Below are positions 1 through 36,728 of a stretch of DNA of 36,728 nucleotides, in pieces. Numbering within the stretch: the stretch's first letter is position 1; every line of letters starts with the position of its first letter. The DNA is taken from the NCBI GenBank assembly GCA_964505365.1, contig CAZDIF010000001.1, forward strand, positions 6,056-42,783, read 5' to 3'. A model generated the notes under the pieces. The model ran no database searches, was not told the DNA's origin, and saw only the letters and a program-made list of their open reading frames with translations. Made by a program: the position numbers and the translations under genes. The DNA comes from an uncultured Actinomycetota bacterium (GTDB taxonomy: Bacteria; Actinomycetota; Nitriliruptoria; Nitriliruptorales; Nitriliruptoraceae).

Positions 1-616
1 TCGGCGCCGACGGATCGATCGTCACCGACTCCACCGTCGGCGGACTGTTGACGGTCGTGACGGTCCAGGTGAACGTGTCGGTGTCGCTGGCGGTGTCGTC
101 GTCGGTCACGGTCAGGGTGACCGGGTAGCTGCCGGCAGCCCCGGCGGCGATGGTGCCCGAGATGGTGCCGGTGGCCGCATCCATGGTCAGCCCGTCGGGC
201 AGCCCGGACGCAGCCCACGTCAGCGGATCACCATCCGCGTCGCTGGCCGGCGCCGCCAGGCTCACCACCGTGCCCTCGGCATCGGTGCGGTCACCCAGGT
301 CCTGGTCGAAGACGGGCGCACTGTTGACCACCGTGACCGGATCCGAGGTCGCCACAGCCGAACTGTCGGTGCCATCGTGGGCCGTCACGGCCACCGTGAC
401 CGCATCCCCCTCGTCGCCATGGCCAGCCACCGCCAGATCCAGGCTCGCACCGGTCTGCCCCTCGATGTCCACCCCATTGACCGCCCACTGGTACGTGTAG
501 GTCAACGCATCCCCGTCAGGATCCGAGGCCACCACGTTGGCAACCACCACCTCATCGGTGGTCGGCGCCGACGGATCGATCGTCACCGACTCCACCGTCG
601 GCGGACTGTTGACGGT
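1..616 (-). repeat. 55-nt exact direct repeat (1..55 = 562..616), period 561 bp, inside the Ig-repeat coding region
   Basis: tcggcgccgacggatcgatcgtcaccgactccaccgtcggcggactgttgacggt occurs at both positions and diverges at nt 56/617. On the coding strand it encodes the inter-domain linker TVNSPPTVESVTIDPSAP. The first copy may extend beyond the window. Confidence 0.9.
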
Positions 617-2329
617 GGTCTCACCGATCGTGACTTCGAAGACCTCTCCGTCGTTCTCGTTCGAGTCCTGGCCGTTGTCGATGCCCCGGTCGGCGATCCA
701 GTAGCTCTTCTGGCCTTCCGGCGTGCTCGAGGGTGCCATCTCGAGCCCGGAGACGTGCGCGAGGTTCGGGATGCCCGACGCATCGATGATGCGCACGAGG
801 TCCCCGCTCTGGGTGATCTCATGGATCTTGCGGGACCGTCGGTCCCCGACCAGGAGGTTGTCGGTGGACGGGTCCCGGCTCAATCCCTCGACGTCGGTCG
901 GCCCGTGCTGGCCCACGTCGAAGTGGGTTACCACGTCGTCGCCGTCGCCGAAGACCCCATTGACCGGGTCGATGCGGTAGATCTCGGTGTTCACCCCGTC
1001 GGCGAAGAACAGGTGGCCCGACACGGTGTCGAAGACCGGGTCCTCCGCATCTGTCACGCCGTGGGACGTCTCCATGTCCATGAAGGTGTGGACGTTGTCG
1101 GACAACGTGTAGAGGTCACCGTCCGGACCGGGCTGGATGACGTGGATGCCGGAGTTGCCACTGTCCGAGGAGATGAAGAACGTGGTGGTCGCCGGGTCAT
1201 AGCCGACACCGGTCGGCTCCTTGGTGTAGGAGCGGAAGTCCGCGCTCTGTGTCACGGCTCCGGTCCGGGTCGACTCCCAGATGTTCGTGGAGTTGTGTCC
1301 GGCCCCGGTGGTCTCGTCGACCTCCGAATCGACCACGACGAGACGGTCGGTCTCGGGGCGGTACGCGATGCCCGAGGGGTCGGGGCTGGCCGGGTCCCAC
1401 TGGGACGTGTCGATGACCTGGACGAGAGATGCCGTGATCTCCTCCACGGTCGTCGCTTCGAGCTGGACGAGCGTCACCTCGGTCACGCCCCCCTGGAGGT
1501 CATTGCTGCCGGCATCGGCGATGAACACGTTCATCGTGTCGGGGTCGTCGGTGTTGTCGGTGCTCGGAGCGAACGTGATCGCCTGCGGGTCCCACAGCGA
1601 CACGTGACCGAAGTCGTAGGACCGCGCGATCCGCCCGTCACCGTCGAGCCCGTACAGGACTCGATCATCCATGTTCAGGGTGTAGACGAGGTCGTCACTC
1701 GAACTGTGGGCCAACCCGCGCAGGTCAGCCTTCCTCAGCTGCGAGATGGGGGTGCGGGGCCAGGAGGCGCTGTCCACGTCGCGGTCCACGTGGACGAGGC
1801 TGTTGGTGCGTGCGTCGAGCACGATCAGGGTGCCACTCCGGTCGACGGTGGCGCCCACTGGCTCCCCCGCTACCGACCCGACATGCGTCCGCCGCACAGG
1901 TGGCGCGGACTGGAAGAGTCGGTCGACGGGCACGGCCAGCATGTCGTCACCATCGAGCACAGTGACCTCCGACCGGGTTGCATCGAAGGCCATGGTCCTG
2001 AGCAGGCTGGCTGGCAGCGTTGCTGTCCCCATCGACGCGTCCGGACCACCCACCCGGGCAAGCATGGTCCCGTCACCTTCGACGCTCGGCGCCGCCACGA
2101 GCACCCCACCGGCCGGGTCGACCGCCACACCCTGGGGACGCGGGATGCCCACGTCTGCCGTGTGGACCGTTCGGACCTCCCGAGCGGGCAACCCCAACGC
2201 CACCTGCGCCGATGCCACGCCCGTGGGGGTAAGGGCGCCGGCCAGCACGCTGAGGACGACCACCATCGCCAGCCGCGGAGTCCTGCCAGCCCCGAACTGC
2301 AACCGTCGAACGCGCTCGCCACACCGCAT
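1..2329 (-). CDS. Secreted beta-propeller-like protein with C-terminal cadherin/He_PIG-type Ig-like repeats (C-terminus lies beyond the window start)
   Basis: Absent from the ORF track because it has no stop inside the window. Hand translation of the reverse strand from ATG 2329..2327 gives MRCGERVRRLQFGAGRTPRLAMVVVLSVLAGALTPTGVASAQV (signal-peptide-like h-region plus ASA site). I translated only nt 2..660 and about 2161..2329 by hand and both are free of stops. The frame being open in between is inferred, because no listed minus ORF uses this frame. The 3' part reads DPDGDALTYTYQWAVNG and SDADGDPLTWAASGLPDGLTMDAATGTISGT (Ig-like adhesin repeats). The 692-aa plus ORF 377..2455 is its R/H/V/D-rich antisense shadow. 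Confidence 0.7.
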   Translation of the reverse strand, partial: MRCGERVRRLQFGAGRTPRLAMVVVLSVLAGALTPTGVASAQVALGLPAREVRTVHTADVGIPRPQGVAVDPAGGVLVAAPSVEGDGTMLARVGGPDASMGTATLPASLLRTMAFDATRSEVTVLDGDDMLAVPVDRLFQSAPPVRRTHVGSVAGEPVGATVDRSGTLIVLDARTNSLVHVDRDVDSASWPRTPISQLRKADLRGLAHSSSDDLVYTLNMDDRVLYGLDGDGRIARSYDFGHVSLWDPQAITFAPSTDNTDDPDTMNVFIADAGSNDLQGGVTEVTLVQLEATTVEEITASLVQVIDTSQWDPASPDPSGIAYRPETDRLVVVDSEVDETTGAGHNSTNIWESTRTGAVTQSADFRSYTKEPTGVGYDPATTTFFISSDSGNSGIHVIQPGPDGDLYTLSDNVHTFMDMETSHGVTDAEDPVFDTVSGHLFFADGVNTEIYRIDPVNGVFGDGDDVVTHFDVGQHGPTDVEGLSRDPSTDNLLVGDRRSRKIHEITQSGDLVRIIDASGIPNLAHVSGLEMAPSSTPEGQKSYWIADRGIDNGQDSNENDGEVFEVTIGETTVNSPPTVESVTIDPSAPTTDEVVVANVVASDPDGDALTYTYQWAVNGVDIEGQTGASLDLAVAGHGDEGDAVTVAVTAHDGTDSSAVATSDPVTVVNSAPVFDQDLGDRTDAEGTVVSLAAPASDADGDPLTWAASGLPDGLTMDAATGTISGTIAAGAAGSYPVTLTVTDDDTASDTDTFTWTVTTVNSPPTVESVTIDPSAP

Positions 2330-2585
2330 GACTTGCCCCTGGCCAGTAGGTCAATCCGAGGACGGACCGCCGCGAGACGGACCCCGCCTCCGCGAGAAGT
2401 GAGGGCCCCAGAGTTCACCCTATGGCGTCGGCCACCGGGCTCCTCATGCGCATGACGTAGACGCTGGATGGGATGAACATCGTAGGACGGGTACATCAAA
2501 TTGGGGACTTGAGTCCCACCGCCTGCTCGTACGGTGCAATCGACAGACGGACTCTCTTCAGGCCAGGGACGGGGCGCCTGTTTCT
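2330..2585. promoter_or_regulatory. Divergent intergenic region, with the probable promoter/leader of the plus-strand polysaccharide operon
   Basis: About 250-300 bp without plausible coding sequence between divergent genes. It holds the only locally A/T-richer patch (gtacatcaaatt, 2491..2502), a near-palindrome GGGACTtgAGTCCC at 2504..2517, and TCGTAG at 2480..2485 on the operon coding strand. Confidence 0.45.
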
Positions 2586-2633
2586 GTGGACCCGGCCGAC
2601 CACGGTCGCCGTCCGTCGACCAAGGGGCTTTCG

Positions 2634-3464
2634 ATGCAGATGGGGCAGAATCATCTGAGCACGGAAGGTCTGTTCGAGGCCTCCGAGATTGCTGCGACGC
2701 CGATCGAGGGCGGCAGGCCCTCGCGTAACACGTCCTGGGACGAGACCACGTCCTTCATGGTGGCCACGGAGACGGAACCCCGGCCCGGGTACCGCATCGC
2801 CAAGCGAGTGATCGAGACAAGCATCAGCTTGGCTGTGCTGACACTGCTGTCACCGGTACTGCTGCTTCTCCTTGCCCTTGTTCGGCTCGACAGCCCTGGC
2901 CCCGCCATCTATCGCCAGGACCGCCTGCACGGTCGTCGGGTGCGACGCGGAGACGGCTGGGTCTGGGTGGCGGAACCCTTCACCCTGCTGAAGCTTCGGA
3001 CCATGGTTGCGGACGCAGATCCACGGATCCACCGGGAGTACATGAGCGCGTACCTGTCACGGGACACCGAACGCCTGAAGGAACTCAATCCTGATCGCCG
3101 ACCAGGCGGATCCTTCCGACCAGCGGCCGATCCTCGCGTGACACGCATCGGCGCCTGGCTCCGTCGACTCAGCCTCGATGAAGTCCCGCAACTGTGGAAC
3201 GTGGTTCGTGGGGACATGGCACTGGTTGGACCTCGACCACCCATGCCGTACGAAGCGGAACTGTACGAGCCGTGGGATCGAAAGCGGCTGGCCTGCCCGT
3301 CCGGCGTCACGGGGTGGGCGCAGATCCGTGGCCGGGCAGGGATCGGCCGTGACGAGTTGTTCGCCCTTGACCTCGAATACCTGGAACAGCGCAGTCTGTG
3401 GGTCGACCTGAAGATCATGGTGCTGTCGGTTCCGGCTGTGCTGTTCATGAGGGGAGCAGATTGA
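2634..3464 (+). CDS. Priming phosphoglycosyl (bacterial sugar) transferase, WbaP/EpsL-type C-terminal domain family
   Basis: ORF track 2586..3464. A TM helix ISLAVLTLLSPVLLLLLALV is followed by the Bac_transf core DPRVTRIGAWLRRLSLDEVPQLWNVVRGDMALVGPRPP. The start is ambiguous (GTG 2586, ATG 2634 or ATG 2757). Confidence 0.85.
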   Translation: MQMGQNHLSTEGLFEASEIAATPIEGGRPSRNTSWDETTSFMVATETEPRPGYRIAKRVIETSISLAVLTLLSPVLLLLLALVRLDSPGPAIYRQDRLHGRRVRRGDGWVWVAEPFTLLKLRTMVADADPRIHREYMSAYLSRDTERLKELNPDRRPGGSFRPAADPRVTRIGAWLRRLSLDEVPQLWNVVRGDMALVGPRPPMPYEAELYEPWDRKRLACPSGVTGWAQIRGRAGIGRDELFALDLEYLEQRSLWVDLKIMVLSVPAVLFMRGAD

Positions 3465-3466
3465 CC

Positions 3467-4684
3467 ATGACCCGCGCACGCATTGCCGTGATCGGATGCG
3501 GCTACTGGGGCCCGAACATCATCCGGGTCCTTCATGAGCTTGCCGACGTCGATCTGGCGGCGGTGGCCGAACAGGACCCCGAGCGCCTCGAGTACCTGCG
3601 CGGCCGCTATCCCCAGTTGACGGTGACCTCGAACCACACGGACCTGTTCGGCATGCAACTCGACGCCGTCGTGGTCGCAACACCCCCACAGACGCATCAC
3701 CCAATTGTGACCGAATGCCTCGACCACGGGCTCGACGTGATGGTCGAGAAGCCACTGGCCACCGACACGGCAGACGCCCGTGCCCTGGCTCGGCAGGCCG
3801 ACCAGCTGGGCCGCGTCCTCATGGTCGGTCACATCGGCGTGTTCAACCCGGCCGTCCGTCACCTCAAGGAGATGATCAGCCGGGACGAGCTGGGCACGCT
3901 CCGGTACGTGGACGCCGTGCGGGCTGGGCTGGGCCTCTTCCACCCGTCCCTGAACGTCATCTGGGACCTCGCCCCCCACGACATCGCGATCATCTCGTAC
4001 CTGCTCGGGCAGACGCCCGACAGCGTGAGCGCCCGAGGTGTTGCCTGCGTTCGTGATGCACTCGAAGACCTTGCGTACCTGACCTTCACGTATCCCAGCG
4101 GGGTGTTGGCACACATCCGGATGAGCTGGCTGGACCCGTGCAAGACGCGCCGCATCACGGTCGTCGGCAGCTCCATGATGGCCGTTCACGACGATCTGGA
4201 GCCGCACGAGAAGGTCAAGGTCTACGACAAGCACGTTGACGTGAAGGGCCCGACGGACAGCTTCAGCGATTTCCAGTACGCCTACCACTACGGGAGCGCC
4301 GTGAGCCCATACATCGAGTTCGAGGAACCCCTCCGCCTCGAGCTCCAGCACTTCACCGATTGCGTTCGGGACCGTGCACTCCCGATCACGGATGCCTGGA
4401 GCGGCGTCGATGTCGTCGAGGCCATCGATGCCGCCCAGCGATCCCTGCGTGCTGGAGGCGTCCAACTCCCCGTCCACCTCCCGGCCCACGGCAGGGTGCA
4501 CAACGACCACCTGGACAACGGGAGCCCGGTACGCAACGGCCGTGTGCGCCAACACTCGAGAGTCGGCAGCCACGCAGCCGGAGGGGATCGGACCGACGAT
4601 GCCGAACCCATCGTCATCGACGAGCCCGTGACGAGCCTCTCCGCATCCATGCCCACACCGAACGGGGGACGGCCGTGGTCCTGA
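3467..4684 (+). CDS. Gfo/Idh/MocA-family NAD-dependent sugar oxidoreductase (WbpB/WlbA-like 3-dehydrogenase candidate)
   Basis: Rossmann N-terminus RIAVIGCGYWGPN and the family motif MVEKPLA. ATG 3467 lies 2 nt after the upstream stop. There is an unusual low-complexity C-terminal tail of about 70 aa (4470..4684) that keeps third-position G/C bias. Confidence 0.8.
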   Translation: MTRARIAVIGCGYWGPNIIRVLHELADVDLAAVAEQDPERLEYLRGRYPQLTVTSNHTDLFGMQLDAVVVATPPQTHHPIVTECLDHGLDVMVEKPLATDTADARALARQADQLGRVLMVGHIGVFNPAVRHLKEMISRDELGTLRYVDAVRAGLGLFHPSLNVIWDLAPHDIAIISYLLGQTPDSVSARGVACVRDALEDLAYLTFTYPSGVLAHIRMSWLDPCKTRRITVVGSSMMAVHDDLEPHEKVKVYDKHVDVKGPTDSFSDFQYAYHYGSAVSPYIEFEEPLRLELQHFTDCVRDRALPITDAWSGVDVVEAIDAAQRSLRAGGVQLPVHLPAHGRVHNDHLDNGSPVRNGRVRQHSRVGSHAAGGDRTDDAEPIVIDEPVTSLSASMPTPNGGRPWS

Positions 4685-5760
4685 TCGACTACCTGCGCAT
4701 CTTCGTCCGCTGGTGGTGGATCATCGTCCTCGCCAGCGTCCCGACGATCGCCACCACCTTCTACCTCGTGAACCAGCAGCCCGACGTGTTTGCCTCCGAG
4801 GGCACCATGGTGATTCGTCCGCGGGCGGTGGATCAGGAAGACGCACTGCGGGCCGTTGGCACCTTGATCCGGGGTGCCGAGATCAATTCCACCTATGCGG
4901 CGATCGCCCGGAGCGACGTGATCCGCCAGCGTGCCGCTGCTCGACTTGACGACCCGAGAATGCGCGACCTCGACATGACGACCGAGATCGTCACGGGCAC
5001 GAACATCCTGCGGATCGGCGTTACGGGCCCCGACCCAGCACTGGCCCACGAACTGGCGACGATCATGATGGATGAAGTTGCCACCTACGTGCAGGAAAGC
5101 GGGGACGCGTACCTTCTTACACCCTTGGACCTGCCGGATCTCTCTGACGATCCCGTTGCGCCCGATCGGCGGCTCACGATCGCGCTCGGCGTCGTGCTCG
5201 GGCTCAGCCTGGGCATGGGGCTGGCGTTGTTTGCGGAGAAACTCCACCGCGGACACGGCCCCATGCGTCCATGGAATCGCAGCGGCATCGCAGACGAAGA
5301 AGCGCTTCGCCGGACCGTCCACGACCAGATTGACCGCCTTGCGCTCCCCCGCCAGCGAGTGGCCTTCGCCACCCTCACCCTGTCACATGAGGAGCCTTCT
5401 GCCCACCAGCGCGACCGGACAGCGCGGATCGTCGCGGACGGTCTGCTCGCACACCTGCGCAACTCCATCGAGGTCGGCGTGCTCGATGACGGCACCATCG
5501 TCGCGGTCGTTCCCGAACCCGGGGTCGACGGGCTTCAGAGGGAGATCGTCGCCGTCCGCGACGCGGTCGCCCCCACGCTGGTCAACCGAGTGTCGGGATC
5601 GGTCCGGATGGTCAGCAGCGTCTGCATCTGCACCCAACAGGACAGAAGGGGCGACCCGAACGCCATGGAGGTCTTCCAGCACCTGGCCAAGCCTCACGAT
5701 CTGCCCAGGGCCAGGGTCCAGTACCTCGCGGGCACGTCCACGAACGGCAGGGGGACGTGA
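4675..5760 (+). CDS. Wzz-like polysaccharide co-polymerase (chain-length determinant) with a non-kinase cytoplasmic C-terminal domain
   Basis: The N-terminus LIDYLRIFVRWWWIIVLASVPTIATTFYLV (Wzz motif plus TM1) is followed by an extracytoplasmic loop of about 135 aa, then TM2 LTIALGVVLGLSLGMGLALFA. The remaining ~170 aa have no Walker A motif. The GTG 4675 start overlaps the upstream stop (4682..4684). The upstream part of ORF 4360..5760 is R/P-rich junk. Confidence 0.7.
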   Translation: MVLIDYLRIFVRWWWIIVLASVPTIATTFYLVNQQPDVFASEGTMVIRPRAVDQEDALRAVGTLIRGAEINSTYAAIARSDVIRQRAAARLDDPRMRDLDMTTEIVTGTNILRIGVTGPDPALAHELATIMMDEVATYVQESGDAYLLTPLDLPDLSDDPVAPDRRLTIALGVVLGLSLGMGLALFAEKLHRGHGPMRPWNRSGIADEEALRRTVHDQIDRLALPRQRVAFATLTLSHEEPSAHQRDRTARIVADGLLAHLRNSIEVGVLDDGTIVAVVPEPGVDGLQREIVAVRDAVAPTLVNRVSGSVRMVSSVCICTQQDRRGDPNAMEVFQHLAKPHDLPRARVQYLAGTSTNGRGT

Positions 5761-5824
5761 TCGGCCAGACACCTCCGATCGGTGCGACAGGCCGCGCCGC
5801 GGCGGCTTGGTGAAGGAGGCTGCG

Positions 5825-6787
5825 GTGACCACGCTGAGCGGGGTGTCCCCCATCTTCGTCACAGGACTCGACCACAGTGGCCGACACATCCTCGCCGGCT
5901 TGCTCGGGTCGCACCCGAACATCGCGATGACGTGTGGCCTCAACGTCTGGCCGCGCTTCGGCGGGGACCTGGCTGACCTGTCCGCACCAGAGGACCTGTC
6001 CCGGTGCATTTCGGTCCTGCGGGACCATCAACTCATCCGGGCGCTGGGCGTCGACCTCGACCTGGTCCGCGAGAACTTCCTCGACGCTGGCGAGCGCACC
6101 TATGCCCGGTTGCTGGCCCTCATCGGGCTGCAGCACGCGCACCGGAGGCACAAGTCCCGGTGGGCGGACACCTCACCAGCGATCGAACATCACGCGAGCG
6201 AGCTCCTCGCCGACTTCCCGGACGCCAGGATCCTGCACGTCGTGCGTGACCCACGCGACCACCTGGCATCCACAAGGGCAGGGACGGGGCACGGGAGGAC
6301 CGCGGGAAGGGACACGGCAAAGTGGCTGCGGTCGGTCCGCGTGGCCCGAGACCTCGCCGCCCGTGATCCCGACCACTACCGCGCCGTGAGGTACGAGGAC
6401 GTGATGAACGACCCCGGGGCCGTTCTCCAGTTCATCTGCAGCTTCATCGCGGAGGAGTACACGCCCTCCATGTTCGCCCTGCAGGGAACGCAGCGTTCCT
6501 GCGTCTGCGGTCTCTGGCCCCCGGAAGCATCAGAGGGGCCGGTCGGCCGGTACCTCGAGAGGCTGACCTCGACCCAGATCGCCGTCATCGAGCGGATGGC
6601 GGCGACCGACATGGCGGCGGCCGGCTACGAGCTCGTGAGCCCTCAGCTCACATCCCTTCGGAATCTGTGGTTCGCCATCGTGAGACTGCCGATGGAGGTC
6701 GCGATGGCACGGGCCTGGTCCTGGGGTGACGCGATGCGTCGCCGCCGAGGAAGCCTCCGGTCTCCTACCCAGAGGGCGCCCGCATGA
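5825..6787 (+). CDS. Sulfotransferase 1 (Sulfotransfer_3-like, PAPS-dependent)
   Basis: 5'-PSB-like loop IFVTGLDHSGRHIL, 3'-PB motif ARILHVVRDPRDHLAS and RYEDV. RBS GAAGGAGG at 5812..5819 lies 5 nt before GTG 5825 (alternative GTG 5810). The first ~250 codons of ORF 5072..6787 overlap the Wzz-like gene out of frame and are rejected. Confidence 0.8.
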   Translation: MTTLSGVSPIFVTGLDHSGRHILAGLLGSHPNIAMTCGLNVWPRFGGDLADLSAPEDLSRCISVLRDHQLIRALGVDLDLVRENFLDAGERTYARLLALIGLQHAHRRHKSRWADTSPAIEHHASELLADFPDARILHVVRDPRDHLASTRAGTGHGRTAGRDTAKWLRSVRVARDLAARDPDHYRAVRYEDVMNDPGAVLQFICSFIAEEYTPSMFALQGTQRSCVCGLWPPEASEGPVGRYLERLTSTQIAVIERMAATDMAAAGYELVSPQLTSLRNLWFAIVRLPMEVAMARAWSWGDAMRRRRGSLRSPTQRAPA

Positions 6788-8223
6788 CCCCCTCGACAGC
6801 GATCAGCCGCCTTCCTGCCCTCGTTCCGCGACCGAAGCTCCGCATGCTGTGGCCGGTACCGGTCGCCGTCGGATCCGGGGTGGTGTTTGGGGGCCTGGTC
6901 GCCGCTGGGCAGTGGCCAGTCGCCGTGACACTGCTCGTGATGGTGCCGGCGGTGACACTGCTCCACCGGGAGCCCCTGGCCGGCGTCGCGGCATGGCTGG
7001 TCCTCGCGCCGCTGGTCGTGAACACGGACCAGATGTCGATCCGCATGGTGTTCTGGATCGTGCACCGGCTCCTCCCCGTCGCGCTGCTGCTCGCCCTCGT
7101 CCTCCGACCCCTCGTCATCGAGAACACCCGACCCTTGAAGCGGCTCCGATGGGTGGACGCCCTGGCCGCCGGATACGTCGTGGCGGGCCTGATCTCCGTC
7201 GCCTACACGTCCCCAAGCGCCGGAGACGCGACGATCCACCTGTACGACAATGTCGCCATGCCGGTGTGCCTGTATGCGGCCGTGCGTCTCCTCGGACCCG
7301 ACCGGGACGAGATCCGTCGATGGCTGTTCCCGGCGATCGCCATTGCGCTTGCCATCCAGGTCGCGGTTGGTCTGGTCTCGTGGGGGATGCCGAGCCTTCT
7401 GCCGTCGGCCTGGGAGTCCATCGAGCCTCGGGCTCGGACCACCGGAACCGTGAGGTCGGTGTCCGTGTACGGGGTGACGGTCATCACCGGGGCACTCGTC
7501 CTCCTCGACGAGGCTGCCGCGGCGACGCGCTCCCTCCGGCGGGTCCTGGCGTACCTCGGTTTCACGGTCGCGGTCGGGATGGTGTTCCTCACGTTCTCAC
7601 GAGGCAGTTGGCTCGCAGGCCTGCTGGCAATCGGAGCGGCACTGCTGGTTCACCGGCGCATCGTCGGGCGCCTGGCCCTGATCGTCGGGATGGTCGCGAT
7701 CCTCGTGGTCTCCTCAGGCTTGCTGACCTCCCAGTTCCAGTTCGCATCCGAACGGCTCGACTCGGAACAGGCCGACGAGTCGGCACTGGCTCGACTTCCC
7801 GTCGCCCTTGCGTCGATGCGCATGCTCCAGGAACGACCGCTCACCGGGTTCGGGTACGAGAACTTCGACCGTTTCGACCGCCCATACCAGGGTCCCGTGA
7901 TGGGCTACTACCCCGAGAAGGACCACGCGTCACACAACCTCTACCTCACCCTGGCCGCGGAGCAGGGCGTCATCGGCCTCGTCCTGTTCGTGGCGCCCGT
8001 CGTGTATTGGTGGTCGCGGACTCGTGCGGCCCGTCGACGCGGCCCCCTTGACCCTGGCAACTCACGACTGACCTTGCTGCTCTGGTTGGCGCTGCTCGCC
8101 CACGTGGCCGTGAACAACTTCAGCAACATGCGGGTGTCGTTCGGCCTGGGGTTGTGGTGGCTCACGCTCGGGCTCGTCGCGTCGCTCGTGGCGTCCCACG
8201 AGGATGAGGCGGTGCGCTCGTGA
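6784..8223 (+). CDS. Wzy-type polysaccharide polymerase / O-antigen ligase-family membrane protein
   Basis: A polytopic hydrophobic protein of 479 aa. It has a central Wzy_C-like block (FLTFSRGSWLAGLLAIGAALL) and a large loop containing HNLYLTLAAEQG. Its start forms an ATGA overlap with the upstream stop. Confidence 0.8.
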   Translation: MTPSTAISRLPALVPRPKLRMLWPVPVAVGSGVVFGGLVAAGQWPVAVTLLVMVPAVTLLHREPLAGVAAWLVLAPLVVNTDQMSIRMVFWIVHRLLPVALLLALVLRPLVIENTRPLKRLRWVDALAAGYVVAGLISVAYTSPSAGDATIHLYDNVAMPVCLYAAVRLLGPDRDEIRRWLFPAIAIALAIQVAVGLVSWGMPSLLPSAWESIEPRARTTGTVRSVSVYGVTVITGALVLLDEAAAATRSLRRVLAYLGFTVAVGMVFLTFSRGSWLAGLLAIGAALLVHRRIVGRLALIVGMVAILVVSSGLLTSQFQFASERLDSEQADESALARLPVALASMRMLQERPLTGFGYENFDRFDRPYQGPVMGYYPEKDHASHNLYLTLAAEQGVIGLVLFVAPVVYWWSRTRAARRRGPLDPGNSRLTLLLWLALLAHVAVNNFSNMRVSFGLGLWWLTLGLVASLVASHEDEAVRS

Positions 8224-9452
8224 CCAGCCGTGGAGATCTGGCGAACACCCTCGACATGCTCTACGTCATCGGCACGTACCCGATCCTGACCACCACGTTC
8301 ATCGACCGGGAAATCGCATCGATGCGCAAGGACGGGGCTGCTGTCGGTGTCGTGTCCCTCCGAAGACCGACAGGCAAGCTGTCCCACGACCAGCGCGCCA
8401 TGGCGGACGTCACCCACTACCTGTTGCCCGTTCGGACCCATGATGTGCTGCGCGCACACGCGGCGATCATCGCACGGCATCCACTCAGGTACGTGGCACT
8501 GGTGGTGGGGCTGGTGCGACGCCCGCACCCGACTCTGCGTGCCCGCGCACGAACGCTCCTCCACATCACCGAAGGGGTCTGCGTGGCGCATGTGGTGCAC
8601 ACGCGCCTTCGGACGCAGCGACTCCACGCCCACTTTCTCGACCGGGCCGCGTTGGTGGCCCTGGTGGTGGGGCGACTGCTCGACATCCCGTACAGCGTTA
8701 CGGGCCACGCCAGCGACATCTTCGTCGACCCGGTACTCCTTGCGGAGAAGATCAACGCAGCCACGTCGGTCACGACCTGCACCGAGTACAACGCCCGTCA
8801 TCTCGCATCCCTCGCCGACGCTCGCGACCATGTCAAGATCCGTTGCATCCACCATGGGATCGACGCGGAGCGCTACCGACCGGGAACGGAGCGGAAGGGG
8901 AGACCGCCGATCGTTCTGTCCGTCGGACAACTCCGTGAAAAGAAGGGCCACATCCACCTGCTCCAGGCCTGTCGACAGCTGATGGACCGCGGGCAGGACT
9001 TCACCTGCGAGATCGTGGGCGACGGTCCGCTCCGCCACCACCTCGAGTCGTTGGCGTCGGATCTGGGCCTCGAGGGAACCGTGGTGTTCCGAGGAGCGCT
9101 GCCGTGGGACGAGGTGCGAGCGCGCTACCGGACTGCCTCCGTCTTCGCGCTGGCCTCCGTCACGGCCCGGGATGGCGACCGGGACGGGATCCCCAACGTC
9201 ATCCTGGAGGCCATGGCGATGGAGCTGCCGGTCGTGTCGACCGACCACTCGGGCATCCCGGAGGCTGTCCTGCACGGGCACACGGGACTGCTCGTCCCTC
9301 CCGGGGACTCCGTGGCGCTCGCGGACGCCATCGGTGCCCTGCTGGCGGATCCGGACTGGGCACGGGCACTCGGACGGGGCGGTCGGCACCGCGTCGTCGA
9401 GGCCTTCGACGTGGAGAGCAACGTCCGGCGACTTCGCGAGGTGATGGCGTGA
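8220..9452 (+). CDS. GT4-family glycosyltransferase (WcaL-like)
   Basis: GT-B C-terminal signature: GIPNVILEAMAMELPVVSTDHSGIPEAV..G.TGLLVPPGD (EX7E region). The start is either the GTGA overlap at 8220 or ATG 8256 (MLYVIGTYP). Confidence 0.85.
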   Translation: MTSRGDLANTLDMLYVIGTYPILTTTFIDREIASMRKDGAAVGVVSLRRPTGKLSHDQRAMADVTHYLLPVRTHDVLRAHAAIIARHPLRYVALVVGLVRRPHPTLRARARTLLHITEGVCVAHVVHTRLRTQRLHAHFLDRAALVALVVGRLLDIPYSVTGHASDIFVDPVLLAEKINAATSVTTCTEYNARHLASLADARDHVKIRCIHHGIDAERYRPGTERKGRPPIVLSVGQLREKKGHIHLLQACRQLMDRGQDFTCEIVGDGPLRHHLESLASDLGLEGTVVFRGALPWDEVRARYRTASVFALASVTARDGDRDGIPNVILEAMAMELPVVSTDHSGIPEAVLHGHTGLLVPPGDSVALADAIGALLADPDWARALGRGGRHRVVEAFDVESNVRRLREVMA

Positions 9453-10504
9453 CGACATCCGTAGAGACAGCCGACGTGGCCAGGACGCTGGCAGGTCGCG
9501 CCCTGTTCGTCGTGTGGGGTCCCCCGAGCTACGGCCCGCGCAGCCGGGCCTTCGCGCGTGAGCTGGAGATCGACGTCCATTTCGTGACGTCGTTCAGCCG
9601 ACGCGGGCTGGTCACCGCGCCACTGCGCTATGCCATCCAGGCCGTCCGGACGCTGTGGCTGCTGCAACGTCACCGGCCGGATGTGGTCTTCGTCCAGAGT
9701 CCGCCCAGCCTCGCGGTGCTGTGTGTCCACCTCTACGCGGTCGTGTCGGGTGCCGCCTATGTGGTCGACGCGCACAGCGGGGCGTTCGACCTGCCCTACT
9801 GGCGACGTCCACGGTGGCTCCACCGCCGGCTCCTCGGGCATGCCGTGACGACCGTGGTCACCAACGGGCACATGGCCGACGTCGTCCACGACGACGGGGG
9901 CCGATCCATGGTTGTTCGGGACGTCCCGACCGGGTTTCCAATCGGGGCACGGCCGGCCCTACCAGACGCGTTCAACGTCGCCGTGGTCAGCAGCTTCGCC
10001 CCGGACGAGCCCCTCGAGGCCATCGTGTCGGCCGCCGCCGACACGCCCGATGTCGTGTACCACGTCACCGGTCCGAACCACCGGGCACCGGGTCGCGTGC
10101 CGTCCCCCTTGCCGCCCAACGTCCACCTCACGGGCTTCCTACCCGACGAGGACTACTACGGCCTGTTGTCGTCAGTCGATGCCGTGATGTGCCTGACCAC
10201 CCGCGACCACACGATGCAACGGGGTGCCTGCGAGGCGCTCTCACTGGGAACGCCGCTCATCACCTCTCAGTGGGACGTCCTGACGGAGTACTTCGAACTG
10301 GGCACCGTCCACGTGGACGCGACAACGGAGGACATCCTCCGCGGCATCCGAGAGATGAGAACGGAACACGCGCGGCACCGCAAGGGCATGCAGGAACTTC
10401 GTGACCAGCGGCAGGAGGAGTGGCGGCGGGCCCGTGACGGGCTGGTGGAGCAACTGTCCCCGCTCATCGCGTCGAGGGCAGCAGTCGCCACACAGGAGGG
10501 GTGA
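9449..10504 (+). CDS. GT-B fold glycosyltransferase (divergent, family uncertain)
   Basis: The real start is GTG 9449 (GTGA overlap with the upstream stop). Two Rossmann-like halves are visible: ALFVVWGPPSYGPRS at the N-terminus and VHLTGFLPDEDYYGLLSSVDAVMCLT...GACEALSLGTPLITS at the C-terminus. The upstream 115 codons of ORF 9104..10504 are out-of-frame overlap. Confidence 0.6.
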   Translation: MTTSVETADVARTLAGRALFVVWGPPSYGPRSRAFARELEIDVHFVTSFSRRGLVTAPLRYAIQAVRTLWLLQRHRPDVVFVQSPPSLAVLCVHLYAVVSGAAYVVDAHSGAFDLPYWRRPRWLHRRLLGHAVTTVVTNGHMADVVHDDGGRSMVVRDVPTGFPIGARPALPDAFNVAVVSSFAPDEPLEAIVSAAADTPDVVYHVTGPNHRAPGRVPSPLPPNVHLTGFLPDEDYYGLLSSVDAVMCLTTRDHTMQRGACEALSLGTPLITSQWDVLTEYFELGTVHVDATTEDILRGIREMRTEHARHRKGMQELRDQRQEEWRRARDGLVEQLSPLIASRAAVATQEG

Positions 10505-10509
10505 GTCCA

Positions 10510-11808
10510 ATGTCCAGGATCAGCGTGTTCGGCCTCGGCTATGTGGGCGCTGTGACGGCCGCCGTGCTCGCCGAAGACGGGCACACCGTCATCGGCGTCG
10601 ACGCGAACCCCAGCAAGGTCGCGGCCGTCGCCGGCGGTCGAGCCCCGGTGGTGGAACTCGGACTCGACGACCTGATCCTGCGCGGTGTGCGCTCTGGGCA
10701 GCTTCGAGCGACGGCCGACGTCGATGAGGCCGTGTCGGGCTCCGACATCTCCATGATCTGTGTCGGTACGCCGAGTCTCGAGAGTGGGGGTCTCGACCTG
10801 TCGCAGGTCGAGAAGGTCTGTGGCGAGATCGGCCACCGTCTCCGTGACAAGGCCGCACCGCACACCGTCGTCGTCCGGAGCACCCTCCTGCCAGGAAGTA
10901 CCGACCAGGTCGTCATCCCAGCGCTCGAGGGTACGTCTGGCCGCATCGTCGGCCAGGGCGTGCTCGTCGGTGTGAACCCCGAATTTCTCCGCGAAGGTTC
11001 GTCACTGAAGGACTTCTACGATCCGCCGTTCACGATCGTCGGGGCGGACGACGACCAGACGGCGCGGTCCATCGCGGAACTGTACGAGGGGGCGCCGTCG
11101 CCGCCCCTCGTGGTCCCGGTCCGTGTCGCGGAGATGCTCAAGTACGCCTGCAACGCCTTCCACGCCCTCAAGATTGTGTTCGCCAACGAGATCGACAGCA
11201 TCTGCCTGCGGCAGGGAATCGACAGCACCCAGATGATGGAGATCTTCTGCCGCGACACCAAGCTGAACGTCTCCCCCCGGTACCTGCGGCCCGGCTTCGC
11301 CTTCGGGGGCTCATGCCTTCCGAAGGACCTGCGGGCGCTCGTGCACCATGCGCGCCACCTGGACGTGGACACCCCGGTCCTGGGCGCCATCCTGCGCAGC
11401 AACCGGGACCACGTCTCCCGTGCGCTCCAGGAGGTCATGGCCACCGGCGAACGACGGATCGGACTGGTCGGCCTCAGTTTCAAGCCCGGTACGGACGACC
11501 TGCGCGAGAGTCCCCTCGTGGAACTGGCCGAGCGACTCATCGGCAAGGGCTACGACCTCCGGGTTCACGACCCCCACGTCGCCGTGGCAAACCTGGTGGG
11601 CGCGAACCGGCGCTACATCGAACGGGAGATCCCCCACATCGCCACACTCATGGTCGACACCCCCGCCGAACTCCTCCGCGACTCGGAGGTCATCGTGCTC
11701 GGCCACGACTCGCCGGACGCGAGAGCGGTGACCCGCCAGCTCTCGGCGCACCATCGGGTCATCGACCTGGTCCGCAGCGGTGCACACGCACAGGTCCCGG
11801 TGGGGTGA
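10510..11808 (+). CDS. Nucleotide-sugar 6-dehydrogenase, GDP-mannose 6-dehydrogenase (AlgD)-like
   Basis: Motifs ISVFGLGYVG, NPEFLREGSSLKDFYDPPFTIVG and the catalytic Cys motif PGFAFGGSCLPKD. These match my recollection of AlgD better than Ugd (GGxCFxKD). AGGAGG at 10493..10498. The start is ATG 10510 or GTG 10501. Confidence 0.8.
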   Translation: MSRISVFGLGYVGAVTAAVLAEDGHTVIGVDANPSKVAAVAGGRAPVVELGLDDLILRGVRSGQLRATADVDEAVSGSDISMICVGTPSLESGGLDLSQVEKVCGEIGHRLRDKAAPHTVVVRSTLLPGSTDQVVIPALEGTSGRIVGQGVLVGVNPEFLREGSSLKDFYDPPFTIVGADDDQTARSIAELYEGAPSPPLVVPVRVAEMLKYACNAFHALKIVFANEIDSICLRQGIDSTQMMEIFCRDTKLNVSPRYLRPGFAFGGSCLPKDLRALVHHARHLDVDTPVLGAILRSNRDHVSRALQEVMATGERRIGLVGLSFKPGTDDLRESPLVELAERLIGKGYDLRVHDPHVAVANLVGANRRYIEREIPHIATLMVDTPAELLRDSEVIVLGHDSPDARAVTRQLSAHHRVIDLVRSGAHAQVPVG

Positions 11809-11815
11809 GAACCGA

Positions 11816-12841
11816 TCAGACCCGCGCTCCGCTGGGAAGTCGCCGGTACATCTCGTAACCCGCCCGGGCCAGTCGCAGGCGAACCGGCGCATGGGTCCGC
11901 GTGTGCCGCCCGTAGCACACCAGGTCGCCGCCGAACTTCGCCTTGAAGTCCCGGACTCCGTACGCCTCGTCTGGGCGGCCCGCCCCACCGAAGTCGTACA
12001 CCCGGTAGCCCTCTTCCGATGCACGACGCAGGACATCCCACATCAACAACTCGTTCGGAGTGGACCTCGAGTACTGGCGGTCGACTCCCCCATACCACCC
12101 GTACACGGTGTCGCCATGGGCGAGTTCGGCCGACGCGGCGACGATGGTCTCACCGATCCGCGCCAGCACGAAGCGCACCATGCCCCGGGGCACGAGCACC
12201 TCATGGGCAGCACGGAACAGGGACGCGTCGGCCAACGGCACGCGAGCGTTGCGGTACGTCTCCTCCAGGATCCGGTACCACGCGGTGAGGTCCTCCCGGC
12301 TGACGGCATCCTCGACAAGCACCTCACCCTGTCGCAGGCCCCTGCGGATTTGCTTCCGCGTGCTCCGGCTGATCGAGGCGAGCAGGTCGTCCGCCGGCCG
12401 GTCGAGGTCGATGAGGTAGTTCAGGTGATCCTCGTACGTGTAGCCGTTCGCCTCCAGGACGTCTCCGACTGGGCCGGCGTCCACGATGTGGCGCAACTCG
12501 GTCAGCAGCACGGCATGGTGCACGCTCGCCTCGTGGGTCCGCAGGAGCCGGTCCACGGCGTTGATCCCGTCGGGCCCCGGCACGTGGAGGATGCCACCGT
12601 AGACAATCGAACGGGTCGCGACCCGACGCGCGACATCGGGCCCGACGGCCACCTCGACCGGGACCAGCAGGGCGAGGACCTCCCCCGCGCGCCTCGCCGC
12701 GAGGAGTGATGGTCGGTGCCCTCGAGCCCGGCGGAACGTCTCGAACATCTCTGGGGTCTGGAAGACGTTTCCCCCCGGCGTCGCCGCCACGAACTCCCGC
12801 CACTGGCCGTCAGGCAGCCTCCGAACCACCTCGATGGTCAT
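11816..12841 (-). CDS. FemAB-family / Acetyltransf_6 (GNAT-fold) aminoacyl- or acyl-transferase
   Basis: 341 aa. The C-terminal block GYRVYDFGGAGRPDEAYGVRDFKAKFGG is typical of FemX/FemAB-like transferases found in EPS loci. The start forms an ATGA overlap with the ATP-grasp stop. Confidence 0.7.
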   Translation of the reverse strand: MTIEVVRRLPDGQWREFVAATPGGNVFQTPEMFETFRRARGHRPSLLAARRAGEVLALLVPVEVAVGPDVARRVATRSIVYGGILHVPGPDGINAVDRLLRTHEASVHHAVLLTELRHIVDAGPVGDVLEANGYTYEDHLNYLIDLDRPADDLLASISRSTRKQIRRGLRQGEVLVEDAVSREDLTAWYRILEETYRNARVPLADASLFRAAHEVLVPRGMVRFVLARIGETIVAASAELAHGDTVYGWYGGVDRQYSRSTPNELLMWDVLRRASEEGYRVYDFGGAGRPDEAYGVRDFKAKFGGDLVCYGRHTRTHAPVRLRLARAGYEMYRRLPSGARV

Positions 12842-14097
12842 TCGGGATCACCCCGGGTGACCACGGCTGCGGCCGTTTCGTAGTCCCGTGCGTGCCGTTC
12901 CCTGGCCGACAGCAACAGGCGCCCCGCACGGAGGAGATCACCCACGAAGGGACCCGGGTCGGACCATGAGAACAGGGCGTGGGCCTTGTGTCCTCGGAGG
13001 GACCGCCGCCACTCGCCCAGCGACAGATCGCCCCTCCGCCACATGGTCACGGCTGACTGCAGGTCGTGACGCAGGTGGATCCACTTGACCGTCCCGTACT
13101 GCTGTTCCAGGTTGGGGGGCAGCGGCAGGTCGTTGGCGTCGCAGTACATCGCGTACAGCAGATCGACCCCGCCGGCCTCGGCGATCGATGACCGTCCCGT
13201 GGGGCGGCCCACGTTCGGCTCGATGATCACGTACTCGCCGGTGATCGCATGCTGCTTGACCTCGACGTACCCGAGCCCGCGGTAGGCAAGACTGCCCCAC
13301 AACCGCGTCGCGATGTCGAGCACCTCGTCGTTGCGGCACTCCTGTCCCAGGCTGCTCTCGCCGGTGTCGACCGGCCACTGTCGCAGCTTGCGTGCCACGA
13401 AGGTGCCGACCGGACGATGGTCGTCCCCAACGTGGGCATTGACCGAGTAGAGGTTGCTGATCGGACCCGGTATCCACTCCTGGGCGATCAGGACGTCCGC
13501 CAGGGACGCGAGCCGCGCGTACGCGGCGAGAAGCGCCTCGGGGTCAGGGACGATGTAGGCCTTCAATCGACTCTGACGCTCCCACTCGGGCGTCGCCGAC
13601 AGCGGTGGCTTCAGCACGCAGGGAAAGGTCAGCTCCCGCGTGGCCCGTTCCGCATCCGACGGTTCCGACAGGTAGACCGAGCGCGGAACGCGGAAGCCGT
13701 GCTGCATCGCCCATGGATAGAAGCACGCCTTGTCCATCAGCATCTCGACCACGTCAGGATCAGGCAGTCGGATCCGATACCACGGCTCGAGCACGGATCG
13801 ATGACGGGAGATCGTGCGCACATGGGCGTCGGTCACGGGGACCAGAACGCCGGGGAGAGCAAGCGTGGAACCCAGATCCTGCAGTGCGGCGACCACAGCA
13901 TCCTCGCCCTCGGACGCGACGACGATCTGTTCGCACAGCCGTGTTCGACATCCAAAGTGTCCGGGGTCCTGCACCAGTCCCACCACCGGCACACCCCGGC
14001 CAGCGAGCACACGGGCGGCCTGAATGCCGTTGATGTGGTCGAGCCCGACGATGACTGCGCGGGGGTTCGTCGGATCGGCCCGGCTTCGTCGTCTCAT
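12838..14097 (-). CDS. ATP-grasp family carboxylate-amine ligase
   Basis: 419 aa. A pre-ATP-grasp Rossmann-like N-terminus (AVIVGLDHINGIQAARVL) is followed by FPCVLKP, LIAQEWIPG and YVEVK...YVIIEPNVGRP (ATP-grasp Mg/ATP motifs). ATGA overlap with the upstream stop. Confidence 0.75.
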   Translation of the reverse strand: MRRRSRADPTNPRAVIVGLDHINGIQAARVLAGRGVPVVGLVQDPGHFGCRTRLCEQIVVASEGEDAVVAALQDLGSTLALPGVLVPVTDAHVRTISRHRSVLEPWYRIRLPDPDVVEMLMDKACFYPWAMQHGFRVPRSVYLSEPSDAERATRELTFPCVLKPPLSATPEWERQSRLKAYIVPDPEALLAAYARLASLADVLIAQEWIPGPISNLYSVNAHVGDDHRPVGTFVARKLRQWPVDTGESSLGQECRNDEVLDIATRLWGSLAYRGLGYVEVKQHAITGEYVIIEPNVGRPTGRSSIAEAGGVDLLYAMYCDANDLPLPPNLEQQYGTVKWIHLRHDLQSAVTMWRRGDLSLGEWRRSLRGHKAHALFSWSDPGPFVGDLLRAGRLLLSARERHARDYETAAAVVTRGDPE

Positions 14098-14876
14098 GGT
14101 CGCACCCCGTGCCCCGAACTCGGAACCACGGAGGGCGAGGTGTCCAGAAGCGCCTGGATGACCGACTGGACCGTGACGACGACCTCCGCCAACGGACGCG
14201 TCGCATCCACGCGCACGAACTCACGACGACCCGCCCCCCAGTCCTGGATCACACGGCGCCAACGTTCGAGGCGGCGCGCCGTGGCGTCCCCCTTGCGTCC
14301 CGCGGCGACCTCGCCCGGGGTGTCGAGATGGATCACCAGGTCGGGAGGTGGTACGAGTCGCTGCACGAGTCGACGTTCGAGGCGGTCCAGGGCGTGGACC
14401 TCCGAACGTCCCGGGTCGGCCAGGGCGATCGTGGCCTCGAGCGGGATGTAGCGGTCGTACACCACCACGACACCTTGGCGTCGATCGCTGGCCGCGCCGC
14501 GGCCACGCCACCAGGCCTCGAGCACCCGGTTGGCCATGGCCACCATGGAGCGAGTTCGCGAGTACTTCGAACGCTTCGGTCGGCGGGGTTCCGAGGGCGC
14601 AGCCGTACGTGGCTGCAGGGTTGAGGCCCTGTCCGCCCGGCGTCGGAGCGCGCGCGCTGCCGCCGAGGAGGGCAGGAGCGCATTGCTGGAGCCCAGGCTC
14701 TGCCCCATGTAGAGGTACCGGGACGGCCACGGCCCTGTCGCGGCCAGCTGCTGGGCAACCGTGGTCTTCCCCGATCCGTCGATCCCGACCAGCGCGACGA
14801 TGGCCCCGCCGTCGCGGGCGCCCCTCCTCCGGAGGTGTCCTTCACGTCTTGCGACAGAAGAAGATGTTCTCGTCAT
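14094..14876 (-). CDS. dTMP-kinase-like P-loop kinase (unknown substrate)
   Basis: P-loop VALVGIDGSGKTT, DRY(I/F) motif VVVVYDRYIPLE and lid-like PPDLVIHLDTPGEVAAGRKGD. It is a paralogue of the C-terminal half of 27539..29110. ATG 14876 overlaps the methyltransferase 3' end by 35 nt. Confidence 0.65.
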   Translation of the reverse strand: MTRTSSSVARREGHLRRRGARDGGAIVALVGIDGSGKTTVAQQLAATGPWPSRYLYMGQSLGSSNALLPSSAAARALRRRADRASTLQPRTAAPSEPRRPKRSKYSRTRSMVAMANRVLEAWWRGRGAASDRRQGVVVVYDRYIPLEATIALADPGRSEVHALDRLERRLVQRLVPPPDLVIHLDTPGEVAAGRKGDATARRLERWRRVIQDWGAGRREFVRVDATRPLAEVVVTVQSVIQALLDTSPSVVPSSGHGVRP

Positions 14877-15597
14877 CGCGTAGCCCGTATCGGTTCAGTG
14901 TGTGGGCGTCGATGTCCGCCGCCAGGTCGACGTCAACCTCGAAGCCCACGGATTCCAGTCGATCGATCACGTCGTGCCCGTACACGCGGACGTGTGCACG
15001 CTCGCCGAAGGCGCGCTTGCGCTCCCGGGGGTCGGTGATCGTCGAGTCCTCGTACGTCGACTCGTCCATCCGCGTCGGGACCGTCACCAGCGCCCATCCC
15101 CCCGGTGCGAGCACGCGATGCAGCTCCGCCATCGCCGCCAGGTCGTCCTCGATCTCCTCGAGCACGTGGACACAGATCGCCGCGTCGAACCGTTCGGACG
15201 GCAATGGGGTGGCCGTGAGATCCCCCACGACGTCGACGTGCGGTCCCGGGACCAGGTCGAGGCCCACGTGCTCGATGTTCGGCATGCGGGCAAAGCGACG
15301 AGCGAATCCGTACTTGGGGGACACGTGGAACAGGCGTGTCGGCGCCGTGAACAGGTCCGTGTGCTCCTGCAGGTACAACCAGATGCGCCGGTGTCTCGCC
15401 TTCACGTTGCATCTCGGGCAGTAGCCGTCAGCACGTGGCTTCAGGGACGTGCCACCCCTGGTGAACGTGCGGACGTGCCATCCACAGCAGGGGCACACAT
15501 GCCCGCGGCCGACGAACAGCGTGGCCCGAGCGGCCAGCACGGCGTCGATGGCCCCGAGGAGCGCCGGGGGTGGCGAGGCGAGCAGCGTCGACGACAA
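14842..15597 (-). CDS. Class I SAM-dependent methyltransferase with an N-terminal Cys4 zinc ribbon
   Basis: CPCCG..17 aa..CPRC is followed by a Methyltransf_11-like core (VGLDLVPGP, FDAAICVHVLEEIEDD, LAPGGWALV). The listed start is TTG 15597, 3 nt after the PepM stop. GTG 15540 is an alternative. Confidence 0.75.
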   Translation of the reverse strand: MSSTLLASPPPALLGAIDAVLAARATLFVGRGHVCPCCGWHVRTFTRGGTSLKPRADGYCPRCNVKARHRRIWLYLQEHTDLFTAPTRLFHVSPKYGFARRFARMPNIEHVGLDLVPGPHVDVVGDLTATPLPSERFDAAICVHVLEEIEDDLAAMAELHRVLAPGGWALVTVPTRMDESTYEDSTITDPRERKRAFGERAHVRVYGHDVIDRLESVGFEVDVDLAADIDAHTLNRYGLRDDENIFFCRKT

Positions 15598-15600
15598 GGC

Positions 15601-16491
15601 CTATCCGCCGACCACGGCGGAGGACGGCAGGTACCTGGCCTCCGCCTCCGCAAGTTCGGCGGCCCCCTGCAACCGGAAGACCTCCTGCACGCTCACGATC
15701 CGGTCCTCGACGGTTCCAACACTGTGCTCACGGAACACCTGGGCCGCCGTCTGTTGCATCGCCACGATGCAGGCACGCATCAGGTGGTTGGCCCAGATGA
15801 TCATGCTCACACCTGCCTCCTCCAGCACGGACGTGGGGGTGCGGCTGTAAGTGGTCGGTACCACCACCACCGGGCAGTCGCGGTCCCAGCGATCCATGAA
15901 CGAGAGCACCTCCTCCGCGGTGGACTGCTTGCTGTGCACCAGGACGGCGTCCGCGCCCGCATCGCGGTAGGCCGCCGCACGGCACAGCGCATCTTCGAGA
16001 CCGCGTCCCGCGATGAACGCCTCGGTGCGGGCAACCACGCAGAAATCCGGATCGACCTGGGTGTCCTTCGCTGCGGTGAGCTTGCCGCAGAACTCGCGAA
16101 TGTCCGCGAGGGGTTGCTTCTCGCCAGCGATGAACGAGTTGGTCTTCGGAAACAGCTTGTCCTCGATGCACATCGCGGCGACGCCGCGCTGCTCCAGCTT
16201 GTGCACCAGGCGCCGGACGTTGTTGAAGTTGCCGTACCCGGTATCGGCGTCGACCAGGATGGGGATCGAGGTCGCGTCACTCATGAACTCGAGCACCTCG
16301 AGCACCTGGGTCCAGCTCGCCTCGTTGTTGTCGCGGACGCCCATCGCGGCCGAGATGCACAATCCGCTCGCCCAGATGCCGGCGAAGCCCGCCTCCTCCA
16401 CGATGCGGGCGCTCACTCCATCGTGGGCTTCCATCAGGAACGTTCCCCCGGGGGCCTCGAGCGCCTGCCGGAATGTCGTCGTCTTCCTCAC
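15601..16491 (-). CDS. pepM: Phosphoenolpyruvate phosphomutase
   Basis: The full PepM catalytic signature is present: [50 protein letters not shown] (the diagnostic EDKx5NS motif), [10 protein letters not shown] and AVLVHSK. Confidence 0.92.
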
Positions 16492-16498
16492 GGCTGTG

Positions 16499-17485
16499 TC
16501 ACCCTCCCGCGCCGTTCACCGACGCCGTCATTGCGTCCGCGCACACGCGGACACTCCCCTGGTCGTCCCCGCGTTCGTACGCGTCGATGCAGGCCACGAC
16601 GCGCCGGCCGATGTCCGCCTGTGCGTCACTGGCCATGGCACCGATGTGGGGCGTGAGCAGCACGTTCGGCAGGTCTGCCAGGGGCGAGTGCTGGCCCTCC
16701 CCTTCCTTCTCATGGACGTCGAGGGCGGCGCCCGCCAGGCGCCCCTCGACGAGGGCCTCGCGTAGCGCTGACTCGTCGACCACTCCCCCGCGGGCGAGGT
16801 TCAGCAGGTACGCGTCGGGCTTCATCAGGCCGATGAGATCCGCGTCGACCAGGTCACGGGTTGCCGCGGTCAGCGGGACGTGGACCGTGACGTAGTCACC
16901 CAAGGCCATGACGTCCTCGATCGGAACGATCTCAGCTCCCCGGCACCGCAGGCGCGTGGCGACCATCTCACCGGGTCGGTCCACACATCCGACGACGCGC
17001 ATGCCCCAGGCCATGCCGAGCTCAGCCACGTAGCCACCGATGTTGCCCATGCCCACGATGCCCAGCACCTTCTCCCTGATCAGGCGCCCCTCGAGCTCGT
17101 GTTTGAGCCAGCGCCCCTGGCGCATCGACAGGTCAGCCTCACGCAGGTGTCTGCTCAACGCCAACATGAGGGCGAAGGTCAGTTCTGCGACCGCTCTGGC
17201 CCCGGGCTCCGGAATCGGTACCAGCGTGACGCCACGGCGTACGCATGCATCGACGTCCACGTTGTCGAGACCGGAGCCGGCACGCACCAGCAGCCCGAGA
17301 CGCGGCGCAGCCTCGAGGACCTCGGCGTCGACGGTTACCCCGCTCCGGAAGACGAGTACGTCCTGATCCCGGGCAGCCTGGCGGAGATCCCTGACTCCGA
17401 GATCGAAGGCACACGTGACCTCGTGCCGATGGGACAGGACCTGGATGGCATGCTCGTCGATCCGACTGACAACCAGGATCCTCAT
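16499..17485 (-). CDS. NAD-dependent D-isomer-specific 2-hydroxyacid dehydrogenase (PGDH-like); candidate phosphonopyruvate reductase
   Basis: NAD-binding site [13 protein letters not shown] and the catalytic R/E/H triad context ([28 protein letters not shown]). The family call is solid. The substrate is inferred from the 7-nt spacing to pepM. Confidence 0.85.
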
Positions 17486-18882
17486 CGCTTCTCACCCCTG
17501 CCCACGGGTCGCCTCTTCGGCCTCGCCCGACCGGGTGTCGTCGGCGTACCGTGCGTCGGCACACCGGAAACCCCGGCCTCATCGTTGCGCTCACGGTCAC
17601 CCGGGGCTTCCCCCGGATGAACTACGTCGTCTACGGCCTTTGAACGAGCCCGAGCGGAACCGGGCGCGCCCGCAGCGGCAGCACATCGCTCGACCAGCGC
17701 CACGTAGCCGGCGGCGACGTCCTCCCACGGATGGCGACCCGTGAACACCTCCGCGCCACGCGCGAGCGCACGACGACGATCGCCGTCGTCGTGAAGTGCT
17801 CGGATACATCGGGCAAGGTCGGCCGCGTCACCTGGCCTGAAGAGCTCGACCATCGTGTCAGCGAAGTAGCGTTCGATCGCCGTCGTGCGCGCCGCCACGC
17901 ACGGGATCCCGACAGCGGCGTACTCCATCAGCTTCGTGGGCAGCAGGCCATCCGTGAAGGGGTCGTCCCGGTAGGGAACGACCCCGAGATCTGCCGCCGC
18001 AATCAGGTCGGGCAGGCGCTCCGCCAGAACCATCTCGTCTCGGAGCTGCACGCGATCCGCGAGACCGAGTTCGTCGCGGAGCTCACGCAGCTGCGGCATC
18101 GCATCACCCCGACCGAGGATCGTCAGGTGCAGGTCGGGCAGTTCGTCCTTCAACATCTCCACCGCGTGGATGGCAAGGTCGAGGCCATACCGGTGTGTCA
18201 CCGTGCCGTGGTAGAGCACGTGGAACTCTGGGCCGGTTGGCGGACCCGATCGCCGCGGGAACAGCGCCTCGTCGGCCACGTTGAGCACCACGCTGCACCG
18301 GTCGGCCGGCACACCACGAGCCATCAGCGTCTCACGCCAGTGGTGGCTGACCGTGATGACATGATCAGCGAACCTGCAGGCCATGCGCTCCTGCCAGCGC
18401 ACGAGGCGTGCAACCCAGGACCGCCGACTCGGGAAGCGGCCAGCGAAGAACTCCGGCATGAGGTCGTGGAGGTCGAGGATGACGGGAACCCCGCGAAGCT
18501 TGGGCACCAGGGCACTGAGGACCAGGAAGTCCGGCAGGTTGTGCACCTGCACCGTGCGGTACGGCGTCCGCCGGTGACGCAGGGCGAGGCGCAGGCCCGC
18601 TCGTCCGCAGAACCTCACGTAGCTGAGCAGTTGGCGGGGAAGGCTGCGCTTGTCGAGCGTCATCGGGATGCGGTGGACACGAACCCCCCGATACGTCTCC
18701 GTCGGGGGTTCACCGGGCTTGCGCAGGCAGAGGACGTCCACGTCCCAGCCGGCGGACACCAACGCCTCCGCCTCGCGTTGCACCCGGGTCTCGCCTCGCG
18801 GGTAGTAGGCGTGCACGATCATCGCGTGCCGTGGTGGGGCCGGTGTGCCGGCAGCGCTGGGACGGGTGTTCATGGTGGTCAT
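17482..18882 (-). CDS. GT4-family glycosyltransferase
   Basis: The start is ATG 18882 (MTTMNTRPS), overlapping the upstream TGA by 1 nt. Motifs MIVHAYYPRGETRVQREAEAL and the C-terminal PTKLMEYAAVGIPCVAARTTAIERYF (EX7E region). There is a P/G/R-rich tail of about 60 aa. The upstream 160 codons of ORF 17482..19365 are rejected. Confidence 0.85.
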   Translation of the reverse strand: MTTMNTRPSAAGTPAPPRHAMIVHAYYPRGETRVQREAEALVSAGWDVDVLCLRKPGEPPTETYRGVRVHRIPMTLDKRSLPRQLLSYVRFCGRAGLRLALRHRRTPYRTVQVHNLPDFLVLSALVPKLRGVPVILDLHDLMPEFFAGRFPSRRSWVARLVRWQERMACRFADHVITVSHHWRETLMARGVPADRCSVVLNVADEALFPRRSGPPTGPEFHVLYHGTVTHRYGLDLAIHAVEMLKDELPDLHLTILGRGDAMPQLRELRDELGLADRVQLRDEMVLAERLPDLIAAADLGVVPYRDDPFTDGLLPTKLMEYAAVGIPCVAARTTAIERYFADTMVELFRPGDAADLARCIRALHDDGDRRRALARGAEVFTGRHPWEDVAAGYVALVERCAAAAGAPGSARARSKAVDDVVHPGEAPGDRERNDEAGVSGVPTHGTPTTPGRARPKRRPVGRGEKR

Positions 18883-20189
18883 CAACGGCCCACCACCCGC
18901 CAGGCGAAGTCGCCGAGGGTCAGCGCGTCGACGTCGCCGGTCACCGCGACGGCGCTCCGCGCCCCATCGGGCCAGCGGCCCAGCCGTACCAGCGGCGTGT
19001 CCGGCAACTCGAGCGCGTCCACCATCGCGCGTGCGCCGTCGCGTGCGAGCTCGCGCGACACGAAGCGTGTGTGCGTGGTCGGACTCGTGGTGGTCTCGAC
19101 GACATAGCCCTGGTCGCGCAGCAGGTCCGCCGTTCCTGCCGGGCACGCCGGGTGGACCCCGACGAACGGGCGCCTCCCGTCGACGGGGACCGTGAGCTCG
19201 CGCGCCCGTGTGCGCACGTACCCGTCCTCCCAAGGCCCGGCCCCGCCCCCGGTGCCCCCCCGGACCAGGACGGTGACCTCCGGTGGGCCCGTGACGCGGA
19301 CGCGGAGCCGGTTGACACCGTCCTCGACGATCTCCACGTGCGTCCGACCCCGGGCAGTCCACCATCGGGCAATCTCATCGAGCCGAGCGATCCAGACCCG
19401 CATCCCGGGGGCCCGCGCGGCGGCCAGCACCATGTCGATGCCGGCGGTACATGCCTCGACGCGTTCCGGGTGCAGCGACACGGTGAACAGTTCCCCGGCC
19501 GCGTGGGCAGCCCGGAAGGCGTCGGCCCAGACCCGGGCGATCTCGTCCGGCGAGGCCAGTGGCAGGCGTTCCACCAGGGACTCGTCGTCGGGCAGGCTGT
19601 AGGGAATGCGCAACAGCCCGTCCTCGGCCCAGGGAACCGACAGGCGGTCCGCGGAAGAGACCGCGCCGTAGAACTCCAGGCCCCGCCGATAGGCGTTCGT
19701 GACCAGGTGCTCGGCGACCGGCCAGTGCACGCCCCGGCTTGCGTCGTAGCGGAACCCGGTCGCGCGCACGGCACGCATCGTGCGGTCGTCGCAGCGCAGG
19801 TAGGGGGCGCGGAACCCGGTGACCGGGATCCCGACGGCCTCCAGCACCTGTCGTGCCCTGGCCAACTGCTCGTGCTGCTCGGCCTCGTCGAGACCGAGGT
19901 GGTCGACGTGATAGAGGCCGTGCACGGCGAACTCGATCCCGCGGGCGGCGTACGCCTCGAGGGCTCGCGGGTGCCGTTCGACTGCGGATGCGGTGATCGG
20001 GAGGGTCGCCGAACAGCCGTGGTGTTCGAGGATGGCCAGCAGGTGGGCGAGCCGACGGTCCATGCGAGCCGGCGAGACCCCGTATCGGGCGGTGATGGTC
20101 CAGGCACGCCGCGCCAGCCGCCGGGTGCCCTTGCCCTGGGCCGCCACGGCAAGGGACCGCACGTTCGGCCGCGGTGGGGCCTGGGTCAT
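18882..20189 (-). CDS. Polysaccharide deacetylase (CE4/NodB-homology) family protein with a C-terminal extension
   Basis: The start is ATG 20189 (ATGA overlap with the APS-kinase-like stop). NodB motif 2 (VHGLYH) and motif 3 (FRAPYL) are present, plus IPYSLPDDES. A canonical TFDD motif 1 is not obvious. Confidence 0.7.
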   Translation of the reverse strand: MTQAPPRPNVRSLAVAAQGKGTRRLARRAWTITARYGVSPARMDRRLAHLLAILEHHGCSATLPITASAVERHPRALEAYAARGIEFAVHGLYHVDHLGLDEAEQHEQLARARQVLEAVGIPVTGFRAPYLRCDDRTMRAVRATGFRYDASRGVHWPVAEHLVTNAYRRGLEFYGAVSSADRLSVPWAEDGLLRIPYSLPDDESLVERLPLASPDEIARVWADAFRAAHAAGELFTVSLHPERVEACTAGIDMVLAAARAPGMRVWIARLDEIARWWTARGRTHVEIVEDGVNRLRVRVTGPPEVTVLVRGGTGGGAGPWEDGYVRTRARELTVPVDGRRPFVGVHPACPAGTADLLRDQGYVVETTTSPTTHTRFVSRELARDGARAMVDALELPDTPLVRLGRWPDGARSAVAVTGDVDALTLGDFAWRVVGR

Positions 20190-20836
20190 GTCGGCCCCCC
20201 GGTGGTGGTGGACACCCGTGCGGAGCCGGAACCCTGCGCCTCCCCTGGGACGAGGAATTCCCGGTCCTGCAGTAGCCGATGCAGCACTCGCGCCGCGTCT
20301 CCGGGCGCCATGTGCGTCGAGTCCACGCGCAGGTCGGGAGCAACGGGTTCCTCGAAGGACACGGCCTCGCCGGGTCGCAGCCGGCCCACGAGGTGGCGGA
20401 GGCGGCGGCGGACCCGCTTGCGCAGCGCGGGGCGGCTGGGCCGTGCCGCCCGCCGGGCCTCGCACACCGCGGCCGGCGCGTCGACGAACACTTCCACGAA
20501 GGACTCCGGACCGACCATCTCCCGGGCGGCGTCTCGAGCACTGCGGCGAGCGCTGACCGTGACGCACACCACGATCCCCCCGTGCCGGACGACCTCGCGG
20601 GCCACGAACGCCTTGCGCAGCAGCTTCTCCTCGCTCGTGCGCTCGCCGCGAGCCTTGCGCAGGGCCGGTACGACGTCCAGCACGCTGACCGTGCGACCGT
20701 CGGCCTCGAGCAGTGGAACCAGGGCGTGGGCCACGGTCGACTTCCCGGCGCCGCTGCGCCCGGTGAACCAGACGCAGACCCCGCGACCTCCGGACGCGTG
20801 CTGCTGGGGCAGGCGCCCTGCAGGCAGGTCGGTCAT
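20186..20836 (-). CDS. Adenylylsulfate (APS) kinase-like P-loop protein, divergent
   Basis: VCVWFTGRSGAGKSTVA and FVEVFVDAPAAVCEARRA align with my recollection of CysC (WFTGLSGSGKST, FIEVFVDTPLAICEARD). The LDGDNxR and FISP motifs are replaced (LDVVPALR, TVSA). Confidence 0.7.
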   Translation of the reverse strand: MTDLPAGRLPQQHASGGRGVCVWFTGRSGAGKSTVAHALVPLLEADGRTVSVLDVVPALRKARGERTSEEKLLRKAFVAREVVRHGGIVVCVTVSARRSARDAAREMVGPESFVEVFVDAPAAVCEARRAARPSRPALRKRVRRRLRHLVGRLRPGEAVSFEEPVAPDLRVDSTHMAPGDAARVLHRLLQDREFLVPGEAQGSGSARVSTTTGGPT

Positions 20837-21930
20837 GGCAGCACCTCTCGCACGGCGGTCACGACGCGGTCCAGGTCACCGGTCGTGAGGCCGGGGTGGA
20901 TCGGCAGGGAGAGGACCTCGCGGGAGACGCGTCGGGTCACGGGGGTCGGCGTGGGGCCCACCCGCGCGTCGTCGCGGAAGCACGGGTAGTCGTGCACGGG
21001 GCGCGGGTAGAAGATGGCGCATCCGACCCCGCGGGCGCGCAGGTGCGCGGCGAGCTCGTCGCGAGACACGGCCGCCGTCGCGCCCACGCGGACGGTGAAC
21101 TGGTGGAAGGCGTGGTGACGGCCGTCCGACGGCTCACGGGGAAGGTGGAGCCCCTCGATCCCCGACAGTCCCTCCGCCAGCACCGCGGCGTTGGCCCGTC
21201 GAGCCTCCAGGATCTCCGGCAGGCGCGTCATCTGGGCAACGCCGAGGGCCGCCTGCAGGTCGGTCATCCGCAGGTTGAGGCCGGGCCGGGCGTAGTCGTA
21301 GCGCCCACGCTGGCCCTGGTTGCGAAGCCAGCGCACCGCCTCGGCCACCTCCTCGTCGTCGGTCGTGACGATCCCCCCCTCGCCCGTGGTGAGGTTCTTG
21401 GTCGCGTAGAAGGAGAAGCAGGCCGTGCCGCTCGCCCCGACCGGACCGTCGGCGTGACCGGCGCCGAGCGCCTGGGCGGCGTCCTCGATGACCGTGACCG
21501 GATGGCTGCCGACCATCCTGCGGATGGCTGGCATGTCCGCCGGAAGGCCGTACAGGTGCACGGGCACGACGGCACGGGTCGCCTCGGTGATCGCCTCGTC
21601 GAGTCTTTCGGGGTCGATGGCGAAGTCGTCCCCGATGTCGGCGAAGCGCGGCGTGGCGCCCACGAACAGGATGGTGTTCAGGGTCGCCACAAACGTGAAC
21701 GGCGACGTGACGACCTCGTCTCCCGGGCCGATCCCGTGCGCGAGCAGCGCGGCCAGCAGGGCGCTGGTGCCGTTGTTGACGGCGACCGCGTGTGGTGCAC
21801 CAACGGTCTCGGCGACCGCCCGCTCGAAGCGCTCGACCATCGGCCCCTGGGTGAGCTGCCCGGACCGGAGGACCTCCAGGACCAGCTTCTCCTCGAGGTC
21901 GCCGAGGATCGGTTCTCCGACGGCGATCAC
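20833..21930 (-). CDS. DegT/DnrJ/EryC1/StrS-family PLP-dependent sugar aminotransferase (WbpE-like)
   Basis: The start is GTG 21930 (GTGA overlap). Motifs NGTSALLAAL and the PLP-Lys block ACFSFYATKNLTTGEGG. The upstream ~145 codons of ORF 20833..22368 overlap the acetyltransferase out of frame. Confidence 0.88.
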   Translation of the reverse strand: MIAVGEPILGDLEEKLVLEVLRSGQLTQGPMVERFERAVAETVGAPHAVAVNNGTSALLAALLAHGIGPGDEVVTSPFTFVATLNTILFVGATPRFADIGDDFAIDPERLDEAITEATRAVVPVHLYGLPADMPAIRRMVGSHPVTVIEDAAQALGAGHADGPVGASGTACFSFYATKNLTTGEGGIVTTDDEEVAEAVRWLRNQGQRGRYDYARPGLNLRMTDLQAALGVAQMTRLPEILEARRANAAVLAEGLSGIEGLHLPREPSDGRHHAFHQFTVRVGATAAVSRDELAAHLRARGVGCAIFYPRPVHDYPCFRDDARVGPTPTPVTRRVSREVLSLPIHPGLTTGDLDRVVTAVREVLP

Positions 21931-22502
21931 GCGGCCACCCCCGCGGTGTCCCGACCACAGTGCCCGCACCGGTCCACCAGGTCTTCGCCCAACCGCGCCA
22001 GTGGCCGCCCGCACCGGCAGACCCAGCCTCGCAGACGCGCCGGCGCACCCAGCACGAGCCCGTGCCGGGGCACGTCCGCGGTGACCACCGCTCCCGCGCC
22101 CACCATGGCGTATTCCCCGACCTCGACCCCGCACACGATGGTCGCGTTGGCCCCGATGCTGGCGCCACGACACACGCGGGTCGGCACCACCTCCCAGTCC
22201 TGCGAGGCCGCCCGCGGGAACCGGTCGTTGGTGAAGGTCACGTGGGGGCCCACGAACACCTCGTCCTCGAGGGTCACCCCCTGGTACACCGAGACGTGGT
22301 TCTGGATCTTGCACCGGTCGCCGACCACGGCGCCAGCGTCGACGAAGACGGCGAAGCCCAGCGTGCAATGGGCGCCGATCCGGCTGCCCGCGCGAACGTG
22401 GCCCCGGTGCCAGATGCTCGTGCCGGCCCCCACCTCAGCGCCCTCCTCGACGATGGCGGTGGGATGGGCCCGTACGGCAAGCGCGGCGGTGTCAGCGGCC
22501 AT
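21927..22502 (-). CDS. Left-handed beta-helix (hexapeptide) sugar N-acetyltransferase (WbpD/WlbB-like)
   Basis: The start is ATG 22502 (MAADTAALAVRAHPTAIVEEGAEVGAGTSIW). Hexapeptide repeats run throughout. The C-terminus has a Cys-rich WVCRCG...RCGHCG. 191 aa. Confidence 0.82.
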   Translation of the reverse strand: MAADTAALAVRAHPTAIVEEGAEVGAGTSIWHRGHVRAGSRIGAHCTLGFAVFVDAGAVVGDRCKIQNHVSVYQGVTLEDEVFVGPHVTFTNDRFPRAASQDWEVVPTRVCRGASIGANATIVCGVEVGEYAMVGAGAVVTADVPRHGLVLGAPARLRGWVCRCGRPLARLGEDLVDRCGHCGRDTAGVAA

Positions 22503-23583
22503 CGGTGACCTCCGTGGGGGGGCGAAGTCGTTCCGCGGGCACCCGGGTCCCGGGTCGCCGACGCGCCCGATGCGCGACCACCAGCCACGCGAGCATGCGC
22601 GCGCCCTGGACCGGGAGGTCGTGGGCCAGCAGGGCCAGCCAGTCGCGGAGGGACATCGGCATCCGGGCGCGCGCGTAGCCGAGGGCCCGGAGGTGACGCC
22701 CGGCAACGATCTCGATGAAGGCGATCTCGGACGGCTCGAGGACGCGACGGAACCGTCCCACGGCCCGGGTGGTGATGGCGCCCGCCTCGACGTCCCCGAA
22801 CGAGCTGTTGGCGCCTGCCACGCGGTGATCGGGGACCGCCCCCATCTGCAGCATGACCGAGACGAAATCCTCACCGATGAAGGCGCAGACCTCCCGCATC
22901 GTGCCCTCGGGATCGGTCACCAGGTCCTCGTACCGGACGACCAGGTACCGGTCCGGGTAGCGACGGCGGTTGCGTGCCGCCGCCCGGGCCGAGCGCAGCC
23001 ACCGTCCGGTCGCTGCCCCCACGCGGTCGAGATTGGCACCGCCGCGCCGGCGCACCGAGGCGTACCGGTCCCGGGGGTCGCGGACCATCTGGACGATCCG
23101 TGCATCGGGGAACGCCTCCAGGATCTGGTCCGCGTAGTGCTCGCTGTGCAGCGACTTGTCACCCCACCGTGGCCGGCCGACCCGCTCGGCGTGGTGGCGG
23201 TGGAGCAAGGAGAACAGGCGTCCGTAGGTCGCCGGTCCCTGGCGGAACTCCCGCTGCAGTCGGTCGCGATCCGGGTGCAGGTGGTCGATGCGGCGGTACC
23301 CGAGCAGGTCGTCGAGGCAGCGCTCGAGGTTCTCGGGGTCCCCGAGGTCGCCGTACCGGCCGTCGAACCAGCGGAACAGGTTGGTCCGCCGGACCATCGA
23401 GATCCGCGGGTGCGAGGCCAGCAGCGCAAACATCAGGGTTGTCCCGCTGCGATCGGCGCCGGTCACGAAGATGGGGCCTCCGTGCCGATCGGACGTCTCG
23501 CGTGCCGGAACGGGTCGTTGGCGCCCGGTGGTGGCCGGGACGACGCCCGGTCCCGCGGCCGCCAGGTGTCGCTCAGACGTCAT
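22492..23583 (-). CDS. Sulfotransferase 2 (Sulfotransfer_3-like)
   Basis: PIFVTGADRSGTTLM (5'-PSB loop), RPRWGDKS, ARIVQMVRDPRDRYAS (3'-PB), VRYEDLVTDP and VCAFIGEDF. Confidence 0.85.
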   Translation of the reverse strand: MTSERHLAAAGPGVVPATTGRQRPVPARETSDRHGGPIFVTGADRSGTTLMFALLASHPRISMVRRTNLFRWFDGRYGDLGDPENLERCLDDLLGYRRIDHLHPDRDRLQREFRQGPATYGRLFSLLHRHHAERVGRPRWGDKSLHSEHYADQILEAFPDARIVQMVRDPRDRYASVRRRGGANLDRVGAATGRWLRSARAAARNRRRYPDRYLVVRYEDLVTDPEGTMREVCAFIGEDFVSVMLQMGAVPDHRVAGANSSFGDVEAGAITTRAVGRFRRVLEPSEIAFIEIVAGRHLRALGYARARMPMSLRDWLALLAHDLPVQGARMLAWLVVAHRARRRPGTRVPAERLRPPTEVTDGR

Positions 23584-24496
23584 GGGCGTAGCCCTCCAGG
23601 AAGTCGACCTGCGCGATGCGCCGCTCCACGTCCTCGATCCAGCGCGGCGACCACTCGACCAGGGTCTGCCGGGGTGTCTCGCGATGGCCGATGATGGATG
23701 CGCAGGCGTCGAGGTAGTTGGCGTCGGGTTCGATGCCCAGGAAGCGGCACACGGCGGCCAACTGCACGCGGGGGTCGAGGACGAAGTCCTCGTGGCGAAC
23801 CGTCAGGAGCCGCTCCGGGTCGATGCGCCGGCGGAGTTCGAGCAGGGCGTCGCAGGACGCGAAGTAGTGGTCGACGGCGTCGGCCACGCTGCGCTGCCCA
23901 CGGACCCGCATCACGCTGATCGGGTCGAAGGGATTGCGGACCACCTGGACGAAACGCACGTCCACGTCGTCCATCAGCCCTGCCACCCGGTCGAGCGCAA
24001 GGGGGTCGGCGGCCAGGCGGCGGGTGGTCTTGCCGGCGGTGGTGTCGCCCACGACGAGGGGGGCCCGTGCAGACCCCTGGTACTGGCCCGGGACCCGGAA
24101 GGAGTAGGGCTCGAGACGGCGTGCGGTGACCCGGCCCTTGCGGGCCTCGGCCTGCGACCCGCGATCCAGCAGGTGGAAGATCGCCTCGCGATCGAACCCG
24201 GCGTCGACGTAGCGCAGCGCATCGTGCTCGTCGGACAGGACCACCCGGGGATGGGCGTCGAGCAGTCCCCCCACCATGCTGCCACCGCTCTTGGTGTGCC
24301 CGATGAACAGGCAGAAGGTCCGTACGTCCCGGAAGCGTGCGGGGTCCCGCCTGAGCCCGCGACGGGCGATCAGTCGATGCCGCTGCAGGTTCGCTCGCCG
24401 GTAGGCGCGACTGGAGAACACGACGCGGCCGGGCCCGCGTTTGGCGAACCGACGGAACGCGTCCGAATCGACCACGGCCTTCCATGCCACCGTCAC
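23573..24496 (-). CDS. Sulfotransferase 3 (a distinct sulfotransferase subfamily)
   Basis: The start is GTG 24496 (GTGA overlap). Motifs FCLFIGHTKSGGSMVGGLLDAHP (PSB-like loop), VQVVRNPFDP (3'-PB-like) and VRHEDFVLDP. The sequence pattern differs from the other six paralogues. Confidence 0.7.
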   Translation of the reverse strand: MTVAWKAVVDSDAFRRFAKRGPGRVVFSSRAYRRANLQRHRLIARRGLRRDPARFRDVRTFCLFIGHTKSGGSMVGGLLDAHPRVVLSDEHDALRYVDAGFDREAIFHLLDRGSQAEARKGRVTARRLEPYSFRVPGQYQGSARAPLVVGDTTAGKTTRRLAADPLALDRVAGLMDDVDVRFVQVVRNPFDPISVMRVRGQRSVADAVDHYFASCDALLELRRRIDPERLLTVRHEDFVLDPRVQLAAVCRFLGIEPDANYLDACASIIGHRETPRQTLVEWSPRWIEDVERRIAQVDFLEGYAHDV

Positions 24497-25452
24497 CACC
24501 CACCCCCCGCGTCGACAGACGGCACGGCACGTGGGCCGTGTGCCGGCCGCGTCCCGGCGGCGAGCAGGCGCAGTGGGAGGCCGGTCACCCACCCCGCCGT
24601 TCCGTGTGCGGGAGCCAGGGGCACGGGCGCGTACCCATGCGCACGCATGTGGGTTGCTGCGGCCCGCTGGATGACCGCCAGGTCACGTTCGGCGACCTCC
24701 CCCCGGAAGCGTCCGACCTCCTCGACGGTGACGGGGATGCCATCGGGGGCTTCGGCCCGCACCCGGTCGTAACGCCGTGCGGCGGCCATGCGTGCCATCG
24801 CGGGATGGTCTGTCTCCCCGATGAAGGCGCAGACGGCGCGGACCATCCCCACCGGATCTGCGACGAGGTCCTCGTAGCGGATCACGAGGCAGGCCTCGGG
24901 GTGGCGGCACAGGTTGCGGCGCGCGAGCACCGCCGACCGCAGCCACGCACCAACCGACCGCGTCACCGGGACGGACCCGCCGGCCTTCTCGATGAGGGCA
25001 GCGTGGCGGTCCCGGGGGTCGCGGACCAGGTGCAGCAGCCGGGCTCCCGGCCAGGCCGCCAGCGCGAGGTCGGCGTACCGCTCGACCATGCTGCTCTGGT
25101 CACCCCACCGTTCCTTGCCCGAACGACGCGCCCACTGCTCGTGAAGCAGCGCGAACAGCCGCGCATAGGTCGCCGGTCCCGTTGCCAGGTCTCGTCGCAG
25201 CCGGTCGACGTCGGGCTGCAGTGCGGCGACCTGGTCCCGTGCCAGCATGGCTGCGAGGCACCGGTCGAGGTTGCCGGGGTCCTCCAGGTCGCCGAACCGG
25301 CCGTGGAACCGCGACCACATCTCCGTCCGCCGCGAGACGGCGATGCGTGGGTGCGAGGTGAGCATCCACCGCAGCAGCGTCTTGCCCGAGCGACTGGCGC
25401 CCCCGACGAGAATTGGCCCTCGTGGATCGGTCGATGCGCGGCGCCCGGTCAT
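24493..25452 (-). CDS. Sulfotransferase 4 (Sulfotransfer_3-like)
   Basis: PILVGGASRSGKTLL, KERWGDQS, ARLLHLVRDPRDRHAA, IRYEDLVADP and VCAFIGE. ATGA overlap with the upstream GT4 stop. Confidence 0.85.
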   Translation of the reverse strand: MTGRRASTDPRGPILVGGASRSGKTLLRWMLTSHPRIAVSRRTEMWSRFHGRFGDLEDPGNLDRCLAAMLARDQVAALQPDVDRLRRDLATGPATYARLFALLHEQWARRSGKERWGDQSSMVERYADLALAAWPGARLLHLVRDPRDRHAALIEKAGGSVPVTRSVGAWLRSAVLARRNLCRHPEACLVIRYEDLVADPVGMVRAVCAFIGETDHPAMARMAAARRYDRVRAEAPDGIPVTVEEVGRFRGEVAERDLAVIQRAAATHMRAHGYAPVPLAPAHGTAGWVTGLPLRLLAAGTRPAHGPRAVPSVDAGGGW

Positions 25453-26678
25453 CCGACGCGCCGATCACGCAGCCATCTGCTCGGCCGGGCCATCCCGACG
25501 CCCCGGAAGTGCGAATGTTCCACCCCGGCCTGCCGGAACAGGGCCACCAGTTGCTCGGCGCATCGGCGGGAGCTGAACTCTGCCTCGATGCGACACCGGG
25601 CGGAAGCACCTCGAGCACGCGCCGCGGCGGGGTCGGCCAGCAGCTCGGTGATCGCGGCTGCCAGGGCGGTGGCGTCACCCGGTGGCACCAGCCACCCCTC
25701 GACGCCGTGCCGCACGACCTGGGTGGTGCCGCTCACGGCCGTCGCCACGACCGGCAGTCCGGTGGCCATGGCCTCCAGGAGGGCCACCGACATGCCCTCC
25801 CACAACGAGGGCAGGACGAAGGAATCGCTGGCCGCCAGGATCTCGGGAACGTCGCGCCGGCTGCCGAGCAGGTGCACGCGGTCGCCCAGCCTCAGGTCGC
25901 GGACTCTCGCCTCGATCACACCGCGCAGGCGACCATCCCCGACGAGCGCCACGTGCAGGTCGGGAGCCTGCCCTGCCACGTCGGCGACCGCCTCGAGCAG
26001 CTGGTCGTACCCCTTCTGGGCCTTGAAGGTCCCCACCATCGCCATGAGGTGGTCACCCGGGCCGATGCCCAAGCTGGCACGGAGTCCGTCTCGGTCGACC
26101 ACGGGCGGGAAGCGGTCCACGTCCACCCCGTTGACCACCACCACGATCCGGTCCTCGGCGGCGCCCCCGAGGTGATCGCGCACCGCGTGGGCCGTGTCCT
26201 CCGACACCGCCACGATTCCCGTCACGACGCGAGCGCCCAGGCGCCGCAGCCACCGCTGCGCCGCACGCTTGGGCCGGTACAGCCAACGGTGGGCCGGGAG
26301 GTGTTCGGGGCGCAGCGTGAAGGCGACGTTGCCGATGCGCCACCACACCTGGACCCGGCGAGCAAGGGTGAGGACGAGGAGCTCCCAGGTACCCAGTGCA
26401 GCCGTCAGCACCACCTCGACGTCGTGCGCCTCCAGCAGGCGCACGAGGTCTCGACGCCGCTGCCGCGCCTCGCGAAGGAATGGCACCAGCGCGAGGACGC
26501 TGCGTCGACGGTCCGGCAGCACGTGGACGGGCGTCCCCGCGGCGCGGATCTCGTCGACCAGGGGGCCCGCCCGAAACGTGGCCACGACCACCCGGCATCC
26601 CGTGTCGGGCAACGCGGTCGCCAGTGACCGCACGGTCTCCTGCGCACCGCCGACATCCAGGTCAGCGGTGACCAGCAT
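25449..26678 (-). CDS. GT4-family glycosyltransferase
   Basis: MLVTADLDVGGAQETV at the N-terminus and FVLPSLWEGMSVALLEAMATGLPVVATAVSG...G.EGWLVPPGD (EX7E region). Start candidates are ATG 26678, GTG 26681 and GTG 26702. The rest of ORF 25449..26921 is rejected. Confidence 0.85.
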   Translation of the reverse strand: MLVTADLDVGGAQETVRSLATALPDTGCRVVVATFRAGPLVDEIRAAGTPVHVLPDRRRSVLALVPFLREARQRRRDLVRLLEAHDVEVVLTAALGTWELLVLTLARRVQVWWRIGNVAFTLRPEHLPAHRWLYRPKRAAQRWLRRLGARVVTGIVAVSEDTAHAVRDHLGGAAEDRIVVVVNGVDVDRFPPVVDRDGLRASLGIGPGDHLMAMVGTFKAQKGYDQLLEAVADVAGQAPDLHVALVGDGRLRGVIEARVRDLRLGDRVHLLGSRRDVPEILAASDSFVLPSLWEGMSVALLEAMATGLPVVATAVSGTTQVVRHGVEGWLVPPGDATALAAAITELLADPAAARARGASARCRIEAEFSSRRCAEQLVALFRQAGVEHSHFRGVGMARPSRWLRDRRVG

Positions 26679-26694
26679 CACGGTGGGGGCTGCG

Positions 26695-27549
26695 TCACGC
26701 ACGCTGCACCACCGACGCCCGGTCCTCGGCAACGGTGCTCGCCGGGGTCGGATCCGTACGCTCCACGAGCCACGCGAGGACCTGGTGCTGCAGTTCGTCG
26801 GCGACGACCGCGAGAGGCCGCTCGTTCTCGACCTCGATGAGCGTCCACCCGTGATCCCGAGCCCGTCGTACCGCGACCGCGAGCACCTGCGCGGCGTTGG
26901 AGACATACGCGGCGAGTCCAACGTCGCTCAACGGGCGGTGCCGCCAGGGCCCACGTGCCCGGGCCCGATCGATGCAGGTTGCGACCGCGGATCGGACGAC
27001 GATGGTCAGATCCGGTGGTGGGATGCGGTCGAGGTATCGCACCACCTCCACCGCGTCGGGCCGCTCCCGCTGGGAGGCGTGCAGGGTGGTGGCTCGGTGG
27101 GCGAAGCCGTCGTCGACGACCAGCACGTCGCCTGGACGGGCCAATCGGGCCAGCAGTCCACGTCGTCCCGCCTGGGCGAACCACCACCGCAGGATGTGCC
27201 AACGAAGGGCTACAGGGAGCGGCCGTCCCACCTGTGCGAGGACGACGTGGCGGACCAGTCCGGGTCGTTGGCGCAGGACCCCGAACAGGTGCGCGCAACC
27301 GCCCGCGGTGAACAGGAGCCAGGTCGCTGCGTTGCCCAGCCTCCCCGGCACTCCCAGCACTCGCCCGACGCGCGTGCGGTGCCGGATGCGTTCCGGCCCG
27401 GCCCTCTCCGGGATGGCCGCGTCCACGCCGGACTGTTCGAGGCTGCGCACGAGCTCCCGGCAGAGGCTCGACTTGCCGCTGCCGGGCAGGCCGACGAACT
27501 CGATGACGACCGCCGGCCGCCCGCGGTGTCTCGATCCCTCAGAGCGCAT
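26695..27549 (-). CDS. P-loop NTPase / kinase-like protein of unknown function
   Basis: Walker A VIEFVGLPGSGKSSL and a Walker-B-like VLVVDDGF. No further family signature is recognisable by eye. The start overlaps the upstream stop by 11 nt. Confidence 0.55.
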   Translation of the reverse strand: MRSEGSRHRGRPAVVIEFVGLPGSGKSSLCRELVRSLEQSGVDAAIPERAGPERIRHRTRVGRVLGVPGRLGNAATWLLFTAGGCAHLFGVLRQRPGLVRHVVLAQVGRPLPVALRWHILRWWFAQAGRRGLLARLARPGDVLVVDDGFAHRATTLHASQRERPDAVEVVRYLDRIPPPDLTIVVRSAVATCIDRARARGPWRHRPLSDVGLAAYVSNAAQVLAVAVRRARDHGWTLIEVENERPLAVVADELQHQVLAWLVERTDPTPASTVAEDRASVVQRA

Positions 27550-29110
27550 ACCAGAGCTCCTTCTGGACGGCCAGTCGGACCTCGTGGAGTGGCCCGTCCG
27601 CGGGGAGGGCGTGGACCCGTACGCCCACCGCGTCCGAGGTCGCGGCCACGTCCCGCGCCACCGCGGCCTTCACCTCGAGCACGGTCGGGTCGTGGTCGGG
27701 CTTGCGTTCGGCTGCGACGTGCGGACTGACGTGCAGGACCAGAACTGAGCCCGGCGGCGTGAACCGTCCGTAGACGCCCTCCTCCCAGCGCGCCAGCGCC
27801 CGGAGGAGGCGGCTTGCCGTACCCACTCTCGTGGCGATGCGCGGGCCGTCCAGGATCCGGTGCGCTGCCCGTCCCGTCAGCGGTTCGACGGGGAACCGGT
27901 CAAAGATCACGACACCGCCACGCAGGGCAGTCGCCGCTGCCGCCTGCTGGCGTTGGAAGCGATCGCGAGCGACTGACAGGCAGTGGAACGCGAGTACCGC
28001 GTCGCGAGCCCGGCCCACGAATCGGGACATGGCGTCGGGCACGCGGCCACCGGCCGAGAGGCGGCGATGAGCCCGGCGAAGGGCTCGGAAGACGAGATGG
28101 GTCCAGATGGTCCTCCGTGTCGGATCCTTGCTGCCGAGGTACACGACGCCGACATCGAGCTTCCAGCCCAGCCAGGAGGCGAGATCCGCACAGATGGTGG
28201 ACTTGCCGGCACCGTCGGCGCCGATCACCGCGAACGTGGTGCCTCCGGTGGCGGGTGTCATCCTCCGGCGTCCGTGACCTCGCCTGAGGCGCTCGCGCCG
28301 TGCCCAGGTCACGCGCAGGGATTCCACGAGGACACCGACGCGTGACCGGCGGGCGTGGGACCGGAGCGACTTGCGCAGCCGAGCTCGGAGCCGAAGGAGG
28401 CGAATGCCGGACCGGGGATCCTCTGTCGCGATCTGCAGGAACGTGGCGAGCAGGTCCTCGGGGACCTTGGTGGTCCCGCTGCGAACGACGTCACGGACGG
28501 CTTCGAGCGAGGTCTGGCCCAGCAGCCAGGCCATCTCGGAACGTGTGGTCGCCGGTATGCCGAGGGTGCGGATCCCGAGGACGTCCTTGACCACGTCGCG
28601 AGCCCGGTACTTGAGCAACGCGCGCATCGCCAGGACCGTCAGTTCGACGTCGGGTGACGGCACCGCGACGCCGGACAGTCGACGCACCGACTCGAGGAAC
28701 TGGGACTCCATGGGCAGGCGGTAGTTCTTGACGTGGCGCTCGCCGAGGATCAGTCGGTAGTGCACGTGCAGGTGGAACAGACGACCCGTGTCCGCGTCCA
28801 TGCCGAGGTAGTGCTCGATCCCCGGATGCGCCCCTCCCGGTGACGGGTCGAGTCGCCGGACGCCATGCGTGGCGACGAGTGACCGGAATCGCTCCGCGTG
28901 CTGCGGGTCGACGAGCAGGTCCAGGTCCGTGTGGCCGGCAAGCGCTGCCGTGAGATGCGAGTTGCTCTTCCACGCGCAGTAGCGCACCCCGGCACGGTGG
29001 AACGCATCGATGAGCACGCGCAGGCTGGCGAGGGGCGACATGTCATCTGTCGTGCCCTCCACCGTCTCGTGCAGGGCCGATGAGGCCACAACCTGCTTCA
29101 GCACGGACAC
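27539..29110 (-). CDS. Fusion protein: N-terminal NTP_transf_5-like (pol-beta fold) nucleotidyltransferase domain plus C-terminal dTMP-kinase-like P-loop domain
   Basis: The N-terminal half has YCAWKSNSHLTAALAGHTDLDLLVD and LFHLHVHYRL, a pattern typical of the uncharacterised nucleotidyltransferase family. The C-terminal half has FAVIGADGAGKSTI, VVIFDRFPVEP and PPGSVLVLHVSPHVAAERKPDHD, which is collinear with 14094..14876. The start is GTG 29110 or ATG 29041. Confidence 0.6.
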   Translation of the reverse strand: MSVLKQVVASSALHETVEGTTDDMSPLASLRVLIDAFHRAGVRYCAWKSNSHLTAALAGHTDLDLLVDPQHAERFRSLVATHGVRRLDPSPGGAHPGIEHYLGMDADTGRLFHLHVHYRLILGERHVKNYRLPMESQFLESVRRLSGVAVPSPDVELTVLAMRALLKYRARDVVKDVLGIRTLGIPATTRSEMAWLLGQTSLEAVRDVVRSGTTKVPEDLLATFLQIATEDPRSGIRLLRLRARLRKSLRSHARRSRVGVLVESLRVTWARRERLRRGHGRRRMTPATGGTTFAVIGADGAGKSTICADLASWLGWKLDVGVVYLGSKDPTRRTIWTHLVFRALRRAHRRLSAGGRVPDAMSRFVGRARDAVLAFHCLSVARDRFQRQQAAAATALRGGVVIFDRFPVEPLTGRAAHRILDGPRIATRVGTASRLLRALARWEEGVYGRFTPPGSVLVLHVSPHVAAERKPDHDPTVLEVKAAVARDVAATSDAVGVRVHALPADGPLHEVRLAVQKELWYAL

Positions 29111-29582
29111 TCCCGACCTCCGACCGGATGCCGGCTTCCTCGCGAGCCGGCACGCGCCCCTCGCCTCACGTCCACTCCTCGCACCGGTTCGCCGCCCCAG
29201 GGACGCGGTGCTCCCTACACGCTACGAACGGCGTAGCGGCTCCGCAGCACGTGGCGTCGTACTCCCACGTACGACGAATGCATGAGTCGATCCAGCGTGC
29301 GGCTCTCCAGACGTCGTGCGTCACGAGGCTCACGCACGTACAGACGGCGTACGCCAGCTACGAACCGCGGGCCTACGACGCCACGCCGCGGCCCGTACCG
29401 TGGGACTGTCGTCAGCCTGGGGCAGCCGGGTGACGCGGACCGAAAGGCGCGGGGCGGATGCAGTCGCAGGCAGCCGGCGCGTGATCCGACCGGTCCCCCA
29501 CGTCCCGCGCGCAGCTCGGATCGTTCGGGCTGCGGCATCCTCCCTCCGCCGGCCTGACCTCGATCACCGCACCGTCGATCGC
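29111..29582. promoter_or_regulatory. About 470 bp divergent intergenic/leader region between the 17-gene minus operon and the APH-like kinase gene
   Basis: No convincing coding frame; third-position G/C bias is poor until about 29380. The region contains several TCGTAG-type hexamers on the minus strand and the inverted repeat cGCTACG-aacgg-CGTAGCg at 29220..29238. Confidence 0.5.
29217..29229 (-). promoter_or_regulatory. Conserved 13-nt leader motif GTTCGTAGCGTGT (ops-like), copy 1
   Basis: The plus-strand sequence ACACGCTACGAAC is identical to 34975..34987. It lies 106 nt upstream of GTG 29110. The partner box TTCGTCGTA (29278..29270) lies 53 nt further upstream. Confidence 0.45.
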
Positions 29583-30599
29583 GTGCTCCTCCACTACGGG
29601 TTCGAATCGACTGGCCGCACACGCAACGTCGTGACCGGAGCCCGGAGCCGGAACGTGGTGGTCGCCACGTCGATCGGCCCCGTCCTGTTGAAGGAGTACC
29701 GCTCGGACTGGACGCCCGCGCGGGTGGAGCACACCCACTCCATCCTGATGCACCTCGAGACGACCTCCTCGCCCGCCCCACGCGTGATCCGACGCGAGGA
29801 TGGCGGCACGTGGACGCAGGTGAGTGGGGCCACCTACGCCCTGTTCTCCTTTGCCGCGGGGCGGAACCTCTCGATGGACCGTCTTCGACGGAAGGACCGA
29901 CTGCGGGCTGTCGGCGTGGCCGGCCGGGTGCTGGGGCGTCTGCACCGCGATCTTCACGGCTTCGTGCCCGGGGGTGAGCATCACCTCGGCTTCACCTCTC
30001 TCGACGGGCCCGAACGCATCCCGCTCGCGTGGTACGTCGATCGACTGTCCGAGTACGCGGACGCCGCCCTTCCCGGACCACTGGCAGCATTCTCCTCCCG
30101 GGCCGACGAACTGGCCCGTCGCCTGGCCGCACTGGACCGGGACCTGGCATCCGCGGCGCTTCCGCGGGTGGTCATTCACGGTGACTTCGGGCTGCACAAC
30201 CTGCTGTTCGAATCAACCCAGGTCGCGACGCCAGTGGACTTCGAACTTGCACGGATCGAGCACCGACTCACGGATGTACTGATGACGGTCTCTCGGTTCG
30301 GGTCGGGGCATGTCAGCTGGGACCTCCCCGCCATCGAGGCATTCCTCGCCGACTATGTTGCCGAAGCGCCAGCGGTCACCTCGGCGGAGCTCCGCCTGCT
30401 GCCGAGCCTGTGGGTCGTCGATCGACTGCGGTCGGCGATCAGGGCGGTCGACAACGTTCAACACGGTGGCGACGAGCGACATGTGGCTGCCGCGGCGCGC
30501 CGGCTCCGGGAGGCGGACTGGCTGGCGTCCGGTCCCGCACCTGTTCACCACGTGCGGGACGTCCTCGCTTCGCTGTCCTCGGCATCGATGAGTCGATAG
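29583..30599 (+). CDS. APH / choline-kinase / homoserine-kinase-II-family phosphotransferase
   Basis: GPVLLKEY (nucleotide-binding Lys region), the Brenner motif VVIHGDFGLHNLLF and PVDFELA (the DxD-equivalent). The start is uncertain (in-frame GTGs at 29583, 29472 and 29430). The 3' end overlaps the convergent sulfotransferase 5 by 55 nt. Confidence 0.7.
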   Translation: MLLHYGFESTGRTRNVVTGARSRNVVVATSIGPVLLKEYRSDWTPARVEHTHSILMHLETTSSPAPRVIRREDGGTWTQVSGATYALFSFAAGRNLSMDRLRRKDRLRAVGVAGRVLGRLHRDLHGFVPGGEHHLGFTSLDGPERIPLAWYVDRLSEYADAALPGPLAAFSSRADELARRLAALDRDLASAALPRVVIHGDFGLHNLLFESTQVATPVDFELARIEHRLTDVLMTVSRFGSGHVSWDLPAIEAFLADYVAEAPAVTSAELRLLPSLWVVDRLRSAIRAVDNVQHGGDERHVAAAARRLREADWLASGPAPVHHVRDVLASLSSASMSR

Positions 30600-31552
30600 G
30601 CGGGCAAGGGCTCACCGCGACGCCGTACGAGCCGGTCGCGGGTCTGCCACGCACGTGCGCGCACATACTCGACGGGCATGCTCCCGAACGTGAACTGCAG
30701 CTTGCTCGGCAGGGCCAGTCGGGGTCGTGTCCGTTCGTACCCGAGCTCCTGCATCTCCCTGCCCGCCATCCACTCGACGAAGCTGACCTGCGCCTCCGTG
30801 AGGACGTCACGGAAGCGGCCGATCGAATCGGTCGAGATCTCACCCGGTCGGCGCGGTTCGTAGGAGCTGTTGCCGCCCTGCTCGCGGAACCCGGGGGCTC
30901 CGCTCATCGACAGCATCTCCGGCGTGTACTCCTCGCCGAGGAAGGCACAGACCGCCTGCAGACACGTCTCCGGCTGGCGAGCGAGCGTCTCGTAGGTGAT
31001 GACCCGGTACTGCTCGGGATGCCGTTCCGAGAGCCGTCGGGCGAGGTGCACGGACCGCAGCCACTCCGCCGTCCCGGCCCCCACACCCCCGCGCCGTTGC
31101 CAGCGCGTGGCGGAGGATGCGAACCGGTCACGTGGATCTCGGACCATGTGGAGGATCCGCGCATCCGGGTACGCGGAGAGGATCTCGGCCGCGTGCCGTT
31201 CGGTCCCGAGGGACTTGTCCCCCCATCGCGGCTTGTCGAGCTTGGCCGCATACTGCTGCTCGATCAGCTCGAACAGACGGGCGTACGTGCGTTCGCCCCC
31301 TGCCAGGAAGTCCACGCGCAGTTTCTCGAAATCCGTGCCCAGGACGGTCAGTCGCTTGTAGCGACGCATGACCGAGAGGCAGTGGTCCAGGGCGACGGTG
31401 TCGGCGAGGTCGCCGTAGCGGCCGTAGAAGTACCGCCACAGGTTCGTGCGCCGCGTCATCGCAAGTCTGGGGTGGGATGCCAGGAGCGAGAAGATCAAGC
31501 TCGTCCCACTCCGCTCGAGCCCAGCGATGAAGACCGGTCCAGGCGCATTCAT
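30545..31552 (-). CDS. Sulfotransferase 5 (Sulfotransfer_3-like)
   Basis: PVFIAGLERSGTSLI, KPRWGDKS, ARILHMVRDPRDRFAS, ITYETLARQP and VCAFLGEEYTPEML. Confidence 0.85.
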   Translation of the reverse strand: MNAPGPVFIAGLERSGTSLIFSLLASHPRLAMTRRTNLWRYFYGRYGDLADTVALDHCLSVMRRYKRLTVLGTDFEKLRVDFLAGGERTYARLFELIEQQYAAKLDKPRWGDKSLGTERHAAEILSAYPDARILHMVRDPRDRFASSATRWQRRGGVGAGTAEWLRSVHLARRLSERHPEQYRVITYETLARQPETCLQAVCAFLGEEYTPEMLSMSGAPGFREQGGNSSYEPRRPGEISTDSIGRFRDVLTEAQVSFVEWMAGREMQELGYERTRPRLALPSKLQFTFGSMPVEYVRARAWQTRDRLVRRRGEPLPAYRLIDAEDSEARTSRTW

Positions 31553-32277
31553 GCGGTGCCTCGTCTGTCGTCGACTTCCCTGCCGCGGCTGTCCGTGACC
31601 ACCGACGACACGAAGCGCTGCCGACGCATCTCCGCGCGCATCGCGGGGTGCAGCTGCTCGCCCAGGAACTCACAGAGGTCCGTCAGGACTCCGATGGGAT
31701 CCGTCTGCAACTCGTGATCGCGCACGATCCGGTACCGGCCTCCGTGGCGCCGCAGATTGGCTCGCGCAAGCCACTCCGAGTGGGCCCACCGCGCGGCCTC
31801 CCGGGCAAGACGTCCGCGCCGCCACGGTGGCCAGGCGCCCACCGACGGATCGTGGTGCGGGATCCTGAGCAGATGGATGATGCGGGCGTCCGGGTACGCC
31901 GCGAACACCTCGTCGGCAAAACCCACGATGGAGCCGAGCTGCTCACCCCACCGTCTGGCACCGACCCGCTCGGCATGGTGCCGGTGCATCAGTCCGAACA
32001 GCCGACCGTAGGTCGGCGTGGTGAGTGCGAGCTCCTGTCGGATCCGATCGACGTCCGGCCGCAGCTGCTGCACGTGCGGATCCCGAAGCATCACGTCGAG
32101 GCACCTCGTGAGGTTGGCACGATCATCGAGGTCACCGAACCGGCCGTGGTACGTCGGCCACAGGTAGGTACGGCGAGTCATGCAGATCTCGGGATGAGCT
32201 TCCAGTGCCTGCCGGAGTTCCGTCTTCCCGGAACCTGCCAGTCCGCCGATCAGGATCGGGTTGTCCAGGCCGTTCAT
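31549..32277 (-). CDS. Sulfotransferase 6, a short paralogue with a degenerate 3'-PB motif
   Basis: PILIGGLAGSGKTEL and ARRWGEQL are present. However, ARIIHLLRIPHHDPS replaces the (V/M)VRDPRD motif, and the protein stops after 242 aa, whereas paralogues 1, 2, 4, 5 and 7 are 319-363 aa. Confidence 0.7.
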   Translation of the reverse strand: MNGLDNPILIGGLAGSGKTELRQALEAHPEICMTRRTYLWPTYHGRFGDLDDRANLTRCLDVMLRDPHVQQLRPDVDRIRQELALTTPTYGRLFGLMHRHHAERVGARRWGEQLGSIVGFADEVFAAYPDARIIHLLRIPHHDPSVGAWPPWRRGRLAREAARWAHSEWLARANLRRHGGRYRIVRDHELQTDPIGVLTDLCEFLGEQLHPAMRAEMRRQRFVSSVVTDSRGREVDDRRGTA

Positions 32278-33296
32278 GAGCCGGCCCCGCTACGCAGCAC
32301 CATGCGCTCGCCGGGTCGGCGGTGGACAACGGCCGGCAGTTGCTGCTGCAGCTGCTCGACGGTGCGCCACGTGAGCATCCGCATGGCTTGATCCGGCCAG
32401 TCGCGCAGGATGAACCGCACACGGTCCCGACCGGACATCGGCACGGGCTCCATGGCGTACCCGAACCGTCTCATCCGATGACGCAGCTGCTGCTGCATGA
32501 ACGCGAGCTCTGCCCCTGGCGCCGTCCGATCCCGCCCGATGAACTCGGTGGACAGGAGGCGACCGTCCTCGGCGGCTTCCGTGAGCCGCTCCCGATGCCT
32601 GGGGGCACCCGCCATTTCAAGCATCGCCGGCTCGAACGGCTCTCCCACGAAGTCACAGACGTCCTGGACGATTCGCGCCGGATCCTGTACCAGGTCCTCG
32701 AAACGAACGATGAGGTACCGGCCCGGGTAGCGCCGGCGGTGACGTTCTGCCAGCGCCGTCGAGTACCGCCATCGGGCGACCGCACCCCCGGCTCGGCCGC
32801 GACCCGTCGGCCACCGGGCCAGCGATGCTTCGTAGCGGTCACGTGGATCCCGCACCATGTGGATGATTCGGACGTCGGGATGCGCCGCCACCAGCCGATC
32901 CGCATACCGCTCGATCAGTCCGGTCTGCGCCCCCCATCTCGGCTTGCCGTGGCGCTGCGCGAAGTGGATGAGGAACAGGGCGAAGAGCCGTGCGTAGTCC
33001 CGTTCCCCCGTGACGAACTCACGTCGGATCCGGTCCTCGTCCGGCGAGAGGAACCGCACGTGCTTGTAGCTGAGCATCGCCGACAGGCAACGCTCGAAGT
33101 TCTCGTCGTGGCTGAGGTCGCCGTACTGCCCGTGGAAGTAGGTCCACATGTTCGACCCGACGGCGGGGATGGCGATCCGTGAGTGCGACGTGAGGAATGC
33201 ACTCATCGTCGTCTTGCCGGACCGGTCGAGCCCACCGACGTAGATGGGGGCGGGATGCACCTCCAGCATGGCTTCCGCCTCGACCTCGGTCCTCAT
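32274..33296 (-). CDS. Sulfotransferase 7 (Sulfotransfer_3-like)
   Basis: The start is ATG 33296 (ATGA overlap with the wzx stop). Motifs PIYVGGLDRSGKTTM, KPRWGAQT, VRIIHMVRDPRDRYEA, VRFEDLVQDP and VCDFVGEPFEPAML. The upstream 285 codons of ORF 32274..34151 are rejected. Confidence 0.85.
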   Translation of the reverse strand: MRTEVEAEAMLEVHPAPIYVGGLDRSGKTTMSAFLTSHSRIAIPAVGSNMWTYFHGQYGDLSHDENFERCLSAMLSYKHVRFLSPDEDRIRREFVTGERDYARLFALFLIHFAQRHGKPRWGAQTGLIERYADRLVAAHPDVRIIHMVRDPRDRYEASLARWPTGRGRAGGAVARWRYSTALAERHRRRYPGRYLIVRFEDLVQDPARIVQDVCDFVGEPFEPAMLEMAGAPRHRERLTEAAEDGRLLSTEFIGRDRTAPGAELAFMQQQLRHRMRRFGYAMEPVPMSGRDRVRFILRDWPDQAMRMLTWRTVEQLQQQLPAVVHRRPGERMVLRSGAGS

Positions 33297-34888
33297 GCGG
33301 TGGTGTCCTCCCGATCGTGGGTGTTGCCCGTCTGGAAGCGCGAGATCCCGGCTCGCCGACCGGCGGCGCCCATGACGTGGCGAAGGATGAATCGGTCGTC
33401 GGGGTCCAGTCCGAGCAGGACGAGCACGCCGAGGTACGTCGTCCCCATGACCACGACGTCCGCCAGTGCGCTGGCGACGTGTACCTCGCTCCACAACCCG
33501 CCCAACGCCCGGCTTGCCACGGCGGCGGCAGCAGCGGCAGCGAGCGGCTTGAGGTAGCCGAGGTCGAAGGGTTGGAGACGTTCGAGCCACCAGACCTGGA
33601 CGACGGCCAGGACGTTCACCGTCGTCGTGGCGGCCAGCGTTGCGAAGGCGGCCCCAAGGAGTCCGTACCGGGGGATCAGGAGCACGTCCCCGCCGATCAG
33701 GATGACGGTGAACAGCACGGAGTGCAGCAATTTCAGGCCGGATCGCCCCGTCATGTCGATCATCGAACGGCAGATGCCCGTGCCGGCATTCACGAGTTCG
33801 GCCAGCACGAGCACCGTCATCGCCGTCGCACCGACCTGGAACGCGGTGCCGAATATGCCCAGGATCGGCTCCGCAAGCGTCGCCACGACGACGAAGAACG
33901 GCAGGTACAGCGTCAACGTCCAGCGGGTCGCGCTCCGGTAGAGGTTGCCCAGTCCCTCGCGGTCGCCCTGGTCGTGCATCCTCGCCAGCACGGGCTTCAC
34001 CGCAACGAAGATCGACTGCAGTACGACCTGCCCGACGACCGTGACCCGTTCGAGGATGGCGTACACACCGACGCCCGCCACGTTCAACGTGACACCGAGC
34101 ACGATGCTCTGGATGCGGCCTCGGCCCTGTCGGAGGATCCCGGAGAGCCACAGCGGCATGGCGAAGCCGAAGACCGGTCGCACGTCACGCCGCACCGGGC
34201 CCCTGGCCACATCGCCGACCTCGACTGCCTGGCGGTGCAGCATGACGAGGAAGGTCGCGGACGCGGCCACATCTGACAACCCGTAGATGATCACGGCCAA
34301 CATGACGTCGACCTGTCCCACGAGCGCAAGGAGCGCGAGGAGGCCAAGGCGCACGAGTGACTGGACGACATTCTCGCTCACGGCGGGGATGTCCATCCGC
34401 TCGAAGCCCCGTGCGACGCCCTGGAGCATGTTGCTGAGCGTCAGGAAGGGGATCAGCAGCGCCATCACGCGGAGCAGCGTTGCGAGCTCGGGCTCCTCGA
34501 ACAGGCCTGTCGCGATGGGATCGGCCAAGAGGTAGCCGGCTACGCCCATGACGACGGCGCCGAGCAGGCTCAGCCCGATCCCGATCTGCAGGGTTCCCAG
34601 CAGTCCCGGCCGGTCCCGACGCGTCGCGAGTATCGAGACGTACCGCACCATGGCATCGTCAAGGCCCATGGCCGCGACGCTCGCGAAGAGGGCACCTGTA
34701 CCGAGGGCGAGCACGTAGAGCCCGTAGTCCCCGGGGCTCAGTAGCCGAGCCAGCAGCAGCGCGACGAAGAAGCGGGTGAAGTACTCGAACGCCTTGCCGC
34801 CAGCGATGAAGCCACCACCGCGGACGACGTTCAGGGCTTCATGACGCCGCTTGTCGCTCTCGACCGACGGCGCGGTGGTCGATGTCAT
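33293..34888 (-). CDS. Wzx-type flippase (MOP superfamily polysaccharide biosynthesis protein)
   Basis: 531 aa with about 12-14 hydrophobic helices. The N-terminal block GGGFIAGGKAFEYFTRFFVALLLARLLSPGDYGLYVLAL is typical of Polysacc_synt/Wzx proteins. RBS GAAGGG lies upstream of ATG 34888. Confidence 0.85.
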   Translation of the reverse strand: MTSTTAPSVESDKRRHEALNVVRGGGFIAGGKAFEYFTRFFVALLLARLLSPGDYGLYVLALGTGALFASVAAMGLDDAMVRYVSILATRRDRPGLLGTLQIGIGLSLLGAVVMGVAGYLLADPIATGLFEEPELATLLRVMALLIPFLTLSNMLQGVARGFERMDIPAVSENVVQSLVRLGLLALLALVGQVDVMLAVIIYGLSDVAASATFLVMLHRQAVEVGDVARGPVRRDVRPVFGFAMPLWLSGILRQGRGRIQSIVLGVTLNVAGVGVYAILERVTVVGQVVLQSIFVAVKPVLARMHDQGDREGLGNLYRSATRWTLTLYLPFFVVVATLAEPILGIFGTAFQVGATAMTVLVLAELVNAGTGICRSMIDMTGRSGLKLLHSVLFTVILIGGDVLLIPRYGLLGAAFATLAATTTVNVLAVVQVWWLERLQPFDLGYLKPLAAAAAAAVASRALGGLWSEVHVASALADVVVMGTTYLGVLVLLGLDPDDRFILRHVMGAAGRRAGISRFQTGNTHDREDTTA

Positions 34889-34974
34889 ACCCGCCCTTCA
34901 GCGACTCCGCGTCCTGGGCCCGGGCCAGACTCCGCGAGGCCGCAACCCTTTGCGCCCCAATGACCGATACGCCA

Positions 34975-34987
34975 ACACGCTACGAAC
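34975..34987 (-). promoter_or_regulatory. Conserved 13-nt leader motif GTTCGTAGCGTGT (ops-like), copy 2
   Basis: Identical to 29217..29229. It lies 86 nt upstream of the wzx ATG. The partner box TTCGTCGTA (35037..35029) lies 54 nt further upstream, so the spacing matches copy 1 to within 1 nt. Confidence 0.45.
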
Positions 34988-35091
34988 TCGACCGTGGTCC
35001 CAGATCCTCAAGACGCCGTAGGACGGTCTACGACGAACGGTCCACCGATTGCGGCGCGCCGGGCGGCATCACCGGCGACATCGAGCACGCA

Positions 35092-35133
35092 CAGCAGCAG
35101 CCCGCGCCCTGGCCGGGGCGCGGGCTGCTGCTG
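35092..35133 (-). terminator. GC-rich hairpin (17-bp perfect stem, 8-nt loop) downstream of the lyase gene; probable intrinsic terminator without a U-tract
   Basis: CAGCAGCAGCCCGCGCC (35092..35108) pairs perfectly with GGCGCGGGCTGCTGCTG (35117..35133). It sits about 35 nt beyond the lyase stop (35169..35171) and isolates that gene from the wzx promoter region. No T/U run follows on either strand. Confidence 0.5.
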
Positions 35134-35168
35134 CGACGTGGTACCGCGGGAAACGGGCCGATCCGCCC

Positions 35169-36728
35169 TCAGATCGGGTCGCCGGCAAGCTCGTTCAGGA
35201 AGTTCTCCACCCACGTGTACCCATTGGGGGCGACGGCGCTGCCGTCACTGCCCGAGGACGGGTCCAGGCCATGGGTGGACTCCCACCGGTCATCCATGCC
35301 GTCGCCGTCCGTGTCGGGGTACGGGGTGCCAGGGGCCAGCTCCGGCCAGCCACCGACGTCGCTCGGATCGTCGATGATCGACCCCGACCGTGTGGTGACC
35401 GTGTTGACGGTGTAGGCGTCCACCCGGTCACGCACCGGACGTGTCGCCCCGGCGCGATTCAGCACCTCGGAGTAGGCCGTGGTGGCCGACGTCGTGGTGA
35501 TGTGGGGCCACGAGAAGGTCGGCGCATCGACCATCCACTCGTGGTCGCCGGCGTACATCAGCAGCGACTGGTCGCCGTCACCGTCCGGCTGGTTCGGCCC
35601 CACGTTCCCGTCGAGGTAGAGCTCGAACCCCGGGGTCGGACTGAGCTCGTCCTCCACGTAGATCTCCTTGACGCCGCCACTGTCGGGGCCACGCGAGAGG
35701 TGATTGCCGATGAAGGCCGCCTTGAAGGTCACCCCCGAGTCGTCGCCTCCGTGGATGGCCGCTTCGTCCCAGTTGTAGATGACGTTGTTGACCAGCACGT
35801 CCCGCCCGGCGTTGGTGAGTTTGGGGTTGCGACGGGTGTTGTGGGCGAACAGGTTGTGATGGAGGCTGATGCTGTGGTGCTCTGACGGATCGAAGTCGCG
35901 CGCCCACGACCCGAAGTGCGCGCCACGGGAGTGCGGGCCCTCGTGGTGGGTGGAGTCGTGGAGGGCCTGGGCGATGATCGACCACTGCACGGTGAAGTTC
36001 TGGGCACCGTTGCCTGAGGAGATGTTCTCGTCCACCCCCCACGACAGGGACACGTGGTCGAGCACCACGTCACGTGCGCCGTGGAGGATCGTGACCGCTC
36101 CCGAGCAGCAGGTCGGGGAGCTGGTCGGACCAGGGCGGACACGCAGGTGCCGGATCACGACGTCGTGGGTGGCGATCCGTAGGGCTTCGCTGAGGTTGTC
36201 CGGGTGATTGCGGATCTGGACTCCGTCACCGGGTGCGGTCTGACCGGCGACCGTGACGTACGGATCCTCGACCTTGATGGTGCTTTGGAGCGCGATGGTC
36301 CCGGCGACGCGGAAGACGACGATGCGCGGCCCGGACGCCTCCAGCGCCGCCCGTAGGCTCCCGGGTCCGGAGTCGCTCAGCGTGGTCACCGGGATCACCT
36401 GGCCCCCCCGGCCGCCCAGCGCATCCTGCCCGAACCCCTGGGCCGTGGGGAACGCCTTGACCACTGCCGGCTCCGTCGTGTCCGTCGGCTCCTCGGTCGG
36501 TTCCGCCGTGTCCGTCGGCTCCTCGGTGGGTTCCGTCGTGTCCGTCGGCTCCTCGGTGGGTTCCGTCGTGTCCGTCGGCTCCTCGGTGGGTTCCGTCGCG
36601 TCCGTCGGTTCCTCGGTCGGGTCGGTCGCCTCCGTCGGCTCCTCGGTGGGCTCGACTGCATCGCTCGGGTCTCCCGGGCATCCCTTGACGGGGTGGCACT
36701 TCTCACCGCTCTCGTTGGTGTGCTTGCC
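35169..36728 (-). CDS. Secreted PL1-family pectate-lyase-like polysaccharide lyase with an N-terminal Thr/Glu/Pro-rich repeat linker (N-terminus beyond the window end)
   Basis: FPTAQGFGQDALGGRGGQVIPVTTLSDSGPGSLRAAL, VVLDHVSLSWG, LFAHNTRRNPKL...VLVNNVIYNW and the C-terminal DTDGDGMDDRWESTHGLDP...NGYTWVENFLNEL match the PL1 right-handed beta-helix lyase pattern. The frame stays open upstream of the listed GTG 36464 to nt 36728, through the (TDTTEPTEEP)n repeat. Confidence 0.8.
   Translation of the reverse strand, partial: GKHTNESGEKCHPVKGCPGDPSDAVEPTEEPTEATDPTEEPTDATEPTEEPTDTTEPTEEPTDTTEPTEEPTDTAEPTEEPTDTTEPAVVKAFPTAQGFGQDALGGRGGQVIPVTTLSDSGPGSLRAALEASGPRIVVFRVAGTIALQSTIKVEDPYVTVAGQTAPGDGVQIRNHPDNLSEALRIATHDVVIRHLRVRPGPTSSPTCCSGAVTILHGARDVVLDHVSLSWGVDENISSGNGAQNFTVQWSIIAQALHDSTHHEGPHSRGAHFGSWARDFDPSEHHSISLHHNLFAHNTRRNPKLTNAGRDVLVNNVIYNWDEAAIHGGDDSGVTFKAAFIGNHLSRGPDSGGVKEIYVEDELSPTPGFELYLDGNVGPNQPDGDGDQSLLMYAGDHEWMVDAPTFSWPHITTTSATTAYSEVLNRAGATRPVRDRVDAYTVNTVTTRSGSIIDDPSDVGGWPELAPGTPYPDTDGDGMDDRWESTHGLDPSSGSDGSAVAPNGYTWVENFLNELAGDPI
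36481..36660 (-). repeat. Six tandem 30-bp repeats, in frame, encoding (EPTEEPTDTT)n
   Basis: Units start at 36481, 36511, 36541, 36571, 36601 and 36631 (tccgtcggctcctcggtgggttccgtcgtg). The units starting at 36511 and 36541 are identical to each other, and the outer units are progressively degenerate. Confidence 0.9.

What the first reader, a model, noticed from the sequence alone, without database searches (positions are those of the whole stretch)
2586..34888. One Wzx/Wzy locus encodes sulfation, C-P phosphonate synthesis, uronic-acid/amino-sugar synthesis and aminoacyl-type tailoring
A single contiguous, tightly coupled gene set contains a complete assembly core: a priming transferase, 4 GT-B glycosyltransferases, Wzx, Wzy and a Wzz-like protein. 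It also carries 7 sulfotransferases, a CysC-like protein, PepM plus a 2-hydroxyacid dehydrogenase, a methyltransferase, 4 further kinase-like proteins, an ATP-grasp ligase, a FemAB-like transferase and a CE4 deacetylase. Sulfated bacterial polysaccharides and phosphonoglycans are each uncommon. I am not aware of a characterised locus that predicts both on the same polymer. With about 5 sugar-adding enzymes and 7 sulfotransferases, the repeat unit could carry more than one sulfate per sugar in addition to carboxylate and phosphonate groups, making it an extreme polyanion.
Basis: partly seen in the sequence, partly recalled or inferred. Interest (0 to 1): 0.85.

Follow-up and report, generated by a model that had tools for sequence, protein, structure and literature searches.

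The report
Sulfated polysaccharide locus with phosphonate module
An uncultured, probably actinobacterial, genome carries one tightly packed 30-gene sugar-polymer locus that combines seven sulfate-adding enzymes with a portable gene module for making a carbon-phosphorus acid (phosphonolactate), a combination I could not find described anywhere, though whether both end up on the same polymer is predicted, not shown.

Summary
Window 2634-34888 is 99% coding and holds 30 genes, with 22 of 29 junctions overlapping. They include a priming transferase, Wzx, Wzy, a weak Wzz-like protein, 4 GT4 glycosyltransferases, 7 Sulfotransfer_3 genes, a true PepM (EDKxxxxxNS, above the NCBIfam cutoff) next to a PGDH-like 2-hydroxyacid dehydrogenase, and the listed tailoring genes.

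Corrections:
- A hexapeptide acetyltransferase at 21927-22502 was missed. It completes a WbpB/E/D-like 3-amino-sugar route.
- The "CysC-like" protein belongs to a conserved clade that lacks the catalytic DGD motif. It travels with sulfotransferases but is probably not a standard APS kinase.
- The ATP-grasp ligase, FemAB-like transferase, methyltransferase and thymidylate-kinase-like protein are not generic tailoring. With 2HADH-PepM they form a portable module found in at least 20 other loci across several phyla, including cultured Pelobacter propionicus.

The kinase and ligase occur fused elsewhere. A near-syntenic locus (L104) lacks only 2HADH-PepM.

No Ppd, AEP transaminase or LicC/LicD-type activation is present, so the route is phosphonolactate, and attachment is probably an amide bond made by the ligase (inferred).

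Multi-sulfotransferase plus PepM occurs only in the window, L001 and L003. The module also occurs outside glycan loci, so "same polymer" remains unproven.

Verdict: new variant of known kinds.

The parts
2634..3464 (+). Priming polyprenyl-phosphate sugar-phosphate transferase (Bac_transf). An alternative GTG start lies at 2586.
   Evidence: Pfam PF02397, 166 bits. TIGR03025 EPS_sugtrans, 220 bits, below its cutoff.
3467..4684 (+). GFO/IDH/MocA oxidoreductase. WbpB/GnnA-like C3 dehydrogenase acting on a UDP-2-acetamido sugar.
   Evidence: Pfam PF01408 and PF22725. Best NCBIfam hit is UDP-GlcNAc 3-dehydrogenase, 190 bits, below its cutoff.
4675..5760 (+). Wzz/PCP-like chain-length protein. Weak call.
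   Evidence: GNVR E=1.2e-3. pepcterm_ChnLen E=7.5e-6, far below its cutoff. Two hydrophobic segments and a Pro-rich motif are visible in the translation.
5810..6787 (+). Sulfotransferase ST1. The 5'-PSB loop deviates (DHSGRH).
   Evidence: Sulfotransfer_3, 78 bits. Alignment.
6784..8223 (+). Wzy-type polymerase (Wzy_C).
   Evidence: PF04932, 76 bits against a 31.7 cutoff.
8220..9452 (+). GT4 glycosyltransferase GTa.
   Evidence: PF00534, 130 bits.
9449..10504 (+). GT4-like glycosyltransferase GTb.
   Evidence: PF13524 and PF13439. 57% identical to its L001 orthologue.
10501..11808 (+). NDP-sugar 6-dehydrogenase, closest to UDP-glucose dehydrogenases.
   Evidence: TIGR03026, 374 bits against a 189.8 cutoff. 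AglM and TuaD are the best equivalogs.
11816..12841 (-). FemAB-like / Acetyltransf_6 transferase. Member of the module.
   Evidence: PF13480, 91 bits, and PF02388, 55 bits. PDB sequence hits to FemX and to an aminoacyl-tRNA-dependent peptide synthase. 52% identical to the Pelobacter orthologue.
12838..14097 (-). ATP-grasp carboxylate-amine ligase. Sources name family members 'D-aspartate ligase'. Member of the module.
   Evidence: NCBIfam weak hit, 1e-8. AlphaFold pLDDT 92.4. Foldseek gives the ATP-grasp fold. 1706 homologues. 59% identical to the Pelobacter orthologue.
14094..14876 (-). Thymidylate-kinase-like P-loop kinase. Member of the module.
   Evidence: PF02223, 32 bits. All top-50 Foldseek matches are TMP kinases. 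Invariant GxDGxGKT and DR(Y/H) motifs. Fused to the ATP-grasp in P0138, P0145 and P0149.
14842..15597 (-). SAM methyltransferase with an N-terminal CPCCGW...CPRC zinc ribbon. Member of the module.
   Evidence: PF08241. Alignment A1. Adjacent to the TMPK-like gene in 16 loci.
15601..16491 (-). PEP mutase (PepM/Ppm).
   Evidence: PF13714, 222 bits. TIGR02320, 383.9 bits against a 319.55 cutoff. [10 protein letters not shown] motif.
16499..17485 (-). PGDH-like D-2-hydroxyacid dehydrogenase. Inferred phosphonopyruvate reductase of the VlpB type.
   Evidence: PF02826, 174 bits. Best NCBIfam hit is PGDH, 262 bits, below its cutoff. Adjacent to PepM in at least 19 loci.
17482..18882 (-). GT4 glycosyltransferase GTc. 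Overlaps the 2HADH start by 4 nt.
   Evidence: PF13579 and PF13692. Junction table.
18882..20189 (-). CE4 polysaccharide deacetylase.
   Evidence: PF01522, 59 bits. TIGR03006 weak hit.
20186..20836 (-). Divergent APS-kinase-like P-loop protein. Walker A is intact but the DGD motif is missing.
   Evidence: PF01583, 84 bits. Below all NCBIfam apsK cutoffs. Alignments. Adjacent to sulfotransferases in about 10 metagenomic loci.
20833..21930 (-). DegT/WbpE-like sugar aminotransferase.
   Evidence: PF01041, 398 bits.
21927..22502 (-). Hexapeptide-repeat sugar N-acetyltransferase (WbpD/NeuD-like).
   Evidence: 75% identical to the L001 Hexapep gene by tblastn. TIGR03570, 91 bits, below its cutoff.
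22492..23583 (-). Sulfotransferase ST2, with canonical motifs.
   Evidence: Sulfotransfer_3, 125 bits. Nearest PDB relatives are the CurM/OLS sulfotransferase domains and TPST.
23573..24496 (-). Sulfotransferase ST3, a distinct subfamily.
   Evidence: Sulfotransfer_3, 55 bits. Alignment.
24493..25452 (-). Sulfotransferase ST4.
   Evidence: Sulfotransfer_3, 95 bits.
25449..26681 (-). GT4 glycosyltransferase GTd.
   Evidence: PF00534, 136 bits.
26695..27549 (-). P-loop kinase-like protein of unknown substrate.
   Evidence: Only weak AAA and kinase hits.
27539..29110 (-). Two-domain protein: a weak NTP_transf_5 (PF14907) N-terminal region plus a TMPK-like P-loop C-terminal region.
   Evidence: Full-length 28% homologue in L031. 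Homologue at the end of L104.
29430..30599 (+). APH-family (eukaryotic-like) kinase. The only + strand gene in the right half of the locus.
   Evidence: PF01636, 84 bits. Weak PDB sequence hits to homoserine kinase and N-acetylhexosamine 1-kinase.
30545..31552 (-). Sulfotransferase ST5.
   Evidence: Sulfotransfer_3, 100 bits.
31549..32277 (-). Short sulfotransferase-like ST6 with a deviant 3'-PB motif.
   Evidence: Sulfotransfer_3, 56 bits. Alignment.
32274..33296 (-). Sulfotransferase ST7.
   Evidence: Sulfotransfer_3, 86 bits.
33293..34888 (-). Wzx flippase (Polysacc_synt/MOP family).
   Evidence: PF01943, 84 bits, and PF13440, 73 bits.

Best explanation
The window holds a Wzx/Wzy-dependent heteropolysaccharide locus from an uncultured, high-GC bacterium, probably Actinomycetota. 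It is built from four separable modules.

1. Assembly core: priming transferase, 4 GT4 glycosyltransferases, Wzx, Wzy and a possible Wzz. Shown by domain content.

2. Sugar-precursor module: a Ugd-like dehydrogenase gives a uronic acid. GFO, DegT and Hexapep give a 3-acetamido sugar by WbpB/E/D-type logic. CE4 can expose a free amine. Inferred from families.

3. Sulfation module: 7 Sulfotransfer_3 paralogues, 4 with fully canonical PAPS motifs. A conserved APS-kinase-like partner always travels with such sulfotransferases but lacks the catalytic DGD motif. PAPS is probably supplied from elsewhere in the genome. Inferred.

4. Portable phosphonate module at the 3' end of the long minus-strand operon.
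- PepM converts PEP to phosphonopyruvate.
- The adjacent PGDH-like dehydrogenase pulls the unfavourable equilibrium by reducing it to phosphonolactate. There is no Ppd and no transaminase.
- The ATP-grasp carboxylate-amine ligase then most likely couples the phosphonolactate carboxylate to an amine. That amine would be a sugar amino group, or an amino acid installed by the FemAB-like transferase. The result would be an amide-linked C-P side group.
- The TMPK-like kinase is fused to the ligase in relatives, so the two act together. The kinase and the methyltransferase would modify the phosphonate by phosphorylation or methyl esterification.

Steps shown here: gene content, motifs, folds, synteny, co-occurrence and gene fusion.
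Steps inferred: phosphonopyruvate reduction, the ligase substrate, the acceptor, and that sulfate and phosphonate sit on one polymer.

Sub-confidences:
- Functional sulfotransferases plus phosphonolactate synthesis: about 0.8.
- Both on the same polymer: about 0.5.
- Amide linkage through the ATP-grasp: about 0.3.
For: - Domain inventory.
- PepM is genuine. It has the [10 protein letters not shown] motif and scores 383.9 bits on TIGR02320 against a 319.55 cutoff.
- There is no room for a Ppd gene. The region is 99% coding and every ORF is assigned.
- 2-Hacid_dh next to Ppm without Ppd is the published VlpB/PnLac branch criterion (PMC8942020).
- 2HADH-PepM adjacency is conserved in L001-L004, L006-L009, L011-L018, L100 and L102.
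- ATP-grasp and FemAB-like orthologues at 46-66% identity travel with 2HADH-PepM across Actinomycetota, Planctomycetota, Geobacteraceae and Proteobacteria. They are the only other genes in the Pelobacter propionicus operon.
- TMPK-like::ATP-grasp fusion proteins exist. The window genes are in the same order with a 4-nt overlap.
- ATP-grasp fold confirmed. TMPK fold and DR(Y/H) motif confirmed.
- GTc overlaps 2HADH by 4 nt, so the module is translationally coupled to a glycosyltransferase.
- 16 of 21 module loci have glycan genes within 10 kb.
- L104 is syntenic to the window but lacks only 2HADH-PepM between GTc and MT.
- All 7 sulfotransferases are above the Pfam gathering score. Their nearest solved relatives are PAPS-dependent.
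- The APS-kinase-like clade is adjacent to sulfotransferases in about 10 metagenomic loci.
Against: - There is no biochemical or structural-chemistry evidence. The organism is uncultured.
- The module also occurs away from any glycan genes: Pelobacter propionicus among NAD synthase, Glu synthase and EF-G genes, and L006 among aconitase, helicase and FecCD genes. In L008 it lies directly after an NRPS. So it does not need a polysaccharide acceptor.
- The ATP-grasp/FemAB/MT/TMPK set exists without PepM in L104, and the ATP-grasp alone in L026. So these enzymes need not use a phosphonate.
- No recognisable phosphonate-activating nucleotidyltransferase or LicD-type transferase is present (compared with PMC6697681).
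- The APS-kinase-like protein lacks catalytic residues, and no ATP sulfurylase is in the window, so the PAPS supply is unproven.
- Three sulfotransferases have deviant PAPS motifs.
Confidence: 0.5

Rival explanations
1. The phosphonate module is a self-contained pathway whose product is not attached to the sulfated polysaccharide. It would make either a free phosphonolactyl-amino-acid or peptide-type natural product, or a modification of another acceptor such as the peptidoglycan stem peptide. It only shares an operon with the polysaccharide genes in this lineage.
For: - The module is stand-alone among housekeeping genes in cultured Pelobacter propionicus and in L006.
- In L008 it sits directly downstream of an NRPS with A-MT-PCP-TE domains.
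- ATP-grasp family members are named D-aspartate ligase, a peptidoglycan-branch enzyme, by JGI.
- The FemAB-like protein's nearest solved relatives are lipid II:glycine glycyltransferase and an aminoacyl-tRNA-dependent peptide synthase.
- ATP-grasp ligases and tRNA-dependent FemX-like enzymes build phosphonopeptides such as the phosphonoalamides and dehydrophos. The ATP-grasp precedent is cited in PMC8942020. The dehydrophos precedent rests on my own knowledge.
Against: - 16 of 21 module loci lie inside glycan loci across several phyla.
- In the window the module is translationally coupled to a GT4 gene and sits at the end of an 18-gene polysaccharide operon.
- No exporter or self-resistance gene accompanies it.
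- L102 has a GT1 gene directly after the ATP-grasp.
Confidence: 0.3
2. The ATP-grasp, FemAB-like, TMPK-like and methyltransferase genes are a phosphonate-independent tailoring set, for example adding amino acids or another acid to amino or uronic sugars. Phosphonolactate would be made next to them but attached by a different, unrecognised enzyme, such as GTc or one of the other kinase-like proteins.
For: - L104 has MT, TMPK::ATP-grasp and three FemAB-like genes in an otherwise syntenic sulfated-EPS-type locus, with no PepM or 2HADH in the 22 kb seen.
- L026 has the ATP-grasp without PepM.
- L006 and L007 have the PepM module without the ATP-grasp.
- More distant MT homologues sit in glycan loci without PepM in L019-L021.
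Against: - In Pelobacter propionicus and L102 the ATP-grasp, with or without FemAB-like, is the only partner of 2HADH-PepM, so something in that pair must process the phosphonate.
- PepM in L104 could lie in the roughly 6 kb of the contig that I did not see.
This suggests co-location but is indirect.
Confidence: 0.12
3. The locus is a mis-assembled or decaying mosaic, and the co-occurrence of sulfation and phosphonate genes has no functional meaning.
For: - A GC step, 72-73% at about 19-29 kb against 67-68% in the flanks.
- The APH gene is inverted relative to L001.
- Several paralogues have degenerate motifs.
Against: - The same gene order spans both GC zones in the independent contigs L001 and L003, at 40-77% amino-acid identity.
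- All genes are intact ORFs with the expected GC3 bias and overlapping start/stop junctions.
Confidence: 0.03

Closest known systems
VlpB-type (phosphonolactate) branch of phosphonate biosynthesis. Examples are valinophos vlpAB in Streptomyces durhamensis, and the uncharacterised Pcar_0628/0629 pair in Pelobacter carbinolicus.
   Same: PepM sits immediately next to a PGDH-like 2-hydroxyacid dehydrogenase with no phosphonopyruvate decarboxylase. This is the criterion used by Li & Horsman 2022 (PMC8942020). [quoted passage not shown]
   Different: The window has no vlpCDE-like genes (PGK-, GAPDH- or reductase-like), so it does not encode the dihydroxypropylphosphonate route. Here the pair is joined to an ATP-grasp ligase, a FemAB-like transferase, a TMPK-like kinase and a methyltransferase, and it is embedded in a polysaccharide operon.
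Phosphonoglycan loci with nucleotidyl activation. Examples are Bacteroides fragilis polysaccharide B (AEP) and the PntC/LicC-type systems of Rice et al. 2019.
   Same: PepM lies inside a cell-surface glycan locus, so a C-P decoration of a polysaccharide is expected.
   Different: The window has no Ppd, no AEP transaminase, no PF12804/PF01467 nucleotidyltransferase fused to or near PepM, and no LicD-type transferase. The phosphonate here carries a carboxylate, so an amide linkage through a ligase is plausible instead of a phosphonoester.
Sulfated exopolysaccharide loci. Examples are the synechan xss cluster of Synechocystis 6803 and the wps-1 cluster of Actinoplanes missouriensis.
   Same: These are Wzx/Wzy-dependent loci with sulfotransferases embedded among the glycosyltransferases. 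wps-1 also has a methyltransferase, a kinase-like protein and a neighbouring SAT/APS-kinase family gene, and it is actinobacterial (PMC13390465; PMC8205485).
   Different: wps-1 has 2 sulfotransferases, against 7 here. Neither known locus has PepM or the ATP-grasp/FemAB/TMPK module. The APS-kinase-like gene here lacks the catalytic motif.
'GCF 540' of Li & Horsman 2022.
   Same: Ppm is flanked by a thymidylate kinase and an uncharacterised PF14907 nucleotidyltransferase. The window has a TMPK-like gene two genes from PepM, and a protein that combines a weak PF14907 match with a P-loop domain at 27539-29110.
   Different: The family's composition and organisms could not be checked, because the supplement is not held. 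It is uncharacterised, so it provides no mechanism.
WbpA/B/E/D pathway (UDP-2,3-diacetamido-2,3-dideoxy-glucuronate) and GnnA/GnnB (UDP-GlcNAc3N).
   Same: A GFO-family dehydrogenase, a DegT aminotransferase and a hexapeptide N-acetyltransferase occur together with a sugar 6-dehydrogenase.
   Different: The dehydrogenase scores best as a UDP-glucose dehydrogenase rather than a UDP-GlcNAc dehydrogenase. Whether the 3-amino sugar is a uronic acid is therefore undetermined. All of these proteins score below the equivalog cutoffs.

Membership tests
Wzx/Wzy-dependent polysaccharide locus | Polyprenyl-phosphate priming transferase | tested here: met
   PF02397, 166 bits.
Wzx/Wzy-dependent polysaccharide locus | Wzx (MOP-family flippase) and Wzy (Wzy_C polymerase) | tested here: met
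   PF01943 and PF13440. PF04932, 76 bits against a 31.7 cutoff.
Wzx/Wzy-dependent polysaccharide locus | Chain-length regulator (Wzz/PCP) | tested here: inconclusive
   GNVR scores 19 bits against a 27.7 cutoff. TIGR03007 scores 24 bits against 279. The membrane topology is suggestive only.
PEP mutase (true PepM/Ppm) | EDK(x5)NS active-site motif | tested here: met
   [10 protein letters not shown] is present in the translation.
PEP mutase (true PepM/Ppm) | Score above the curated equivalog cutoff, and higher than for sister families (PPH, methylisocitrate lyase, CPEP mutase) | tested here: met
   TIGR02320 scores 383.9 bits against a 319.55 cutoff. PPH scores 249 against 374, and prpB scores 148.
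PEP mutase (true PepM/Ppm) | Catalytic conversion of PEP to phosphonopyruvate | not testable with these tools
   Needs an enzyme assay.
VlpB-type phosphonolactate branch | A 2-Hacid_dh_C enzyme encoded with Ppm, and no Ppd | tested here: met
   PF02826, 174 bits, 7 nt from PepM. No TPP-enzyme domain is found in any ORF. The criterion comes from PMC8942020.
Valinophos/DHPPA pathway (vlpABCDE) | PGK-like kinase, GAPDH-like reductase and alcohol dehydrogenase downstream of VlpB | tested here: not met
   None of these domains is found in the window.
Pnt-type phosphonoglycan tailoring (Rice et al. 2019) | A PF12804 or PF01467 nucleotidyltransferase fused to or near Ppm | tested here: not met
   PepM is a stand-alone 296-aa protein. 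There are no such Pfam hits.
AEP pathway | Phosphonopyruvate decarboxylase and AEP transaminase | tested here: not met
   Both are absent from the window. They could be elsewhere in the genome, which was not seen.
PAPS-dependent sulfotransferase (Sulfotransfer_3) | Pfam score above the gathering threshold | tested here: met
   All 7 score 55-125 bits against a cutoff of 27.
PAPS-dependent sulfotransferase (Sulfotransfer_3) | 5'-PSB loop (xRSG[T/K][T/S]) and 3'-PB motif (RDPRDxxxS) | tested here: inconclusive
   ST2, ST4, ST5 and ST7 are canonical. ST1 has a deviant 5'-PSB loop. ST3 belongs to a different subfamily. ST6 has a deviant 3'-PB motif, and its L001 orthologue lacks that motif.
APS kinase (CysC) | Walker A P-loop | tested here: met
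   GRSGAGKST is present.
APS kinase (CysC) | LDGDxxR catalytic/Mg motif, LGFSxxDRxEN APS-binding motif and KGLYKKA lid | tested here: not met
   A 3-residue deletion removes the G-D. The APS-binding motif is replaced by the conserved sequence ERTSEGKLLRK. The lid is replaced by an Arg-rich insert. About 20 clade members share these changes, while canonical APS kinases picked up by the same scan keep the motifs. The protein also scores below all NCBIfam cutoffs.
ATP-grasp carboxylate-amine ligase | Three-domain ATP-grasp fold | tested here: met
   Model pLDDT 92.4. 439 PDB matches at E<=1e-3, all ATP-grasp enzymes.
ATP-grasp carboxylate-amine ligase | Identity of the acyl and amine substrates | not testable with these tools
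   No close characterised relative.
FemABX aminoacyl-tRNA transferases | FemAB / Acetyltransf_6 domain | tested here: met
   PF13480, 91 bits against 22. PF02388, 55 bits against 24.
FemABX aminoacyl-tRNA transferases | Use of aminoacyl-tRNA as the donor | not testable with these tools
   Needs an assay.
Thymidylate kinase (dTMP kinase) | NMP-kinase fold with the P-loop and DR(Y/H) motif | tested here: met
   All top-50 Foldseek matches are TMP kinases. Invariant GxDGxGKT and D141-R142.
Thymidylate kinase (dTMP kinase) | Equivalog-level sequence score, meaning a bona fide dTMP kinase | tested here: not met
   TIGR00041 scores 28 bits against a cutoff of 83. A roughly 65-residue helical insertion is absent from TMP kinases.
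WbpB/E/D-type 3-acetamido-sugar pathway | GFO dehydrogenase, DegT aminotransferase and hexapeptide N-acetyltransferase together | tested here: met
   The substrate, whether a uronic acid or not, was not determined.

The most novel reading that the evidence does not exclude
The locus builds a bacterial polysaccharide that carries O- or N-sulfate, carboxylate and an amide-linked phosphonolactate side group together. Phosphonolactate is a non-hydrolysable C-P mimic of 3-phosphoglycerate. It would be installed by a previously unrecognised ligase-based attachment route: an ATP-grasp working with a fused or coupled TMPK-like kinase, a FemAB-like transferase and a methyltransferase. This route would replace the known CMP-activation/LicD route. 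The same portable module would decorate glycans, and perhaps peptidoglycan or peptides, in Planctomycetota, Desulfuromonadales, Acidimicrobiia and others.
Probability: 0.3. Interest if true: 0.85.

Novelty: new variant of a known kind. Interest (0 to 1): 0.65.

Why it matters
Phosphonoglycans and bacterial sulfated polysaccharides are each rare and poorly understood. The only understood way of attaching phosphonates to glycans is nucleotidyl activation of AEP-type molecules.

This locus and its relatives point to a second route based on phosphonolactate, with a conserved ligase/kinase/methyltransferase/FemAB-like toolkit. That route is widespread in uncultured soil and aquatic bacteria and also occurs in cultured Pelobacter species, where it can be tested directly.

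If the phosphonate is polymer-bound, it would add to the recalcitrant C-P pool in soils and sediments. It would also define a new kind of heparin-like polyanion.

The divergent APS-kinase-like clade that always accompanies these sulfotransferases is a separate open question for bacterial sulfation biochemistry.

Tried and rejected
- I looked for the source contig using the window's own PepM (with V or M as first residue) and the ATP-grasp (P0121). Nothing is on record. Only the contig length, 42,783 bp, is known.
- The valinophos paper (PMC9284248) and the supplements of Li & Horsman are not held. VlpB could therefore not be compared directly, and GCF 540 could not be identified.
- PDB sequence searches with the ATP-grasp, FemAB-like, TMPK-like, MT and APH proteins gave no close characterised relative.
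- Rfam, the tRNA scan and the promoter/terminator scan found nothing.
- AEP/Ppd route: rejected, because the genes are absent.
- Valinophos-type DHPPA route: rejected, because there are no vlpCDE analogues.
- CMP-activation route: rejected, because there is no PF12804 or PF01467 domain.
- The idea that the TMPK-like protein is a cryptic sulfotransferase or APS kinase: rejected, because the fold search returns only TMP kinases.
- The idea that the CysC-like gene is an ordinary APS kinase: rejected, because the motifs are missing in a conserved clade.
- Chimeric assembly: rejected, because three independent contigs are syntenic.
- My first assumption was that the six-gene module is always in glycan loci. 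This was corrected after Pfam scans of the L006 and L008 flanks and the Pelobacter context.

Full report
**Gene model and observation.**
The window is 67-73% GC. I chose real frames by the GC1/GC2/GC3 pattern and scanned every plausible ORF against Pfam and NCBIfam. After refining start codons, positions 2634-34888 hold 30 genes, and 99% of the region is coding. Of the 29 junctions, 22 are overlaps, and 14 of those are the 4-nt ATGA/GTGA type.
- Bac_transf priming transferase, Wzy_C and a Wzx flippase
- a weak Wzz-like protein, below all curated cutoffs
- four GT4 glycosyltransferases
- seven Sulfotransfer_3 genes, all above the Pfam gathering score
- an APS-kinase-like gene
- PEP_mutase next to a 2-Hacid_dh gene
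- a class I methyltransferase
- four further kinase-like proteins (TMPK-like, two P-loop proteins, APH)
- a FemAB/Acetyltransf_6 protein, a CE4 deacetylase, a GFO oxidoreductase, a DegT aminotransferase and an NDP-sugar dehydrogenase

An AlphaFold model (pLDDT 92.4) matches only ATP-grasp enzymes in the PDB, so that call is confirmed.

One gene was missed. A hexapeptide-repeat acetyltransferase at 21927-22502 (-) fills the gap between DegT and ST2 and is 75% identical to its counterpart in a related contig.

The genes form about four transcription blocks rather than one: + 2634-11808, - 29110-11816, + APH, and - 34888-30545. Rfam, tRNA and promoter/terminator scans found nothing.

**Is PepM real, and which branch is it?**
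The protein carries the [10 protein letters not shown] motif. It scores 383.9 bits on the NCBIfam PEP-mutase equivalog, against a cutoff of 319.55, and well above its scores for phosphonopyruvate hydrolase and methylisocitrate lyase. No ORF has a TPP-enzyme (Ppd) domain, an AEP transaminase, or a PF12804/PF01467 nucleotidyltransferase, and there is no unassigned space for one.

The neighbouring dehydrogenase starts 7 nt after PepM ends. It is most similar to 3-phosphoglycerate dehydrogenase. Its GxGxxG motif and its catalytic Arg, Glu and His are visible in the translation. PepM with a 2-Hacid_dh enzyme and no Ppd is the published criterion for the VlpB-type branch, in which phosphonopyruvate is reduced to phosphonolactate (PMC8942020; PMC12871164). 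The remaining valinophos genes are absent, so this is not the dihydroxypropylphosphonate pathway.

**Related loci.**
PepM is highly conserved, with many hits at 70-77% identity.
- L001 (soil metagenome ERZ1761213) is syntenic with the window over about 20 genes at 42-77% amino-acid identity.
- L002 keeps 2HADH-PepM-MT-TMPK-like.
- A scan of GTDB species genomes with the cassette-specific methyltransferase returned 23 loci, all from MAGs.
- A tblastn matrix shows a recurrent module of 2HADH, PepM, MT, TMPK-like, ATP-grasp and FemAB-like. It occurs in Actinomycetota/Acidimicrobiia (L003, L005-L007, L010), Geobacteraceae (L004), Pirellulaceae and other Planctomycetota (L008-L017) and a proteobacterial MAG (L018).
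- Cultured Pelobacter propionicus DSM 2379 has a minimal operon of 2HADH, PepM, ATP-grasp and FemAB-like, with orthologues at 52-73% identity, sitting among housekeeping genes.
- L102 has 2HADH, PepM, ATP-grasp and GT1.
- Li & Horsman mention an uncharacterised family in which Ppm is flanked by a thymidylate kinase and a PF14907 nucleotidyltransferase.

**Links inside the module.**
The ATP-grasp family is large, with 1706 proteins at E<=1e-20. Sources name its members D-aspartate ligase or carboxylate-amine ligase. At least five clusters are fusions of an N-terminal TMPK-like domain with a C-terminal ATP-grasp. That is the same order as the two adjacent window genes, which overlap by 4 nt.

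The TMPK-like model (pLDDT 80) matches only thymidylate kinases among its top 50 PDB hits. The family keeps the P-loop and the DR(Y/H) motif. It scores far below the dTMP-kinase equivalog cutoff, so it is not a dTMP kinase.

L104 carries one of the fusion proteins. It is otherwise syntenic with the window: Wzy, GTs, Ugd, GTc, MT, TMPK::ATP-grasp, three FemAB-like genes, ST, CE4, DegT, Hexapep, Wzx and a homologue of the 27539-29110 protein, at 44-70% identity. In L104, GTc is followed directly by MT. Relative to L104, the window therefore has a two-gene 2HADH-PepM insertion.

Together with L026 (ATP-grasp without PepM) and L006/L007 (module without ATP-grasp), this shows three separable pairs:
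- 2HADH with PepM
- MT with TMPK-like
- ATP-grasp with FemAB-like

The last pair is the common partner of PepM where nothing else is present.

**Sulfation module.**
Four sulfotransferases (ST2, ST4, ST5, ST7) have canonical 5'-PSB and 3'-PB motifs. ST1, ST3 and ST6 deviate. The nearest solved relatives of ST2 are PAPS-dependent enzymes.

The CysC-like protein's best PDB relative is the APS-kinase domain of Aquifex SAT/APSK, but it falls below every NCBIfam apsK cutoff. Alignments show that the window protein, its L001 orthologue and about 18 metagenomic homologues form a clade with these features:
- Walker A is intact.
- A 3-residue deletion removes the Gly-Asp of LDGDxxR.
- A conserved ERTSEGKLLRK sequence replaces LGFSxxDRxEN.
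- An Arg-rich insert replaces the KGLYKKA lid.

Canonical APS kinases found by the same scan keep all of these motifs. The divergent clade lies next to Sulfotransfer_3 genes in essentially every contig long enough to judge, mostly without PepM. It therefore belongs to the sulfation module, but its chemistry is unknown. No ATP sulfurylase is in the window.

**How widespread is the combination?**
A sulfotransferase HMM built from 12 sequences finds multiple sulfotransferases together with the PepM module only in the window (7), L001 (at least 5 within 21 kb) and L003 (4). L002 has a single weak hit, and so does L010. Full-text searches found no paper that links phosphonoglycans or PEP mutase with sulfotransferases in one locus. 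The closest genetically studied actinobacterial system is Actinoplanes wps-1, which has Wzx/Wzy, 2 sulfotransferases, a methyltransferase, a kinase-like gene and a neighbouring SAT/APSK gene, but no phosphonate genes.

**Mechanism.**
The best-supported reading is that PepM and the PGDH-like reductase make phosphonolactate. The ATP-grasp, working with the TMPK-like kinase, couples the phosphonolactate carboxylate to an amine. That amine would be a sugar amine from the GFO/DegT route or from CE4 deacetylation, or an amino acid installed by the FemAB-like enzyme. The kinase and methyltransferase would modify the phosphonate. The sulfotransferases would decorate the same repeat unit.

Support for a glycan acceptor:
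- GTc and 2HADH are translationally coupled.
- 16 of 21 module loci have glycan genes within 10 kb.
- GFO-Hexapep-DegT lies directly upstream of the module in L004 and L018.

Evidence against a glycan acceptor: the module stands alone in Pelobacter and L006, and it follows an NRPS in L008. A free phosphonopeptide-like product or a peptidoglycan modification is therefore a serious rival, which I put at about 0.3.

**Verdict.**
The combination of sulfation and C-P synthesis in one operon set is real, rare (three loci found) and undescribed. Placement of both groups on one polymer, the charge density, and PAPS supply by the CysC-like gene all remain unproven.

I classify it as a new variant of known kinds: sulfated EPS loci, phosphonoglycan loci and the VlpB branch. 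The more general result is the portable phosphonolactate/ligase module, which is present in cultured Pelobacter and therefore directly testable.

Interest: 0.65.

Noticed in passing
window 20186-20836 (-); L001 5931-6521; L026-L043: A conserved clade of APS-kinase-like proteins has an intact Walker A. It lacks the catalytic Gly-Asp of LDGD and the LGFSxxDR APS-binding motif, which is replaced by ERTSEGKLLRK. Its members always lie next to Sulfotransfer_3 genes. The function is unknown.
   Followed up: yes
It completes a GFO/DegT/Hexapep (WbpB/E/D-like) 3-acetamido-sugar set.
   Followed up: yes
P0138, P0139, P0144, P0145, P0149; L104 10001-11989: Natural fusion proteins of a TMPK-like kinase (N-terminal) with the ATP-grasp ligase (C-terminal). 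This is Rosetta-stone evidence that the two adjacent window genes act together.
   Followed up: yes
L104 7928-9927, compared with window 14842-18882: Presence/absence polymorphism. An otherwise syntenic locus has GTc directly followed by MT, whereas the window has 2HADH-PepM inserted between them.
   Followed up: partly
L100 (Pelobacter propionicus CP000482.1, about 2,336,028-2,340,469): A cultured bacterium carries a stand-alone 2HADH-PepM-ATP-grasp-FemAB-like operon among housekeeping genes. P. carbinolicus has the PepM/PGDH-like pair (Pcar_0628/0629). Either species could serve for experimental tests.
   Followed up: partly
L008 3-8201, upstream of the module at 8624-15490: In a Pirellulaceae MAG the module lies directly downstream of a protein of more than 2700 aa; the C-terminal 1067 residues scanned carry NRPS-type domains (AMP-binding, methyltransferase, PCP, thioesterase). 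This hints at a peptide natural-product context in that lineage.
   Followed up: no
L008 11502-12263; L009 12151-12906: Planctomycete versions of the module carry an extra gene of about 250 aa between the TMPK-like gene and 2HADH. It has weak similarity to FlmR/OhkR-family peptide arginases. The window has no such gene.
   Followed up: no
window about 19000-29000, compared with the flanks: A GC step. The block from CE4 to the 27539-29110 gene is 72-73% GC, against 67-68% elsewhere. Syntenic L001 is uniformly 73-77% GC. This may mean the block came from a relative with higher GC.
   Followed up: partly
window 27539-29110 (-); L031 2455-3948; L104 21786-end: A two-domain protein, with a weak PF14907 nucleotidyltransferase match followed by a TMPK-like P-loop region, recurs in sulfotransferase-bearing loci. 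It echoes the 'thymidylate kinase + PF14907' neighbours of Ppm noted by Li & Horsman as GCF 540.
   Followed up: partly
window 29430-30599 (+), compared with 30545-31552 (-): The APH-family kinase is the only + strand gene in the right half of the locus. Its 3' end overlaps the 3' end of ST5 by 55 nt in a convergent arrangement. It is inverted relative to its position in L001.
   Followed up: no
window 2-2350 (-) and 35169-36728 (-): The locus is flanked by genes for large repeat proteins: He_PIG/PKD/NHL on one side and a weak TSP3-repeat match on the other. These are likely secreted or surface proteins, and both run off the window.
   Followed up: no
L026 about 11100-12089: In a PepM-less sulfation locus the ATP-grasp is followed by a protein with a GWTKGGKTEALL P-loop that, by eye, resembles HprK-related kinases (no family or structure search was run on it).
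   Followed up: no
L003 12758-15933; L004 12681-14753; L009, L011 and L012 downstream of PepM; L104 12045-15218: FemAB-like genes are often present in 2-3 tandem paralogues, as in the FemX/A/B system. This would be compatible with stepwise building of a short peptide branch.
   Followed up: no

Follow-up and report, generated by a model that had tools for sequence, protein, structure and literature searches.

Gene content of the locus

The window, that is, the whole stretch of 36,728 nucleotides analysed here from an uncultured Actinomycetota bacterium, comprises about 32 genes and contains a complete, high-GC Wzx/Wzy locus for a surface polysaccharide, in which Wzx, Wzy, a Wzz-like PCP, a priming glycosyltransferase, GT4 glycosyltransferases and sulfotransferases (STs) lie together. 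The plus strand encodes a priming phosphoglycosyl transferase (2586..3464; PF02397, 166 bits), a weakly called Wzz/PCP-like chain-length protein (4675..5760, start approximate; GNVR match, E 1e-3) whose gene position is conserved in the related loci L026, L059, L066 and L076, a Wzy-type polymerase of the O-antigen ligase family (6784..8223; PF04932, 76 bits) and two GT4 glycosyltransferases (8220-9452 and about 9449-10504), a pair kept in 45 of the 75 related loci. On the minus strand follow a further GT4 (17482..18882, start approximate), a NodB-family polysaccharide deacetylase (18882..20189; PF01522, 59.6 bits), a 216-aa APS-kinase-like P-loop protein (20186..20836) that the initial annotation had overlooked, a DegT-family sugar aminotransferase (20833-21930) and a hexapeptide-repeat (LbH) N-acetyltransferase (21927-22502). 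The latter lies directly downstream of ST2, and the order ST2-LbH-DegT is repeated in L001 and L004. Another GT4 (25449..26702, start approximate), immediately upstream of the ST4-ST3-ST2 triplet, adjoins STs in 49 of the 75 loci, and is preceded by two conserved partners on the same strand: a P-loop protein (26695-27549) and a protein of 523 aa (27539-29110) that joins a nucleotidyltransferase-like to a thymidylate-kinase-like domain. A Wzx-type flippase (33293..34888, minus strand; PF01943, PF13440) heads the Wzx-ST7-ST6-ST5 operon.

Additional tailoring genes of the locus encode FemAB-like and ATP-grasp-like proteins, a methyltransferase, a PEP-mutase module and kinases. Large secreted proteins with Ig, NHL and TSP3 repeats flank this locus and many of the related ones. 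None of the window genes matched the Pfam histidine-kinase, response-regulator or STAND families.

The seven sulfotransferases

All seven ST ORFs of the initial annotation are present, and their layout of one isolated gene and two triplets is real. Each scores above the PF13469 (Sulfotransfer_3) gathering score of 27 bits, while matches to PF00685 (Sulfotransfer_1) are secondary and weaker (21-47 bits). Inside each triplet, adjacent genes share 4 or 11 nt, and ATGA, GTGA or 11-nt overlaps link the STs to the Wzx, Wzy, GT4 and LbH acetyltransferase genes. Protein identity among the six copies other than ST3 is 36-48%, and ST3 reaches only 27-31% with the others over the longer alignments, which agrees with its earlier assignment to a different subfamily. 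At the DNA level the copies are similar only in patches, up to about 65-77%, and the sole 100% match corresponds to the overlap between the ST3 and ST4 ORFs; recent duplication is thus excluded, and the description of diverged copies in which no long repeats had been noticed is borne out. Hydropathy analysis revealed no transmembrane-like segment in any of the window STs (maximum KD19 of 1.50).

Six of the proteins had been proposed to share a five-motif architecture. The six are indeed homologous in this way, but their motifs are not uniformly intact: literal matches to the five motifs amount to 5/5 only in ST5, 4/5 in ST2 and ST4, 3/5 in ST7, 1/5 in ST1 and 0/5 in ST6. According to the residues that define the cofactor site, the 5'-phosphosulfate-binding (PSB) loop retains its basic residue as RSG in ST2, ST4, ST5 and ST7 and as KSG in ST3, and is altered in ST1 (HSGRH) and ST6 (AGSGKT). 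The 3'-phosphate-binding motif (RDPRD...S or RNPxDPIS) is found in all copies except ST6, which has LRIPHHDPS. In ST2, ST3, ST4, ST5 and ST7 both motifs are intact and kept across their own clades.

ST2 (22492..23583, minus strand, 363 aa, 124.8 bits) belongs to the largest orthogroup, retains all its motifs (GADRSGTTL, RWGDKSLHSEH, VRDPRDRYAS) and has more than 1500 homologues, the top non-self match showing 75% identity. ST3 (23573..24496, minus strand, 55.3 bits) carries GHxKSG and RNPFDPIS; its true start is the GTG at 24496, which shares GTGA with the stop codon of ST4 and gives a protein of 307 aa, in agreement with its orthologues (up to 63% identity). ST4 (24493..25452, minus strand, 319 aa, 94.8 bits), coupled by an ATGA overlap to the upstream GT4, presents RSGKT, RWGDQS..E and RDPRD, and has orthologues at 50-53% in L004, L008, L021 and L023. 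Within the second triplet, ST7 (32274..33296, minus strand, 340 aa, 88.4 bits) is the first gene, shares an ATGA overlap with the Wzx stop, presents RSGKT, RWGAQT..E and RDPRD, and has orthologues at 56-67% identity; ST5 (30545..31552, minus strand, 335 aa, 99.7 bits) has its motifs intact and is 70% identical to the gene in the ST5 position of L076.

The two remaining copies differ from this picture. ST1 (5825..6787, plus strand, 320 aa, 80.5 bits) is an orphan, fast-evolving paralogue derived from ST5, the window ST5 being its closest sequence by distance, and its top match among 5.8e9 proteins shows 46% identity. HSGRH replaces RSGTS, WADTS replaces WGDKS and 7 aa are deleted; the PSB-loop Arg, the RRT, the WGDKS residues and the 7-aa segment that it lacks are each invariant in the parent ST5 clade, although RDPRD and the conserved Glu are still present. 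Its translation signals are in place: an AAGGAGG Shine-Dalgarno sequence precedes the start codon, GTG, and the gene overlaps Wzy at an ATGA. ST6 (31549..32277, minus strand, 242 aa, 56.3 bits) is a short ST-like ORF in which RDPR is degraded to RIPH, and which lacks the conserved Glu as well as the C-terminal region. Loss of the PSB Arg is the usual state of its clade (of the 31 further ST6-clade sequences that span the loop, 28 have a residue other than Arg), and L076 has the same short, degenerate form (231 aa, 50% identity), its 3'-phosphate motif degenerate too. The ORFs of ST1 and ST6 are intact and coupled, and their GC3 is of the coding type.

Judging from these residues, ST1 and ST6 are probably catalytically impaired, each either decaying or kept in a non-catalytic role, and ST6 in particular is probably non-catalytic or decaying; both may retain activity, though of an altered chemistry. 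The number seven therefore overcounts the working enzymes, as these two have lost clade-conserved residues or regions, and five genes (ST2, ST3, ST4, ST5 and ST7) appear to be functional.

Conservation across phyla

Apart from ST1, the STs define six separate orthogroups, each represented in metagenome-assembled genomes (MAGs) of Chloroflexota and Actinomycetota, and the orthogroups also reach one Planctomycetaceae MAG; all relatives of the locus come from MAGs or metagenome assemblies. The ST2 clade contains 51 sequences from three phyla, its sister ST5 orthogroup forms a clade of 48, and the ST3 clade of 44 is the outgroup to the rest. Orthologues of ST2, ST3, ST4, ST5 and ST7 in MAGs of other phyla show 53-67% identity, above the at most 48% among paralogues within the window, and both triplets recur as syntenic blocks in related loci. 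Since orthologues are closer than paralogues and the triplets recur, the ST set was inherited as blocks, and local expansion in this locus is ruled out by the cross-phylum orthogroups and the recurrent triplets. The earlier view of an old and maintained expansion thus gains strong support as regards age and maintenance. At least three ST genes lie within 21 kb or less in 53 of the 75 related loci, and the same GT4s, Wzy and UGDH accompany the STs in 41-49 of them. ST-APSK fusions exist, and the presence of several ST stretches in a single protein points to ST-ST fusions.

This conservation also bears on how many of the copies matter. It might be argued that most are redundant or relict, with each repeat unit receiving only one to three sulfates and the other copies being pseudoenzymes or back-ups, and that the presence of seven genes says little about sulfate density. 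ST1 and ST6 would fit such a view, given the loss of clade-invariant residues and their faster divergence (45% and 50% identity to their L076 counterparts, against 67-70% for ST7 and ST5), as would the absence of the PSB Arg from most of the ST6 clade and the finding that, in the synechan system, loss of one of two STs had little phenotype (PMC8205485). However, ST2, ST3, ST4, ST5 and ST7 hold their clade-specific motifs across phyla in hundreds of sequences, which points to distinct, selected functions rather than redundancy and makes this explanation rather unlikely.

Acceptor, PAPS supply and proposed pathway

The nearest solved relatives of this ST family, both by sequence and by fold, are tyrosylprotein sulfotransferases (TPSTs) and the ST domains of polyketide synthases (profile E 4e-13 to 8e-08; TM 0.5-0.68). 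The AF2 model of ST2, the only copy modelled, displays a sulfotransferase alpha/beta fold (pLDDT 82, pTM 0.81) and retrieved 90 PDB matches at E<=1e-3, of which the best 50 are all sulfotransferases or ST-fold enzymes; no carbohydrate ST, including heparan-sulfate STs, is among these 50. With TPST1/2 and the OLS and CurM ST domains (PDB 5wrj, 3ap1, 8w5z, 4gox, 4gbm) the family shares the RSGTT 5'-PSB loop, a K-containing strand and the RD-x-R 3'-PB region, at an identity of 18-23%. A long C-terminal helix (residues 312-342 of the ST2 model) is specific to this family, which lies in a polysaccharide-assembly context, in contrast with the peptide or polyketide context of these enzymes. Because the closest structures are not those of carbohydrate STs, it is the genomic context only that points to a carbohydrate acceptor. 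Regiospecific multi-site sulfation, as initially proposed, is still the most economical reading of that context, with this structural kinship standing against it.

The relationship to TPSTs raises the question of whether some or all STs act on a non-carbohydrate acceptor, such as tyrosines of the flanking secreted Ig/NHL/TSP3 proteins, a peptide or a lipid, leaving the polysaccharide itself undecorated. TPST1/2 and a tick TPST are the closest structures and sequences, homologues of the flanking Ig/NHL protein occur in 36 of the 75 related loci, once inside the L004 cluster, and the ST3 subfamily, alone among the copies, has Asp-Glu where the catalytic Glu of TPSTs lies (in TPST2, E99 in GEETR, some 21 residues past the PSB Arg). 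The main family, by contrast, has Arg-Arg there (an invariant RR(T) in ST2, ST4, ST5 and ST6; VG in ST7 and CG in ST1); as its catalytic base, the conserved Glu that follows WGD(K/Q) can be put forward only as a candidate. Identity to TPSTs is only 18-21%, the STs are translationally coupled to Wzx, Wzy and GT4 genes and, in different phyla, vary together with glycosyltransferases, nothing resembling a precursor-peptide gene was noticed, and PF13469 includes NodH, a carbohydrate ST (PMC11625862). Taken with these points, a non-carbohydrate acceptor is distinctly improbable. The kinship with OLS and CurM, whose ST domains rank high in both the fold and the sequence comparisons, suggests another alternative, in which sulfate is transient and serves, as in CurM/OLS or LGS1, as a leaving group for later elimination or substitution on the sugar (e.g., by amino, phosphonate or acyl groups); the many further tailoring enzymes of the locus (the FemAB-like and ATP-grasp-like proteins, the methyltransferase, the PEP-mutase module and the kinases) could be read in the same way. 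Yet a leaving-group role is hard to square with five distinct conserved STs, the tailoring module is missing from most related loci that retain STs, and no thioesterase-like or eliminase partner was seen, which leaves this option very improbable indeed.

A precedent among the closest known systems is the synechan xss cluster of Synechocystis sp. PCC 6803, a Wzx/Wzy locus with two STs and a sulfated product (PMC8205485). Both combine Wzx/Wzy/PCP and glycosyltransferase genes with PAPS-type STs that would decorate the repeat unit, although the xss product is known to be sulfated, whereas the window locus is known from genes alone. The xss cluster has two STs and eight glycosyltransferases, corresponding to two sulfates per eight sugars (PMC8205485), against seven STs (about five intact) and five glycosyl/phosphoglycosyl transferases in the window; the latter revealed no XssQ/R/S-type regulators and has a dedicated APS-kinase-like gene and conserved ST triplets, in other phyla (uncultured Actinomycetota and Chloroflexota). 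The wps-1 locus of Actinoplanes missouriensis, for which a sulfated polysaccharide is predicted, not shown (PMC13390465, 2026), is likewise an actinobacterial Wzx/Wzy locus with STs, a methyltransferase and a kinase-like protein. Compared by description, it has two STs only, from other InterPro families (Gal/GlcNAc/GalNAc-ST-like and heparan-sulfate-ST-like), and, unlike the window, neither ST triplets nor an APS-kinase-like gene. Rhizobial NodH, reported as a PF13469 member (PMC11625862), NoeE and KpsS are also bacterial PAPS-dependent carbohydrate STs, but act as single enzymes on lipo-oligosaccharides or KPS, in contrast to the set of five to seven found here; among the NCBIfam models the window STs match NoeE alone, with 24.5 bits where the cut-off is 500.

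Regarding the sulfate donor, no window gene matches the ATP-sulfurylase or CysD/CysN families and the gene map has no room for one, as had been stated for CysDN/Sat. The APS-kinase-like protein, encoded three genes downstream of ST2, covers the full PF01583 profile (84.3 bits; gathering 21.1), keeps an intact P-loop (GRSGAGKST) and has 2gks as its top PDB match (E 8e-30), but scores 82.1 bits against the TIGR00455 cut-off of 138.7 and falls below the cut-offs of all other NCBIfam APS-kinase models. The canonical LDGDxxR, GFSxEDR, ISP and KGLYKKA...FTG lid are all absent from it, replaced by LD---VVPxLxK, ERTSExK, VSA and an Arg/Lys-rich segment. The same replacements recur, wherever the segment is covered, in the orthologues of seven related loci, represented by five sequences, and in the ST fusion P0002; the changes LDGDxxR to LD---VVP and ISP to VSA occur in all 8 family members, including P0002. 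By its motifs, this is a conserved, divergent subfamily associated with these ST clusters and fused to an ST elsewhere; it is a candidate for PAPS supply of uncertain catalytic competence.

These features are best accommodated, with moderate confidence, by a Wzx/Wzy-dependent locus in which sulfation takes place in the cytoplasm, depends on PAPS and reaches about five positions of a lipid-linked repeat unit of roughly five sugars. The priming phosphoglycosyl transferase and four GT4s would assemble the repeat on undecaprenyl phosphate at the inner membrane face, where ST2, ST3, ST4, ST5 and ST7, as soluble cytoplasmic enzymes, would each transfer sulfate from PAPS to their own position. Wzx would then flip the sulfated unit, Wzy would polymerise it and the Wzz-like protein would set the chain length. 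PAPS would derive from APS, with the sulfurylase encoded elsewhere and a possible contribution of the atypical APS-kinase-like protein. The analysis establishes the family membership, fold and motif state of the STs together with operon coupling, orthogroups and synteny; within this scheme we infer the carbohydrate acceptor, the regiospecificity, the timing before flipping and the PAPS supply. The product is probably a very heavily sulfated sugar polymer, a heteropolysaccharide.

A widespread cluster type and its possible role in sludge

The locus exemplifies a cluster type, widespread among uncultured Chloroflexota and Actinomycetota, that is as yet unstudied. More tentatively, and with less confidence than the pathway itself, these phyla might share a hypersulfation system composed of at least five position-specific STs, a non-catalytic ST6-clade subunit and a dedicated, divergent APS-kinase-like protein, yielding a bacterial glycan whose charge density is heparin-like, at about one sulfate per sugar. 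Part of the sulfate might be N-linked, added after the action of the co-encoded NodB deacetylase by an NDST-like logic. Sulfated GAG-like polymers have been measured in the EPS of granular sludge, and their producer genes are not known (PMC10483923). Since filamentous lineages of sludge and biofilms (Promineifilaceae, Anaerolineales and Microthrixaceae) are among the carriers of the cluster, such loci could, if the hypersulfation reading is true, supply the genetic basis still missing for these polymers (PMC10483923).

The sulfotransferase genes and their locus

All seven sulfotransferase (ST) genes of the initial annotation are present in the window, namely ST1 (5825..6787, +), the triplet ST4-ST3-ST2 (25452-22492, -) and the triplet ST7-ST6-ST5 (33296-30545, -). 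At the GC content of the 36.7-kb window (65-74%), real genes were picked from among many spurious ORFs by their codon-position GC. The products score 55-125 bits against PF13469 (Sulfotransfer_3), for which the Pfam gathering threshold is 27, and there is good support for placing them in the PAPS-sulfotransferase superfamily. Among NCBIfam models none names them over its cut-off, the sole match being NoeE (24.5 vs 500), and no membrane-span-like segment is seen in any of ST1-ST7. Six of the proteins are mutually 36-48% identical, and ST3, which shares 27-31% identity with them over its longer alignments and is an outgroup by neighbour joining, does represent a different subfamily, as had been proposed. 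Its likeliest start is a GTG at 24496, which overlaps the stop codon of ST4 (as GTGA) and yields 307 aa, a length equal to that of its orthologues. The five literal motifs originally ascribed to the other six hold only in part: all five are found in ST5, but four in ST2 and ST4, three in ST7, one in ST1 and none in ST6. At the DNA level the copies share about 65-77% identity, in patches only, so that none of them is recent, and recent duplication or gene conversion is ruled out.

From a structural perspective, the confident model of ST2 (pLDDT 82, pTM 0.81), which carries a long C-terminal helix at residues 312-342, has as its top PDB matches by fold and profile the tick and human TPSTs and the ST domains of the PKSs OLS and CurM (TM 0.5-0.68, 18-23% identity), followed by cytosolic SULTs and mycobacterial Stf1/Stf9; no heparan-sulfate-type ST occurs among its top 50 fold matches. 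OLS and CurM are the only PDB matches of ST3. In the main ST family an invariant Arg-Arg aligns at the catalytic Glu of the TPSTs; the candidate for the catalytic base is a conserved Glu that follows WGD(K/Q).

The surrounding locus is a complete Wzx/Wzy system, with a priming phosphoglycosyl transferase (2586-3464), a Wzz-like protein (about 4675-5760), Wzy (6784-8223), Wzx (33293-34888) and four GT4 glycosyltransferases, as well as a NodB deacetylase, a FemAB-like protein and an ATP-grasp-like protein. It also combines a GFO/MocA oxidoreductase (3467-4684, +; best NCBIfam match UDP-GlcNAc 3-dehydrogenase, under the cut-off), a nucleotide-sugar 6-dehydrogenase (10501-11808, +), a DegT aminotransferase (20833-21930, -) and an LbH hexapeptide N-acetyltransferase (21927-22502, -), a four-gene set that we take to resemble the WbpA/B/E/D route to 2,3-diacetamido-2,3-dideoxy-hexuronic acid. 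If this comparison is right, that sugar would be a likely component of the repeat unit.

The STs are built into the operons of the locus, where genes are joined by ATGA overlaps (Wzx/ST7, ST7/ST6, ST6/ST5, GT4/ST4 and ST1/Wzy) or by 11-nt overlaps (ST3/ST2 and ST2/LbH), the latter also implied by the gene coordinates of the related locus L001. Within 11816-29110 (-), about 18 successive minus-strand genes have stop and start codons that overlap or almost touch; the checked junctions are ATGA, GTGA or 11-nt overlaps, and the run appears to be a single very long translationally coupled operon. Its central part (about 18000-28000, from the deacetylase to unk523, a nucleotidyltransferase-like and thymidylate-kinase-like fusion of 523 aa, and including ST2-ST4) has a GC content of 0.71-0.74, with 0.65-0.69 on both flanks, a rise that could reflect a mosaic origin of the locus. 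Large secreted-type proteins with He_PIG, Big, PKD and NHL domains, one with a weak TSP3 repeat match, flank the locus at 2-2350 (-) and 35169-36728 (-). Homologues of the former are encoded in 36 of 75 related loci, in one case inside the cluster (L004, 12973-16002), and the group may be surface proteins that anchor glycan or are themselves glycosylated.

Orthologous groups and probably impaired copies

The view of the paralogy as old and maintained is upheld by separate two-phylum clades, by orthologues that are closer than in-window paralogues and by triplets kept as blocks. When 237 ST domains are clustered by neighbour joining, in a tree that carries no bootstrap support, ST2, ST3, ST4, ST5 and ST7 each fall within a clade of their own that spans Chloroflexota and Actinomycetota. 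The ST2 and ST5 clades (51 and 48 members) are sisters, as are those of ST6 and ST7 (36 and 19), while the ST4 clade has 13 members and that of ST3 (44 members) is the outgroup subfamily. The five proteins have orthologues elsewhere at 53-67% identity, against at most 48% for their closest paralogues in the window. Both triplets have been inherited as blocks. ST7-(ST6-type)-ST5 recurs in at least 20 loci from both phyla, in most cases with Wzy next in line, and ST4-ST3-ST2 recurs in MAGs of Acidimicrobiia and Actinomycetes (L008, L021, L023). A wider core, consisting of unk523, a P-loop protein, APH, GT4, ST3 and ST2 together with GT4-GT4-UGDH (a nucleotide-sugar dehydrogenase) and Wzy, is found in 35-51 of the 75 related loci.

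The window's ST2, ST3, ST4, ST5 and ST7 match the motifs of their respective clades. In the order 5'-phosphosulfate-binding (PSB), middle and 3'-phosphate-binding motif, these are GpDRSGTtL, MVRRTN with RWGDKSLHTEh, and RDPRDRyAS for ST2; GlERsGTSL, RWGDKSLnTER and RDPRDRYAS for ST5; GlDRcGKT, RWGxQtGLiEr and RDPRDRYeA for ST7; rsgkt, rwGdQtExiEx and RDPRDryeA for ST4; and GHxKSG, xaDExD and RNPfDPIS for ST3. The ST6 clade mostly dispenses with the PSB Arg (GlxxSGKT): of its 31 other members that cover the loop, 28 have a residue other than Arg there. The window's ST6 has further lost RDPR (now RIPH), a Glu that all main-family clades conserve and about 65 residues at its C-terminus. This truncation is unlikely to be an artefact of assembly or frameshift, since ST6 ends in an ATGA overlap with the start of ST5, and its orthologue in L076, a Logan contig, has the same short form and degenerate motif.

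L076 is also the nearest relative of the window's left arm, with the order BacTransf-GFO-Wzz-Wzx-ST7-ST6(231 aa)-ST5-Wzy-GT4-GT4. The window shares 70% identity with it in ST5 and 67% in ST7, just 50% in ST6, and the L076 ST5 is just 45% identical to the window's ST1. In the window, ST1 lies directly upstream of Wzy, the slot of the ST5-type gene in L076, and Wzx-ST7-ST6-ST5 is inverted about 24 kb off; we read ST1 as an additional copy, derived from ST5, that a rearrangement left behind. Invariants of the ST5 clade are altered in it (RSGTS to HSGRH, MTRRTN to MTCGLN, RWGDKS to RWADTS), and a 7-aa deletion takes out GGNSSYG. No ST1 orthologue above 46% identity was found in 5.8 billion proteins; that ST1 might stand for an undiscovered orthogroup with a motif set of its own is contradicted by its best matches (46% and 45%), which are ordinary ST5-type proteins with intact motifs. 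As ST1 and ST6 are still intact, coupled ORFs with coding-type GC3, their motif losses mark them as probably impaired rather than as pseudogenes. Of the seven paralogues, about five look competent.

Sulfate activation and conserved neighbours

In agreement with the initial annotation, neither CysDN nor an ATP sulfurylase is found in the window, and the gene map has no space for one. A gene that had been overlooked (20186-20836, -) encodes an APS-kinase-like protein (PF01583, 84 bits), over the Pfam threshold and under every NCBIfam cut-off. Among solved structures, the protein comes closest to the Aquifex SAT/APS kinase (2gks), in its kinase domain. It was aligned with the fusion protein P0002 and with five orthologous sequences, which represent seven related loci, features being scored where the segment was covered. 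In all aligned sequences the P-loop is intact, the 'GD' of LDGDxxR is removed by a 3-residue deletion, GFSxEDR is changed to ERTSExK and ISP to VSA, and the lid has become an Arg/Lys-rich segment. Relatives are present in L004 (4124-4750), L015 (10958-11584), L051, L065, L066 and the C-terminus of P0002, where the fusion partner is an ST2-type enzyme. Their genes adjoin ST clusters in several phyla, and in L004 and L005 they overlap the stop of the unk523 homologue. These proteins are a conserved divergent subfamily tied to ST clusters, with a putative role in PAPS synthesis. This atypical partner and the degenerate copies of ST6 type pose separate mechanistic puzzles.

A trio of genes adjoins the STs in 35-51 of the 75 related loci: unk523 (27539-29110, -), a 284-aa P-loop protein (26695-27549, -) and an APH-family kinase (about 29430-30599, +), the last being inverted in the window relative to the other two. 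The nucleotidyltransferase-like domain of unk523 has an invariant G..TDxD and its thymidylate-kinase-fold domain carries GxDGxGKST and DRFP; its model is confident (pLDDT 89), and its homologues, at least 566, are often annotated as 'thymidylate kinase'. Sequence searches of the PDB with unk523 and with the P-loop query P-loop2 were empty. The idea that unk523 is a non-canonical PAPS synthase is unsupported, its P-loop domain matching thymidylate and deoxynucleoside kinases and nothing in it corresponding to a sulfurylase.

A phosphonate module lies inside the polysaccharide locus at 14842-17485 (-), together with 11816-14876 (-). It contains a PEP mutase with the 10-residue signature and a D-2-hydroxyacid dehydrogenase, accompanied by a methyltransferase, a thymidylate-kinase-like P-loop protein, an ATP-grasp-like protein of 419 aa and the FemAB-like protein; no phosphonopyruvate decarboxylase was seen. 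The mutase and the dehydrogenase suggest a VlpB-like branch from phosphonopyruvate to phosphonolactate (cf. PMC8942020). The module, which is common to the window and L076 and missing from most related loci, suggests phosphonate decoration of the glycan.

Spread of the cluster type and its significance

The closest relatives are L001 (a JGI metagenome contig), L076 and Acidimicrobiia MAGs. In a large protein collection ST2 has more than 1500 homologues, nearly all from metagenomes or MAGs, with a best non-self identity of 75%. Scanning GTDB species, each represented by a single genome, gave 70 loci, all in MAGs or metagenome assemblies and none above 60% identity, from Chloroflexota (Anaerolineales, Caldilineales, Promineifilaceae, Limnocylindria, Herpetosiphonaceae, Roseiflexaceae), Acidimicrobiia, other Actinomycetota and one Planctomycetaceae MAG. 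When ST ORFs were counted in the 75 related loci (each at most 21 kb) with an HMM built from the seven window STs, at least three were present in 53, which makes multi-ST clusters the rule for this family, and one Limnocylindria locus had seven. Among 1.84 billion cluster representatives, a search by profile retrieved 725 proteins at E<=1e-30 (ST2-type, 50%-identity clusters) and 13,759 at E<=1e-10, including the ST-APS-kinase fusion P0002 and proteins with 2-5 matched ST stretches. Proteins with several matches to the ST2 profile, such as the database proteins P0358 (674 aa), P0363 (1298 aa), P0359, P0438 and P0503, look like natural ST-ST fusions, which would argue for paralogues acting together on one substrate. 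The window exemplifies a large and conserved type of cluster, typically with 3-7 ST genes, whose carrier lineages are abundant in sludge, soil, groundwater and mats.

It is genomic context alone that points to a carbohydrate acceptor. The putative multi-site sulfation is plausible, and the balance tilts modestly towards the carbohydrate-sulfation model. Functionally, the precedent is the xss cluster for synechan, which has two STs to eight GTs and gives two sulfates per eight sugars (PMC8205485). For a two-ST cluster of Actinoplanes (2026), a sulfated polysaccharide has been predicted without chemical proof (PMC13390465), and recent papers treat bacterial sulfated polysaccharides as an essentially cyanobacterial trait (PMC8205485, PMC13390465). 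Chemistry has revealed sulfated GAG-like polymers throughout granular-sludge EPS, the responsible STs not having been found (PMC10483923), and in a study of Shark Bay mats none of the Chloroflexi MAGs was reported to carry a PF13469 gene (PMC9723792). Searches of the literature on sulfotransferases in Anaerolineae or Acidimicrobiia polysaccharide loci turned up no account of the present cluster type. Compared with known sulfated-polysaccharide clusters, the locus differs in its much higher ST-to-GT ratio, in ST blocks conserved across two phyla, in its atypical APS-kinase-like partner and in its degenerate ST copies. If the prediction is true, heavy polysaccharide sulfation would reach two more phyla, and the clusters would provide about five orthologous ST families, presumably of different regiospecificities, for glyco-engineering, along with metagenomic marker genes for producers of sulfated EPS.

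Follow-up and report, generated by a model that had tools for sequence, protein, structure and literature searches.

The 36,728-nucleotide stretch of DNA analyzed here (the window) carries a polysaccharide operon in which the genes for a phosphoenolpyruvate (PEP) mutase, PepM, and a D-2-hydroxyacid dehydrogenase, 2HADH, lie side by side, and it is reasonably probable that the pair forms the phosphonate-producing core of a glycan-tailoring cassette, with PepM and 2HADH making phosphonolactate and an ATP-grasp ligase joining it to a sugar amine. The conserved cassette, which is new to this work, consists of 2HADH, PepM, the ATP-grasp ligase and a thymidylate-kinase-like (Tmk-like) kinase, and its probable role is to decorate a sugar polymer of the cell surface with phosphonolactate. 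More tentatively, such loci may represent a widespread and undescribed class of phosphonoglycan, in which phosphonolactate would be carboxyl-linked to de-N-acetylated amino sugars by way of the ATP-grasp ligase and the Tmk-like kinase, thereby bypassing both the decarboxylase and CMP activation, the latter regarded as the prevailing route by which cell surfaces are tailored with phosphonates. The genes concerned are the following, listed from upstream to downstream:

18885..20174, minus strand: polysaccharide deacetylase (Polysacc_deac_1; PF01522, 3.7e-16), proposed to expose the sugar amine
17482..18822, minus strand: GT4 glycosyltransferase (Glyco_trans_4_4, 3e-25; Glyco_trans_1_4, 1e-20), start uncertain, reading frame open to 19365
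16499..17485, minus strand: 2HADH, a short PGDH-like D-2-hydroxyacid dehydrogenase, 328 aa, ATG start
15601..16491, minus strand: PepM, PEP phosphomutase, predicted to convert PEP to phosphonopyruvate, 296 aa, GTG start
14842..15597, minus strand: SAM-dependent methyltransferase with an N-terminal C4 zinc ribbon (CPCC...CPRC; Methyltransf_11, 2.6e-11)
14094..14876, minus strand: Tmk-like kinase, a P-loop kinase of the thymidylate-kinase fold (PF02223, 9e-8)
12838..14097, minus strand: ATP-grasp carboxylate-amine ligase (COG3919, "D-aspartate ligase"-like; NCBIfam PRK12767, 1e-8)
11816..12841, minus strand: FemAB-like (GNAT-fold) transferase (Acetyltransf_6, 1e-25; FemAB, 9e-15), the last minus-strand gene of the operon

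From the GT4 gene to the FemAB-like gene, neighboring reading frames overlap by 4 nt or are separated by spacers of at most 7 nt, as in a tight operon, and promoter and terminator scans of the window found no internal terminator on the minus strand. The stop codon of the GT4 gene, which lies directly upstream of 2HADH, overlaps the 2HADH start by 4 nt. Between the TGA stop of 2HADH and the GTG of PepM lie 7 nt (CACAGCC), with a Shine-Dalgarno-like GGGAGGG run just 5' of the PepM start.

The product of 15601-16491 on the minus strand is, by family membership and catalytic residues, a bona fide PEP mutase. It matches PF13714 at 1e-65 in the Pfam scan and scores 383.9 bits against the NCBIfam equivalog model for PEP mutase (TIGR02320, cut-off 319.55), while falling below the cut-offs of the models for phosphonopyruvate hydrolase (249 versus 374), methylisocitrate lyase (148 versus 354) and CPEP mutase (94 versus 420). 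The Mytilus PEP mutase 1M1B aligns to it with an E-value of 1.3e-120 (phmmer), and in this alignment, where the Mytilus numbering equals the position in the window protein plus 4, the Mytilus catalytic and Mg2+ residues S46/G47/L48, D58, D85, D87, E114, K120, N122, S123, R159 and H190 are all identical in the window protein, whose EDKx5NS motif reads [13 protein letters not shown]. An earlier reading of the window, made from its sequence only, had called PepM strongly on this motif and the other catalytic blocks, and the profile, the alignment and the motif all uphold that call. The same reading had named a phosphonopyruvate hydrolase or an isocitrate-lyase-type enzyme as the identities that would undo it, and both are ruled out by the NCBIfam scores and the residue match to 1M1B.

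The neighboring 2HADH belongs to the D-2-hydroxyacid dehydrogenases (PF02826, 2e-51; PF00389, 6e-22), its closest solved structures being phosphoglycerate dehydrogenases (1WWK at 5e-56, Mtb SerA and human PHGDH), and it scores under every NCBIfam equivalog cut-off. Its R232/E261/H280 triad is invariant across all aligned sequences, and its substrate loop reads R47-S48-G49-V50, an R-S-G-V sequence common to both PepM-linked clades described below, where PGDHs have R-S-A-T. The coordinates and residues thus agree with the earlier description of a PGDH-like dehydrogenase with an intact R/E/H triad, encoded 7 nt upstream of PepM. An identity as an ordinary SerA was rejected, as the protein has no ACT/ASB domain, scores under the TIGR01327 cut-off, adjoins PepM and holds the wrong position in the tree. 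2HADH is a candidate NAD(P)H-dependent phosphonopyruvate reductase, and phosphonolactate is the likely product of the pair, as judged from family, adjacency and phylogeny.

The phylogenetic placement that the sequence-only reading had called for sets 2HADH apart from the SerA-type PGDHs. It rests on a neighbor-joining (NJ) tree of 314 columns and 100 bootstraps, for which sequences were chosen by a pattern scan, and which also holds Mtb SerA, P. horikoshii PGDH, human PHGDH and PepM-less archaeal and Nitrospirae homologues; PdxB, GhrA/B, PtxD and authentic VlpB were left out, and loci with vlpABCDE-like gene content stood in for VlpB. The window enzyme falls in a clade of 65 sequences (bootstrap 98), which is sister to an actinomycete clade that includes the enzymes of vlpABCDE-type clusters (bootstrap 99 for the two together, with VlpB represented by proxy), and the three PGDHs and the PepM-less homologues lie outside both PepM-linked clades. 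That the sister clade is of vlp type is read from gene content, namely from clusters of PepM, 2HADH, Zn-ADH, semialdehyde-DH and PGK, as exemplified by locus L073 with its core of PepM, 2HADH, Zn-ADH, an ASADH-like protein (Semialdhyde_dh) and PGK.

The equilibrium of PepM lies more than 500-fold towards PEP, and a 2-hydroxyacid dehydrogenase is a recognized way of driving the enzyme (PMC12871164; PMC8942020 agrees, and treats a PepM without an adjoining pulling enzyme as unusual). The coupling of PepM to a dehydrogenase is less surprising than the earlier reading had implied, since the VlpB branch point has already been catalogued (PMC12871164, PMC8942020).

The pair recurs widely. The cassette was found in about 60 species genomes from at least 10 phyla, including Chloroflexota, Actinomycetota, Planctomycetota, Ignavibacteria/Bacteroidota, Gemmatimonadota, Desulfuromonadota and Proteobacteria, and mostly within glycan loci. 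In 58 of 62 loci of the 65-sequence clade the gene beside the dehydrogenase encodes PepM or a PepM-like protein, the latter including EDN variants, and the ATP-grasp ligase is present in 47 of the 65 related loci. Where at least 6 kb was available on both flanks (37 loci), PepM occurs in 34, the ATP-grasp ligase in 33, the Tmk-like kinase in 26 and glycan-assembly genes in 25. A reverse search from the ATP-grasp ligase recovered, among 17 well-flanked loci, 2HADH in 14 and PepM in 13, leaving four without PepM. The ATP-grasp ligase and the Tmk-like kinase are thus conserved partners of the pair, which the sequence-only reading had missed. Two carriers of the cassette are cultured, namely Candidatus Laterigemmans baculatus JC640 (L023) and Nocardioides caldifontis YIM 730233 (L065), and the complete genomes CP070637.1, CP070829.1, OZ244213.1 and OZ245851.1 also have it.

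Some loci retain only part of the set. Three homologous exopolysaccharide loci from MAGs (L166-L168) keep the GT4, the methyltransferase, a Tmk::ATP-grasp fusion, the FemAB-like gene, the deacetylase and Wzx, with neither PepM nor 2HADH found within 19.5-22 kb, and three others (L022, L063 and L098) carry 2HADH and the ATP-grasp ligase without PepM, whose place in L063 is taken by a class-V aminotransferase. Because PepM-less loci retain it, the unit of ligase, kinase and methyltransferase may not be dedicated to phosphonates. In the literature searched, which included few subscription papers, no description was found either of phosphonolactate in glycans or of a cassette of PepM, ATP-grasp ligase and thymidylate kinase.

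Genes with assigned families tile 96% of the window, the largest gap being at most 390 bp. No ThDP decarboxylase was found in it by tblastn with a ThDP enzyme, by a scan for the GDG..NN motif or as a TPP_enzyme family match, and tblastn and the motif scan were equally negative for the 65 related loci. Among the window genes there was likewise no AEP transaminase, Fe-ADH or PntC/LicC-type nucleotidyltransferase (NTP_transferase family); the sole aminotransferase is a DegT-type (DegT_DnrJ_EryC1) sugar aminotransferase adjoining a hexapeptide acetyltransferase. The earlier statement that phosphonopyruvate decarboxylase (Ppd), AEP transaminase and a PntC-type enzyme are missing from the 36.7 kb holds on Pfam tiling, tblastn and motif scan alike, and so does the placing of the pair inside a polysaccharide operon, next to a GT4 gene. 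The window encodes Bac_transf, Wzy, Wzx, several GT4/GT1 glycosyltransferases, a UDP-sugar dehydrogenase and the polysaccharide deacetylase, together with an APS kinase and seven sulfotransferases, and a glycan setting recurs in the related loci. Synteny with a soil-metagenome locus (L001) extends over the whole locus, the GT4 proteins being 68% and the deacetylases 52% identical.

The earlier reading had also offered a DHPPA-type decoration as an alternative, and this part did not stand. PGK-, ASADH- and ADH-like genes were found neither in the window nor among the conserved neighbors of the cassette, and DHPPA was rejected as a product given the absence of such vlpC-E-type genes from the window and the cassette loci; because these genes are absent, the predicted pathway ends at phosphonolactate.

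The ATP-grasp ligase is modeled with high confidence (AF2 pLDDT 91.6), and its Foldseek matches are PurK, biotin carboxylase, L-amino-acid ligases, DdlB and PylC, at 1e-17 to 1e-15, the best PDB profile match being DdlB (2.6e-6). Its E293-P294-N295, the E-x-N Mg2+/ATP motif, is invariant in 33 homologues, and its relatives are annotated as "D-aspartate ligase" or "carboxylate--amine ligase". In other proteins the family is fused to Polysacc_deac_1 (as in P0266), GT2, GT1/GT4, FemAB-like and Tmk-like domains, the Tmk-like domain lying N-terminal to the ligase in the natural fusions. The fusions to the deacetylase, glycosyltransferases and Tmk-like kinase suggest de-N-acetylation followed by ATP-dependent ligation of a phosphonolactyl group. 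Of the 65 related loci, 20 have a member of the deacetylase family no more than 8 kb from the dehydrogenase.

Judged by its sequence, the Tmk-like kinase is not a true dTMP kinase, scoring 28.4 bits against TIGR00041 (cut-off 83.25). Its model (AF2 pLDDT 80) finds thymidylate kinases as best Foldseek matches (3e-8), and its Walker A, DR and RKGE lid motifs are conserved, with an insertion of about 60 residues after the P-loop. The FemAB-like transferase matches TIGR03019 at 1.8e-22, under the cut-off, and is probably aminoacyl-tRNA-dependent, its top PDB matches being FemX and an aa-tRNA-dependent peptide synthase. For the methyltransferase, the role of a DhpI-like phosphonate O-methyltransferase was considered and set aside, since the protein has no similarity to DhpI or other characterized enzymes of that kind and is kept in PepM-less loci.

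A pathway can be proposed from these components. PepM, a mutase by family membership, would turn PEP into phosphonopyruvate, which 2HADH, as its phylogeny and conserved adjacency suggest, would reduce with NAD(P)H to 2-hydroxy-3-phosphonopropanoate (phosphonolactate). The dehydrogenase is translationally coupled to PepM, and its reduction would pull the mutase forward without a decarboxylase, much as VlpB does in valinophos biosynthesis. The ATP-grasp ligase may then activate the carboxylate of phosphonolactate as an acyl phosphate, a weaker proposal to which its fold, fusions and co-occurrence point, and the join would most plausibly be an amide to a sugar amine that the deacetylase, encoded two genes upstream, would have exposed. 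A heavily sulfated polysaccharide assembled by Wzx/Wzy would thus come to carry an N-phosphonolactyl amino sugar, whose attachment would bypass the CMP-activation (PntC) route of known phosphonoglycans. More speculatively, the Tmk-like kinase, the zinc-ribbon methyltransferase and the FemAB-like transferase might further tailor or activate the phosphonolactyl substituent, and the kinase could conceivably phosphorylate the phosphonate, as NMP kinases do phosphate monoesters.

The same genes allow other readings, one of which concerns the fate of the phosphonolactate. ATP-grasp and tRNA-dependent GNAT/FemAB-like enzymes are the standard tools of phosphonopeptide ligation, used for valinophos (VlpF), phosphonoalamides, rhizocticin and dehydrophos (PMC11867202, PMC12723261), and both families flank PepM in the window, where they might act as peptide or ester ligases to make a small, diffusible, phosphonopeptide-like conjugate, the cassette being merely embedded in a polysaccharide locus. 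This is unlikely, considering that the cassette genes are translationally coupled to the GT4 gene inside a Wzx/Wzy operon, that glycan loci from many phyla show the same arrangement, that fusions join the ATP-grasp family to GT2, to GT1/GT4 and to polysaccharide deacetylase domains, and that the cassette comes without an exporter or self-resistance gene.

Another reading concerns the substrate of the dehydrogenase, which may supply a non-phosphonate D-2-hydroxy acid (D-glycerate, or one like 3-phosphoglycerate) to the ATP-grasp ligase, while PepM feeds a Ppd/AEP pathway elsewhere in the genome. The sister loci in which PepM and 2HADH are missing while the genes for the methyltransferase, Tmk-like kinase, ATP-grasp ligase and FemAB-like transferase persist are in keeping with this, as are the three with 2HADH and the ligase but no PepM, in one of which (L063) the class-V aminotransferase could give another 2-oxo acid; the search for Ppd, moreover, covered the window, which its source contig exceeds by about 6 kb, and the 65 related loci, and a Ppd could lie elsewhere in the genome. 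The reading is nevertheless given a low probability, as the PepM or PepM-like gene immediately adjoins the dehydrogenase in nearly all loci (58 of 62), the dehydrogenase groups with vlp-type enzymes rather than with PGDHs or glyoxylate reductases (in an NJ tree that left out GhrA/B), Ppd occurs in none of the 65 related loci, and it would be unusual for a PepM to have no pulling enzyme beside it (PMC8942020). The pair might instead be catabolic, with 2HADH oxidizing phosphonolactate to phosphonopyruvate and PepM running in its favorable direction, to PEP. The dehydrogenase reaction is reversible in principle and the mutase equilibrium favors PEP (PMC12871164), yet no transporter or regulator accompanies the genes, which belong to an operon for glycan biosynthesis and are conserved together with genes for ligase, kinase, glycosyltransferase and flippase, and this direction is thus very improbable.

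If the preferred reading, a phosphonolactate-decorated glycan, is true, it would introduce a new acidic C-P head group together with a new logic of attachment, by acyl-phosphate/amide chemistry, and the VlpB branch point, so far one of actinomycete small molecules, would then also serve the surface polymers of cells from many soil and sediment phyla, most of them uncultured. Soils and sediments would thereby gain a biological source of stable organophosphonate that has not been counted before, and pepM surveys that sort clusters by Ppd, AEPT or PntC would overlook or misclassify the loci. The two cultured carriers, JC640 and YIM 730233, make the idea directly testable.

Among surveys of phosphonate gene clusters, Li and Horsman 2022 recognized 2-Hacid_dh_C as a pre-Ppd branch point, the VlpB class (PMC8942020). 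Their unclassified GCF 540, in which Ppm is flanked by a thymidylate kinase and a PF14907 nucleotidyltransferase, differs from the window cassette in having no dehydrogenase, and the available part of this survey, restricted to complete genomes, describes no glycan cassette of 2HADH, PepM, ATP-grasp ligase and Tmk-like kinase (PMC8942020).

One close known counterpart is the VlpA/VlpB pair of valinophos biosynthesis in Streptomyces durhamensis, which likewise combines PepM with a PGDH-homologous 2-Hacid_dh_C protein in place of Ppd and has phosphonolactate as predicted product. The vlp-type dehydrogenases are only 43-47% identical to the window 2HADH and the vlp-type PepMs 42-44% identical to the window PepM, which is much closer to AEP-type PepMs such as that of Mytilus. 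In vlpABCDE, a PGK-like kinase, a semialdehyde/GAP-dehydrogenase-like reductase and an alcohol dehydrogenase carry phosphonolactate on to DHPPA; the window is without these PGK-, ASADH- and ADH-like genes of the valinophos/DHPPA core. Valinophos, moreover, comes from a small-molecule cluster, whereas the window holds a Wzx/Wzy polysaccharide operon in which the partners of the pair are an ATP-grasp ligase (COG3919) and a Tmk-like kinase.

Known phosphonate decorations of bacterial surfaces carry AEP/HEP-type head groups, made via Ppd and attached as CMP-activated phosphonodiesters. This classical pathway (PepM-Ppd-AEPT or PhpC, then PntC/LicC-type CMP activation, then transfer) resembles the window in placing PepM in a cell-surface glycan locus and in its presumed outcome, a phosphonate-decorated polysaccharide. 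It differs in its use of Ppd, AEP transaminase or Fe-ADH, and a nucleotidyltransferase, none of which the window has, and in its phosphonodiester formed from a CMP conjugate, where the window head group would be a carboxylated hydroxy-phosphonate joined through its carboxylate by the ATP-grasp ligase. For that last step the E. faecium D-aspartate ligase Aslfm offers a parallel, sharing the ATP-grasp fold with the window ligase, for which amide formation on a glycan via an acyl phosphate is proposed. ATP-grasp amidoligases are known to act on glycans or on cell-wall precursors, a further example being the glucuronate amidoligase Cj1438 of C. jejuni. The window ligase shows no detectable close sequence relation to a characterized member of this Aslfm/Cj1438 type, and it would differ from both in its predicted acyl donor, a phosphonate acid, and in its coupling, genetic and sometimes physical, to a Tmk-like kinase.

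The two genes in question lie on the minus strand of a window with a GC content of 65-74%, in which real genes were picked by third-position GC and family searches:

17485 to 16499, minus strand: D-2-hydroxyacid dehydrogenase, 328 aa (PF02826, 2e-51; PF00389, 6e-22)
16491 to 15601, minus strand: PEP mutase (PepM), 296 aa (PF13714, 1e-65)

Only 7 nt separate the TGA of the dehydrogenase from the GTG of PepM, and a ribosome-binding run, GGGAGGG, lies within the 3' end of the dehydrogenase gene. PepM clears the cut-off of the NCBI equivalog PEP-mutase model (319.55) with 383.9 bits, matches the Mytilus enzyme at 1e-120 with all catalytic and metal-binding residues identical, and carries the EDKx5NS motif. 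As a phosphonopyruvate hydrolase, a methylisocitrate lyase or a carboxy-PEP mutase, it fails all three models. The dehydrogenase is nearest to short and long phosphoglycerate dehydrogenases (PGDHs: 1WWK at 5e-56, Mtb SerA, human PHGDH); its R232/E261/H280 triad is intact, no equivalog cut-off is reached and no regulatory domain is present. ORF and family searches agree with the sequence-only reading on the position, strand and spacing of both genes, on the mutase call, and on a PGDH-like enzyme with an intact R/E/H triad.

The surroundings of the pair are those of a polysaccharide locus, with 96% of the window covered by genes of assigned family and a largest gap of at most 390 bp. The minus-strand operon codes, in order, for a GT4, three sulfotransferases, a hexapeptide acetyltransferase, a DegT aminotransferase, an APS kinase, a polysaccharide deacetylase (18885-20174), a second GT4 (17482-18822), the dehydrogenase, PepM, a Zn-ribbon SAM methyltransferase, a Tmk-like P-loop kinase, an ATP-grasp ligase and a FemAB-like transferase. 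From the second GT4 to the FemAB-like gene the operon is tight, consecutive genes either overlapping (by 4 nt, in one case by 35 nt) or standing at most 7 nt apart, and no terminator was found on the minus strand. Convergent plus-strand genes code for a Bac_transf protein, a GFO/IDH/MocA oxidoreductase, a sulfotransferase, Wzy, two glycosyltransferases and a UDP-sugar dehydrogenase; a Wzx flippase and additional sulfotransferases lie farther along. The window genes include no ThDP enzyme, class-V aminotransferase, Fe-ADH or nucleotidyltransferase, in keeping with the earlier view of a pair inside a glycan operon lacking a Ppd-type decarboxylase, AEP transaminase and cytidylyltransferase in the window. 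Several of these genes bear on the nature of the polymer:

3398-4684, plus strand: GFO/IDH/MocA oxidoreductase
10501-11808, plus strand: UDP-sugar 6-dehydrogenase
20186-20836, minus strand: APS kinase
20833-21930, minus strand: DegT aminotransferase
21951-22487, minus strand: hexapeptide N-acetyltransferase
5072-6787 (plus), 22492-23583, 23573-24592, 24493-25452, 30545-31552, 31549-32277 and 32274-33260 (all minus): Sulfotransfer_3 genes

The seven sulfotransferase genes and the APS kinase within one polysaccharide locus predict an unusually heavy sulfation of the polymer; no ATP sulfurylase was found in the window. The UDP-sugar dehydrogenase, oxidoreductase, aminotransferase and N-acetyltransferase together resemble the WbpA/B/E/D route to 2,3-diacetamido-2,3-dideoxy-uronic acid, and a sugar of this kind would give the deacetylase its N-acetyl groups. 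The locus also holds two P-loop proteins (26695-27549 and 27539-29110, minus strand) and an APH-family kinase (29316-30599, plus strand); the kinase (51% identical) and a neighbouring P-loop protein recur at the edge of L001, a soil-metagenome locus. The public gene call of the Tmk-like protein (14094-14876, minus strand) is apparently truncated: the record P0243, of 150 aa, covers 58% of the ORF at 100% identity, and homologues at 85-89% identity back the whole ORF of 260 aa, whose overlap with the methyltransferase gene is 35 nt.

Homologues of the dehydrogenase are numerous at 50-74% identity, and L001 is syntenic with the window across the entire polysaccharide locus (proteins 49-77% identical). 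A profile scan limited to one genome per species gave 80 loci, with carriers in Chloroflexota, Ignavibacteria/Bacteroidota, Actinomycetota, Planctomycetota, Gemmatimonadota and Desulfuromonadota, as well as Alpha- and Gammaproteobacteria, Spirochaetota and KSB1. Where the dehydrogenase is at least 47% identical to that of the window, a PepM or PepM-like gene adjoins it in 58 of 62 loci; no PepM was found in the vicinity of homologues under about 42% identity (Bathyarchaeia, Nitrospirae). The second-closest group, at 43-47% identity, is actinomycete. One of its members, Streptomyces sp. NRRL S-455 (L073), has PepM, a Zn-ADH, a semialdehyde-dehydrogenase-like gene and a PGK homologue around its dehydrogenase. 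By gene content, set against PMC8942020 and the valinophos work, this is the vlpABCDE-type DHPPA core. In a neighbour-joining tree (314 columns, 100 bootstraps) the dehydrogenases of the cassette described below form one clade (bootstrap 98) and the actinomycete PepM-linked enzymes another (100), the two being joined at 99, with Mtb SerA, P. horikoshii PGDH, human PHGDH and the PepM-less homologues outside both. The window enzyme, whose placement against SerA-type enzymes had been left to such a tree, groups with the PepM-linked actinomycete enzymes, apart from the three PGDHs. Both clades also share residues absent from PGDHs, most clearly a loop R-S-G-V in place of R-S-A-T. Clade position and residues support a role as phosphonopyruvate reductase, as judged from sequence; the role of VlpB, the corresponding enzyme of the valinophos (DHPPA) pathway in Streptomyces durhamensis, reportedly first rested on the same kind of evidence. 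A 2-hydroxyacid dehydrogenase reaction is an accepted pull on the unfavourable PepM equilibrium (PMC12871164; PMC8942020).

The pair is part of a larger cassette conserved across phyla. When every ORF up to 8 kb from the dehydrogenase was clustered for 65 loci, the conserved neighbours were PepM in 58, a protein of about 410 aa without Pfam family in 47, the Tmk-like protein in 38, an HprK-related protein of about 390 aa in 32, polysaccharide deacetylase in 20, Wzx in 19, FemAB-like proteins in 14 and GT4 in 13; no ThDP enzyme cluster was found within that distance in any of the 65. The absence of Ppd covers the window and related loci, the source contig being about 6 kb longer than the window. 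The protein of about 410 aa (12838-14097 in the window) is an ATP-grasp ligase: its AlphaFold model is confident (pLDDT 91.6) and Foldseek matches it to PurK, biotin carboxylases, L-amino-acid ligases, DdlB and PylC. NCBIfam matches are weak (carbamoyl-phosphate-synthase-like and LysX models), and homologues carry the source names 'D-aspartate ligase' and 'carboxylate--amine ligase'; the family comprises 633 clusters (50% identity, E <= 1e-30). The Tmk-like protein folds like thymidylate kinase and keeps its Walker A, DR and lid motifs intact; as a dTMP kinase it scores far under the cut-off. Fusions include Tmk-like::ATP-grasp, in the order of the window genes, as well as ATP-grasp::FemAB-like, ATP-grasp::polysaccharide deacetylase, GT2::ATP-grasp, ATP-grasp::GT1::Tmk-like and GT4::ATP-grasp::GT4, and tie the ligase and the Tmk-like protein to one another and to glycan chemistry. 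The protein of about 390 aa (ORF cluster 8), at L044:7792-8970 and in 31 more loci, shows no more than a faint HprK-related/P-loop signal. The window and L001 lack it and have a methyltransferase and a FemAB-like gene in its place, which suggests two cassette subtypes.

With fair confidence, PepM would convert PEP to phosphonopyruvate and the dehydrogenase would reduce it to phosphonolactate. Since the DHPPA route's PGK-, ASADH- and ADH-like genes are missing, the pathway would go no further; of the two decorations proposed earlier, phosphonolactate is thus supported and DHPPA is not. More tentatively, the ligase may activate the phosphonolactate carboxylate as an acyl phosphate, an intermediate said to be made in the valinophos route by a PGK-like enzyme, and pass the phosphonolactyl group to an amine that the deacetylase has exposed on a sugar; the outcome would be an N-phosphonolactyl amino sugar within a sulfated polysaccharide. 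It can be speculated that the phosphonate, or another phosphate, is the substrate of the Tmk-like kinase, and that the methyltransferase and FemAB-like enzyme provide additional tailoring.

The ligase is found both with and without the pair. A reverse search from the ligase in metagenomes recovered, among 17 well-flanked loci, the dehydrogenase in 14, PepM in 13 and the Tmk-like gene in 12, PepM being missing in four. Three metagenomic loci lack both genes of the pair:

L166, 7928-13010: EPS locus without the pair
L167, 7585-12802: EPS locus without the pair
L168, 5443-10660: EPS locus without the pair

These are homologous to the window locus (44-70% identity over shared genes), having in common Wzy, UDP-sugar dehydrogenase, GT4, methyltransferase, FemAB, deacetylase, DegT, hexapeptide acetyltransferase and Wzx, and they carry a Tmk::ATP-grasp fusion; three FemAB-like genes stand in tandem. 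Their methyltransferase directly follows GT4 with the pair exactly missing, a two-gene presence/absence polymorphism, and neither gene was found within 19.5-22 kb. Three further loci (L022, L063, L098) have dehydrogenase and ligase without PepM, none being found within 10 kb of the ATP-grasp/dehydrogenase pair in the alphaproteobacterial L022 and L063. PepM may be encoded elsewhere in such genomes. It is also conceivable that the ligase unit can take another acid, perhaps phosphoglycerate-like, with PepM and dehydrogenase as a two-gene add-on swapping in the phosphonate analogue, or that the unit is not dedicated to phosphonates. In L063 (6321-10915) a luciferase-like monooxygenase and a class-V aminotransferase precede the ATP-grasp/dehydrogenase pair, and are a possible alternative source of 2-oxo acid. 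The FemAB/dehydrogenase/ATP-grasp trio of L098 (9076-15978) is followed directly downstream by an adenylation-carrier-sulfotransferase protein and a KS-AT-ACP-TE polyketide synthase, resembling sulfotransferase/thioesterase olefin-forming modules.

The mutase itself also varies. In 22 cassette loci of Actinomycetota, Chloroflexia and Limnocylindrales (L017, L027, L032, L035, L037, L038, L042-L044, L046, L047, L049, L052, L053, L055, L058, L059, L061, L062, L064, L065, L067) the dehydrogenase has a PepM-like neighbour that shares no more than 36-40% identity with the window's PepM and reads EDNxFPKRNSL in place of EDKx5NS. PEP mutase remains its highest-scoring NCBIfam model (265 bits, under cut-off), and it could be either a diverged mutase or an enzyme of other activity within the same cassette. 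Two carriers are cultured: Candidatus Laterigemmans baculatus JC640 (L023), of the EDK type with a deacetylase and Wzx nearby, and Nocardioides caldifontis YIM 730233 (L065), of the EDN type. They make the cassette route testable and practical for a chemical test.

Coupling of PepM to a 2-hydroxyacid dehydrogenase is a catalogued branch point (VlpB): in the 2022 inventory, 5.3% of complete-genome neighbourhoods are of the VlpB or FrbC type, taken together (PMC8942020); the enzyme pair itself is therefore not new in kind. No description was found of the cassette dehydrogenase clade, or of its constant association with a COG3919 ATP-grasp ligase and Tmk-like kinase, in the inventory, the nucleotidyl-activation paper, a recent actinomycete mining paper and full-text searches. 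The occurrence of the cassette in glycan loci of many phyla is likewise undescribed in the literature searched, although the valinophos paper ('...broadly conserved in nature') may already mention some neighbourhoods. The vlpABCDE-type core of L073 has Zn-ADH, semialdehyde-dehydrogenase-like and PGK genes, whereas the window has no PGK-, ASADH- or ADH-like genes. Known phosphonoglycans carry Ppd-derived AEP or HEP head groups and employ CMP activation, neither of which the cassette has. The interest of the system lies not in a PepM without Ppd, but in a pair that marks a widespread candidate route to a new phosphonate-bearing polysaccharide.
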